A stretch of DNA of 61,154 nt, filler included, from Sluysia triapertura (lineage: Eukaryota): NCBI GenBank assembly GCA_046118255.1. It is 5 parts of 5 records of this genome, joined end to end, with 100 filler letters (N's around TTAATTAATTAA, not from the genome) between each part and the next. Parts side by side here need not be neighbours in the genome. Positions count along the whole stretch, not along the records: positions 1 to 11,206 come from JBJNIA010187357.1; positions 11,307 to 23,203 come from JBJNIA010159377.1; positions 23,304 to 34,279 come from JBJNIA010190663.1; positions 34,380 to 46,838 come from JBJNIA010106872.1; positions 46,939 to 61,154 come from JBJNIA010003114.1. One strand, given 5' to 3'. The notes below the pieces were generated by a model. The model did no database searches. It had not been told where the DNA came from and saw only the letters and a program-made list of their open reading frames with translations. Made by a program: the position numbers and the translations under genes. Below, one piece after another: positions 1 to 61,154 of the stretch (within the stretch, counting starts at the first letter, position 1; each line of letters opens with the position of its first letter).

Positions 1-2632
1 TACATATATGTAATCATAAGTCCAATTAATTTACAAACTTTTATGAGTGTGCATTATGAGACAATATTAAAGAATACTGTACTAATTAAGTAAAGATTAC
101 AGTTACCATTCTCCACCACTAATCTTTGTGAATATGTAGTCAGTATCAAATCAAATCAAATCAGAGAAATGATCTGAATGATATGAAAATTGCCTTGAGA
201 TAAAATACTTTTCCATTTTCAATGCAATAGAAATATTTTAAACTTGTAAATAGAAATTCTGAAAATAGCATTAATCAATATCAAATGATTTGATACTTTA
301 AAAAAAATTATATTGAACTTACTTTATAATGTCTAAAAAAATATCTAAATATCCTCCATCATTCTAACTTTACAACTTAAGAAACTCAAAAACTGCAAGA
401 TGAAAGTTGGAAGTTAGCAAATAAACCTGAAGAAGGCATAATACTACACATTTAATCCAAAAAATATCGCGGAGCAGATGCAGTTTACCAATATAACATT
501 GAAAATCCACTAAAAAATGAAAACTAAATAAATACTAACAAGGCGAATACAAATGAATAAAGTACATAGTTAAAATTATCATATGATTTATATTTCATAT
601 ATTATCAAAACGATGATGAGTACCGTAATTTTAATAGCATGCGGAGATATCTGACTCTGCAGACATAATATATGATCCAGTATGTGTAAGTTATTGTGAA
701 ATTGAATTGTTTAGAAATTAAAATAGTGATAAGAGAGAAGGTGACTATAGTGAAGACTTGATGAAAATTGAATATTTATTGGCCATAATTCGTGTACAGG
801 GAAAATCGTATATAAACTATTACAAACCATTACAAACTATTGGATATCGACATATTTATTGATATATTTTTATTTATTATCGATGTATTTATAGTATTTA
901 ATTTCAAATAAAATTTATTAAAATAGAAGTCTACAGATTGTCTTCTTCCCTTTTTAAGAATTACATTAAGTTTAAGTAGTTTCAATATTAATCAATTTGT
1001 AGTTGTATTTATTACAAGAAAAGGATAAATAATTTGGACTCATACTCTAGTAGAATCTTCAGTGAACAAGAGACGAGTGAAAAAAACAAACAACGCATAA
1101 TTACATCTATTTAGAACTCTGTTAACAATTGAAATAAAGGGAATTAAAATAATGTAATAAAATTAATAAAACTATAAATTATAATTTATAATTTATCTCA
1201 CAGTATAATAAATAAACTTAAAATATGTAAATGCTAATAATCAAATAAAATTGCGTAAAATTTAATCAATCAAAATATTATTAAAATTTTTACTCTGAAC
1301 TTAAAAGAATACAAAGAATAAGCTTTGTACATAATGAAAGTTTAACTTTATCAAGAATTTTTCATTTCTATATACAATTATAAACAAAGCTAAGTCAATT
1401 TAAGTTTAAGATTACTATCAATGTGAAAAAAGACAAAAAAAATTGAATTGCATTCTTTTGCTGCATTTATAGGAAATACCCAAATTTTATGTGCAATTTA
1501 CAATCAAAAATCAACTAAAAAATGTTTAATAGTATTTAATGTGTAGAATAAATATACTTTAAGTGATCAGGTGATTACAAAACTTTTTCATTACGAATAT
1601 TATGTTATTAATTTGTTTTAGATATTTAACCTGAAAAAGTAAAATACATTACTGTATCAGTAAAAATATAAAATGCAAATTTATAAATATTAATCGTTAT
1701 GCTGGAGAAGTATATCTCTGTAAATTTATAGTTTTTGTAACACATTTGTTGAATTTTTTGCGATTGACTTGACAATAAAACTTATTACTATATACAGATT
1801 GCAAATTGATTTTAAAACATTAAACTAAAATTATAAAATTAAATTTATTAACCGAAGTTAAAGTTTGAACCTTATTATATCATAATATTATAAAATAAAT
1901 ATAAATTCTCATATCAAAATAACGAGAATTATTTAACTACTAACAATGCCTTACTATAAAATCATATTGTTGTGTGGTGAAAAATGGATTTTTATTAAAA
2001 TACGTAACAAAATACATATCGAAACAAATTCCAATATCTTCTGTGAATGATTAAATCAATTATATGAATAAATATTCTGCAATGACAACAGAAAACGAAA
2101 GTATTGCCAAATCAAAAAATGCATACATGAATTATCACGTAGTCCAGATCGCTTGTGCAATTCTTTTCGAGGTAGACAGTTCATTTCTGACTGCCTGGAT
2201 CATGCGATAGAAAAGACAAAATTATACAAAAATTCAATTTTAGATTTGGCTTCTAGATGGAATAGTGTAAAACATATAGTATTTAAAATTCCAAATTTCA
2301 ACTTTAAGAATTATATGAATTTCTTGTGAATTTATTTTGTTTTTCTTATTCAAAAACTACAAATTCTTATAATTCAGGTTAATATTAAATCCCATTCCAA
2401 TTTAAGGCCAATGTTAACTGAAACCAATAAAATACTCTAATAATCTAAACCCATATCGCCCATAATGACAAATTTACAATTATTATATTTTATAAATATC
2501 TGAAAGAAATATTGAATTTATACCACAAACCATTACTACATTAAGCCTAATTAATAACCTGATGTAAAAATAAGTTTATGATAATCTAGATTAAATTCAG
2601 ACTTATAAAACAATTTAAATAAATTCACTTAC

Positions 2633-2831
2633 CGAGTAATGCAATAAAAAATTGACTATTAAATATGTCAATCACTTTATCAATAGCATCAATTAAATTC
2701 TGATCTGCTGATGATAATGATAGTTTTTCTCGATAGATTTCCAAAAGTTCTATGGTTTTTAAGGCCGCTAAAGAAACATTGGATTCACTTCAAAATTTAA
2801 AGTAAAACTAACCATTGCTATCCACTGGCAT
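2633..2831 (-). CDS. DLG1: Discs large (DLG1-like MAGUK), first two coding exons (L27 domain); gene continues leftward
   Basis: Exon 2813-2831 (ATG CCA GTG GAT AGC AAT G), 45-bp GT..AG intron 2768-2812, exon 2633-2767 ending at a GTAAGT donor. Spliced product MPVDSNAALKTIELLEIYREKLSLSSADQNLIDAIDKVIDIFNSQFFIALL closely follows the Dlg N-terminus [23 protein letters not shown]...IERVINIFQSNLFQALI. Not in the ORF track. Confidence 0.88.
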
Positions 2832-5800
2832 TTTTAAAATGATCTAATTTTTAACTTACAAAACCTTCAATTTTGATTAATTTAAACAAATAAAAATAAA
2901 TGTTGATTACTTGTAAACGCCAAAAAAGTTGATTTCAATCTTTAAGCATAGTACTTATGAGATACTTAATATTTTCATGTGAAAGGTAACATTGTATTTC
3001 TGAAGAAGATGTAATAGGTCACACGTTCTTTTAAAAAATTAATTTATGAAATAAAAATAGTAGTAATTGAAAAAAAGTTAGATAAAACAAAATTGTATGA
3101 AAATACTTCAATTCTAAACTTTTAATTGTGTACATTTTAAAATTTTACTATTATAATAATTAATTTTCAATATCTCGTAGTAAACAGTTCTGATTAAATG
3201 ATTTATTGTTGTAATTCAGAAATATTCATACTTATTTTAAATTTGTAATTACCCATCAATGTATCTAGACCTACATTATCGAACATCTAATAATTAATAA
3301 ACCAATCATGGAAATCAATAACAAAGATTACCACTATTTTAGTTGATTGATATTTGATTTTTTATAAAATTACTGGTGTTCTTCCGACAGGTAATAAAAT
3401 GAATTAAGTAATGGTTCGGTTGCATTCCAAAGTGTGTCTATATCTATGCAAACAAATTATAATTTTGTACAAAAACATTATATATAATGTTTCTATTTAA
3501 AATAATATTCCTATCATAAATGAAAAGAAATTTATTTTATTGGAATTCACCTGTGGTATAAAACTTAAAACAAAGTGGTTTATCCATAGTGCAAGTTTCT
3601 TATTTTATCTCTTTTCTTAATTGCAAAATGTCTGATTTTAGGATTCACCTCAAGCATAGGGTTAATATTCTTTCGAGACGTACCTGTAGGGTTTTTGCTA
3701 AATAAGTTTTATAGCTACATGTGTGAGAATCAAATTAACTTATTCTTGATTTTTAGATTTAAAATTTATTCTTCATGGCTATGAATGTGTAGTTTCCTTA
3801 ATTAAATTTCTTTTACTCACTTATTAAAATTATAAATATAATTATAATATAATATTTCCGATCTCAATATGTATCTTATGATGTTATTTATCAAATATAC
3901 AACTTCTATTATTTATTATTTAATAAAAACTTCAATACTTCAAAAATCAATGTACAAACTAAAGATTAAACAAAATACAAATAGACTAACTTAAAATTTA
4001 AACATCTGTTCACAAAAATATATAAAACTATTTTACAATTCCACTATAACTTTTAAAAACATATATGACTGCAATTCTTTAATAACGATAAAGAATTAAG
4101 ACAACGCTTAATAAGCTACTGAAGAGACACTACTCAAGGTACTAAAGACTTTATAACTAGCGTCTTATGCTATCTCAAATAAATAAAATATTTTACTCGA
4201 AAAAGTATTTCTTACTAAAGTAAGGTAAGAAAACCTATGTAATCAAAATTTAAGATTTGAATTTAAAATATTTCGATTAGTTATACTGGAAATTCTTGTT
4301 GACTTGAGTTGTGGATGATATGTTCACACAAAAAGAATGGCCAAGTACAACTGTAGTCAGATTTCAAATTTATTATTATATTAGTATAAAATATGTTTAT
4401 ATTTTATTATTTATTTTATATTTTATACTTTCTATGTTTTGTGTAAAATTATAAAATATTAAAAATATTACTAAAAAATTATTCAAATTATTATTAATTA
4501 AAAATTATAATTAAAATTATATTTAAATTTAAACCAAAAATTTAATTATTTTGAAAATTGATTAAAAAAGAAAATCCTTGAAGCAGTTGTTTAAGCTAAT
4601 TAAATTTATTAATATGGCTCTTTATAACCAATACAGTATAAATGGAAATACAAAAATAGTGACAATCACAAGTTAATCACATAAGTTAGAATCACAATTG
4701 ATGCACAAGTTAAACAAAGACTGCTTGGCCATTCCTATACATCACAAAAGTTGATTTCGTCCAAGCGTTTATGCTATTTCTGGTTCAAATTTAATACGCA
4801 AGTCAATTTCATCATTAGTAAATTTTGCACAAATTATTCACACTGATGTTCAAGGCTGACGATACTGAAATTCATTATATTATCATAAAAAACAAGTAGT
4901 AAGTTTAATTTCTAGAGCTTAGCATACTCTATAGAAATAGAGAGTTAAAAAATTAACTTCAAATATTTGATTTTCAGTTGGTTCCTAAGATAAATTATAA
5001 AATCTCTTTAAAATATAAAATCATTTTTATTTTCGTTGATCTGTAAGGCCAATTATAAAATAAATTAAGTTAATCGAGTTTTCGGGCTAGATCATTTGCT
5101 TAGCGGCAAACTATTATATTATTATCATTATTTATTAAATTGATTATACTTGTATAATTTATTAAGTTTTAATCTATTTAATTTTATATTTTAGTTTTTG
5201 TAATATACTTTAATTTATACCTTTATGATTTATGTAAATTTAGTCCTTTTAGTTTTGTAATTTAGCTTTTATTTAATACACTTTGAATAACAATTGCTAT
5301 TTTTGATGTAATATTAACATCTGCGTTATTCGAATTTATATTCAACGAAGTTTTGACTGTTTTTAAGGTAAATTACTCAGGACTATTATATAAAGTTTAC
5401 TGTAACATTATTCTATTAAACTATACATACATGTTTTAGGATAATTAATTACTTTCTTTGATATAGTAATCAACATGAAATTTCCACTTAAACTTAGATA
5501 TAAACGAATACGTTGGTCACCGTTATTATTGCATCTTAACACATAAGTTACTTACGATATCTGTCTAATAACATTTCCTACGATTTGTTCTTCATATATC
5601 ACGTTGAAGCAAAAAGTATTTTTATATCGTTATTCTTTAGGTATACTTCACGTTATTTACAGATACACCGTTGGTATACTCTAAATAATAATTTATTTAA
5701 TTTAATAATAATAATTTAAATAATTTAAGTTTTAGAGTTTAAAAGAAAAAGAACCGAGTACTTGATACAAATTGTAAATTGATATATTTTGTTTTTTGAC

Positions 5801-6349
5801 AACTTTTATATCAAATTTATGTGCATTTAACCATTTGGTTAAGTACCTTTTATTTATTTTTAATTCAAATCTTTTAAATTAATAATAATAATAATAATGA
5901 TAATTATTATTATTATTATTAGTAGTAGTAGTAGTATTAGTATTTCAGGATAAACAGGAGATCTAACATGATTACTCAAATGTAGAAATATATTAAATTA
6001 TTGTACCCTTTAAAATGTGGGTTGAAAATGATAATGTAATTTAAAATAATTCCTTTGTTTTTATTAAAATGTGGATTTTGAAATTACGCAATATTATAAG
6101 GACTTAATATCATTAAGATTGAATAAGTATTTTTATAAAAATTAATACACTATCTTATAAAGAGTATTAAAAGTTAGCTTAACTATGTAAGCACAATAGG
6201 ACTTTACTTATATAAAGAGAAATATCTAATCATCTGCTTAAAATGGTAAGGCAAAAGTTAAAATATGACTTTTCGTTGGATTTTATGTCAGTAAAAATAT
6301 CCTAACGTTTATCTTACGACTTTTATTAATGAGTGTTAATATTGAATAA

Positions 6350-6491
6350 TGTTAGACTTCGTAATATGGACTGACCGGGGATCGAACCCGGGACCTTCGC
6401 TGTGCAGTTCGAATGCTCTACCACTGAGATATCAGCCCCGTCTAATGATTTTATTTTATTATAGTCAATTTTACCAAATGGCACCCCAACA
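6350..6491 (-). mobile_element. tRNA-Ala-like cassette element, copy 1 (TGTT..AACA ends, TSD ATAA)
   Basis: Minus strand reads GGGCTGATATCTCAGTGGTAGAGCATTCGAACTGCACAGCGAAGGTCCCGGGTTCGATCCCCGGTCAGTCCA; flanked by ATAA (6346-49) and ATAA (6492-95). Confidence 0.85.
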
Positions 6492-7474
6492 ATAATACAT
6501 AAAAATTAGCGTAAATGATTGATTAGTGAATACGTGTATCACCCGATAATTAATTGTTTTTACCAATGGGAAAGAAGAATCTTTCTTAACAATCTTCACA
6601 AATTTGATTGTTACCATATCTGTTGTCTCTATCTTTTTATTTAATTACTTGTAATCACTTGTAATAATTCGTAACTCTCTAATTGGAATTTCTAATTATT
6701 AGTGTGAGATCTAAGTTTTAATTGGACAGTTATGTTGCTGCCTATCTCATAGCAATTGCTCCTGGTTATTTAAGTCTTAGTCCATAAATAAAATGTTAGT
6801 AGCGCAGTAAAAATAATAATGATGAAGTTTCACTTTAAAAAACTACGATCATAATTTGAATAATTTAAAATCATATTGAGTTCGCGTGCAATTCGATTCT
6901 TTCACAATTAAGGGCTTGTCCACGTGATTTTTATATAAGAATGCAAAATATCAAAGTCTATGGAAGTCTTCGACTTGCTTTAATTTAATTGGATATTAGT
7001 GCGAATTTTTCTGACAAAATTTTAAAATCAAGCTCCTTAAATAATACATTACAATTGGGTTAAACTTAGTGCTATGAAATTCAGTTATTTATTTTATAAA
7101 TATATTTTATGTTCTTATTCAAATTAGTACTTGCAAAATATATTTTATTTAAAACAACTCGTGAAAAAAATACAACTGATTTTATATTATTTTATATAAT
7201 TTATAATTTATTACCTGAGTTTATGGACTTCTTTAAAATAGTCCTTCAAAAAGCGCTGAGAATTAAACTTTTTGGGAGAAATCAATAAAATAAATTACTA
7301 TAAATTAATAAATTACTATAATTAATACATAATGTAAACTTAAGAATAATGTCAAAGAGTATTGTTCTATAAATAACTTTTGTCTAAAAATAAGTTTAAT
7401 AAATAGTGTGTAATATTCGTTCTAAAAATCGATAAAATTGTAATCTAAAAATATAATAAATATAAACTTACTTG

Positions 7475-7499
7475 GTATTATTATTAGTATTATTAGTGA

Positions 7500-7540
<41 letters not shown>

Positions 7541-7560
7541 GTAGTAGTAGTAGTAGTAGT
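7475..7560. repeat. (ATT)n/(AGT)n compound microsatellite; similar tracts at ~5880-5940, 14930-14978, 17085-17157, 23860-23905, 58545-58590
   Basis: Directly visible trinucleotide runs. Confidence 0.9.
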
Positions 7561-8079
7561 ATTAATATTATCATTCCTTCTGAATTTAAATTTAATTCTT
7601 TCTAAATTGAAATTTAAAATTTAATTAATTATTTTAAATATTCTTCTAATTTTCTGAATGTAAGTCAAGGCCAGACAATCACTTGATCACAAGTTCACCC
7701 AACATTGTTAAACAACTTTATTGACACCATTTACAAGTCTATTTGCACAATCTTTTTCGCACAGTTCTTGGCATAATCTTATTCTCGAGTTCTCAACAAT
7801 TGTTCTCAAGCGTTTTAACACAGAAGGAATCGTTAGTTTGATTTATTTAAGTTATACTGTTTTAATAGTTTGTAATATTTTACCCAAAATAATTTTCTTA
7901 AAATTTTAGAGGAGTGATAATATTAAATCAAATTAATTTAAAAGATTATATATTAATCTTGGTAAAATTTTTATACGCTTGTAAATTTCTTATATAAATA
8001 CGATTGTAAATTTTTAGGTGCTATAATACATTTCCTTAAATTTATTAATTTTTATTCATTTTTTATTAATTTCCTAATG

Positions 8080-8730
8080 CTAAACCTACGGCAAAATAAA
8101 AATGAGCAGGATCCGGCTACAGTAAGCATCTTACAACTAATAGTTGGCACCTCTGTAGCTTATAAGTGAAAAATCGTACTAAACTTACTTAATATTACTT
8201 TTAATACTTTTAGAGGGTCTTAAACCTATTTATCAGTTAATAATTGACAAAAAATTCAAATTTTATTATTAAAAATAAAAAGGATTTAAGCAATATAATA
8301 ATATAATTTATAATCAAAATTTTGATTTTAAATTACAAATTTAATGAAAACTTCCTCTTATTATAACGAGGACATAACAATTAATTAAATGAAGAAAGAT
8401 TTTGAGTTGATTTTAATATTTTTATTTTCTCCGGGAAGATAAAAATACCCTACAAAAAACAATTTACCGTTATCATGGAAATTTGAATGTGCAGAAAATC
8501 CAATTTAATGTAATTATTCCAAATCCCAAAATAACACTGAAACAAAGACTATGGATTGCTAAATCATTTGACAAATTGATACAAAAATGACGACTGAAAT
8601 TTCAGTAATTAAATGCCGGATTATTAAATATGACTATACTAAATAGCTATAATAGCGATTTTCATTAAACTGATGCTAGTTTATATACTATTCATCAGCC
8701 AATAAAAATCGATGGAATGTTCTAGAATAT
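8080..8730 (+). repeat. Dispersed repeat family (non-autonomous DNA element-like); related copies ~31870-32080 (+) and ~50290-50966 (-)
   Basis: ACCTACGGCAAAATA..TGAGC block at ~8085, ~31877 and reverse-complemented at ~50935-50962. TGATGCTAGTTTATATACTA..TCGATGGAATGTTCTA at 8670-8725 matches the reverse complement at 50295-50360. Confidence 0.7.
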
Positions 8731-9500
8731 TGCAAAGATGGTTTTCACCTAAATTCGATGTAACCTGGAGAGAGTTTGCCTAACAGAAAACGACTTAAGT
8801 CTGAACGACGGCGGCCTGTTAGGATTCACTGAGAGAAAAATTGACTAAGAAAGAATCACGTATTGACAATAAGGAGTGCCTACGAAGAATTTGGTGTTGT
8901 TCTAATGCTTTTAATTATAATAAATTTAAACGATTTTTAGTTAGCCTTTTTACGGTCTAACGTGATGAGAAAAATATATTAAATTAGCCGGTTACGGTCT
9001 AATTATTGAAAACTTTTAATATGATTTTATGATTTTGAGCTAGCCTTATTACGGTCTAGCGTCTGACAATGATTTTATTATTTAATAATAAAAGACCACT
9101 CAAGAGACTTAGAAGTTTTATTTACCAAAGAAAATCAAAAATAGATAGTAACAACAAAATATTCAACATATAGTATTAATAATCAATTTAATCACTTAAA
9201 TTCGTAGAATATAGTTCAAATATATTTTAAATTGATTTTAACTTATCCGTATTATGGTATAATCAAAGTTAAAAATGATTTTACGTATGAGTTTACTTCT
9301 CCCTTTTTGCGGTGAGAAGATTTCAAAACTTTAAAAATATTAAACTTACTTTCATGGAATAATTTGACCGATGATTTTTAATTTTTTACCAACTGACTAT
9401 TGAGAAATTCTGTAAAAGTCAGCGACTTTAATATAGAATTTCTCAACCGCCGTATTGTGTTTATAAAATTTAAAAGTTTCATTACGTTCTATAAGCTTCA
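8731..9500 (-). mobile_element. LTR (subfamily B), downstream of env copy 1; U3 boundary not defined
   Basis: Ends in ...GCA on the minus strand exactly where the host repeat is interrupted, by comparison with the uninterrupted copy near 50290. U5 block GGAG..GTTTGCCTAA..ACGACTTA..TTAGGATT is homologous to the PBS-adjacent LTR at 43422. Minus-strand TATAAA 9460-65 and AATAAA 9117-22. Confidence 0.7.
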
Positions 9501-9854
9501 TCTGTGATTAATTCGAGATATAATTTTAAAAATATAAATGTTAAACGCATAGTCATTGAATAATTAGTACACAAACGTTATGTATAAATAAAGAGTTAAA
9601 TAGTGAAAATTTAGAACAAGTGAGAACTACTATTAGTTATAAATTTAGTTAGACAATATTTTATACCAGCTTTCGATACAAGTCTTTTTTGAACATTAAA
9701 TATTGTTGTATTATTATTAAGCTATTTATAGGTCAATATTATAAGTTATGTTGTATGTATAGATTGACATTATGAATTCATTTAATGTGTTTCAATTTAA
9801 TGTGTTAAATTTATAAATTATTGTACAAATCTTTAGGATTAATACTTTAGGTAA

Positions 9855-11206
9855 GACTTTATTTGTTTTAAGAATATTAATGGGCACTGATATTTTTCCA
9901 ATTCATATATTAGTATTGATTCGCCAGTGTCACAACTTGTTTGATCGCTCCTACAAAAAGGTCTAGACATCATAGTGCCATTTTCTAAATTAAAACTTTC
10001 GTTAAAAGATTTTAAACTTACTACACATATTTCCTGAGCTACTACATTGTGGTAAATCTTTCCTTCATATTCTATTGACCCTCTTTCACAAGTACCGTCA
10101 ATTAATACATTACCAGCCGTTCTAATATTATAAATTATTTTCTCGTTATTTTTAATTCTTAGTTTATCTCCTTTATTTAAACTTAAGTATCCAGTTTCAA
10201 ATGCATCACGACAATTGTTCGGGAATATTTTAAAAGGTTTTAATATGTTTGATATATCGATAATTGAAGAATGACTGTGATGTCCACAGTACCAGATTAC
10301 TATAGATCTTTTAATTAAACATTCTCTAACTAATGTTGTAACCAGATTTCCTTCTCGGTACACATTTAATATTTTCATATCTTTTATTTTGACTATATTT
10401 GGTCTTGATTCAGGACAATCTTCTTCCAATTTGAAGTCGACTACAATCAAAAGCTTTTATAGCCTTAGTTTTATGAATTCCAAATAATGTCAACAAAACA
10501 ATTATTTATTGAAGTTCCAAATTGTGGAAATGATCCATTGGTATTTCCTTTATTATTAATTAGTCGGGATATCGTATTAAGTGGTTCATTTAACATATTC
10601 CTTTCTTATTTTTCTTTACCTTTGTCTTTTATAATGTTTTTCCATCCTCCTAATTTTTCAGTCAGAGTACTTAATTTCTTATCAACGAAATTTATAACTT
10701 TATCTATGTTTTCTATCTTTTCTTACATTGAAAAATTATGTAAGCCATTATTATTTTAAGTCTATCTCTGTTAATTCCAGCGTTAATCTGTTTATGTATT
10801 ATGTTCTTGTATTGACCGTTATCTATGAAATCATTTATGTCTGTATTCTTATATCTTCCTTCCATAACTTTAATTATCTTAGTTAATGCAATTTTGTATT
10901 CCTTTAATTCGGGTAAAAGTGTCTTATACTTATCAAAGTTGGAAAATTTATTAGATAGTAAAGCGTAATTATAGTTTTAGTGCTTAAAGTTTCTTCTATA
11001 TTCTTTTAAGTAATTTTAGTTAAATCGATAGGTTTTCTATATATTGGGGTTGATATTATTGTTTCGTCATCATTATTCTTTCTAGGTCTACCTGGCCTTC
11101 TTTTAAAAGTATTTGTTTCTTTATCTTCGGTTTCAATATGTGGATTTTTATTTAAATCTATTATGTAATCAGGTTTATCTTCAGTGTAATCATCATTATC
11201 ATTTGT
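9855..11206 (-). pseudogene. Retroelement envelope glycoprotein (chuvirus-G-like), copy 1, with upstream AT-hook region; frameshifted and truncated
   Basis: ORF 9839-10450: C.IKRS..WYCGHHSHSS..CRDAFETG..GTCERG..C..DQTSCDTG. Upstream IKAFDC; KRRPGRPRK at ~11078-11104. Homologous to 38535-40215. Confidence 0.75.
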
Positions 11207-11306
11207 NNNNNNNNNNNNNNNNNNNNNNNNNNNNNNNNNNNNNNNNNNNNTTAATTAATTAANNNNNNNNNNNNNNNNNNNNNNNNNNNNNNNNNNNNNN
11301 NNNNNN
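11207..11306. other. Artificial contig linker (44N-TTAATTAATTAA-44N)
   Basis: Same 100-nt structure at all four gaps; the palindromic core gives stops in all six frames. Confidence 0.95.
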
Positions 11307-12123
11307 GTAATTCTTTGAGATAGGGTGTTATATGAGATCTTCTTCCAACTTGGAGAATTAGTCTTGCTGCTTGATTAATTATTTATTGTAATTTTTTCAC
11401 TTTTCTATATGAAATTGAGTACATTGTTAAAATCTATGTTGCTAGTTATCAATGAGTGAACAATAAGTTAAGCTGTTTCTTTATTAATAAATTTTCGAAT
11501 ATAACATTATTATAAATGTTAACATTATGTATAGAACTGTTAACTTTAAAGTTTAGCAGCATTTAGGTGTGAGGTTGTATTCATGTTTTTTTATAAATAT
11601 TCTTCTGCATTTCGTTTTTTTCTAATATACATATATGTGTAAATATAGAAATGAATTGTGGCTTTAGTTTCACTTAAGGATATTAAGTTAATAGTGTAAT
11701 AAATCGTTTGATAAGATTGATACTGTATATTTATTACTTAATCACACAATTCGTAGAATTTTGTTTGAAGTGCCACGTTTTTCTACAATTTTATAAACTT
11801 TTGAAAACTAAATAAAATTCCATTTAATGATTAAGTTTATTTATTGCAGTTTGTAATATCATTTTAATATTAATTTTGCATTTAATTATTAATTATCTTT
11901 TAAAAACTTGATTTTCAAAGTAAAATAAAAATATCATTAACTATTTTATTTGAAAAATAAAGAAAGTAAAGCAATAAATTTAATTAGATTTGTATCTTGC
12001 AATGAAGTGAAACCGTATTCTAAGTAAAATTAAAAATGAAACATTGATATTAGTAATTAAATTAAATTTGCCAATGATTTTTATGATGTAGCTTAGCGTT
12101 GATTATTTTTCTACTTTTTTCAG

Positions 12124-12239
12124 TTAATCAAATGTAATCAATTAACTATTATGTCGTTTCGTGGGAATCGGATTCGTAGATTACCTTCTGATATAGGGAC
12201 AATGTCCAAATTACACGTACTAGATGTGTCAAATAATTT
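12124..12239 (+). CDS. Exon of a LAP-family LRR protein (Scribble/Erbin/LRRC1-like)
   Basis: Polypyrimidine-CAG acceptor and GTTAGT donor. LIKCNQLTIMSFRGNRIRRLPSDIGTMSKLHVLDVSNN resembles the late LRRs of Scribble (LSLRDNRL..LP.E....ELHVLDV.GN). Other exons not located. Confidence 0.7.
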
Positions 12240-12458
12240 GTTAGTTGCTATTGTTACATTATCACATTATTTTAATCAAATTATAAATGTCGTTATTATA
12301 AATATCGTTAAAATAAAACATATTTATGGTAAGTCCTGACGATATAATGCTAACTAGTTTTTTTAGTTTTATTAACAGCATTTAAGTTTACAGAACAATC
12401 AAGTTAAGTACAGCACAATTCTTATTTAATGATATTTGCTCGATAATGATTTGATTAA

Positions 12459-13110
12459 CCCTTTCGTTGCCGCTAGAACCAATTGGTACCACTCGTATTT
12501 CTGCAAGTTTCTCAGGCTTAAGCAGGTCATGTTACATATTGTTTAGAGGATTAAATAAGGACAATGTTTTGCATAATCGTTTCTGCTTTTAAAGTGTGTG
12601 CACAAATTTATTTCAATAATATACCACCATTTTGTGAGAAATATATTTGAATCAAATAAAATAAGTAAAAATATTGTTAGATATCATAAAATTGACTGAT
12701 CGGGGATCGAACCCGGGACCATCGCTGCGCAGTTCGATTGTTCTAATACTGAGCTATCAGCCTATTTTATTTTATCAGTTTTATTTTATTATAGTCAATT
12801 TTACAAAATGGCACTTTAGGCCTATTTACCCCAACAATATTATAAAGTCTAAAGTTATTATTACTTTTGTTAGAAGATGTCGGATTGCTTTAAAACATTC
12901 CACACTATATCACACTGTGATAGAGAATACTAAATTTACCAATTTTCACATGTTATGCTATTTAATTGAAAATTCATGAAAAATTATACTTTTTAAAATA
13001 ATTTTGAAATTAACAATAAAGCTTTTTACTGACTTTTCTTTACATATATTTCGTATAATCTCTCAAATAAATTTACGTTCGCAAAAATGCGTTCACCCGC
13101 GGTTAAAGGG
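12459..13110. mobile_element. Non-autonomous piggyBac-type element (TTAA TSD), containing tRNA-cassette copy 2
   Basis: TTAA|CCCTTT...AAAGGG|TTAA termini. Confidence 0.7.
12675..12836 (-). mobile_element. tRNA-Ala-like cassette element, copy 2 (TSD ATAT)
   Basis: ATAT|TGTTAGA...CCCCAACA|ATAT; B-box region conserved. Confidence 0.85.
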
Positions 13111-13770
13111 TTAAATAACTTGAATTCAAATTTACCCTTTGTAAAAAAGAACCCCAATAATGTGGAAATTTTTCATACTTTATCAGTTACATCAGTTCCC
13201 TAATTATTTTTAATTATTTTGATAATTGCTTTTTAGGCCTTATTATAGTTGTGTAATGTGATGATGAAGAGTAGTTTAATGTATAAAAATTTTATTCAGT
13301 TATAACTTATGACAAATTTGTTTAAATAATATATTAAAAGTAATAGTAGTATTGAAGAACATTTCTAATATTTTATACCATTAAATGGATAATTATCAAA
13401 GATCTCGAAAGTAACTACTTTAAATAATTAACTATTTTAATTATAGGGTAATTTTATTTTATTTTGATTATATTTTAAATTTTACGAGAACAATTATCAG
13501 CAAAATACAAACCAGGGTACGCATGTTTTAAATCAATTTTACATTATTAGGACACTATAATAATATTCATCAAAGTAGGAGACTTAGTAGAGAAGTAAAT
13601 ATTAAATAACTCATTTTATTTTTAATAGTTCTACACTAATGGTAGATATGGCTACAAAAGTATGGTTCCATATTATTAATGAATTATTTTAGGAAAACTA
13701 AACGAAAACATGAATTTTTGGACGAAAACATCAAGTAATAAATGTTTCATTGTTATTAATAAAATAAGAA

Positions 13771-14142
13771 ATGGACATAAATGTGAATAAAAGTCAACGT
13801 GAACCCAATTTTTGCACAAAAAAAGAGTCAAGTGTAGATACGCAAAAAGAACCAAATACAGATTTTCATGAGACAAACAAAAATTCTAACGAAAATTTAA
13901 CACGGTTAACAAATGAAATACTAAGTGAAAGTAATACAGATATTGATCAATCTACGAAAGAGTTGGTGTGTTCACAGTATAAACTTGGAATAGTAAAAAG
14001 TAACATTGAAAAACAAAAATCTAATATTGATAAATTGGAAAAAGAATTAATAGATGAACGAAAGAAATTAATTAATTTACAGAATAATTATGAAAATTTG
14101 GTTTCGAAAATAAAACAAAAATTCAATGGTTTGTTTTATTGA
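13771..14142 (+). CDS. Hypothetical coiled-coil protein or terminal exon
   Basis: 123-aa open frame with protein-like composition and a heptad-rich C-terminal half; no family recognised. Confidence 0.35.
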   Translation: MDINVNKSQREPNFCTKKESSVDTQKEPNTDFHETNKNSNENLTRLTNEILSESNTDIDQSTKELVCSQYKLGIVKSNIEKQKSNIDKLEKELIDERKKLINLQNNYENLVSKIKQKFNGLFY

Positions 14143-14366
14143 TTTTGTATTTGGTAAATGTTATTTATAAAATTTTGACTAATGAATCTTGAAATTAAAG
14201 TTTTGCTTATTTTTTAATTTAATTGTAATATTGTTTTATATGTTTTAATCACTAAACTTCACATTGTTTATACATTTTTTTTATTTTAGAAGTTATAAAT
14301 ACTAATGGTATTGAATTCACAAAAATGGTTGTGTAGGTTTATTCTTGTTTTCTTTAATGTTTTTAG

Positions 14367-14926
14367 AGATGCTTGCAGTAATAACAGTAGTACTAGTAGC
14401 AGCAGCAGTGATGAAAGTTCTGATGATTCTCAGAATAATATTCAAACGAAAAATATTGTAATGGCTGATTCTACTAATAATGAAGCAGATGCAGGTTACA
14501 TTTTTATATACTTGGGTAATTCTCGTTTTCTGAATATCACATTTTCACTTGTAAGCACATAATATTGTATTAATATTTTAAAGCGATTTTCTTTTACATT
14601 TTCTACTAAATATAGAAGCTTTTTGTTATTGCACATTGTCAGAATTGATGCTTTTCCATAGTATATCTATTATGTTATACATTATTATTATAATCGATCA
14701 TATTATATTATAGGTGGAGTTTACTGTAAAATCTATACTTAGCAAATTTGCTGCATATTAGATTTTGCTATCTTGTCGTTTATTATTATATTAATTTATA
14801 TTATTGTTTATATATAATAGTTATAGTTTATAGTTTTTATATATAATATTATAGTTTATATATAAAATTAATTTTTGAAATGACCAAATATTGTAGAGAA
14901 ATTGGCCATACTAATATTTTCATTAC

Positions 14927-14978
<52 letters not shown>

Positions 14979-16008
14979 GTGTTCCTGTTTTATTTTACGT
15001 TTCTCTTATGGAGAAGAATCTTTGATTTCAAAGCTAAACAAGCATTTGATATTAATGTTGATGCATTTAAATTAGGATATCAAAATAAATTAAAATATTG
15101 ATTAAAATAAACAATTTCCACAATCTTTTATTGGAGATTTGATTTTGGTGATTGAAAAATAAATAGCTTATAAATGATATGTTGGTTGTTCTCATGAGGA
15201 GACACAAGGAATAAGAGGAGCTACTTTGAGGAGGCGGAAAGGGTAAAATAGTAGGATGAACTACCATATTACTAAGGGACCTAAAAATATCCAGATCGAT
15301 AATACAGCCAGAAGGAGCATTGCAGATTGCCAAAAGGAAACTTCTAGATTACAACCGAATATGTACTGTTGCATCTATCGAAAAATCATAATTAAAACGA
15401 ATGGGTGAATATTCACTCCTGCACAAAGAATCGAACTTACCTAAAAATAAAGATGCGGCCGTATTGTCCAAAACCATAACGTGATGATTATTGACCTCAA
15501 TATGCAGCCAGAGAGTTGCATAGTGGTAGAGAATTATTACGATGGGGCTGCAGATAAATGTCTCAAACCAACGCATTTTAAGGAGCCAATAGGATAATAT
15601 ACAAAAAGATACAATTGAATGACAACAGAGGGGACTTAAGTCATACATTCTGAACAACATTACGTAATGCAGAATATCAAAAACTTTAATAAGAAATTTA
15701 TTGTTGCAAGGTACAGAACATTATCCGTTCTACATTAGCAATATTGTGTTCTGTTCGAAGACGCCATAATCACAAATTTCATATGGGAATGAAACATCGA
15801 TATTTTGTAAGTCCGATAATTATATTTTAAAATGTAATAGATAATATTTAAATTAATTTTTTTCAGGTACTGTAACAATAACTGGAATAGTTGAAGACAA
15901 TATTATTAATATTGATAATAATAATGGTAATAATAATAATTCCGTTGATTCAAATAATTCTAATTCTGTTTCACAATCTGCTTCCTCATATTTAAAGAAA
16001 AATAAAAG
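14367..16008 (+). CDS. Two putative low-complexity exons (14367-14494, 15867-16008) of an unidentified gene
   Basis: AG/GT boundaries; phase-compatible join (..EADA-G-TVTITG..); Ser/Asn-rich open frames. Confidence 0.3.
15180..15800 (+). mobile_element. Possible decayed non-LTR retrotransposon 3' region
   Basis: GC-richer coding-like block with KFIVARYRTL and CVLFEDAIITNFIWE*, resembling a LINE C-terminal zinc finger; many stops. Confidence 0.3.
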
Positions 16009-16739
16009 GTATCTTTATTTATTATGATATATTATATATAATATGTAACATAATTTTGATGACATTTATAATTGAACGTTTTTTGAGAAATATTCCATAT
16101 ATTTTTTGTTTCACTATTACTTATACTTTGAAATGTCAAAATTAGAAAATTTATAATTTTGCGTCTTACATCATAATGTTATAAAAATATAATTAATAAT
16201 AATTGCAATAAATTCTTATCACAATAATACATTTGTTTCTATTAATAGTAATCAATGTTAAAAACTAAAATAATGAACACTTCAATATATTTAAAATAAT
16301 CACAAAGAAAACTCAGTCCACAAAATGATATTTATCCACAATATAAAATTTTTAATAATTACCGAATAGAAATTAATTCTTAACTATAAATAAGCAATTT
16401 TACGTAACTTAATCTTCAAATCCAGAGGTTGAGCAACATAATCTAGTTGCAACACAAAAAGTAAATTCCCGAAAATATCAATTTAAATTTTATAAATTTT
16501 AATTTGCATATGTAATTGGGGTGCAGTGATCATTATACTATTGTAAGCCACAAGATTCTCTGATAATTATAATTCTGAAATTGTACATATTGTTAACTAA
16601 ATTTAGGAGCAAAAATTGTTTGTCTTGATAAAGCTTAACCGATTCGATTAAAATTCAAATATTAATAATAATATTAATGATTAAAAAAAATGAAATATCC
16701 GTTTAAAATAACACACTGTAATAAGGACATCTTAAAATC

Positions 16740-17100
16740 AACACTCAGGATACTATTAGTATTCTACTAAAATATTAATTATAGGACATGATGTGATGTA
16801 AATGTGTTTTTGTTTCTGTAATTTCATTGGAAGTTTGAGTTAGTCCAATAGAAATTGTTCATAATTTTTCATTATAAACTTTAGACACACAACTTATCAA
16901 TTGTAGGCCAACGACATAGCAGTAAGAAAATAGTGACATAATTAACACAAAAATGATTTTAAATACCTGTCGACTGATGGCAGGTCAAATACTGAAAAGT
17001 ATTAGTAATGATGAGGGTAATGATGAAAATTTTTAGTTGATAATATTAATTACTAAAAATAATGATGACAATAAATAACATTAAATAATAATAATTATAA

Positions 17101-17158
<58 letters not shown>

Positions 17159-17868
17159 TCATAGCGAAAAATAAAAATGACAAATTGTAACAAAGAAAAA
17201 ATAAATCTATGTCTTGAAATAAAATTTTCTTATTTTATTCTTTAAACAATATCTTCTTTTTAAATTATTCTATTTCTTGGCATAATTGAAATTGTTAAAA
17301 ATGATTTATGAAATGTGAATTTGACGTTAAGGATGCATGAAATGGTTTAAAGAATGAGTTTAATATTTTTAAGAATGTACATGATTAAATATTAAAGAAT
17401 TATGAACTTGAAGTGTTTTGGATTGCTTTTAAGATATATATATTTAATAGTTTAAGATGTAAATGTAATTCTGAAGTTATGAAATTGCGAAAAACATGTT
17501 TTGAATAAATTTTAATGTTCGTTAATGATTTTGAATATAAGTGTGGTTTTGATGTTGTAAAGTTGTAAATTTAAAATATTTTGAGGTATAAAAAATGATT
17601 TTAGTGGATCTGAAAGAACTAAAATATAAAAAGGTTTTAATAGTAAAATATGTTTTATGTGAGATATGTTGAACTAATTTTAAAATGTTTTAATTCAATT
17701 GTTAAGTGTATGTTTGATGATTTTCGATGTCGAATAAGATTTTGCTGTTATGAAATTTTTTGTTTAAAATGTTTGACGGTAATAATAATTGTGAAACACT
17801 CTGAAGAGTGATCTGTCATGTCTTATTGAAATAAAATTCTTAAAGTATTGGGTTGACCACCACAATAA
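16740..17868 (-). repeat. ~1-kb strand-biased repeat, inverted relative to the copy at 19092-20020
   Basis: Terminal GGGTTGACCACCACA vs TGTGGTGGCCAACC; TTTTAGTGGATCTGAAAG vs CTTTCGGATCCACTAAAA; CCTGTCGACTGATGGCAG vs CTGTCATCAGCCACAGG. Confidence 0.65.
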
Positions 17869-19091
17869 GGTGGTCTTTATTATGCAGTTTAAACAAAATA
17901 TTACAATGATTTTAATTTATAAAATAATTGATTTACAAACATGGTGTATAAAATTATGCATTTTTAAATTTACGTAGTTAAATAATTCACCTTATTAATA
18001 AAAACTGTAACTTCTTTGCATAAATAATTTACATAATTTAATCTTGACATATTACTTATCTTTAAACTTTTAATATGATATAAATTTGGATTATAACATA
18101 AATTCTAATTATAGTTTGACATACTATAATAGTTATTGAAAATTAAAGACCTTAACATTAATTTTAAAATTCATTTAAATCCAGTTTTAATTGTTAATAA
18201 ATTTTAATTAATAAAATTAATTTTACGTATTAAGTCTTATTATTTGATTTTTGGAATATATTAAATTATCATTGAGTTCTTGATAATTATAAGATAAAAG
18301 TGGAGCCTCGAAAATAAAATAAAGTATTTTTACATTTATTTAGGCAATTACAAGAACGCCTGTTCTACTTTACAAGTCGTTTAGTGAAACCGGACCCAGT
18401 TCACTTTTATTTTGCTGTTAAGAAAACTACACCATACTTGTTATTTAATTTATTACTTAATTTAAAAGTATTTAGTTATAATTTCAATTTATAATTCGGT
18501 GAATAAATTCGATTAGTCTGTACTGAACTCGTCACTGATAGTGAAGATAAAAATGTAAATTTTTGCATTAAAATTATTTTAAATTCTAAGTAACTCTACT
18601 CAGAAATGAATTATTATATCTGAAACTATTTTTAAATAGCTCACAAACAGTGATTAAACTTTAATAGCATTTTAACTAAATTCAACATTATATTTTACTC
18701 TATAATTCCACCACACGTGGATTAATAAATAAGTAACATATATTCCACATTTAAACAAATAAAATGAATATACACACTGGTAACCTCCACTTTATATTGT
18801 ATTTTTAATTTGTTATTATGACTAATACTTTTTGGAATTACAATATATTATCTGTAATTAATTCAATTAAAATTTAATTAATTAAATTTACATTATTTGC
18901 ATAATTATAAAATCATATTTTAGGTTAGAATGCATAAAATAGTTTGTTAAAAATCTAGTCGGTTACGTTGTTGAATTAGAAGCCTTACAGATGAAATAAT
19001 TTCTCTCACCTTTTTCTAAAGTAAAATTAATACTAAAAATTAATTTAAATGAAAATTTAAATACGAAAAATTAATTATCAAAATAATAAAG

Positions 19092-20020
19092 TGTGGTGGC
19101 CAACCTGTAGCTCTTATAAGTTTTATTCTACCGTCACATAAAGCTACATTCATCTTCAGAATCAACAATATACATTTTAACAATTCATTAGAAACATTTT
19201 TACACATAGTTTCACAATAATATAATCTTAATCTTAAATTGTCAACATCACACAACTACCTTTTTAGAATATACCAAAACCTGGGCTATAATTTATCTCC
19301 TTTCGGATCCACTAAAACCTCATCCTAACCTTCTCAAAACATCTCTAATTCACACTTCATAATATCAAAAACACATTCACTACCAAATTAACAACTGACA
19401 TTCAGGAATTCATTAAAAAACATTTTACTCAAAACCATAATCATATAGATTAACATTCAAACCATAAATACATTCAAAACCATTAATATGCATTAGATGT
19501 ACTCATTACATTTTAAGTCACAACCTTCTAACACTCAAACTGTTCTTTCAATTGAAAAATTAAAGTATACGTTAAAAGTTCTTTTAAAACATTATAAACC
19601 CACAACCTTTTAACATACAGCTTCTAAAACACTTACAGTAAATTTACATACTTGAAATATGTCGCGAAAAACACACAAATATTAGAAAGATCTTGTTTCT
19701 ATCTGAATATTCAAAAGGTTTGTGTGATTATTAATTTTAATAACAATAATAACTATCATCGTTTTAATTATTTAGTATTTTCAACAATAACTTTATGAAT
19801 TCATTAATTTGGTAACTACCACCATCAGTGGTGACACTATTGATTTGTATTTACAGTTTATTGTCACAACTGATAGTGGTTGTGTCTAACAAACTCAGAG
19901 CTTTATTATTACTCAACTGTCATCAGCCACAGGCATTTAGGATCATTACTGTTATTATCGTAACTGTCGACTGATGATAGTTCACTAAATGTCAGTATTT
20001 CTGAGTATTTCTGAGAATTA
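19092..20020 (+). repeat. Second copy of the ~1-kb repeat; similar termini at ~22295, ~23845, ~34588
   Basis: Shared terminus TGTRGTGGYCAACCC followed by a CA-rich tract. Confidence 0.6.
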
Positions 20021-20192
20021 TCAATATCATTTTCTTTTTGTGTTTTGATTGGGCAGCCAATCACAATATTGGAAAAAATTTCATAAAGTTTACTTTTTCA
20101 AAAAATATAAAATTTATTTTAATGAGACCTGAGTTAAAAGGAGTACAATGATGGAAATCAATAAAAACTCATACAGAATCAACAAACGCTAA

Positions 20193-21021
20193 GGGTCGTT
20201 TTTCAAAATTAAGAATTCAATACTTTTCATATGTTGAATCACACTGTTCGATAATCCCAAGAATTAATGATAAAGAAAATTATGAAATAACTATTCTACC
20301 TTTTGATGTTGTTAATGACGGCCGCAAAACTCAAGTTGAATTTACAAATGATTTGAAAATCGATACCGAAAGATGTGGCTCAACTATTAATCCTTTAATT
20401 TTAGATTTAGAAAATAATATATGTTTTGCTGGAATCAGCGCTGATCGAAAATTTAAGAATTTTACGATATTTCAGATTTTTTGGAAGAATCTGAAGAAAT
20501 TTTATCTGACGTTAAACAAAAAGTAGATGGTGTAAAAAATATTTGTGGTGAACGTATTTTGGCAGAACTAAGTAAAGTTATTAAAGATAAACATGCATGT
20601 GATATATTTAAGCGAAAGTTTGAAGTAAATTTATGTCTTTATATTTGGTTTGCAAAAAATAATTTTGAAACTAAGAAAAAACGATTTTATGAGTTTTACG
20701 TAAACTTGCAGAAAAATGATGTTCAAAGTGCCACCCTTTTAAGATTAATTATTGTTAATGAAAAATACTTAGAAATTATTCACAAACGTTTAAAGTTCAG
20801 TAATAATGACTTATTTATTATGCGTTATTTGTTTGATAAAAGTATTATGAATGTGACATTAAAAATTTCACAAGATGACTTCATTATGTTGGAAAATAAA
20901 AAATAAAATTCAGCATAATCGATTTCAAATAAGTCAATTTGAAACTTGTAAATTATTAGTAAGACTAGAAATAATTGTAGAAGTTAAAAATGGTAAGCAC
21001 CCAAAGTTTCCAGTCAGCGGC
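20193..21021 (+). pseudogene. TRNT1: Degenerate CCA-adding enzyme (TRNT1-like) copy with deletions and frameshifts
   Basis: ENYEITILPFDVVNDGRKTQVEFTNDLKIDTERCGSTIN (cf. ENFEITTLRIDV.TDGRHAEVEFT.DW.KDAERRDLTIN); shifted frame LRILRYFRFFGRI; GERILAELSKVI; PKFPVSG. N-terminal catalytic motif absent and RRD mutated. Confidence 0.85.
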
Positions 21022-23203
21022 ATTATACCCATTGAAGAATGGTCTTTAAAAGAGATCATCATTGATACTCATGCTTCTACTACTGGAACCCAAATTATTA
21101 AATCATATCTAGATGATGAGTCTGGTTGGTGTCTACATTCTGCATCTTTAAATGGAAAATGTACGAGGTATGGTAGTAACTGCTAATATGCACGCAATGT
21201 AGCTGACATCTCGGATAACTTCGTGTGGATGTCACATTTAGTGAATCACAAGCAAAGAATACAACTGATTTCATCATTAAGCGAAAGATCTTTCAACCAT
21301 AACAAGTGTCAGAACTTTAAGGTGATTATACTTTTTTATTCAAATCGTATTGATAATGTTGTAATCATATTTTATTATCCATTAATATTTTTTAGAAACG
21401 TGCAGAAATTACTATTGAAACATGCCAGAGAATGGATTAATATGAAAAGAATTTTAAATCTAATTTTTGAATCTAAATAGAGTACATAGTGATTGTTTTA
21501 TTTATTTATTCAATTAACTTTAATAGAAACTTCCGAATAATTAATTGCACTAAAAAATGTTTTAAATTTAATAATGATATAAAAATAAAACCTAAAAATG
21601 GAATAATTTATATGAATTCAAAAATTCCAAATCATAAATTTCAAGTCATATCACAATATAAAGAATTATGAATAATAAAATTTATGGAAATTGAGATGTA
21701 AATAATAAAAATCATTAGGAGAATTTATAATTAACAATTAATAATAGTAATAAGTAATTTTGACATTAAATAATTAATAATAATATTAATAATAATAATA
21801 TTGATAATGGTAATAAAGATGTTATTACCATAGATATTTTTAAAAAAAGGATATAAGAACCTCGAATTAAAGGTATAAAACTGAAAAAGTGCATTTATTA
21901 ATTAACTTAATGAAAATACCTTTTTAATAGTTTTGTAATTAAATTAACAAAAATATGCTACATTAAATAATTGTGGATCAAAGTAAAATTTTTAGAAAAT
22001 GAAATATGATGTTGTAACACATCATTCATAGATAAATTAGGGTCTTGATATTTAGATTAACAATGTTCAGATAAGACAATCAATTATTATTTTAATAATT
22101 TTAAGTTTCAACAAGAAAATGCATATCACAGATAAATTGGAAATATATATAAAGTTCGATTCGAATCTAATATTTATACAACCAAAAAGTAGAACAATGA
22201 AAACAATCTTTCTATTAAAGTATAGAAACTCATATCAAAAGTTAAGTTGATAGTTATATGAGGAAGTGTAATGTTATAAAAAGTTATTTTAAAGTTGTAG
22301 TAAGATCAACCCCACAATTACGCAAAAAATCATAACAATAAATCACAAACAGCAACTAAAATTCAGTTAATACTCATACTCAATTAATAATACATTACTT
22401 TCATATTTTATACTTTCACAAGTTAATGAATTCTTTTAACAATATAACCTTAACATTCCCACTTTGTTAAACATATGTACATATAAGAAAACATTCTTCA
22501 ATACATGTTTTGTCGCTACTCAGATTTTATTATTATTCCTCCTTAATCTTATTATTATTATTATTATTATCTTATTGATATTGTTGTAATTATTTGATTT
22601 TTATCGCTTCTTCTTTAGTATTTCTTGTCGTCTTATTAATGTCTCTCTCTTTGCTTTTTATATCTATTTCTATTTTTGTATCAATTTCCTTTCTTTTTCC
22701 ACGTATTTTTTAATGTATACCGTTTGAAATATTTTGATAACATCTAAATAATGTTAGACTAAGTAAAGATTATGAAATCTGAATATTCTTCATGCATCTT
22801 CATGAGACGAATAATGCCGGTGTTTTGTTAAGAAACGATTATTATTATATTTCTTGACCTTAACATATTGATAAGAACATGCTTGTTGCAACTTAGTATT
22901 ACTTTTCAATATGCGGAAACACAAGATTTTATTAATGTTTAACTTGTGTAATGCAAAAGAACTGTTATATTATATTATGACTAATAGACATAATCGATAT
23001 CGTCGTTATAACTGGCATCTTATTTGATCTTACTTTTGTAAACAACTGTTCTTTTATTTCCCATTTCCCAGTTGTTATTTAATTCATCGATTGCAAATTT
23101 AGGCTCGGATTTATTTCAATTCTCATTCCATATTTAAATGAAATCGAACTTATTATTAAACATATTTTATTTCTGTTATTTAGTTATTGATTTTGATAAT
23201 ATT

Positions 23204-23303
23204 NNNNNNNNNNNNNNNNNNNNNNNNNNNNNNNNNNNNNNNNNNNNTTAATTAATTAANNNNNNNNNNNNNNNNNNNNNNNNNNNNNNNNNNNNNNNNN
23301 NNN
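23204..23303. other. Artificial contig linker
   Basis: 44N-TTAATTAATTAA-44N. Confidence 0.95.
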
Positions 23304-23427
23304 TTTACAAAGTTAAATTTCTATATTCTAAAAACTTAGTAATACGTCTCCAAGTTTGGTATAAAGCGTATATACTAAGCGAACCGACCTTACAGATAAT
23401 TTGTTAAGTATAAGAAAAATACTAGCA
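23304..23427 (+). mobile_element. 3' end of an LTR (subfamily A)
   Basis: AATACGTCTCCAA..TGGTATAA..CGTATATA..GCGAACCGAC..AGATA..GCA matches 47846-47936 and the reverse complement of 43422-43520. Confidence 0.8.
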
Positions 23428-23439
23428 AAACCGAACAAT

Positions 23440-23811
23440 GTAAATTGAATCCACCAACCAAACTCGTTTTCTGGATGCAACTGTGTGCATTTGTATAAAT
23501 AGTAGTGTTATTATCTTTGTAATACATTTTAAAAATTTTTTGAAATAATTTAAAAATAGTTCTAGTCGTAAATTCTTTATTATTATGAATATATCTAGTG
23601 ACAATAGAGAAAAAATGGAGAGATAATGCACCAACTTGTTGTAGCGGTTCATCTCTCGGAAACAGTACGCGTACTAAACGTGAAGCTAGAATGTTTGATT
23701 TGTGATAGAAACAATGTATATACAGTAGAACGAAAAACAAACTCGGTCTGTCCTGAATGTAGATATGATAAACAGAGCAAACAAGAAGCTAAAATCAAAA
23801 ATATGTTCTAG
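23440..23811 (+). pseudogene. Cys-rich (zinc-finger/RING-like) coding fragment
   Basis: CxxC pairs CLIC and CPEC, plus other Cys clusters in broken frames. Confidence 0.3.
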
Positions 23812-23858
23812 ATGTTACTGGTAATAAACATATCAAAAGTTGGTGTAGTGATCCACCC

Positions 23859-23911
<53 letters not shown>

Positions 23912-25074
23912 AATTTTATTGATTGGGCATGTTGTTTAATAAATTTTTCAGTAGCCATTTTATTTAATGACTTCTAGAGCGAGTGGTATATCGGAGCAGG
24001 AGCTACAAAAGACAATTTCTAATCTAATCTCAACAGTTATTATGTCTTCATGCCAACAGATTGTCCAGTATCAGAATTTAACAAACATTTTTGGTGTTTT
24101 AAGCTTTTATATAAACAGTGATATAGATATTAAAATTCATAATGAACTACCTTTTATTTTTGTTGTTTTTGATGATAAATGTTATACTTGAGATGCTGTA
24201 CGTGATCGTTATTGTAATGATTTAGATTTTTTCTTCAGGAATTGAATTTTCTCTTGATTGTAAACGAAGTATTTCAAATCGTCCTAACTATAAAAATCCT
24301 AGATTTTATCATAATTTAGACAACAGACTTAGAAGTAATAATGAACATTTAGCATTAAACAAAATGTATATATCAAATTGTAATATTAGTAAAAGTGACC
24401 ATTTAATACTACGCGAAACGTAAGTACCAAAATCATTTAGATACTACTCATTCGTATTTATTACAATGATTATCGTATTATTGCTCATCTTCATAATTAT
24501 AATAACATTCATTCTATTAATCAACATATTTATGATTCTATTCGTTATCATTTATTATCAACATCTCCAACTTCATTCGGCTCGTCAGACAATGTTTGTA
24601 AAGGTCAAAATTTAACAAATTTTGTGTCATTAGTAAGCAATTTTATTCTCTTGATTTTTATTCTGAAATTTTTTATGTCTAAAAGTTGTGTCGTATATGT
24701 TAAATTAACTAAAACCTATTTTTTTTATTTGCGATTTGAATTTTGATAAAGTAAGGGTCCTTAAGACCTGTTTTTATATTAAAGATTTTAGTAATTTGGT
24801 AATTATATTATTAGAAATTAAAAATTTTATTTTCCTAATCGATAACAAAGTTTTTATTAATTATCTTAGTTTCAAATTCTTTAGACAACTTCTAACTAAA
24901 CCATTTCAACTTCTTATACTAAAGTTAGACACCCATATGTTGTTCGGTATTACTGAATTGGTATTGAATTTCATGCAGTTGTACAGGAATTAGAATATCG
25001 CTTTGGGTATACCATTTGAAAATTGTTTAAAACAAAACAGAACTTGTGAAATTGAAGAGATGTTTGAGATAAAA

Positions 25075-25420
25075 ATGTTTTCTAGTATGATATCAACTAC
25101 ATGCTACTTATCTGATAACACCATACGTACTCACAATGATGTTAATGTAAAAACCTTTGGGTATGAACTGGATTTAATTGTAAATCCAGGGCTAAAATTA
25201 AAAATAATGATTTTGCTGCTTTTATTTTATATAATTTTTAAACGATACAATGTTTTCTAGCGTTCTATCAACTACATGATATTTATTTGATAACGCCATA
25301 CGCACTCATAACGATGTTAATGTTAAAAACGTTTGCGTACGAATATGTATAACTTGATTTAATTGTAAATCCACGGCTAAATTTAAAATTCATGATTTTG
25401 TCACTTTTGTTTTATTTAAT
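25075..25420 (+). repeat. Tandem duplication (~175-bp unit), related to the array at 34720-35190
   Basis: TATCAACTACATG..GATAAC.CCATACG.ACTCA.AA.GATGTTAATGT occurs twice; a similar motif lies on the minus strand at ~34720-34790. Confidence 0.75.
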
Positions 25421-26000
25421 TTTAAAATATTATCAACTAGCTCCAATATTATTCTGTGGAACAGTATTCCGGTACTATTTGGAATCACAACCGGTCTAAG
25501 AAGTCGAAGTTGTTTATTTGATATTATTAAGTATGTATCGAGAGTGATTAGAATGTCGACTTCATGGGTATAAATAAATTTGTTGCGTTATTTATTACAA
25601 ATATTTTCTTTAATAACGAATCAGTTAAATACCTTAAGCACCATTTGCATAATCATAATTGTTTGGAATTTTGTATAAATTTTTGTAATAGATTAAAAGA
25701 TAAAACTAATAATAACGCATGTAATAACAATAATTTATGGATAATTAAATATAAAGATAGTAATTTTGACCAATATAACAAAATATCCACAATAAAGATA
25801 ATTAAAGCAAATATCTATAATTACTTTTCAAAACTACAAGTTATTATCAATACTAGTAACCAGTAATTCAAAATAAAAATTCAACAAATAATGGTTAACA
25901 AAGATAAAGTAGTAATAAATCATAACAATCACCTCATATACAATTCATTACCTATTTATCATTCTAACATTATTCTATCATTATCAAAAATTCAAAATTA

Positions 26001-26152
26001 TGTTGGGATATAGGCCTAAAGTGCCATGTTGTATAATTGAATATAATAAAATAAATTTGTTAGGAGCTGATAGCTTAGTGGTAGAGCATTCTAACTGCGC
26101 AGCGAAGGTCCGGGGTTCGATCCTCGGTCAGTCCATTTTATGAAGTCTAACA
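26001..26152 (+). mobile_element. tRNA-Ala-like cassette element, copy 3 (near-TSD ATTA/ATCA)
   Basis: TGTTGGGATATAGGCCTAAAGTGCCAT...TTGTTAG-GAGCTGATAGCTTAGTGGTAGAGC...GGTTCGATCC..CAGTCCA-TTTT-ATGAAGTCTAACA. Confidence 0.85.
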
Positions 26153-27354
26153 ATCACATAATTAAGAATTATTTGACTTTGCTCAATATTAAGGCTTTCC
26201 TTGCATGAACTTGGCCAAACCATACCTTCATTGAAAGATCTTAAAACACGTGCAATAGCATTCCTCATTCAAACATTATTCACAAAAACGTACTTTTCTT
26301 AATTAAGATTTTAATTAATAATCAATTTTATACTTAATCTTATTTTATATTGAAAGATTTAGTATTTGATAAGTTTTTTTATGTATTCAGCAAGTTTTAG
26401 ATGTTTTCATATTTACCACTGTCATTCCTTCATCTACTTCTTTGTGTCAATTACTACCACATCAAATTCATCTTTAGCAATGATTTTATTTCTCAAATAC
26501 TTTAAAGATTTCAATTACTTTACAAAATTGCTCAAAGATTTTAAATACTTATCAAGGTTTCAAGATTACTTAAAGGTCAGTAAGGTCTCAAATGATCTCA
26601 AAGGTTCTTAATGTATTTAAACTCATATCAAACTCCATGGTATTTTTCAGCTGTTGACATGACCATAAGCGTTTTTGTCTTCATCACTCTTAATCCAACA
26701 ATGTTTATAATGTTCTATGCATCGTTTTCTATCAATTCTTATTTTATTTTATAGTTCTGTTTCTTACCTATCTTCTGCTGTACAGCTGAGCAATCCCAAC
26801 AGTATTAGTACAACTATCGATATATTGAATCATGCGGAATGAACATTAAAAGGTTTAGTCTTATTGGAAACAACTTACGAAATGAATTTAAACATTTTCA
26901 AAATTCATAATTCGTATCCAACAATTTTAACACAAATAACTATAATGACCGTTAACAGACAGATTGATTAAAAAGTTTAATAGAGTAGCAATATTGTAGT
27001 CATTAATTTTTTTGACTAGAATAGTATTACTCTTATGAATATTTTTATTTTCATTTTATTCAATTTTTTAAATTATTATCAATTTTTAACAAGTACCTAG
27101 ATATAAATATGTAACACAAAATTAATAAATTAAAATGTAATAATTACGAAAAATAAATAAAAAATTACGTCATTAAATTGGTTTACTGTCAGTGTGTGAT
27201 ATTTTTAGTCAGTCTGGGATATTTTTAGTAGTTTAAGAGTTTCTTACTCTTTTAACTTCTACTTACGGTACAAAAATTTACGCTTCTATTTCGAAAATAG
27301 TGATCTTATGAGTCTAATTAAAATGACTCTTGATGATGATATGGAGAGAGATAT

Positions 27355-27505
27355 TGTTAGACTTCATTAAATGGAGTGACCGGGTATTTCTTGCCACGCA
27401 GTTAGAAATACTCTACCACTGAACTATCAGCTCCGTCTAACAAATTTATTTTATTATATTCAATTATACAACATGGCACTCTAGGCATTTTTTGAGATAA
27501 CAACA
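27355..27505 (-). mobile_element. tRNA-Ala-like cassette element, copy 4 (degenerate; ATAT/TTAT flanks)
   Basis: TGTTAGACTTCAT..GG..TGACCGGG..CTCTACCACTGAACTATCAGCTCCGTCTAACAA..TGGCACT..CAACA. Confidence 0.8.
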
Positions 27506-28760
27506 TTATGTAATTTTAAATTTCTAAAATTTAAAGATCTTTCTTTTATTTACAAGCCTCTACCAAGTATACAATTTGGTAGTTATTCAGTAACAATTAT
27601 GATGAAAATAAGTAAATTATATTTACATAATTTTTTATTGAATCATAAAATCAATAAACTAAAATTATTTAAAGACAAGTTTCTAAAAGTTATAGATCCT
27701 TAATTCAATCTCTTAAAATTTTAATTTGACTTTAAAGGCCTGTTTAAAATGATCTCAAACTCAAAAATACGACATGAAGGTTTATTGTAAACATATACAC
27801 ATATATATGATGGAATTATAACTGTAAATCTTCTATAAAATCTTTTTGTATTATAATGACTTTGCTTAGAATAAAATTTACGCGAAAATAATTTAAGTAC
27901 ATTTCATATCTCTTAAGAAAAATAAAACTTACAAATAATTGTTACTCCGAACATGTGAACAACTGTTTTATGTAAAGTGGGACAGAAGGCCAATGCAACA
28001 CCCTAGCCTATTGCGATAGTTGATTTCCACAAGAATTTTGTAAGCGTATCTATTTTCCGCGTATAATGCTCAAAACAGAACAAATTCAAGTAATGCTGGT
28101 TAGCTTTTAGTAAGCTTATACATACCTTTTATACTACTTTCACCCTTTACTATTTGCTATTTTTACAGGCAATTTATTAACTTTTATAATTTCCAATTAG
28201 TCTGTTTATATGGTTAATTTATATTATACATTATTATCGATTATTACTGTTATATTTTATTATTTTAGATGATTGACTGATACTAATAGTTAAAGTACTT
28301 TCTAAGCAACACCATAATTAATGGTAAATTAAAAGTTGACACTTCTATAAAAGCGAGGAAATGCACCTACTAATAATTAATTTGTGAAAGTTTATTAATT
28401 AGACATACGCTCTACAATCCTCGCTAAATTATCACAATCCCTTATATAACAAAATACTTAGTCTTCTCATTATTAAATAAGTTTTTCGGCTGCGGTTACA
28501 CAAACACATTAATTTCATGTCGAATAACTTGTCCGTGTTTCGTGAAGATACTAATGCAGACCGAATAAGCGTACAGATAAGAAAGAATTTAATTTAAATT
28601 ACGACCGTAACTTTTAATAAGTGGCATGAAGGAGTACTAATTAAATAGAGCCAAGCAAATTATCAAGAAGTTCATTTACTCAGGAGATAATCAACTTGTA
28701 CTTTATATAAAATGAGTTTCCATATGTAGCTGCTCAAGCATATAAAATATATTGACTTTA

Positions 28761-30885
28761 TTATGACTTGCTTTCTAACTTCTTTTTGAGCAATTTCTTG
28801 TGTTTTTCAATTCTTTCTGAAATATCATCTTGTTTTTCAATATTATTTACATACTTATTTTCATCATCTTTATGACTCTCGCCCTCATTTCCATGTCTCT
28901 TCAACTTTTTCTTATCCTTTTCAATTTTTTCTGAATTATCATCTTGTTTTTCAATATTATTTGCATCCTTATTTTCATCATCTTTATTACTCTCGCCCTC
29001 ATTTCCATGTCTCTTCGACTTTTTCTTGTGTTTTTCAATTCTTTCTGAATTATCATCTTGTTTTTCAATATTATTTACATACTTATTTTCATCATCTTTA
29101 TTACTCTTGCCCTCATTTCCATGACTCTTCAATTTCTTTTTTATTACAACTGATTCTGAATTCTTCCTTTCTTCAAATGGCCTCTTTAACTTCTTTTTCT
29201 GTTTCATTTCACTATTGTTGCACTTTGAATCAGTGGAATTGACACTTATTTCAGCATTTTTTATTATTCGCTTCGATTTCTTTTTTTGTCGTCGTCTTTT
29301 CTTTGTTTTTTTAATTACACCGTCGCCTTTTGCCTTCGCAATATGTGTGATCGATGAAATGGATTCTGGAACCACTTTTACATCTGTAGCTCGTTCAAAA
29401 ACTCCCACGAAAAATCCATTACACAAATCGTAGTCAGGATTTGTTCTGAGACAATCTGTCAAGCCCTTGCGACCTCTGGTCATCCAAGAGCGATCCGCAT
29501 GTACTTGTTGATGCACAAGACGGAAATGGGGGGCCCATCTTTCTTGCACCTCGCGAATCACATATTCATTCTCTTCCAGAGTCAATGAACAAGTCGAATA
29601 GACAATCTTCTCCACGGCGGGAAACAAGAACGCATGGTTTAAGAGACATGCTTGGAAGTTGTGAAGACTACTTAAGCGAGCAGGATCGACACGGCAGCCT
29701 TGCGAGCGCTCAATTGCCCTATCTAACTGTCGTAACATGCCCGACCCGCTGCAGCTGGGATCGACAAGTATACAGGTGACTTTAGAGTATTGTGAATCAT
29801 GCGGATCGACTCGTCTAAAGTCCTGATTTTCAACACGTACCTTTACCGTCTTATACAAACCTGTGTCAATCTGCTTTTTCATTCTCTGCTCGAGCTGTAG
29901 ACATCGAATTTTATCTCTATCAAATGCGAATATTTGTCTACCAGTGTCATCCATGGAAGCCAAAATACTCAAAATATGGCAGGTCTTGTTTCCTGGAGCT
30001 GCACATGCATCTATGACATCACCGCGTGAATTTTCTGAGATCAGACAATGTGCAGGAAGACAACTTGCTTTATCTTGCAGATACACATAACCATCACGAA
30101 CAAGCTTTTCACTGTGAAGGGCGGTGCGAGGCGGAAATACAAGCAACTCTGCAGTTAGGTGGTAGTCGGACATAAACTGGTCTTCTTGCAATTGTGAAAC
30201 TGTTTGTAAGTAGCTGAAGCAGAATTATGAAATAAAAAGTATTTAAATTTACTCGGAATATTTCATTTTATCAAAGTCATATTGAAGGAAAACGTATCCT
30301 GAATTCGTAAAATGATCAATAACCTCTTCTAAACTAATCTTAATTAAATCAACTCTAACATAAATTGGTAAACTTATATCTAAATAAAATACACTTTTAT
30401 ATAAAAGCATTTTTACTAATTTCAGTAGGTTCAAATTTCGATTTTAGTTCATCACGACTTGTTACTTCCTTTTCTTTCATTATTTGTTCAGTGATTTCTT
30501 TAAATATTTTAATTTTATTTCCCAATGGTATTCCATTCACATAACACGCTGCCTGTCCAAATAACAAATCATAAATTTGAACTTTGGTCCAACACGCTTC
30601 ACATCCATTGCCAACTTCACATTCTCTTTTCGATTCTGATTTCTTTTTTGACTTGTTTATATAACGGTCATAAATTTCTATTAATAGTGACCTGTTTTTC
30701 AATGCTTCTCCAACAAGAGCTAATAATTTTTTTAGATCCTTTCAAATAATAATTTAAAAATTAAAATAAATTACACATCGGAAATTTGATTGAAAGAGTG
30801 CATTTTTTGAGTTACAAATTCCAGCAGCTACTTTACAATAGAATAAAGCCGCTTCTTTATAAAATAAATCCGAAGACTTCGACAT
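28761..30885 (-). CDS. NSUN5: NSUN5 / Rcm1-like rRNA m5C methyltransferase, 4 exons
   Basis: Exons 30775-30885, 30417-30738, 30253-30379, 28761-30213; GT-AG introns of 36, 37 and 39 bp keep the frame. Motifs LPIYVRV, LQDKASCLPA, DACAAPGNKT, DPSCSGSG, YSTCS, NGFFV. Confidence 0.93.
28790..29131 (-). repeat. 3 x 114-bp coding tandem repeat in the NSUN5 tail
   Basis: GCCCTCATTTCCATG at 28881, 28995, 29109; 38-aa unit KRHGNEGESNKDDENK..NNIEKQDDNSERIEKHKKK. Confidence 0.95.
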
Positions 30886-32638
30886 TGCATGTAAATTATT
30901 AAAAATAAAACAAATTAAACAAGTGGAAAATTTATTCCTATATTTTCATGTAATTAAATTTATTTATCTTTTAACTTGATTTTTTAATTGTATGTTAAGA
31001 AATAATATTCATATTATTTAAACAAAATAAAAGAGGATAATTGTTAAACTATAATACTAAATTTTATTGAGCCTTAAAAAAAATAGAATCAAGATAAAAT
31101 TTTGAAAAATTTTTAAAATATAAGTTTAATTAATAATTTATGTAATATTGCAAAATATATTAAATATTTGTAATTAATCTTATTTTCTTGTAGTTCTCAT
31201 AATTTAATACATTAAGTGCCATGTCATTCGTACATGTATAACGGTTAACTTAAGTTCAATCGTCGTCATTCATATATGTATGACAATAAAAATGCATCTA
31301 AAGTTAATAAAAATTCATTAAATCGTACCTTCAACAAGAAATCTCCTACAAATAAACATAACAATATGTTGGCAATTTTGTCGCAATCCACAGAACAGTG
31401 TTTGGCACACAATGTGTAACAGAAATTTTACGAAATACACTTTCTTTTTACTATATTTCTTTACATAATATGACTTTAATTATTGTAGTTAGTACCAAAC
31501 AAATAAAAAAAACATAAATTGTAATTTGCTATGATAATGGCATATTATACTCAATTCTATGCACAATTTTTCAAGTAAAGAATTACCAATAAAGTAAGAG
31601 AAAAATTCAAAATCATTGCAGTAATCTGAAAATGTTTACGTTGCAGAGGTCCAGAATTTCTCTTTGAAAATGTAAAATTTTCGGAAACCAAAATAAAAAA
31701 TACTAAAGTAATTGGTTATATAAACCTTTTTTTACAAGTGCACAACTTACTCACACAAATTGTCACATCACTATGAAATATTCAATACAAAGTTCTTTCA
31801 TTTTGAAATATATAATTAATGATTTATTTTAAGGGGTGCTGAGTACTTTATTTAAGTTATTGCTGCAGTTTTCTTAATCTACGGCAAAATAATTTGAGCT
31901 GGGTCAGGTTATAATAAACGACTTACAACATAAAATGGGCATTCGTGTAACAAAATCCAGTAATCGCTTATTTCAATTAAATCATTGAAATTGTGATCCT
32001 AACCAAACGCATGCCAGTACACATTCTACTCACCAGCTAAGCAAAATCAAAGGTATTTCTCGAAAATTCTAGAATTTTCCTTTATGAAAATTGACGATTT
32101 TAAATGATGTTAAGAAATTCGATGATTTGAGAGGGTTGTAATGACGTAACATTACTTAAACAAATAATAACTCTGAATTATAAGAAAACATTTAACTTAT
32201 TCAAATTAAATTTAAAAGAATGCACTTTTACGAATTTAATTATGTTTATATATGGTAATCGAAAATTTGTTCAGTTTTGTAATTATCTAATGGATCAATC
32301 CGAGTGACAAACATTATTCACATTCAATTTTTTAAATTGATTTAATTAACTAGTTTAAGCGTTCCGAAAAATTTTTCCTTTAAAGTGTAAAATTAATAAA
32401 ACAATTACGTCTTTTTTAATTTGAAGCTGATACTGAATTTTTTTCGTAAATATAAAGGCTGAATTTCACAAACTTTACAAGACATTTATTGAAAATACTT
32501 AATAAAAAATCGAAAACAATTTCACAAATTTCGATGTCAGGTTCACAGAATTAGATAACATACTCCCATGAAAGAATTAATAAATTTAATTACGTAATTA
32601 TCGAAATAAAAACAGATAACACTTTATTAAATATTTCA

Positions 32639-33226
32639 TTAATGTCCTGCTGCTACTGCTTCCTTTCTTCCATTAATTTGACCAGATTTAACAGCAAGAT
32701 TGTGAAATCGAGCAATATTTACTTCCACCGTTGTTATTTGATCTTTCAGAAACTCTAAGTAATTCTCCAAATTTTTCAAGTAATCCGCAGCCGCCTTTTC
32801 ATTTTTTACCAATACTGCTTTAGCTTCATCTAAAGAATATTCCATCATAACATTAGCACCTAGCCATAAATTCACTTTATCTACTTTTTCGATTTCTGCA
32901 AATCCATGTAACTGATTTGTTATCTCATATGTTGTTTCAAATGGCATCGAATCTTCTGATATTGATTCAAAATGATTCACTACGTCAAGAGTTTTACGAA
33001 TATCAGGAATTTGTTGAAGTAATCTTAATTTTTTAGAATAAAAATTACTTTCCCATAATCTGTATTTTTGAAGCAACTCTTCCATAAATTTACGAGCTTC
33101 CAGAAAATTAGCATATCCATGAGTTTTAATATATTCTTCGGGATTTTCTACAAAATCTGCACGTGGAATTCCGTAATCATTATCTTCAGTAATTGTTTTA
33201 GATGCTGACGTTTGAGTTGATGCCAT
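32639..33226 (-). CDS. VBP1: Prefoldin subunit 3 (VHL-binding protein 1), single exon
   Basis: GIP.A.FVE, QIPDI.KTL, KV.LWLGANVMMEY.LDEA, L.FLKDQITT.EVN.AR..N. Confidence 0.96.
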   Translation of the reverse strand: MASTQTSASKTITEDNDYGIPRADFVENPEEYIKTHGYANFLEARKFMEELLQKYRLWESNFYSKKLRLLQQIPDIRKTLDVVNHFESISEDSMPFETTYEITNQLHGFAEIEKVDKVNLWLGANVMMEYSLDEAKAVLVKNEKAAADYLKNLENYLEFLKDQITTVEVNIARFHNLAVKSGQINGRKEAVAAGH

Positions 33227-33849
33227 AATAATTGTAATACAATTAATTTACAAAGTTAAATATTTCTATGAAACAATAATTTTTTTATTTATATAAAGTA
33301 AGTAATTTATTAAAAATTTTAAATAAAAAATGAAATTAGAAATGAATCTTTATATTTTTAAATTAATATTATCGTATCCAGTTCTTTATTTATTAAAACA
33401 AAATAATGAAACATTTTATTATTGATTTTGCTTAAAGTAATTTTATATTAATTACTATTGGAAGACAATTAAAATTGTAACATTATGATTTATGATATTC
33501 TGGAAATCTCTACTGTGCACCGTTTTATTTTTATTTAATAAATAAATGTTATTGCATCTTTGATTTTGCAGAACTTCCGGTAAGGAAATTTATATTATAG
33601 AAAAGTGAAACATGATTGGCATATTTTAGTTAAGAACTTCAATTATTAAAGTTAATGAAATTGATAAGAACGCATTAAAATAATTTAATATACTTAAGTT
33701 ACTTTGAATAAACGTTTTTAACTTTTAGTTTATTTTGATTTTCTTGTTTTGAATTTACATTTATTTAACCTATTGAGAAAAATTTAATTAAGCAAAAATC
33801 AATAAATTTAACATGAAGTTATCAGCAATTTGAGGTACTAGTTGATAAA

Positions 33850-34279
33850 AATGAAAAATTTTACCAGCGTCTGTGATTCCAGAAGCTATATAAAATATTG
33901 AGACGAGAAAAAAGCTTCCACAGGACTGATGCATTTATGGAAATCACTAGACTACAGCAGTTGAGAGGTTACTGGAAAAATAAGACATCTTTTTTCTGAT
34001 TGCAGCAAATAAAGATAATAAATTTTTTGATGTCAGAGATGTCTAGAAAGTGTTAACAGAAAAGGATCCGTAGACCAAAGTAAATACGATTTTATTAAAA
34101 TTTACTTCATATTTTTCAACCTTTAAATGAACGTGTGAAATAATCACAAAAAAGGTAGGAAAATTTATACTAATGACCACACAATTCAGATATTCAAATT
34201 AAAAAACTAAATGAAGGACTTTTATACTCACAAAGAGATCTAGCAGCAGAATTTAACATGCTTATTGGAGTCAAACAAG
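33850..34279 (+). mobile_element. Possible decayed non-LTR reverse transcriptase fragment, cut by the gap
   Basis: Ends in AEFNMLIGVKQ(G), resembling the LINE RT GVxQG motif; upstream RKSFHRTDAF..TRLQQL. Confidence 0.35.
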
Positions 34280-34379
34280 NNNNNNNNNNNNNNNNNNNNN
34301 NNNNNNNNNNNNNNNNNNNNNNNTTAATTAATTAANNNNNNNNNNNNNNNNNNNNNNNNNNNNNNNNNNNNNNNNNNNN
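34280..34379. other. Artificial contig linker
   Basis: 44N-TTAATTAATTAA-44N. Confidence 0.95.
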
Positions 34380-34719
34380 TTTGGAGTGAATGTAGTGGTT
34401 TATTGAGTTGTGAATGTTTGAGATATAGATTGTTTCGTTGGTGAATGTGAGTTGGAAAAGTGTTATGATTGTGTATTGTTGTTTTATGAGGTGAATTGTG
34501 TGGTGATTATAGTTACATAGTATGGTTGTGATTAAAATTATTTTAATGAAGTTATTTTCGATCTTAAATTATGGGGTTGGCCACTACAACGTATATATGT
34601 GACGTATAAGTCTACTACTTTCTAATACACTTATGTTAATGACATTTTCAAAATTATTCAAAACACAATTAATATGATTGCTACTTCTGTCATGGACATT
34701 GCTATATAATTGAATCCGA

Positions 34720-35190
34720 ATGCATATGTTCGCACATATATGCTCTTAACATTAATATCGTCATAAGTAGATAGGATATCATCAAATGAGCAATAAATAA
34801 CATTATCAAAAGAATGATATATGACTGACATAATACCAGCTGTCGTTTTTGTTACAAATATTTTAACATTAAGTTGATTATGAAAAATTATAATATTATC
34901 AATTGACTGATATATGATTGATACAGTACTAAGAATCGTTTTTATTAGAAATGTTTTAACATTAAATTCATTATGAACACTTATAGCATTATTAACTGAA
35001 TGATATATGACTAATAGTTTAATATTAATTTCATTATGAAAATTCATTATTAATTGAATGACAAATGACTGACATAGTACTATCAGTCGTGTTATTTACT
35101 GATACTTTAACATTAAGCTTATTATGAAGATTCATATCATTATTAGCTGAATGACATATGACTGACGTAGTACTATAAGTCGTTTTATTT
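34720..35190. repeat. Diverged tandem array, 93-bp period
   Basis: ATGA(C/T)T(G/A)A anchor at 34821, 34914, 35007, then ~35065 (short unit) and 35158. Confidence 0.8.
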
Positions 35191-36054
35191 ACTCTTTCCA
35201 TCGTTGATAATAAGTGATCACATGCTACGACTAGGCAAGTTTCGAATTTTATCTCTAACTGGAACCTTAATAACAGTCTTGTAGTTGGTATCCATCACTG
35301 TATTCAAAAAAACTGGGTTCAGAGATTGTTCACTTTCTTACTTAATACTTGTCATTCCAAATTATTTGAAAAATTATCTTTGTGATTTTAAATTACTGAG
35401 TTTATGTTTTTATAGTGTATAACGATACATATATCTGCGTAAAATTTTATTGGGTTAAACATTATCATCATCATAATCATCATCGTCATCATTATCATTA
35501 TTGCTGTCACTATAATTACCATTATTTCTATTACATTAATCATCATCATTATCACTATAATTATCATCATTTCTACTACTACCGATTTTAATAGTGTTGT
35601 AGTAATTATTGCAATTTAACCTAATTTAAAAACTCTCTTAACTTTAGATGTCTATTTCTTTCTGTTCTAATGTGATCGGTAACTTTGTGAATTGTTGTGG
35701 AGATAAGATTCTCTAATACTGGTAAATAATATTTATCTATTATTTCATTTATTGATAAAGAATTAAAAACATTCATAAACCAATCTCGATTGATATTAGC
35801 ACAAATTCAAATAAACATAATCATGTTCACCAACAACAAACAACCAAAAAAAGGCAAAAACGCAATACAATCGAGACTGCGAACGCATCAATAATAAAAA
35901 TATACATGTTTTTCACTACGCTTTCTTTTGAAACCTCACATGCCTCTTTTCATATACTCTAAATTTTCACATTAATTGAAGCTCTTATAATTTCTTTACA
36001 TATATATTTGAATTCATGTACTACCAGCAAATACGAAAACAGAGAAAGAAAATT

Positions 36055-36296
36055 TATAACCGATGTGGGTTTGACCAGAGACGCCTGCATCAAGTAAAGT
36101 TACTTGAACATACACGTTATCATTTTCCCAACTTTTCATTGTGCAATATCTCAACTAGGACTGATTTGTCCGAATTTAAAGATTCCAACTTAACATCCGC
36201 TGTACAATCCATGCAAAAGTCTCCGAAACAACGTATTGCTCTTTTGCCAAGACTAGTTCTAATTTTCATGAGTGCATCGTAGGCACATGGTTTAGA
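36055..36296 (-). pseudogene. Sec24C/D beta-sandwich fragment abutting Gypsy RNase H
   Basis: AYDALMKIRTSLGKRAIRCFGDFCMDCTADVKLESLNSDKSVLVEILHNEKL/ENDNVYVQVTLL..GVSGQ, cf. Sec24C [52 protein letters not shown]. One frameshift. Confidence 0.8.
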
Positions 36297-36299
36297 TAG

Positions 36300-38400
36300 C
36301 CAAACATAAATGTCAACGGTTTGTGATCGACATATAAATAAACATTCTGTCCTAATAGATAATGTCTAAATAGTTTGCAGGCGTGTACTATGGCTAAACA
36401 TTCTCTTTCAATTGTTGAGTAAATCATCTCAGCTTTATCCAAACGTCGACTAGCATATGCAATTACTGCTTCTAAATTGTTTTTATCTTTTTGTCCTAAA
36501 ATTGCACGAATAGCATAGTTACTAGCATCAGTAGTCTATATATATGGTTTGTTAATATCTGGGAAAATTAGTTTTGGTGCCGTAGTCAGTCGTTCTTACA
36601 ATTCCTTAAATGCTTTAGTTTGTTCATTAGTCCATTTAAATTCAACATTCTTTCGTGTTAACTTCCTAAGTGATTGTGCTATGTTAGCAAAATTTTTAAC
36701 TAATCTTCTGTAGTAATTAGCTAATCCTTGAGAACTTTGAATCTTTTTTACATTATCAGGTTGTGGGAATTTTACCACCTTTTCTGTATTTCTCGGATTT
36801 GGTTTTAATCCATCTTTTGATACTATGTGTCCTAAAAACTCGATTTTCTCTTCAGCCCAAACGTATTTGGTTGGTTTAATTTTGAACCTAGCTATTTTCA
36901 ATCTATTTAGAATATTGTCAATGTCCTTTATGTGTGTATCGAAATATTTAGAAAATATTATTATGTCATCTAAGTATACCATGCCATTTTTACATCATGA
37001 TAATACAAAATTAATGCACCTTTGGAAGGTGCAGGTGCATCATCGCTTTTATGTTTATCTTTTTCAGCAATTTCGATTTGTCAATAACCGCTTTGTAAAT
37101 CAAGAGTTGTAAAATATATAGCGTTTCCTAGTTTGTCCAGCATTTCATCTATTCGTCGTAAAGGAAATACGTCTTTTCTTTTTATCTTATTTAGTTATCT
37201 AAAATCTATGTAAAATCTCACTGTGCCATCTTTTTCTTAACTGGTAAAACTGGAGATGAGAAAGGTGAGAAGCTTGGTCTTATCATTGCGGCTTTTTTCA
37301 TCGTGTCTATTTGTTCTTGTGTCGCCTTTTGATTACTGTATTCTGTATGGCTTTTTTCGGATTACTTTATCTATTATTAGTGGTATTTCTCACTATTGCT
37401 CTTGGATATCGGTAAATGATACTCTATAATTGATCGATCTGTTTCTAGTCAAATTCTTATTAGTGATTTCTATTTCACCGTAATCTTCATCTTTTATTTC
37501 ATGTTGTATTTGTATATTACTCTTTATCTTATTTTCACATTTATTTTATGAAATTAAGTTAATGTGTGCCGGTATCATATATTTAACCATTTTTCTTAGT
37601 TTTGTCCCTGTATAAAGCCATTTATTGTCATTTGTGTAGTTTATAATCTTAAGAGGTATTTTCCCTTCACAATTATTGCACACTGAACTGGCTATTCCTA
37701 AATCTAGCTTTTCTCGATTACTTTTGACGCAATAAACATAATGTTTCCGTTCAATAAACTGTTTGTCTTGGCTGGCATTATGTATTCATTTCTTTTTATT
37801 AACCAAATTAGTTCATCGACGTATATGTCATCATCATCAATAGTTCTTCTTGATCTACTATCCATTAATTAAACTTGGTCGAAATCTTGTGTTACTCCAT
37901 TTAATTGAAACAATATATCCATTCCCATTATCATTTCTTCTGGACATTTTTTCATAACTGTTAATTTGATTTCTAATTTATTTTGTCCTGTCTCGCATAT
38001 AGCTTTCATCACTCCGGTTATATTAATGGCATCGCCTGTAACTCCTGATAAATGAGAGCTATGATCAGCTAATTTTTTTAATTCATCATTATTTAAGAAA
38101 CTTTCGTTGATTAGTACTGTTACTGCTCTACCATTTATTCTAGCGTTTACTATTGGTCTCTTTGATCCATTATAATTATTGTTAGCACATATCATATAGA
38201 TTACATGGGGTGGTGACGTTGGGGTAATAGAATATAATCCTCTTTTCTGATTTTCTTTGGTTGTTTCATGGTTTTCTGAATTTCAATACATTTTTGATTT
38301 TCTATTATTTCTTCATTTTCTCTCTTTTACAATGTTTGTAATTGTTGTTTTTCTTCTTTCTTTTTCGCCTTTCTTTTCTTAATGCATTTATTTGAACATT
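36300..38400 (-). mobile_element. Decayed Ty3/Gypsy pol: protease - RT - RNase H (integrase absent)
   Basis: Protease-like ORF 37869-38195 (active-site DTG lost); RPSFSPFSSPV; DVFPLRRIDE; VYLDDIIIFS; EFLGHIVS; GLANYYRR; APKLIFPD; DASNYAI; AYASRRL; YVDHKPL. Confidence 0.92.
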
Positions 38401-38534
38401 TGCGTGATGGTGAAGGAGGTATTTTGCCAAAAATGGAAAACACCCATTTATTAATTTCCTTGTGAAACCTGAAATTTTATAAATCCCAATTACTGAAAAA
38501 GCTATTACCTTAATAATTATATATATATATATAT

Positions 38535-40215
38535 ATTCCTGTCACTTTTTCACATCAAATTACTGTTCCCTTAGAGATAAAAATTAAGTCATCTTCTCCT
38601 TTACTGGCCATTAGTATTGTCTGTGTTTCGATCTCATGTAGTCTTTTTCTTTGTACATGGCCAGTATTTTGGTCATTTCTCTAATGAGTATTTGTCTTTA
38701 TCTTGATACATAAATTCTGATATTACATTAAACTTTATTTGTTTAAGGAATATTAATGGAGATTGAAATTTGTCCAATTCATAAATTAATAATGATTATT
38801 CAGTATAGCAACTGGTTTGATCGCTTTTGCAATATGGTCTGGACATCATGGTGCCTTTTTCAATGTCAAAACTTTCATTAAATGATTTTAGGCTTACAAC
38901 GCATGTTTCTTTTGCGACAACATTATGGTAAATTTTTCCTTCATATTCAACTGTTTCTCGTTCGCATGTTCCATCTATCAATTTATTTTTTCATTATTTC
39001 CCATTTTTAATTTGTCTCCCTTTGTTAAATAACCGATCTCAAATGCATCTCTACATTGTTTATGTAATATCTTAAATGGTTTAAGTTATTAGATAATTCT
39101 CTTATCGACGAATGACTATGATGACCGCAATATCAGATTGCCACTGATCGTTTTACCATTCATTCATTTATCAGAGTCGTTATTAGATTACCTTCTTGGT
39201 AAACACTCATTACTTTAGTATCTTTTATCTGTATTCTATTTGGCCTTGATTCAGTACAATTTTATGTGTCCAATAATGAAAATTTTCTGCCTATTTGAGG
39301 CTGGATACAGTCAAATGTCTTTATTGCATTAGTTATATTTTTGCCGAACATTGCTAATAGTATTATAATAAATAATGTCCTATTTGTTGAATTACCTATC
39401 CTCGGTATCGCATTATTTAATATATTACCGTTATTGCCGAATAATTGTGTCATTATATTTGTCGGCTCTTCCGTTTTTTGATTCGTTTTCTCTTTTATTA
39501 TGTTCCGCCAACCTTCTTGATTTTCAATCCATAATTTAATTTTCTTAATTACAAAATCTATAACCTTATCTATTTTATTTTTGGGAACCATTTTTCATTG
39601 TTGCATTGGTATATAACATATGTTAAGATTATTTTCAACTTTTTCTCATCAAATCATTTATTAATTAACTTATTTATTACCAATTTATATTGTTCGTTTT
39701 CTATGAAATCACTAATATCTTTATTCTTACATCTTTCTTCAAACTTATTAATTTATTTATAGAAACTTTAGTCTTTATTGATTTTCGTTAATAACTTCTT
39801 ATATTTAGTAAAATTAGTAAATTTTTCGGATAAAAAGGCATAAATTATTCGATTTCATCATAATTTTCACAATTTATTTTTGATAAATCAAAAGTTTTCT
39901 TATTATATCAGTCTTGTCTCTTCGTGGACGTCAAAGTCTTCTTTTTATTGTGCTTGTTTCCTTGTCGAGAGTTTCTATATGTGGGTTTTTATTAAGGTTC
40001 ACTATATAATAAGGTGGCTCATCTTTTTCTACTTCAGCATCAATTTCAATTAGCTCATTATTTTCTGCTTCGGCATCAATGTCAACTATATGGTATCATC
40101 ATCTTCCATTAATTGTCTTAGTATTGTACGTGAGGATTCATTATCTTTTTTATTTGTTTCACTTTCAACATTTTTTGAATTTTTATTTACTATTTCTGCC
40201 TTTATCATTTCGTCA
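38535..40215 (-). pseudogene. Retroelement envelope glycoprotein (chuvirus-G-like), copy 2, with upstream acidic/AT-hook-like region
   Basis: Hydrophobic signal-like TLFIIILLAMFG..NA then IKTFDC..FSLLDT.NC; YCGHHSHSS; ORF 38796-38981 nearly identical in protein to copy 1. Confidence 0.75.
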
Positions 40216-40262
40216 TGATCACCCGTAATCTATTAAATATTCTCTGGGTTCTCACATCCTTT

Positions 40263-41110
40263 TGTGAGAAAGTTAAAGTGAAACAGATAGAATAAAAGCC
40301 TAGCTTAAAGTGAGTTCACCAACGAACTAGACTTACCTGTTAGGGCCAGCCGTTGGATTTTCTATCAAATTTTGTAAAATGGAGGTTCTAATAACTGTTT
40401 ATGCTGTGATTCCTTAGAAAAACTCTTAATGCTAAATTTCTTATTTATACAGAAGGTTTACTTCAATAGATTTTAATGAGGTTCTTAAATCGAACCTGGA
40501 ACACTAATATTTTAATGAAGTTCTTAAATTGAGCCTTTACTAATTACTAAATGATTTTAAGCAAATTCTAAATAGAATCTTTAAAAACTTTTAGAATTTT
40601 AATAAGTGATTTTAATAAGGTTCGTAATAAAACCTATAAAGCTAATAATAAAAATTCAGATTAAAATAAATTTATTACAAAAAAATTTTTATACAAATCG
40701 ATATACAAAAGATAATAATATAGTTTAAATACGATTATACAAAAATAATCTTCGATTAGAGTTTTTTAAATAATAAAATTTAATGTGCTACCTTGAAATG
40801 GTAGCGAAATTGGAATTAAATATTTAGTAGATATTAAATAAGACATTTTAAAAATTGCGGAAAACCTATCAATAAGAAACTAACGACAATCTTACTGCGA
40901 TTATAATTGAATCCTAGTTCTTCGAAAAGGAACTGATAGATATCTCGAAGCAGATGTAAAGTTTTACAAAAATTGTCTGAAAAATTTGTGCGTTTTAGTG
41001 TTCATTTTAGAGGTTTATATACTTCTCAAAAGAATGACCTCGAGGTAAAAAAATTGTTATTAAAACAAATTAGAAAATAAATTAAAGATTAAAAAATAAT
41101 AAATACTTTC
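40263..41110 (-). mobile_element. LTR-like segment (subfamily C)
   Basis: Ends in CA on the minus strand; AATAAA 40671-76; TATAAA 41014-19; same spacing and hairpin layout as LTRs A and B; short purine run AAGGGAAAG at ~41106-14 as a possible PPT. Confidence 0.55.
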
Positions 41111-41319
41111 CCTTACAAAAAGGAAAATAAAAATTAGTGTTGCGACAATATTAAATGACAATTAATAAAAGATTTTAAAAATTAAAGATTTAATATTACA
41201 TATAAAAATCTTACTTTTAGAAAAATTATAAATTAATCCAATTAAATTTTTCGAAATAAGTAAAGTTTATATTTATATTTACATATATATGAATAATTGA
41301 TTCTGCATTATTTATACCT

Positions 41320-43190
41320 TTATACATTTAGTTTAAGCATATCTATTACATCTTCTACTACTATAGTAATGGATAATTCCATAAATACATTTACCAATTC
41401 CGCCAGTAATACGTTAATTTTCATTAATATTTCAGGTTGTTCTATTCTGTCGGCTAAATCTATTTTTCTTAATAATTTTCTTGCTTTAAAGCTATGTGGG
41501 CTACCTTCCTGACTTAAATAAAGTAAACATGACTTGATACTTTGTCTGTTAAACATGTATAGATTCATCTTTAAAAATATATTTAAATTTTTATCCGTAT
41601 TTTTACCGTCTGCTAAATCTTCTTCTATGTTGATTACACAATCGATATCACTCAATGTTGATTTACTATCCTCATCCTCATCCGTTATACCGCTATGTCT
41701 CATCCATCTACTTACAATTGCTTCGGCATGCTTTCTTTCTTCTTCAATTTGTTGAGCACTTTTAATTATTTTTGATTTTTGTTCCCATCCTCACTTTCCT
41801 TTTCCATTACTAATTGCATAAAGTAATTATGTAAATAATTAATAAAAATATCCTCATCATCCTCATGCTTACTCCTTAATTTCATTATTGTCCATTTTTG
41901 CCATATGAAATTCGCTTAACATCTCTGCCTCTTCATCTGTCAGTGTTCTTAAATGTCTTTCGTATTCGTAATCTTCATGCTCCTCGTCATAATTACATTT
42001 TATTTGCCCTTCATTTCTACTCTTATCGAATCTTGCTCTTCTCGGTGAGGCCTGTCTAGAGTTCGACATTTTATTTAAATCCAGTTTAAAAGTATTTGAC
42101 TTTAATTTATTACAGTTTCGAGCATATTACAGTTTCTACCACAATTGTGACATACTATATCTCGTTTCATAATTGTTATTATAGTTTGATCGTGCGGGAC
42201 TTTTCTCTTTTTCGGAAAAATTGTTATTATTCGATTGTTTGCTAGGCCATCTTGACAGTGGACGTTGTTCATACTCTCTTGAGCCCATATTATTTATTTG
42301 TCTTCTCTCAAATCCTCTATTACTCCTACCAACATTAATGTAATTTCTTCCTGTATTATTATTTCTAAAATTATTCGAATTTCTTCTATTATCACCTCGA
42401 AAATTATTGCTACTATTGCTATTAAAACCACTGTTATTAAAATTATTTTCTTCAAAAGATTATTAAAATTGTTGTCTTCAAAAGAATTCTTATACTTATT
42501 TCTTATATTATCCTTAAGAGAATTATCATACTCTTCTTATAATTATTTCTCATATTTTGTTATCATCTATATAACTTATATTTTTTCTAGTTTCTTTTTT
42601 AGTACGCTCAATACTTTTCAATTTCTTAATTGTCTTTGAATGGCATTTCTTCAATTAAATCTACATAAATTCGTAATTCGGGACATAGTCCATTTTTAAA
42701 CTTAATATTATTTCTTTTCGGTTATCTCCAATCCTGGCTCTGGACGCCAAACTTCTAAGCGCACAGGCAAATTCATAAACTATTTTGTTCGGTTTCTGCA
42801 CCCTTATATTAAGCATTCTCGCATAGTATTTTCTAATGCTATTTCTTCGGTAAAAACATCAACAAATGTATTCCAATCTTCCTTATGTTCATCTTTTATT
42901 TCCTTATATGTTTGTATTGCAACACCAATTAAATAATATTGTATTCTCTTAAACTTATCTATTTGTTACCACTCATTAGCTTTACTAGGCTATCAAATTC
43001 AAATAAAAAGTCACAAAATTCTTCCTCGGCGCCACTAAACTTGAGCATTTCTGGGGGTATTACCATTGGCTTAATATTCTGAGTTAGTTGACTCATACAA
43101 TCTTTAAATTCTTCATATGGTAAATCTTTCAAGTGAGTTTCTTAAAGTTATTTTATATTTCTTCTTAGGGTTATCAATTTTATCTATGCT
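41320..43190 (-). pseudogene. Decayed gag (capsid-like region, degenerate zinc knuckle) with a long C-terminal extension
   Basis: KFSGAEE..KANEW..YYLIGVA..Y; FKNGLCPELR; CHNCGR...RNC at ~42110-42152; continues through ORFs 41869-42069 and 41320-41703. Directly downstream of the PBS. Confidence 0.7.
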
Positions 43191-43397
43191 TAACCTAGTT
43201 AACAATAAGATTCAAAAATCAAAATCAAACAATTAACAATAAACTTAACTTCAAAAATCAAAAATCGTAACTTAAATGATAAACTTAAAACAAAATCAAT
43301 ATTAACTTAAACTTATCAAATAAAATTAATTAACAAAATCAATATCACCAAATAAACTTATCAGAAACTTAATGCTTAACTTAATATGCTTCGAGTA

Positions 43398-43415
43398 GTC
43401 CCAATTCGGGCGCCA
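43398..43415 (-). promoter_or_regulatory. Primer-binding site, tRNA-Lys-like
   Basis: TGGCGCCCGAATTGGGAC, 16/18 identical to the canonical tRNA-Lys(UUU) PBS TGGCGCCCGAACAGGGAC; 6 nt from the LTR terminal CA. Confidence 0.85.
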
Positions 43416-43421
43416 AATTTT

Positions 43422-44300
43422 TGCAAGTGTTGCTCTTAAAAACTTAACTTACAAAATATCTAAGGAGTCGGTTCGCCTAATACATACGATTTATACCACT
43501 GTTGGAGACGTATTATTAGGATTTAATATTTATACTTAATATTAATAATATACTTAATATTATTAAGTATATTAATAATATTAATATACTTAATAATATA
43601 CTTATAGATTTTAAAACCTATACTTAGTTTAAAACTTTCGTATATTTGCTGTTAGTCAACTTCTTAATTATTTATATTTTATAATTAAGATTTGATAATA
43701 TTTTAGTAGATTATGCAACCATTTTTGTGGTGTTGCTTTAAAATAATTTAATGAATTTAGAAATTGCGCAAAACTTTTTATGGTGTTTCTTTGAGAAATT
43801 TGAGGTTAAAAGGAAATTACTCAAACAAAAACCTAATTCACTAAGGTTTATTATACAAATACTTAAGTTAATAGATTACAATTGATGGCTATAATAGTGA
43901 TAGTGATTTTAAATATGCGATTCAACCTCGGTTTAATGTAAACTGCGCAACTCTTATTAAGATGTTGCATAAAAATGAAAAAATATTTTTAGTATATTTT
44001 AAGATTCCCTGCGAAGGTGAATCTAAAACTTATAAAAAACTAAATTACTTGTGCATGGACAAAAATGGTAAAGGTAATGCTTCTGAAAATTTTCCAAATT
44101 GTTCTTCTTTATTGTCAAAAAAATTGTTATCGAAAACTTATCTAAAAATGTGTCTTTTTTCTAACCTATAGAAATCTTAAGCATCCATCTTGAAAAATTA
44201 ATTAATTAAAACAAATCTTTTATTTCAAAAATTTTATTTTCTTCCTTTAATTTTTAAATTTAGCTTTATAAAAATTTATAAAAATTTAATTTTCTAAATT
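43422..44300 (-). mobile_element. 5' LTR (subfamily A); U3 start uncertain
   Basis: Abuts the PBS; AATAAA 43847-52; extensive similarity to the reverse complement of 47250-47936. Confidence 0.8.
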
Positions 44301-45880
44301 TATTTTATTTAATGTTTTGAATTTAATTTATTTTTCCTTTGAAATTAATAATTCTATAAATCTGATTAATGATTTATTTAATTATAATAAAAATAATATT
44401 TACAAAATACTAAAATAATAATAAAATGATAACACAATAAAAAATATAACACTTTATGAAATAAAAATATAGCTTTGACATTGTGAATGGACGAAGTCGA
44501 GCAATATTCAAATAATGCTATTAAATACACCTATTTAATTTTTAAAAATATTTTGATATAAAATTTTAATACTTTCTAAAATAATTTTATTTCTTTATTT
44601 ATGTTGTATTATTAAAATTATCATTTAATTTATTAATGAATTACCATATTTAATTTGATGTAAAATTCAAATTTAATTGTATTTCCACATTCATCATAAT
44701 CAGTATCATCAATATCATCAATATTGCTCGATTTTAAATATTAACATTAATTTGTCAATAATTTATTATAATTATTACTTTCTTATAATATTCATTCAGA
44801 TAAACACTTCAAAATTAAAGGTTAGTTGAAATGTTTTGTAAATATTTTAATTTTATTAATGTCTCTTGTGTGAAAAATAGTCCAATTCCAACCTTATAAC
44901 ATGGAGATAATGTGGAATGACTATAAGTAATACTCGGAGTCTGAATTAACACAAATAGCGCTGTCATTGGTTGTAACGAGTACTTTGAGTGATGTGATTT
45001 GTTAGAAGAAGTTGTTTAGGGAGGATCTCATTGGTAATTTTACTTGGTGTATAGAGCTATGGATTCATTTGTTGACAAAAAAGATTATTTTATAAGTGTG
45101 ACGTATCATTGTGCATTCTATCAAAAGTTGTTATTGGAAATAAGTTTTATATTTGATCAAATTTGTATTCAATATAAATTGATGCAGTATCGTCAATAAA
45201 TATTGTTATGTAAGATTTTTCATAGTACTTTTATAAATACATTTAGCTCTCTATGAGTCCCTTACTTTAGCTGGTTTATGTTATGTGATATTAATTATAA
45301 TTGGAAACGATTTAGTTGAGTATCGAACTCTTTAAATTTGAAATTAAAATTGATTTAAACTTTATTTGTATCGTTAAATCGGAATTTGTTACGAATATGA
45401 TGTTCCATAATTTTATTTAAATTCAACGATTTAATAAAATGAATAAGAGAATTACTAACAACGATAATAATTTCTTTATTTTTAATTATAACAAAAAGTT
45501 TTTATGTTGGTGAGGTTTGACTTTAAGATGTTAGTGTTAGGTTTTAAACTTTTGGTTATAATTTCATTTAAGTTTAACAAAACTATTTCTTTATAAATTA
45601 TTAATTCATTTAAATTTAATAAAACTATTCATTTTATTAGGTTAAAGAAACTTGTTATTAACTGACTGTTTAGAAATTAATAATTTATTATCATGAGATT
45701 CGTGCTTAAGGCACTTCAAATCATTTATACTAAATGGTTGAGGGCGGAACAAATAATAAAAAGCTGGTGCAATTTTATTATCATGAAATTTGAATATATC
45801 TACAAATGTTATTATGTAAAATAACATTTCGCTGACAATAAGAATCTTACAATGGAAAGGTTTTTTACGTACCACTTGAC

Positions 45881-46420
45881 TCAACAGAAATCTCCTTCGC
45901 ACCAGCAGACTTCGTGAAACCATTCACGATACGCGCCACAACAATTCAACCTCGATGCCACACGGTAGACTAGCGCTGCTGCGTACTTCTCTACATCATG
46001 CAAACCTTTACCATCATTCATTAATAAAAAGGCAAACAAATAATGAGTAAACTGTTTAAAAAAATGGAGTAAACAATAATCGTGGTGTTCTGACATTCTA
46101 CGGGTTAGATCGATCACTTGGTCACACGAGGAATTACAATCTTTAGTCAGAACTTCAGCTGGTACTGGATACACACGTACTAACCTAAAATCGCTTAATT
46201 TTAAAACTTCAACTTCTTTATCCACCGAGGTGTTTCGTGACTTCAATTCACAATAAACCGCTTTACGATAATCATAAAAATATAAAACAGATAAAATTTG
46301 ATTCATAAAAGACTTAATTATATGTAATGTAGTTTCAAGATTCATTTCGAACGTGTGATCTACTAAATCACAATGCATAAATTCGAACACTATGTATGAT
46401 CATTGATCATGCTTTATAAC
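45881..46420 (-). pseudogene. Degenerate CDK1/2-like kinase fragment fused to unrelated sequence
   Basis: IVFEFMHCDL..IIKSFMNQIL..AVYCELKSRN..LKLSDFRLVRVYPVP.EVLT (HRD to YCE, DFG to DFR). Kinase similarity stops at ~46140. Confidence 0.75.
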
Positions 46421-46838
46421 TGTAAAGTTTAGTTTAAAGTCTATTTATTAGCTTAAAGTTTAAAGTCTATTTAATAGCTCCATTAAAGTCATATAATAAA
46501 CATTTTAAAATTCTTAGTTTATTATTTTCAAGTAATTAGCATTTTCAATCATTTTCAAGGATTAAAATTCTTAATTTATTATTTTCAATTAATTATCATT
46601 TCCAAGAAATCAATTTATTATTATTTTCAAAAAAGGATTAGAATCTTCCAAGTTGGTATATGTTTGATTTTATTATTTTTATTATTATTATAAAAATCAT
46701 TATTTATAAAATTAAATCATTATTTATAAAATTATTTATAAAAATGTAAAAAGTGTAAAATAAAGTTATTTCTAAAATTATTAATATTTGTAAAAAATTG
46801 TTAATAAAAAATTATTTCATTTAAATTAGTTGTTTAAA

Positions 46839-46938
46839 NNNNNNNNNNNNNNNNNNNNNNNNNNNNNNNNNNNNNNNNNNNNTTAATTAATTAANNNNNN
46901 NNNNNNNNNNNNNNNNNNNNNNNNNNNNNNNNNNNNNN
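46839..46938. other. Artificial contig linker
   Basis: 44N-TTAATTAATTAA-44N. Confidence 0.95.
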
Positions 46939-47051
46939 TATAAAAATTATAGTAAATCCTAATAATACGTCTCCAATTTTGGTGTAAAGCATATATATTA
47001 GGCGAACCGACTCTTTAGATAATTTGCTTAAGTGTAAGAAGAACACCAGCA
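46939..47051 (+). mobile_element. 3' end of an LTR (subfamily A), directly followed by another LTR
   Basis: AATCCTAATAATACGTCTCCAA..TATATTAGGCGAACCGAC..AACACCAGCA. Confidence 0.8.
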
Positions 47052-47936
47052 CTATTATAATTAAATAAATCATAAAATTATTTATTAAATTCAAAATAAA
47101 GAAAATCTAAAAATAAAATAAAAAATTTATAAAATTAAAATATCATAAAATTATTTATTAAATTTAGAAAATTAAATATATTTTCATAAAATTATTAATT
47201 TCATAAAATTATTAAATTTAAATTAAATTTTCATAAAATAAAAAATTTTGTTTTAAGAAATTAATTCTTTAAAATGGATATCTAAGAAAAACTTGGATAT
47301 AAATATGTTAGGAAAAATTTGAAGACACAATTTTTTAGATAATTTTTCGAGAACTTTTTTTGACAATAAAGAAGAATAACTTGGAATTTTTTCAGAATAA
47401 TCATTTTTACCATTCTTTTCCATGCACAAGTAATTTAGTTTTCCGATAAGTTTTAGATTCACCTTCGTAGGGAATCTTAAAATATACTAAAAATGTGAGT
47501 TGCGTAACGTTACAATAAATTTATACTACGATCAACCGAGGTTGAATCATATATTTAAAATCATTATCACTATTATAATCATCAATTGTAATCTATCAAT
47601 TGTAATCTATTTGTATAATAAACCTTAGTGGATTGAGTTCTTTTGGTTGAGTAATTTTCTTTTAACCTCAAATTTTAAGAGCAACAGCATAAAATGGTTG
47701 CGTAATCTACTTAATTATTATCAAATTTTAAAGCAACGCCTTAATGCGTGTTGCGTAATTAAATTGACTAACAGTCTGTAAACGAAAGTTTTCAACTAAG
47801 TGTAAGTTTTAGAATCTCTATTAAGTATAAATATTAAATCCTAATAATACGTCTCCAATAGTGGTATAAGTCGTATATATTAGGCGAACTGACACCTTAG
47901 ATATTTTGCATAATTTTCTAAGAAACTCCCTACGCA
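47052..47936 (+). mobile_element. LTR (subfamily A), no PBS after it (solo or 3' LTR)
   Basis: TATAAA 47298-303, AATAAA 47617-22, terminal GCA 47934-36; reverse-complement match to 43422-44200. Confidence 0.8.
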
Positions 47937-48299
47937 ATTTTTGTTAAAGATTTTATTTGATTTTCAGCCATTTTGAGAACAATTTACGTAAATTTTGTAA
48001 AAGATTACACATTATTTTTAGCTTTTCTTAAAATAGTTTTGTGAGAAATAACCTATATAATTTATTCTCTTAGAATATTAAACACTTCTTCTTTAGATAT
48101 TACTATTAAGTTTTAAAAAAGGTATTTTTAGCAAAAAATTTTATTGTAATCGTAATTTCTCTTGATTAGGTTGACCAAAAATATTTAAGCAACATAATTA
48201 CTATTAATAATGATAAATTCTATTTTGATTTTTGTATAATAGTAGAATTATTGTTTTAGTTTTGATTTTTTTAATAACTTAATTTTTGATAACAATTAA

Positions 48300-48700
48300 T
48301 ATTAAGTAAGAAAATTACTGCAAAATTATACTTGAAATATTGACTACTTAAATTATCAAGATTCTTTTAAGCTAATCAAGTTAATAGAGTTTTCATAACT
48401 AATAATATTTGACGAGATCGAAAACTTGTGCCTCAATCTCATTCGTTGCGTGCCTTTAGGGATCAGGAAATTATTGGATAATTAAGATTTACGAAATTAC
48501 GAAATAGATCGATTACAATCATAGATTTATCTTATTGTAGTATCTCTGACAAATTAATGTCAAAATTTTGAGGAAAGTCAAAAATTTATAATTAATTATA
48601 TTAAAGATGTCAGACTTTGCGTAAACGAAGCAGAAATAAAAGTTTTGAACATTTTTTTGAAAAGTATGCTTCAACAAATATCACAATTTTCTGTGTTTAC
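48300..48700 (+). pseudogene. Possible decayed LRR (F-box/LRR-like) fragment
   Basis: SITIIDLSYCSISDKLM at ~48508-48560; surrounding frames broken. Confidence 0.3.
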
Positions 48701-49342
48701 CCACAATAACTATACCTAATCTAATAATTTTGCTACCACTGTACATTACATTAAAATTCTAATTAAAAAATTTTTTTTATTACTTTATTCAACTATTGTA
48801 TTATTTTTCATTTCGTTTTGTTTAATTTATTTTCTTTTAATATTTTAATTAAAATACAAAATTCACTTCATTTTGAGATTTTGACTAAGGTAGTCTAAGT
48901 TTAGAGGATCTTAGAAATGATAAGAATCTGTTTAGAACTAACGTTTACTACTATTGCAAATAATATTAATTTAAGAATATCTTTATTGAAACACACTATA
49001 GCAGTAGTATTGCCTTGTTAATAAATAATAGTAATAACAATAACAACCAATCAAAATCGAGGTTTCCTATAAATATCCAATTATATACAGAATATATTTA
49101 AACGTTTTCAAAATGAGTATCAAATGAAAATTTTGCATCATTATACAACAAAAAATCGTTACGAAAGCCCTTTTTTAAAAACAAAATATTCGATATAATT
49201 GAGTGATAAAAATATTAATTTAGTGTTTATTTTTAAATGATTTGTGTTAATTAATAAATTATAATATCGTAAACAAAGCTGTACAATAACGATTAGCAGT
49301 TGTATGTATTACAGACGAACTAACATGAACAATAAAAAAATA

Positions 49343-49798
49343 CTACCTTTGTTCAAAAATGATTGTCTGATTTGACATTTGCTGTTAACTTAACAATATA
49401 TAAGATGACAATAAATCTTAAAAACAAGTAATAGTTCAGTTTATAATAATTTTGTAAATATGACTAGGGCAATTTCTGAAATTTGTAGTTACCAAAGTAA
49501 CACACTGCTATTTTCTTTTCAGTTCAAATATAACTTTAAATCATGGAAATCAAACACGTTCTGGAGTAAAGTACAGAGAGAAATGCCATACTACAAACAC
49601 TTCTGGTGAGATCTAACAATAAGAACAATTAATATGCAATTTGGAAGCAACTGAAATTGCTCACAATGTATTACGAGATATGTAAAAATATAATTTGTAA
49701 AATATGTTCATAAATAAAAAAGTTGACTAAAGCGAAATTGATGTCAATATATATTGTATATAAATACTAAGGAGACAATCATTTTTGAACGGAAGTAG
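49343..49798. mobile_element. Tc1/mariner-type MITE, ~25-bp TIRs, TA TSD
   Basis: TA|CTACCTTTGTTCAAAAATGATTGTC ... GACAATCATTTTTGAACGGAAGTAG|TA. Confidence 0.8.
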
Positions 49799-49961
49799 TA
49801 TTAAATATTAAACCTGTCAAAGCTGATTATTTTATTTATTTGTTGAGCTACCTTAACCAGTTTGATTCAACAATAAATAATAATAATAATAATTATTATT
49901 ATTATTATAAATATAAAATATGCACACAAATTAATATCCTAAAAAATCAAAATATTTTTTC

Positions 49962-52900
49962 CTAAATTCGTACAAAATTATTTTCCAACAAATCTGTAGT
50001 ATTCGGACGTTTATCTGGATCCACTATTAAACAACTTTCCATAAAATGTTGTGCTTCTCTAGTCACCGGTGTCTTTTCTGCACTACCATCGCATAATTCG
50101 GGAATTTTCGGCTTTTGCTTTCTACCAAGCTAAAATAAAATTTTGATATTTACTTTTGCAAATATCACAACCCTACAAAATAATTTTAAGATGTCAAATG
50201 ACACGTTAAAATTATTTAAAACTATTTAAAATTATCAAAAAATTATTTAAAATTCTAAAAAGAAATTTTATTTTAGCTTCTAAAAATAGCATAGAATATT
50301 TTAGAACATTCCATCGACTTTCATTGGATGATAACTAGTATATAAACTAGCATCAATACAATGAAAATCGCCATTTGTAATAACACTAATTTTCAAACAA
50401 TATCAAATTGAAGCAGCCATTTGTAAAACTACGTTTCAAATTAACTATTTGGACTTCGCTATCTTTAACAACGTCGTTTGGAGCAACGATCTTTATATCG
50501 CAGTCAGATTTGGATTCAAATCTATCAGTTCCATGTTCAAAGTAATTTGTTTATTTTAAGATCGGTATTAGCTTTATTTAAAGAAGTTAATATCATCAAA
50601 TACACGCAAAATAAATAATATTCTATTTTGTAAAGTTTAAGGTTGCCCGATATATTGAAGGGTTAAATACAGTGCAGAATATAATTAAAATAGTTAATAC
50701 CCAAAACAGTTTTAACTATAAAATAACATTCTTAACCTCCATTTCTCTTATTTATATCCTTATTTTATAATTAATCCAAACTGTTTAATTTATTTTCTGT
50801 TTTAGTTAAACGTTTTGAAGTTTAATTTATTGCACAATAATTTGAGTTTTGTACTATAACAATTTTTGACCCTCTCATATTTAAGTTATCAGTTTAGGAT
50901 TATTACGTTTCATATTGCTACAGAAGTGCCCTCTGCTCAATTTTCTATTTTGCCGTAGGTTTAGATTTAAACATAAGTACAGTTACACTTTTATAATTGT
51001 CCCTGATGCATATTAATCGAGAAAAATGAACTCGCACAACTTTTGTTAGATTTCATAAAATGGACTGACCAGGAGAATCGAACCCGGGACCTCTCGATGC
51101 GCAGTTCGATGCTCTACCTGTCTAACAATTTTGTTTTATTATAGTCAATTATACTATCATTATTCTAAATGGCACTTTAGGCCTGTATCCCAATATATTC
51201 ATAATTCCCTATAGAAATATTGACTATTGGATTATCAAATAATACAAATGTCTTCGACTGGCAGACGAAAAGAAAAAATGATAAAGATAGAAATATCAAA
51301 AGTGAAACAATAAATGTTTCAAAATAACGTAAAGAATGATTTTAATTGTCGAAAGCTTGAATCGAAGAATGAAAGGCCGAAAACTTGTATTGTATTATTG
51401 GATTGTATAATCATTTAATTTATCAAATAGTGGAAGACGATCCAAATTAGATACTCTAGAAATGAGACAAAATTCATGTATTTTATACCTTGACATAACG
51501 AACGCAACATTTTTTGAAAAAATGGAATTCGAGCTTCAAGAATATGTAAAACGGGAACTGTTTTAAAGCATACACATGCACTGACATTGAGTATGGTGAT
51601 TTAATAAAGGATTGTAATCTGGCAAAAATTATCCCCTAAATGTCCCATGCTTGGCATTCGATACGATTAAAAACTGTTTTGAAAAAAATGAGGAATTTCC
51701 AGCGTATGATCAAAATGATTTTGACGAAGAATTTATTGAAATGATTAAAATTACTGATGGAGAGGATGAACTTCCTCAAGTCGAGTTGTCACCCGTCTGG
51801 AAGTTATATAAAAAATGAATATATGCTTAAAACAGTTTTGAAGGCGATATTGCTATCCAAGAATTGAAAAAATGTTTTGGCTTCGACAAAACCAAAAGAT
51901 ATCGACTTTTTGGTTAGGAAAAAGTAAATGCTATTCTTAGACTTCATAAAATGGACTGACCGGGGATCGAACCCGGGACCTCTCGCTGCGCAGTTCGATG
52001 CTCTACCACTAAGCTATCAGCCCCATCTAACAATTTTTAAATTACTATAATCAACCTTAGGCTTATATGCCAACACTATAGCATATTTTTGTTTTATAAG
52101 TAAATGTTTATTAGATTTTCCGTTATTTTTTTAACGAACATGGAATTAGAAAGATTAATAGTTAATAGCATCAAAAGTTAAAAAAGGTCAACATTTTGAA
52201 TTAGCAAAGAAATAATAATGATTTAAACAATGAAGAAAACTGAAAACTGAAAATGTGTCGATGTTTATATTAATTATTAAATCAGACACCATAACTAATA
52301 TATTAGTTTGAGGAAAAAGTTCGGGCGTCATGTTAAAATAATCCTTTTTATATTTCTTAGTGAATTTGTTAATTCAAGTCGTGTGTGCGTGTGTTTGATT
52401 AATATTGAGTTGTTGTTTATAACAATGTTCGATGAAATGGTGCTTTATTTGAATAATACAATGTATAACAAGTCGCATAACCCAGAAAAACCAGCAGCAA
52501 AATTGAAGAATCTGACGAATTTGAAGTTTTGTCGCATCTCTTTTGATATCATTGTACCACTTTACGAAAGTTTTGATGAAGGGCTTTTCGATTCAACGTC
52601 GGAGTAGCACTTTGACCACATCCGAAAGACAATGATGGTCTTTATTTTAAAGAATAAAGCATGAAGGTAGTATAATAGGTTAATCAGCTGTTAACAATGT
52701 AATAGAACTCAAGGTAGGTAGTCATAGTAATGCATTAATCTAAAAGATTATCTGTTTGAAAAACCTTTAGAAATCGTACTTTAAATTTTTGTCGAGTTTT
52801 AATGTTTTAATATTAACTTTTATTATTATGAAAGATAACATTAAAATTCATTTTAAATTTTAAAATTCGCCGTAAATTTTAGTTACAAAAATGCTATTTT

Positions 52901-55900
52901 TGTGTAAGCCGTTTACTATAATCCGACCGTGCTAAAATTAATTTTGCCATATGTTAAGAGTTAAGCAAACCACAGCATAAGAATATTTTGACTGAATTAT
53001 GGCTTAATTGATGAATTTTTCAGGAAACATTTTCATTTAAACATAATGTATGGAAAAAAAGAAAATTTTAGAGATAAATCAATGGAAGTGTAATGAGATG
53101 AATTATAAATGTTGGAAAACAATATTGTAAAATATTTAAAAAATTATAGTTACAGAAAAATTACGTATTTTTATTCTTTTTAAATTTTGAATTGTGAAAT
53201 ACCATTTGGAAACATTCACGAGTGCAAATTGTTCGACAGTTATAAAGAAAAAATTAGTATTAGTATTATTAGACTAAAACAGGAAAAATATGTTTTTCTT
53301 TCGTTTTCTTATTATTTGCTACCCTGGCTTGGAAATTCTCCAAACATGAATCACATAGAAAATCTGTGGGAGATTGTCAAAAGGAAAGTTTCTATCCATA
53401 AACCAACCACCAGGACGGAACTTATTGAAACCATGATAAAACCAAGTTCATCCGTGACATGTATACAAGGAGGGCAAATAAAATACTGATACAACAGTTT
53501 GTACATATTTGATTTATAGTAAATTGTGCTTTCATTTAATATGAATAAAATTTCTGTAATGTTTTGGATCTCAGTATTTTTATCTATTATTTTACTTTCA
53601 CCAGAAATTCAGTAACAATTTCGGACAAAAGTAATAATTATTACAGTTTAAAAAATGAAATTATTATTTTATTACATCATCATAAAATTATTTATGAAAT
53701 TTATTTATGTATCGATGGAATTGAAGTTATTGTTATGCTATGAAATTTATGCTACACTATTATAAAATAATTATACTAACTATTAGGAAATATCATAATT
53801 TGAAATTACTATTTTGCTACATTACTATAAAATTATTATCGATGGAATTAATAGAAAAATTACGATATAAATAGATGAAAAATTGTTAGACAGAACAATA
53901 AAAATTTTTGTAAGAAGTAATTTGGTCTAGTGATTTTGCAATTTTAAATCCAGTTAATTGAAGCTGTCAGCATTGAAAGTTTTGAATATATTTACTATTC
54001 TATTTGTGGCCACATAAACCTACAACACAGTTATCAATATATGAACATTTCAAATATATTTATCATTTTATTCGCGAACGCATAAACGTTGTAAAACATT
54101 TATTTATTTTCGAAGATTCATTTAACCACTAAACAGGTGAGAATAATATTATTCTAATTGTTCGAAATTTAAATTACTTTAATATTAATAATCATAAATA
54201 TATCAATTCTATTCTTAAAGTGTCTAAATTAATCAAAAATCTTATTATTTATAAACCAAGTGACATTTTAATAGTAAATTTTATTATAAATCTGACTGAA
54301 TTTGATTGAATATCCAAGAAGGAGCTGCCAAGGGAAAGAATAAAATAATATCGAAAATAATTGAAAATAATATCGATATTTTTCTTTTATTGAGATTAGA
54401 GTTGAATTCAAGGACTTACGCTAAATAAAATAAAATAAAATAGATAAAATAAAAACTTAATTTGCGTTTTCATTTCAGGTATCCGATCTCACACTTCTTA
54501 ATATAATAAATCTAATATACAAATTTACTTACAAAGCAAAACGATAAAGAATAATAATTGATATAAGTGAAGATATTTAGACTATTACGGAGGACTAAAA
54601 GTGCATTGAAAAATAGTAAAATTTTATAAAATTTACATTAGAGTTTAATTTTAGTTAAAATTAAAGTAAAGTGAGCATATTGACAAAAGATTTACGATAG
54701 TATTAATAAGAATTCATAAAGAAAGTTGCATTGATTGTAAAAACATCCAGAAAGCATTCAAAGACATTTTAAGTTTTATAAAGAATTATTACTAAACAAC
54801 ATAATTTTTAAATTTTACAATTTGAATAAAAATAACAAAAAGTGGAAACAACCTATAGTAGAAATATTCCATTTGTGAATATATTTCTCAATAAATTGCT
54901 AATATAACAATATATAAATTGAAAAAATAGAACAAAACAAGTGCAAAAAATGAAATTTTTCTAATGACATTTTCCCGGTGGATATAAAAATGCTTTTAAT
55001 TTTACTTTCAAAATTGATAAACTTGCCGAATTGTAAAAATAGTTAACGATATTAATAGTATGATCATTTCTCGCGAAAGTCGTTAAAATACTTATTTTTA
55101 AAAGAATTTGCGGAAATTGTTAGTGCAATCAACACTTAGATGAACCAGAATATTCATACGGTCTTGTTTTGATGAATGTCCAAGAATTAAGGCACAAGCT
55201 GAATAAAAAAACCCTTAATGGCGTGTAGTATTTGAATTTATGGTATTTTTCATTAATTTTTTTTGATCAAGGACCCTTGCTAATTCAAATGATGTCAATA
55301 TTCATTATTTAAATAGTTGTGATATCAAGCTTCGAAACTGTTTTGAAGTTACACCACAACTTACGTATATGAGGATGTGTCGTTGTTACGGATCAAATTA
55401 GAGGTCCACCGATATTCTAAACGCCCTCCAAATTCACTCCTCAAAACAAGCGTATATTCAAAAAAATTACAAGCTTTATTTAATTTTCTAAACCATTATT
55501 ATTTTGGAAATTATTTAACCTAAAGCGAATTTCATTGGCCAAAAACTATCCAATCAAATTTCAAAAAACTAACTTGATACAAGACGGTTTCCATGTGTTC
55601 AGCACACCACGGTAATTTGTTAGTGACCATGTAAATCACTACACAACCTAATGACCACACATCCACTTTCTGATCATAATATCCATCCATTGGTTGATCG
55701 GGGCTGTCAGATAGAGCTACCTGAAGTGAAACTTACATATTCGATTTACATGTAATTCAATAATGAATTCTATCAAACATAGAAATGTTTGAGTTAAATC
55801 GTACTTGGAACAATAAAACTCGCAAACAGATTTAATTTTAAAAATTTCAATCAAAGTTGGCACACATTAATAGATTTATAGTTATTTATAGTGCTAAAGA

Positions 55901-58900
55901 TAGAAGATCTTTGAATCATATTTTCTCAAAATACACAGCTGAAAACTTTAAAAAAAGGTTTCTTTATTATCCTTGATTATTATCGTTTGTTGACTTTCGT
56001 TAAAGATGAAGAGGAACAAAAGAATTATAACTCATAACAAGAAATTGTGATAATAAAATAAGTTTATAAAATATTAAAATCAGAATAATATAATGAAAGG
56101 TACGAAGAAATAAGGTTTTATTTGTTAAAATATTAAAGTACATATGTTAATTAATGTCAATAAAATTATTTCAATTTTGTTAATTTGGTGAAAAATATTT
56201 GTTCACGATAAAATAACATTAGAATTAGTGTGTAATGCTGAATTTTATTAGTATTCTTAATGATGAAGTGTTACGAAGCACGTTGACGCGGATAACGTAA
56301 AAATTAGTTATTTTAATTAGTTTTTATAATCTAAAATTAAATTAAAATTAAATAATGTATGTATTAAATTAATGCTCATAAAGATACCAACTCAAATATG
56401 TTATTGAAATCAACGTATTATATGAAAGATTGCTAAAGAAAAATAATTTGGTATTTGATTAGTTTTACGTTTATTTTAAGTTGATAAATTGTGTTAATAA
56501 GAGAATATTAATGTTAAATTTTGATTTAGTCATTTTGAAAGGGTAAGGGGATTGTTTATCACAAATTGTGTAATTGCAAGATACACTGAAATTGGAAACC
56601 GACGGAAATTTAATTATTGAAATTGGTCTGCTTCTGACCGTCTTAAAAGAATGAATAGTTTTATAAGTAATTATTTCTGTACTTTTCAATTTTCAATCTC
56701 CTAAGCGGTTACCCAACTGCTGCATGAACAATCAGATTTCTGTAGTAAAAAAGAAAAAGATGGCTTGACAAAAAGAAGACTTTACAATACTTTACCTCCA
56801 TTATGGAGGCTGCCCCAACACATTTGTGATTAAGACTGTAATTAAGGACTCATCTTTAACAAACTTTAAAAAGTGTAGTTCTGCTTTTGTTAACGTTAGT
56901 AACCTATGTTCTTATTATTTTATTATTGTTAATGCGTGTGTCAACAATTATCGTGTTATGCCAACCCTGGATTTTTATAGATTTAGTATTTTATAGACAG
57001 TGATTTATAACTTTAAATTTTTGTATTGAGGATAAATTATAAAAGAATAGTTATTAATTTATTGTGATAATTAAAAATATATTGCGATTTTGTTACTTTA
57101 ATTATTGATTTATAATAGAATATTTTTTGAATAAAGACAACACATTTACTAGCTTTGTTTCAGTAAAAGATCGAATATACAATTAACACTTAAAGCGCAG
57201 AAAATTTATAGAAGCAAAAGTTCTAAAAAAGTTTATCTATTTATTAAAATCGTGTGAAATTTTGAAAAACCGTGTAAAAAATGGTGTGTTATTTAAGAGT
57301 TATTTCATTTGATGTATAAAAATGTATGCGTCTTCAAATTCCGTAACATAGCTGGCGCTTTAAGTGTTAAATACAATATTGAAATACAAATTTTCAAATA
57401 GACGTGCAGTTGAAACTAACTTCTGGCGCCATATACATGCAAGTTCCATAAATACCTTGAGTTTTGTAGCCATACCTAGTTTCATTTAATCTAACAGCTG
57501 CTCCCAAATCTCCCAATTTGGCGTGACAATTCTTAGTACAATGATCGTGAACTAGAAAAATATTCTCCGGTTTTACATCTCGATGTACTATTTTCTGAAA
57601 TTATCTTTTATTTAATAATAATAATATATTAATTTATTGAGCTCATATTTACTGCGTACTTACGCTTAAAATAAATCATTCACCATAATATTTCTGAAAC
57701 AGAAACAACTTTACCTTTTTCTTAAATATTTCATAATCTTACAGTAATTTGACATTCTATTTTTATACTCATTCCAATAATAATGATAAACTACTTTCTA
57801 CAATGCCATTTCATTATGTTAAATAATTTTATTCAATAACATATTAAAGCAAGTAAAATAATAAAAATATAATTAATAATAATAATAAAACAGTTAATAA
57901 AACAATTAAATTAAATTCATTTTGACAAATTAGAAAATTGGACTCTCAAACAATATGGATTTTTCCTTTTTCTTGCTCGATCAGTTTATTTCATTGGCTG
58001 TCCTTCCTCTTTCTAATAATAGATTCAATTATTTCACCTTACTCCGTATTCCGAAATTAAAGATAGACATTAAAAATTTGTCAATATTTTTACTTGTTCT
58101 TTAGAAGATAATCACATTAGAAAATATTTTTATGGGACCTCTTTGATTATTAAATATATAATTTGATGCCTATTTCAAAATGGATCGAAATTAGCGCTAT
58201 AAGTAAAAGCAATATCAACAGTGTTAATACGATAGGTAATAGGTTATGCACCGCTTGTTTCAAAAATATACAACCAGTGCTACCAGAGAATGTCAAATTA
58301 TTGGAAGATTATGAAATATTTAAGAAAATGGCATGGTTCTTTCTGTTATTAGCACAATATAAATTGATATAAATTATTACTACTATTGTTCTTTTAGTTT
58401 AGATTGTCACTATATTTCCTCATACCTTTCAAACATTCATCTGTATTTATCTCATATAACAATTTTCAAGCTTCCTTGAATCTTTATTATTATAATGAAA
58501 TACTGAATGGGGACACAAAATTGTTTTAAATAAAAAATACGAAAATTATTATTATTACTATTATTATTATTATTATTATTATCATCATCATCAAAATTCA
58601 AAAAGGACATTCTGTTTATAGGATTAATTTTATATCAATTGTATGCTTATTTTCTTATTCTTATTTTAAGAAACTGCTAGAGAACAAGGAACCTGAACTA
58701 ATTTTTCAATTTAATTCTTCAAAATAATAATAACTCACCTTGTCATGCATATAAACGAGCGCATTTAACACTTGACTTGTCCACTGTCTCAGAATTAGTT
58801 CATGAACCCCTGGAGTACGGCAAATTTCTGCAACAGTTCCTTCATCACAATATTCCATAAACAACCTTACATGACTCAACTGAACATCAGCACCATAAAA

Positions 58901-59094
58901 CGCGACCAGATTCTGATGGTGTAATTGACACAACATTTCATATTCGCCGGAGTATGCCGATCTAGATCGTGGATGAGTTAGAGTAATTTCTTTCATGGCC
59001 ATGACTGAAGGTACATGACATGCACCACTACCACTCACACTGGAATTTTTGGCACTGTCCAAATAATGCACTCTGTACACTTTACTCGTATTAC
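49962..59094 (-). CDS. MAP3K (MEKK4/MAP3K4-like) C-terminal kinase domain, last four exons; 5' exons not resolved
   Basis: Exons 58739-59094, 57421-57594, 55574-55720, 49962-50129 with canonical sites and consistent phase. Motifs MAMKEI, LFMEYCDEGT, IVHRDVKPENIFL, KLGDLG, GTCMYMAPEV, DVWSLGCVV, PDKRP, then TAG. Confidence 0.9.
51044..51195 (-). mobile_element. tRNA-Ala-like cassette element, copy 5 (internal deletion; TSD not recognisable)
   Basis: TGTTAGATTTCATAAAATGGACTGACC..TCGAACCCGGGACC..GTCTAACAA..TGGCACTTTAGGCCT..TCCCAATA. Confidence 0.8.
51230..51900 (+). mobile_element. pogo/Tigger-like DDE transposase remnant
   Basis: SLNRRMKGRKLVL/LLD; CNLAKIIP*MSHAWHSIR.KTV; broken frames. Confidence 0.5.
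51935..52075 (-). mobile_element. tRNA-Ala-like cassette element, copy 6 (TSD CTAT)
   Basis: CTAT|TCTTAGAC...GCCAACA|CTAT; near-complete tRNA-like body. Confidence 0.85.
52415..52510 (+). mobile_element. piggyBac transposase remnant
   Basis: ITMFDEMVLYLNNTMYNKSHNPEKPAAKL, cf. piggyBac IDE.LV.F.GR...QY.P.KP.K.G. Confidence 0.4.
53310..53489 (+). mobile_element. Tc1 transposase C-terminal remnant
   Basis: PWLGNSPNMNHIENLWEIVKRKV (WP..SPDLNPIENLW) and the terminal IQGGQIKY*. Confidence 0.8.
57187..57366. mobile_element. 180-bp TTAA-targeting MITE (piggyBac-like) in a MAP3K intron
   Basis: TTAA|CACTTAAAGCGC ... GCGCTTTAAGTG|TTAA, perfect 12-bp TIR. Confidence 0.8.
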
Positions 59095-61000
59095 CTGAAT
59101 TAAACAATTCGTTTATAAGTCAATTATTTAAAATACAAATAAATAATTAATAATTAATTTAATAAAATAATGAATTACAGACTTTTTAAATATATGCGGC
59201 TAGTCGAATGTGATAATCGATTAAATCATGTTAAAATCAAATTTTAATGGCATGTGTGTTAGGTGTAACTCGAAATAAGATAAAGTGTGTAATCACAGTC
59301 ACCCATTATCACCATAAGATTTTCATAAAATGAGATTAGAATGTGAAGATTTTTAAATGAGAATATGTTAGTTGTTTTGTGTTTTGAAATTTGGGACCGT
59401 GGTTTTTATATTACTGTAAATAAAGTATTGTATTTAAAAATAAACGAAATATTGTAAGTTTAATATTTTGTATTACTGTCAATTTATTTATATTTTTAAT
59501 TTTATTAATCAGTTTAAAATTTAATTTTATCACAATAAACTAGTTGACAATTTTAAAAATATACTCAAAAATAAAAATTAAATCGTTTAAATAAAACAAT
59601 CAAGGACAAAAAATATATATATAAATAGACCATACATGTGAGACATAATAAAAAAATTTTAATATCTTGCCTGCGAAAATTGTATTCCAAATAAACTCTT
59701 TATTTATTCTAATTGTATTTATAACTATAGTTTTTCTTTTTTGTAATACATTTATTCAGTGAATTCGAATTTTTTTAACGACATAAACTTGAAATGACCA
59801 ATTTGTTTCGAAATGATCTTTCTAATATAGATCATCGATAAAATCTCGTAATTTATATTGTAAAATAATATTTCATAGGTGAAAACTAAAAGAAATCTAA
59901 TCTCGCTAATAGGCGGTAATAAAATAATTAGTAAGGTCTAAAATTCGATTAATCTCGCAGACATAGAATCTCGATTAAAAGCGGACATAGAATCACATTA
60001 AAGAAGGAACACAATATAAAGTCTGAGATTCCATTTAAGGGGAAATCTTTATAAAGTATTGTTTAAGGTTTGATTTAAATAACAAACCTAAATAAATTTT
60101 TAATTTCAAGGCTTCCTTTAAAACAAAACCAGATTAAAATAATATTGAATTTCATATAACATTAGTGACTTACACTGAAGAAACCCTAAAATTTCAGTTA
60201 AATATTATGCAAAATATAAAGTAAAACTTAAGTTTAGCTTAAATCCGTTTACTTCCAGTAAACTTTCGTTCTTATTTAAAAAATCCAACGGTCTAGCAAT
60301 ATTTACTTTTATTTATTCGTTACATCTTCAAACAGAATAAACTGGTGCCCAGAGTGAGGACCCGCTCATATAAGAATAATCAATAATAAATCACAAATTT
60401 CATTAAAATCCATAAAATAATTTGCATTCCAAATTAAACATTAAAAAAATTTTTTAAAATAATTAATTTCGCTTCCTAAAAATATTAAATAGTTAAATAG
60501 TACAATACTTTATTTACAGTACTTATCATTGGCTGGAAGAAGTTTGATGGAGAGCAGGTAATAAGCACACATGTTTCAAAATAATTGGCTGTGCATAAGT
60601 TGGTTTTGTAAACTCGCAGAAAGTTTACTATGATCATCATGGTTGATACAGTCTTGATTAACACCATTGAAATTATACGATCTGGGTTCTAAAATGTACT
60701 TACCAATTTGTTATAAAGTTTCATGGAAAAATTATTTTTACGATTTTAAATTAAAATTTAAAATTTTCAGTTACTAAGGAGAGCCATGAAATAAATTTTA
60801 CTAACGGGCGAACTACCCCAAAAAATTCAAAACTGTATACTGAATACAATAAATAGAGCATAATTTGTTAATTAAAAAAATGCGAAATCCGAAATTTCTG
60901 TGGAGCTGTTCGTTGTCTACTGGTGGTGTTGTTGTTTTGATGAGTTTGTCATTTGAATTTTGACCCTTTATACACTTTGCATCATAATCATCATTTAGAT

Positions 61001-61154
61001 CAGTGATTCCCAAACTTTTTGGTCATACCGCCCCCTTTTCAGAATAAATATTACTTAGCGTCCCCAAACAAACCCATACCACATTTTTTAAAACTTTTAG
61101 TAGCAATTTATATAAAAATCTTAATGTCATTATTTTTTTCATTAAATATATTAA
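61001..61154 (+). mobile_element. Left end of a hAT-like MITE
   Basis: CAGTGATTCCCAAACTTTTT..CCGCCCCC is typical of hAT/Charlie termini; the other end is outside the window. Confidence 0.5.

What the first reader, a model, noticed from the sequence alone, without database searches (positions are those of the whole stretch)
6350..52075. tRNA-carrying ~150-bp mobile element with integrase-type ends and 4-bp TSDs, not a conventional SINE
Seen: six copies (6350-6491, 12675-12836, 26001-26152, 27355-27505, 51044-51195, 51935-52075) in four of the five contigs. Consensus on the tRNA strand is TGTTGGG..AGGCCTAAAGTGCCAT..TATAATAAAATAAA-TTGTTAGAC-[GGGCTGA TAGCTCAGTGG TAGAGC..GGTTCGATCC CCGG TCAGTCC A]-TTTT-ATGAA-GTCTAACA. 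About 60-70 bp upstream of the tRNA travels with it, there is no A-rich tail, the ends are TGTT..AACA, and the flanks are 4-bp duplications (perfect ATAA, ATAT, CTAT; one mismatch in two more copies). Known: SINEs begin at the Pol III start and have variable-length TSDs, whereas TG..CA ends with fixed 4-bp TSDs are typical of Gypsy-type integrases and Ginger transposases. Cassandra TRIMs carry 5S RNA in their LTRs. Inference: either a solo LTR of a TRIM driven by a tRNA promoter (a tRNA analogue of Cassandra) or a Ginger-mobilised MITE dispersing a Pol III unit. I know of no described family like it.
Basis: partly seen in the sequence, partly recalled or inferred. Interest (0 to 1): 0.88.

Follow-up and report, generated by a model that had tools for sequence, protein, structure and literature searches.

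The report
Flatworm mini-retrotransposon with tRNA look-alike
Six copies of a 150-base repeat that holds a decayed tRNA look-alike are likely the leftover end-pieces of a tiny parasitic retrotransposon of a kind described in 2024 (Helenus), found here in what is likely a flatworm, a group that paper does not list.

Summary
Six dispersed 141-162 bp copies sit in 4 of 5 contigs, with TGTT..AACA-type ends and 4-bp target duplications (3 of 6 perfect, P about 2e-5). The claim that no such family is described is wrong: Kojima 2024 (PMC10886601) defines Helenus, TRIMs with a tRNA-like sequence in the LTR, 4-bp TSDs in animals and many solo LTRs. The anatomy matches: 52-77 bp U3, tRNA-like part, T4, 17-bp tail. 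Ginger fails, because the terminal inverted repeat is at most 4 bp and Ginger needs 40 or more. One contig of the only public run joins an element end to an element start across about 35 bp. By eye that stretch is a decayed tRNA-Trp primer site plus a polypurine tract, so a two-LTR form likely exists; this rests on one contig. The host is likely a non-neodermatan flatworm (one-gene tree), a phylum absent from Kojima's list. This scan earlier noted Helenus-type solo LTRs on other DNA (six notes, mostly fungal; unchecked). Verdict: new member of a known kind. Possibly new: the host phylum, an interior shorter than any listed (43 bp), and an inner 8-bp inverted repeat.

The parts
6350..6491 (-). 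Copy 1, solo LTR, 142 bp; short deletion near the 5' end of U3; TSD ATAA/ATAA (6346-6349, 6492-6495); tRNA-like part 6438-6367
12675..12836 (-). Copy 2, solo LTR, 162 bp; TSD ATAT/ATAT; inner 8-bp repeat decayed; the one change on both sides of a pair in the anticodon-like stem
26001..26152 (+). Copy 3, solo LTR, 152 bp; TSD ATTA/ATCA (one mismatch); the copy on which contigs were laid
26001..26063 (+). U3-like part of copy 3: TGTT start, AT-rich, TATA-like motif 22 nt before the tRNA-like start (22-30 nt in all six copies)
   Evidence: the promoter role is inferred
26064..26135 (+). tRNA-like part of copy 3 (inferred R region): A box 26071-26081, B box 26114-26123; D and anticodon arms most like tRNA-Cys(GCA), T arm like tRNA-Ala (by eye); anticodon loop enlarged to 10 nt
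26136..26152 (+). T4 (26136-26139) and U5-like tail ending in the 8-bp terminus (26145-26152); 253 contigs leave the repeat exactly after 26152 with unrelated flanks
27355..27505 (-). Copy 4, solo LTR, 151 bp; T arm partly deleted; TSD ATAT/TTAT (one mismatch); perfect inner 8-bp inverted repeat (27435-27442 against 27355-27362)
51044..51195 (-). Copy 5, solo LTR, 152 bp; acceptor/D-arm 5' side deleted; flanks CTTT/TATT (two mismatches, TSD not shown)
51935..52075 (-). Copy 6, solo LTR, 141 bp; TSD CTAT/CTAT; best Rfam tRNA score (47.9 bits, 52023-51952)

Best explanation
The six repeats share fixed ends, 4-base target duplications and a decayed tRNA look-alike, and are likely solo LTRs of a Helenus-type miniature LTR retrotransposon whose full form is likely two such repeats around a primer site and a purine tract of about 35 bases in all. 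Shown: dispersed copies, conserved ends, 4-bp TSDs, A/B boxes, and one end-to-start joint. Inferred cycle: (1) Pol III starts at or just before the tRNA-like part of the 5' LTR, helped by the TATA-like U3. (2) It reads through the first T4, then U5, PBS, PPT and the second U3, and stops at the second T4, giving an RNA of about 265 nt whose repeated end (R) is the tRNA-like part. (3) A Gypsy element acting in trans packages the RNA; host tRNA-Trp primes the minus strand, the strand transfers via R, and the PPT primes the plus strand. (4) Gypsy integrase inserts the DNA at AT-rich sites, leaving 4-bp duplications. (5) LTR-LTR recombination leaves the solo LTRs seen here. This layout would rebuild the upstream promoter in every new copy, which a SINE cannot do. 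The tRNA-like part is a promoter, not a working tRNA (inferred from the 10-nt loop and the deletions).
For: 4-bp TSD excess at k=4 only. Unrelated flanks. Sharp 3' end: 253 contigs with loose ends after 26152, agreement 0.42. Layout like published Helenus LTRs (TG, U3, tRNA-like part, T-run, short tail, CA), and a length inside the 104-323 bp range of animal Helenus LTRs, which have 4-bp TSDs and include LTR-only families. Two joints go from the 3' end back to the 5' start: one with 33 letters printed (depth 19.4, single-copy level) and one with the letters between unknown (1 contig, depth 22.8). By eye the 33 letters are 2 T, then 18 letters matching the complement of a planarian tRNA-Trp 3' end plus CCA at 13 of 19 positions (5 transitions, 1 gap; tRNA rows), then a 13-letter tract with 11 purines and 7 G that abuts the next LTR within 2 letters. 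Nulls from the window: PBS match of 13 or more in 47 of 60,582 35-mers (every second position sampled), transitions only 0 of 60,582, together with the PPT 0; PPT-like end in 101 of 121,166. The copies themselves decay GC to AT, 27 changes against 4, as the PBS does (4 of its 5 changes are G to A). Fish Helenus have a 43-bp interior that is little more than PBS and PPT. The window holds Gypsy-like RT and env fragments.
Against: No two-LTR copy lies in the window: none of 6 copies has a TGG primer site downstream or a G-rich tract upstream. The two-LTR form rests on one contig from one run that may be the window's own sample; its outer ends and shared TSD were not seen. About 0.5 chance same-strand neighbours within 40 bp are expected among 253 records. 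The PBS and PPT criteria were set after seeing the spacer, and about 50 tRNA types could have been tried (0.08% becomes about 4% for the PBS alone). One search listed no pile-up of loose ends at the 5' end (6 of 282 rows shown), and depth ramps up over the first 25 bases. Folding is mostly no better than shuffles (z from -2.0 to +0.7 over 6 folds) and covariation is not significant (94 of 500 shuffles). No Gypsy with a Trp primer site was found in the window; the Gypsy-like element there has a Lys-type site. Transcription is untested.
Confidence: 0.87

Rival explanations
1. Solo LTRs of a longer, possibly autonomous Gypsy element whose LTR captured a tRNA or SINE; the 35-bp joint would be an internally deleted derivative.
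For: TGTT..AACA ends and 4-bp TSDs fit any Gypsy LTR. The interior was read in one contig only.
Against: The A and B boxes persist in most copies, which points to Pol III, and Pol III would stop at T-runs in a long interior of a genome of about 25% GC (inference). No copy in the window adjoins a PBS or coding sequence. The PBS abuts the PPT with nothing between, as in fish Helenus.
Confidence: 0.06
2. A Ginger2-mobilised MITE that carries a Pol III unit and moves by cut and paste.
For: TGTNR termini, 4-bp TSD and AT-rich targets resemble Ginger2 (RTATAY preference; PMC2836005). An inner 8-bp inverted repeat flanks the tRNA-like part.
Against: The perfect terminal inverted repeat is 4 bp in four copies and 1 bp in two, with 7-9 of 20 identity, against 50-180 bp for Ginger2. 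The TSDs flank the outer ends, not the inner repeat. The PBS/PPT joint has no role in DNA transposition.
Confidence: 0.04
3. A tRNA-derived SINE or a set of tRNA pseudogenes, spread by LINE machinery or segmental duplication.
For: Internal A/B boxes and a T4 signal. A tRNA-Gln-derived SINE family is reported in Schistosoma mansoni (PMC2770079).
Against: 52-77 bp upstream of the tRNA-like start travel with it, the 3' end is fixed 17 bp past it with no A-tail or simple repeat, TSD length is fixed at 4, and the flanks are unrelated.
Confidence: 0.03

Closest known systems
Helenus (TRIMp3), animal families; Kojima 2024, Biology 13:119, PMC10886601 (main text read whole; supplement parts 1, 5, 7, 10, 11 of 11 read, plus one motif search)
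   Same: tRNA-like sequence with A and B boxes inside a TG..CA LTR of similar size (bivalve, brachiopod and nemertean LTRs 104-193 bp); T-run and short tail after the tRNA-like part; 4-bp TSD; solo LTRs; a PBS for a tRNA 3' end (Trp is used by a wasp family); a very short interior in the fish LTR-11_DR group (43-48 bp).
   Different: Host phylum not among the six listed, and flatworm/Platyhelminthes/planarian/Schmidtea occur 0 times in the text. The interior of about 35 bp would be below the shortest listed (43 bp). A motif search of the supplement found no matching family (two 8-9-letter motifs of the tRNA-like part 0 hits; the other motifs hit single unrelated places or Trp-type primer sites). 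The tRNA-like part is Cys-like by eye. The inner 8-bp inverted repeat is not mentioned in the paper; I did not screen its consensus sequences for one.
Cassandra and Ajax (5S rRNA-bearing TRIMs), as described in PMC10886601
   Same: Small-RNA-derived Pol III promoter in the LTR; Cassandra is transcribed from the 5' LTR cassette to the 3' LTR cassette.
   Different: 5S-derived instead of tRNA-derived; Ajax makes 5-bp TSDs; hosts are plants and nemerteans.
ta-TRIM of taeniid cestodes; Koziol 2015, PMC4558846 (12 passages read)
   Same: A flatworm TRIM with mostly 4-bp TSDs (52 of 57), many solo LTRs and a proposed autonomous partner (lennie).
   Different: 198-bp LTR, interior of about 590 bp, tRNA-Leu primer; no tRNA-like part in the LTR is mentioned in the passages read; host is a neodermatan.
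Ginger1 and Ginger2/Tdd DNA transposons; Bao 2010, PMC2836005 (9 passages read)
   Same: TGTNR ends and 4-bp TSD; Ginger2 prefers AT-rich targets.
   Different: They have TIRs of 40-270 or 50-180 bp; here 4 bp at most.

Membership tests
Helenus (TRIMp3) | tRNA-derived sequence with A and B boxes inside the LTR | tested here: met
   Rfam tRNA 3 of 6; A box 4 of 6, B box 5 of 6; flanked by U3 and tail
Helenus (TRIMp3) | LTR with TG..CA termini | tested here: met
   TGTT..AACA at both ends in 4 of 6 copies, one substitution in each of the other two; sharp 3' end in 253 contigs
Helenus (TRIMp3) | 4-bp TSD (animal families) | tested here: met
   3 of 6 perfect, 5 of 6 within one mismatch, P about 2e-5 and 4e-5; other lengths no excess
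Helenus (TRIMp3) | Full form: two LTRs around a short non-coding interior, under about 1.3 kb, with one shared TSD | tested here: inconclusive
   Absent from the window; two end-to-start joints in contigs, one with its letters printed; outer ends and shared TSD not seen. Kojima also lists LTR-only families
Helenus (TRIMp3) | PBS just after the 5' LTR and PPT just before the 3' LTR | tested here: met
   In one contig only, and decayed: 13 of 19 to tRNA-Trp by eye, and a 13-letter purine tract; nulls use criteria set after the fact
Helenus (TRIMp3) | Transcription by Pol III from the LTR (unvalidated even for published Helenus) | not testable with these tools
   No RNA holder listed; needs small-RNA or RACE data
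Helenus (TRIMp3) | Autonomous Gypsy partner sharing the primer tRNA | tested here: inconclusive
   No Trp-type site in the 61-kb window; the Gypsy-like element there has a Lys-type site at 43415 (-); the rest of the genome is not held
Ginger1/Ginger2 MITE | TIRs of 40-270 bp (Ginger1) or 50-180 bp (Ginger2) | tested here: not met
   Perfect TIR 4 bp or less, 7-9 of 20 identity (ranges)
Ginger1 | CCGG/CCGT-specific TSD | tested here: not met
   All six flank pairs are AT-rich
tRNA-derived SINE (SINE2) | 5' end at the tRNA start, A-rich or repeat tail, variable TSD | tested here: not met
   52-77 bp upstream part, fixed 17-bp tail, fixed 4-bp TSD; SINE features partly from PMC10886601, partly recalled
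An already named Repbase/Dfam family | Sequence match to a deposited consensus | not testable with these tools
   Neither library is offered; only Kojima's Data S1 was searched, by short motifs

The most novel reading that the evidence does not exclude
An independently born flatworm Helenus lineage, built on a tRNA-Cys-like cassette, that is the most stripped-down TRIM on record by interior length: about 35 bp holding only the primer site and the purine tract. Its packaging and strand-transfer signals would then have to lie in the LTR itself. The inner 8-bp repeat could pair the U3 end with the U5 end, extending the acceptor stem. That would bring the two R copies together and could shield the tRNA-like fold from tRNA-processing nucleases.
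Probability: 0.35. Interest if true: 0.5.

Novelty: new member of a known kind. Interest (0 to 1): 0.3.

Why it matters
It would add flatworms as a seventh animal phylum with tRNA-promoter TRIMs and support Kojima's view that such elements arose many times. An interior made only of PBS and PPT would be a natural minimal substrate for asking what a Gypsy particle recognises in trans, which PMC10886601 names as unknown. In practice, a repeat at about one copy per 10 kb that passes tRNA finders (2 of 6 by ARAGORN, 3 of 6 by Rfam) will inflate tRNA gene counts in this genome. It is not a new kind of element.

Tried and rejected
Copies 5 and 6 (same strand, 739 bp apart) as the two LTRs of one element: rejected. 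Copy 6 has its own perfect TSD, no primer site follows it, and the two differ by 12% plus indels. tRNA-Ala origin (G3-U70, TGC in the loop; identity rule recalled): softened, because planarian tRNA-Cys rows match the D and anticodon arms better by eye. A kissing-loop dimer signal from the palindromic loop: dropped, since the tRNA-Cys loop already holds a palindrome. The T-rich start of the loose-end majority line as a hint of many PBS junctions: dropped, because records starting with A extend past 26152 and are filtered out (table 8). Summed contig depth (up to 1.95e6 against about 15-20 single-copy) is not used as a copy number. Exact-pattern scans: 0 hits in metagenomes, 0 in viral contigs, and 5 metagenome hits with a 20-mer that are unrelated DNA with no tRNA and no element. 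NSUN5 homologues did not place the host (best named hits 42-47%). No RNA holder listed. No whole genome held. Paper searches showed no flatworm Helenus in their listings; the library lacks most subscription journals and Repbase Reports. File 3 of the PMC7962491 supplement could not be searched, and 6 of 11 parts of Kojima's supplement were only motif-searched. Look-ups of earlier findings by genome and by sequence were empty.
Full report
Observation. The window is five contigs joined by linkers, about 25% GC. They are 77-90% identical and decay from GC to AT, 27 changes against 4, so they are old neutral copies. On the tRNA strand each has a 52-77 bp AT-rich upstream part starting TGTT (TATT in one), with a TATA-like motif 22-30 nt before the tRNA-like start. 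Then come a 72-nt tRNA-like part (58 and 62 nt in two deleted copies) and a 17-nt tail with T4 (intact in 4 of 6) ending AACA (AAGA in one). Flank mismatches at 4 bp are 0,0,1,1,2,0, with P about 2e-5 for three perfect pairs; no other length from 2 to 8 shows an excess, and the flanks are unrelated.

Host. No genome is held. The intronless prefoldin-3 at 32639-33223 has cestode, trematode and monogenean proteins as its best named hits (44-53% identity). In a tree of 25 rows (24 of the 120 listed hits, picked for names and spread) it falls in a clade with all 6 flatworm rows and 2 unnamed rows (support 100/99), outside the 6 neodermatans (96/92). The host is therefore likely a non-neodermatan flatworm; this rests on one gene.

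More copies. One public run holds this DNA (share 0.72) and may be the window's own sample. On copy 3 with its flanks, 9,623 contigs were laid, part of them on a second repeat beside it. 253 leave the element exactly after its last base with unrelated sequence (agreement 0.42), so the 3' end is sharp and the family has at least hundreds of copies. No matching pile-up at the 5' end was among the 6 of 282 loose-end rows shown, and depth ramps over the first 25 bases, where the window's copies also differ by indels; the 5' end therefore rests on the six window copies. Of 28 joints, 15 were shown in table 5 and 12 of 13 rows in table 5c. Two go from the 3' end back to the 5' start: one with the letters between unknown, one with 33 letters printed.

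The joint. By eye the 33 letters are two T, an 18-letter stretch and a 13-letter tract with 11 purines and 7 G, and two more letters precede the next TGTT, for an interior of about 35 bp. The 18 letters match the complement of a planarian tRNA-Trp 3' end plus CCA at 13 of 19 positions, with five transitions and one gap (tRNA rows from the supplement of PMC7962491; passages of its main text). Among random 35-mers of the window, 47 of 60,582 reach 13 identities, none with transitions only and none together with a PPT-like end; a PPT-like end alone occurs in 101 of 121,166. Against this: the criteria were set afterwards, many tRNA types could have been tried, about 0.5 chance neighbours are expected, and it is one contig whose outer ends were not seen. 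I read it as a decayed full-length LTR-PBS-PPT-LTR copy.

The tRNA-like part. It can be drawn as a cloverleaf with 88% of cells paired, but covariation among six copies is not significant and folding energies mostly match shuffles. The acceptor stem is paired and unlike that of the planarian Cys or Ala rows seen. The D and anticodon arms resemble tRNA-Cys(GCA) and the T arm tRNA-Ala (by eye). The 10-nt loop and ARAGORN's inconsistent calls (Ser, undetermined) argue against a working tRNA. The 8 bases before it are the reverse complement of the last 8 bases of the element (8/8 in one copy, 5-7/8 in the others; chance about 1e-3 within U3), and 3 of 4 short folds pair them. This may be an RNA helix joining the U3 end to the U5 end, or the vestige of a shorter ancestral LTR; it is unexplained.

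Mechanism (inferred). Pol III would start at the tRNA-like part of the 5' LTR, read through the first T4 and stop at the second (leakiness of A-flanked T4 is recalled, not from a call). The RNA of about 265 nt has the tRNA-like part as its terminal repeat. A Gypsy particle would reverse-transcribe it from tRNA-Trp and the PPT, integrase would give the 4-bp duplications, and recombination would leave solo LTRs. The Gypsy-like element in the window has a Lys-type primer site, so the partner is unidentified. Nothing here tests transcription or present activity.

Comparison. Kojima 2024 (PMC10886601; whole main text; supplement) defines Helenus by these features: a tRNA-like sequence in the LTR, PBS and PPT, 4-bp TSDs and Gypsy dependence in animals, frequent solo LTRs and LTR-only families. 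Animal LTRs are 104-323 bp and interiors 43-621 bp. Six animal phyla are listed and flatworms are not mentioned. Ginger fails on TIR length and SINE fails on ends and TSD. The flatworm ta-TRIM (PMC4558846, passages) has a 198-bp LTR and a Leu primer. PMC12859917 and PMC13570524 (passages) cite Helenus without adding hosts; PMC2770079 (passages) reports a tRNA-Gln-derived SINE in Schistosoma. Other papers were seen as search listings only. Repbase and Dfam could not be searched, so a deposited name is not excluded. Six earlier notes of this scan describe Helenus-type solo LTRs in other genomes, mostly fungal; I had found the paper before and did not check those notes.

Verdict. A real, high-copy repeat and most likely a new flatworm family of Helenus (confidence 0.87). 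It works like Helenus and meets every defining feature that could be tested, with the full two-LTR form supported by a single contig. Interest 0.3.

Noticed in passing
window 36596-43540 (-), 9839-10972 (-): Broken Gypsy-like element with an RT fragment (PF00078, 36596-36994) and a tRNA-Lys-type primer site at 43415. 9842-10456 encodes a Monjiviricetes-type fusion glycoprotein fragment (PF24664, E 2e-19), with a 66%-identical second copy at 38732-39848, which lies upstream of the RT on the same strand.
   Followed up: partly
window 43430-44390 (-), 46949-47930 (+), 23326-23430 (+): A second LTR-like repeat family, about 75-90% alike; one copy ends just before the Lys-type primer site.
   Followed up: partly
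window 26160-26238: A different high-copy repeat right beside copy 3: summed contig depth up to 2.3e6, loose ends before 26160/26171 and after 26237; no second long match in the window.
   Followed up: no
window 28761-30741 (-) and 32639-33223 (-): NSUN5-like methyltransferase in two frames, with a 114-bp tandem repeat in its acidic, lysine-rich tail (28794-29162), and an intronless prefoldin-3 gene.
   Followed up: partly
window 51196-51934: The interval between copies 5 and 6 has broken reading frames with protein-like stretches on the + strand; unclassified.
   Followed up: no
window 26093 and 26102 (copy 3 numbering): Two common variants in the contigs would each add a fifth pair to the anticodon-like stem, which hints at subfamilies; unphased.
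   Followed up: no
L001-L005: Chance 20-25-base matches in unrelated metagenome DNA of 38-40% GC; L001-L004 show the same sequence around the match.
   Followed up: yes

Follow-up and report, generated by a model that had tools for sequence, protein, structure and literature searches.

The window analysed here is a 61,154-nt stretch of the Sluysia triapertura assembly GCA_046118255.1, composed of five segments separated by identical 100-nt N spacers that share a 12-nt core (11207-11306, 23204-23303, 34280-34379 and 46839-46938); adjacency across these spacers has no meaning. Its minus strand carries two copies of a retroelement env region, copy 1 at 9839-11204 and copy 2 at 38344-40215, and copy 2 lies within a contiguous retroelement remnant. 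Elsewhere in the window we observed a tRNA-derived SINE-like repeat in six copies (6345-6484, 12660-12836, 26001-26154, 27351-27486, 51043-51197 and 51919-52054). Pieces of host genes at 28761-30741 (-), 32639-33247 (-), 20152-20906 (+), 45881-46399 (-), 58706-59119 (-) and 53184-53489 (+) comprise NSUN5 (with a C-terminal 114-nt repeat), prefoldin-3, a polyA-polymerase-family nucleotidyltransferase and two kinases, together with a weak DDE_3 transposase fragment. The prefoldin-3 gene (32639-33247, minus strand) has a best match at 74%, followed by 10 named flatworm proteins at 44-53%. The host is thus likely a flatworm, an assignment drawn from one gene with 162 candidates, located on a different window segment from either env copy.

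Two broken env copies

The following parts were assigned to the two copies.

10980..11204, minus strand: acidic stretch of copy 1 with an intact AT-hook (11104-11078), read from the translation
10609..10976, minus strand: copy 1 likely Bcl-2-like domain, with a frameshift near 10720, a BH1-like motif at 10778-10758 and a BH2-like motif at 10659-10642, located with the profile of relatives
9839..10505, minus strand: signal-like segment of copy 1, followed by its gB-type fusion domain, from PF24664, AlphaFold and gB matches
39860..40215, minus strand: copy 2 leader with acidic stretch and an AT-hook containing a stop (39945-39919), read from the translation
39490..39854, minus strand: copy 2 likely Bcl-2-like domain, with stops, one frameshift near 39595 and a BH2-like motif at 39525-39508, located with the profile of relatives
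39325..39378, minus strand: copy 2 internal hydrophobic signal-like segment, from hydropathy
38543..39324, minus strand: gB-type ectodomain of copy 2, N-terminal part, interrupted by stops and frameshifts, from the env profile (positions 5-271 of 637) and tblastn
38344..38526, minus strand: copy 2 env C-terminal piece, from the env profile (positions 552-606) and tblastn

The original prediction had described two diverged homologous copies, each with an acidic region, an AT-hook that is intact in copy 1, an internal signal-like peptide and the motifs IK.FDC, YCGHHSHSS, C..AFE and G.CE, and all of these features were recovered. The copies show 66% DNA identity over 1164 nt and 64% over 1402 nt (9847-11204 compared to 38723-40045), and the motifs are present in both on the minus strand. 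The signal-like segment starts at 39378 in copy 2 (mean Kyte-Doolittle hydropathy of 1.7 over 19 aa) and at 10505 in copy 1 (1.37). The 270 aligned codons differ 66, 43 and 137 times at positions 1, 2 and 3, respectively, which implies that the two lineages split under protein-level selection and decayed later.

Copy 1 retains an open frame at 10456-9839, is truncated at ≈9847, and is cut at its other end by the N spacer at 11207; it covers positions 6-238 of the 637-position env profile, and its contig segment contains neither gag nor pol. In copy 2, ≈280 env profile positions are absent, the gap falling at a (TA)n run (38520-38537), beyond which the C-terminal piece at 38526-38344 is recognized by the profile (iE of 5e-7) and by tblastn matches of 4 relatives. 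Besides the stop in its AT-hook and the env deletion, copy 2 contains further stops and frameshifts and lacks an integrase. The stops, the frameshifts and the loss of ≈280 env residues imply that neither copy is able to encode an envelope. Thus, both copies are dead, and the potential infectivity that had been proposed for the lineage does not apply to these two copies.

A GAG-ENV-POL element around copy 2

Copy 2 lies on a segment without an N gap (34380-46838), where the order on the minus strand is LTR-PBS-gag-env-PR-RT-RH and the distance from the LTR start to RNase H (44389 to 36296) is 8.1 kb.

43422..44389, minus strand: candidate 5' LTR of ≈970 nt, 69% identical over 1001 columns to 47053-47923 and ending just before the primer-binding site (PBS)
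43398..43415, minus strand: PBS, the sole occurrence of TGGCGCCC in the window
42115..43150, minus strand: decayed gag with approximate ends, consisting of a capsid-like part, an Asn/Arg-rich tail and a broken CCHC-like knuckle near 42150
41320..41790, minus strand: 156-aa open stretch between gag and env, from the ORF list
37878..38156, minus strand: aspartic protease (PR) remnant, from Pfam RVP (E=0.008) and tblastn
36296..37710, minus strand: linker, reverse transcriptase (RT; YLDD at 36976) and RNase H (RH), from RVT_1 (E=6e-9) and RT_RNaseH_2 (E=4e-33)

We take the PBS to be tRNA-Lys-like. The candidate 5' LTR and 47053-47923 align with a score of 537, which is reached by 0 of 100 shuffles. 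Copies of this LTR family occur on the plus strand at 47053-47923, 46949-47051 and 23331-23430, the two at 47 kb being in tandem, and no 3' LTR of the copy 2 element was found within the window, its 3' end having been lost. Copy 1 had also been said to run into an LTR; this LTR was rejected, as the sequence downstream of copy 1 aligns to the LTR with a score of 39, a value reached by 18 of 100 local shuffles, compared to 537 for the true pair.

The gag assignment comes from a weak tblastn match of the N-terminus of the relative P0030 to 42986-42843 (E=2.5e-4) and from the knuckle, which was recognized by eye; the region has no Pfam match. The 156-aa frame, which has no Pfam match and no PDB match under E=0.7, is covered by many contigs of one public sequencing run, like the rest of the family, and is possibly an accessory domain. 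An AT-rich 1.1-kb stretch (40215-41320) separates this frame from the env leader, which suggests that gag and env-pol would have occupied separate frames in this element, unlike in the planarian element Burro considered below. A perfect splice-donor-like nonamer is present just upstream of the env leader (40339-40331, minus strand) and may be there by chance.

The RT/RNase H region shows 45-51% identity to relatives that carry an rve integrase. Three integrase queries gave no match anywhere in the window, and the element ends at 36296. A piece of a Sec23/Sec24 beta-sandwich (≈36284-36117, minus strand, E=2e-4) begins where RNase H stops. The assignment of all pol sequence in the window to Ty3/Gypsy was correct, the sole pol being this PR-RT-RH block. 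A BEL/Pao backbone, against which the gypsy reading had been set, was rejected, because neither Peptidase_A17 nor any other BEL/Pao family was matched in the window pol pieces or in 21 relatives. The original prediction had regarded the link between env and pol as indirect and had expected env after the integrase. Instead, gag upstream of copy 2 and PR-RT-RH downstream of it lie on the same uninterrupted segment, and env precedes pol. This contiguity and the pol families together confirm that env belongs to a Ty3/gypsy element and not to a BEL/Pao element.

One sequencing run in all was found to carry the stretch, with no RNA run listed. Contigs of this public run (8,420) fell in all 30 bins of the stretch, 5,464 of them at 90-95% identity; this pattern suggests that the family has many diverged copies, although the run could itself be the source of the window and depth gives no copy number.

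Envelope fold and leader domain

The chuvirus-like class III glycoprotein that had been predicted was supported by family matches and by models. The copy-1 ORF (9839-10456) matches PF24664 (Monjiviricetes_fusion) with E=2e-19, and its AlphaFold model has a pLDDT of 90. In the Foldseek comparison that had been proposed, this model matched herpes gB in 16 of 16 rows at E<=0.001, and the top 11 VIA rows were gB, rhabdovirus G, thogotovirus GP and GP64. Likewise, the model of the 748-aa relative P0002 (pLDDT of 82) matched gB over its length, with chuvirus G best among viral models. The env profile found gB among PDB sequences only at E=0.13 or weaker. We conclude from the family match and the predicted structures that env is a class III fusogen with a gB-type fold.

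The copy-1 frame finds 89 proteins, among them named chuvirus G proteins. PF24664 is carried by all 21 relatives scanned, 8 of which run in frame into protease and/or RT and 4 through integrase. In intact relatives, env is in frame with PR-RT-RH-IN, a single frame extending from leader to integrase, and in relatives such as P0004 and P0030 env lies in frame between gag and pol, where the frames of copy 2 are broken. Word-indexed protein searches returned nothing for the env ORF or for the leader alignment, and single-protein scans of viral, metagenome and genome contigs found no relative. A 27-nt env pattern found 10 loci, one of which (L004) encodes env and is close to P0002, so that it is partly independent. 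After env, the relatives P0001, P0003, P0006, P0007, P0044, P0090 and L004 have two to several aspartic-protease-like domains; ankyrin was found in P0090 and a weak ubiquitin match in P0010. The C-terminal 350-500 residues that follow the integrase in P0004 and P0006 contain two hydrophobic segments and resemble, by eye, a second membrane protein. The gag-env-pol polyprotein P0004 is deposited under a Flavobacteriaceae MAG and is probably animal DNA in a bacterial bin.

Profile and fold evidence points to a Bcl-2-like domain that, in both copies as well as in 5 relatives, follows the AT-hook and precedes the signal peptide. The original prediction had mentioned neither this domain nor the env C-terminal piece of copy 2. 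Against a profile built from relatives only, the leaders of copies 2 and 1 score 19.4 and 16.0 bits, respectively, values reached by 0 of 1000 shuffles in each case. The leader family profile matches Bcl-2 proteins, and sequence-profile and fold searches point to the same family and to the same part of it, the C-terminal half, with modest scores; the leader segments were chosen by eye, and the modelled helices all belong to the C-terminal half.

It is unlikely that the element is as described and its leader domain is not a Bcl-2 homolog, being instead a helical bundle of other descent whose GGW motif arose by chance, or a degenerate domain with a purely structural role. Such a domain would be consistent with the best match to Pfam PF00452 (20.1 bits), which is below the cut-off of 31.4, with the modelling of helices from the C-terminal half only, and with a middling VIA Z, which falls below the caution threshold that the tool sets for helical bundles. 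It would also be consistent with the negative single-sequence searches, in which neither the L004 leader alone nor the N-terminal piece of the window's own leader found a Bcl-2 chain, and with the detection of the domain in 4 of the 18 relatives with a long leader and its absence from the other 14. P0017 and the L004 leader had no Pfam Bcl-2 match, the window's own BH2 piece matched Bcl-2 chains only at E=0.14-0.97, and the ESM Atlas gave no usable match for two leaders. Against an unrelated bundle stand the agreement of profile and fold on one family and one part of it, and the BCL2-like motif reported at this position in Burro in a review (PMC6431247). These profile and model data indicate that the leader domain is likely Bcl-2-like. 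Our best guess is that the domain is anti-apoptotic; the BH1 motif of the Bcl-2 family, NWGR, is degenerate and not kept here, so BH3 binding may be lost and another role is possible.

Affinities of the element and a proposed mechanism

The closest relatives of env are retroelement env-pol proteins (30-37% identity, E values to 1e-32), compared to E values of 4e-9 or weaker for named chuvirus G proteins. The env phylogeny suggested in the original prediction was run by a quick method on copy 1 only (76 rows, with the misaligned long row P0091 at the root). It grouped env with env-pol retroelements, in a 25-row set (SH-aLRT of 95) within a 38-row set (98), and set it apart from the named chuvirus glycoproteins, the 38-row set containing every env-pol row and no named viral G row; 4 of 10 clusters looked up gave informative row names. 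All seven cysteines in the compared stretch agree, by eye, with 6 of 6 Schmidtea C1a env rows (PMC13524379), and the copy-1 frame does not extend to the domain II cysteine. Moreover, the association of a gB-type env with gypsy is already published (PMC13524379). Thus, the independent, undescribed env capture that had been proposed is not supported. Although PF24664 is the chuvirus-type fusion family, and chuvirus G is named among the 89 matches and stands at the top of the viral fold library, the idea that a Gypsy lineage of this animal recently captured a chuvirus glycoprotein is largely refuted and very improbable.

It is less probable still that env represents independent endogenous viral elements, or a host gene that was domesticated, and came to lie between gag and pol by chance or misassembly; the copy 1 segment without gag or pol, and the lack of a contig of the public run spanning the whole element, would fit this idea, but relatives show this order within single open frames, the distances between the env tail, the protease and RT are those seen in relatives by tblastn, and two broken copies fit domestication poorly. 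We conclude that the window very probably contains two dead env-region copies of a Ty3/gypsy GAG-ENV-POL family, likely of a flatworm, with a gB-type env that follows a likely Bcl-2-like domain, an arrangement described for planarian Burro.

Across animals, gypsy pol has been described next to an env of gB type that resembles those of Chuviridae, an association argued to be ancient, with a GAG-ENV-POL order in Nematoda, Bryozoa and Platyhelminthes, including 9 flatworm elements (PMC13524379). The copy 2 element resembles the gB-type GAG-ENV-POL errantiviruses of that study (Smed_errantivirus_1-6, C1a) in its Ty3/gypsy pol, env before pol, gB-type fold and internal hydrophobic segment before the ectodomain. 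That study covers intact elements only, with intact frames and an integrase, and reports no PBS for six Schmidtea elements; in contrast, the copy 2 element is dead, a relic of such an element, and has a presumed tRNA-Lys-like PBS. Where errantiviruses have paired LTRs and a PBS, it has one LTR candidate and a PBS. It also carries the AT-hook and the likely Bcl-2-like domain, neither of which is mentioned in the main text of PMC13524379.

Burro (GYPSM1) is described in the review as carrying a BCL2-like motif, then an env that matches mononegavirus fusion glycoproteins, then a protease, between gag and pol (PMC6431247). It exceeds 30 kb, with an internal region of up to 25 kb and a single ORF of ≈4,900 aa, contains MATH, BIR, ankyrin and ubiquitin-like domains, and has decaying copies in Dugesia japonica (PMC6431247); its RNA rises on PIWI loss (PMC8532177). 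Judged from this description, the copy 2 element is similar in having a likely Bcl-2-like domain directly before env, env before protease, a likely flatworm host and decaying copies. However, it spans only ≈8 kb from LTR to RNase H, with an LTR of ≈1 kb, and hence we call it Burro-like and not Burro; it has an AT-hook, which the review's account of Burro does not mention, and seemingly a separate gag frame. When 39855-42520 was read in all three minus frames, Pfam returned no match at E<=0.05 to MATH, BIR, ankyrin or ubiquitin-like domains, with a sensitivity lowered by decay. The dUTPase-like domain of Burro between PR and RT likewise had no Pfam match here, and this stretch aligns with the same stretch of relatives. 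Anakin BEL/Pao elements of mosquitoes also carry a chuvirus glycoprotein, of the same family, in an LTR retroelement (PMC7642597), whereas the element described here has a Ty3/gypsy backbone and an env of another clade. The element is therefore a compact, dead, Burro-like GAG-ENV-POL relative whose layout is already published.

Viral Bcl-2 proteins such as ASFV A179L (PDB 5ua5) are encoded by stand-alone genes of DNA viruses. In this family, by contrast, the Bcl-2-like domain would be the N-terminal part of an env precursor, with a putative activity. Intact members would make a single polyprotein. By standard membrane topology, its leader (acidic stretch, AT-hook and Bcl-2-like domain) would stay in the cytosol, and the internal signal would thread the ectodomain into the ER and then be cut. 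Cleavage would leave the Bcl-2-like domain membrane-anchored at its C-terminal end; cellular Bcl-2 proteins have a C-terminal membrane anchor. The env transmembrane helix would bring the polypeptide back into the cytosol, and there RT and integrase would be set free by the protease at the site of budding. Fusion of particles with adjacent cells would be carried out by the env trimer, and the most likely task of the Bcl-2-like domain would be to restrain apoptosis in the cell that produces them.

More tentatively, and with considerable doubt, we propose that the Bcl-2-env cassette extends beyond the giant Burro and marks a wider clade of compact enveloped retrotransposons. The env signal peptide may serve as the tail anchor of a retroelement Bcl-2, so that a single round of translation would supply a fusogen, a regulator of apoptosis bound to the membrane and a polymerase tethered to the envelope. 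We found no description of such a signal acting as an anchor in the open-access literature.

These results place a further element, compact and decayed, in a published group. At the level of the fold they support the BCL2-like motif, for which the review gives no more than the motif (PMC6431247). They also connect two papers that cite different features, one on the flatworm gB-type GAG-ENV-POL elements and one on the BCL2-env layout of Burro. If the anchor idea is correct, a retrotransposon would control host-cell death through a protein released from the precursor of its own envelope, an idea that could be tested in planarians.
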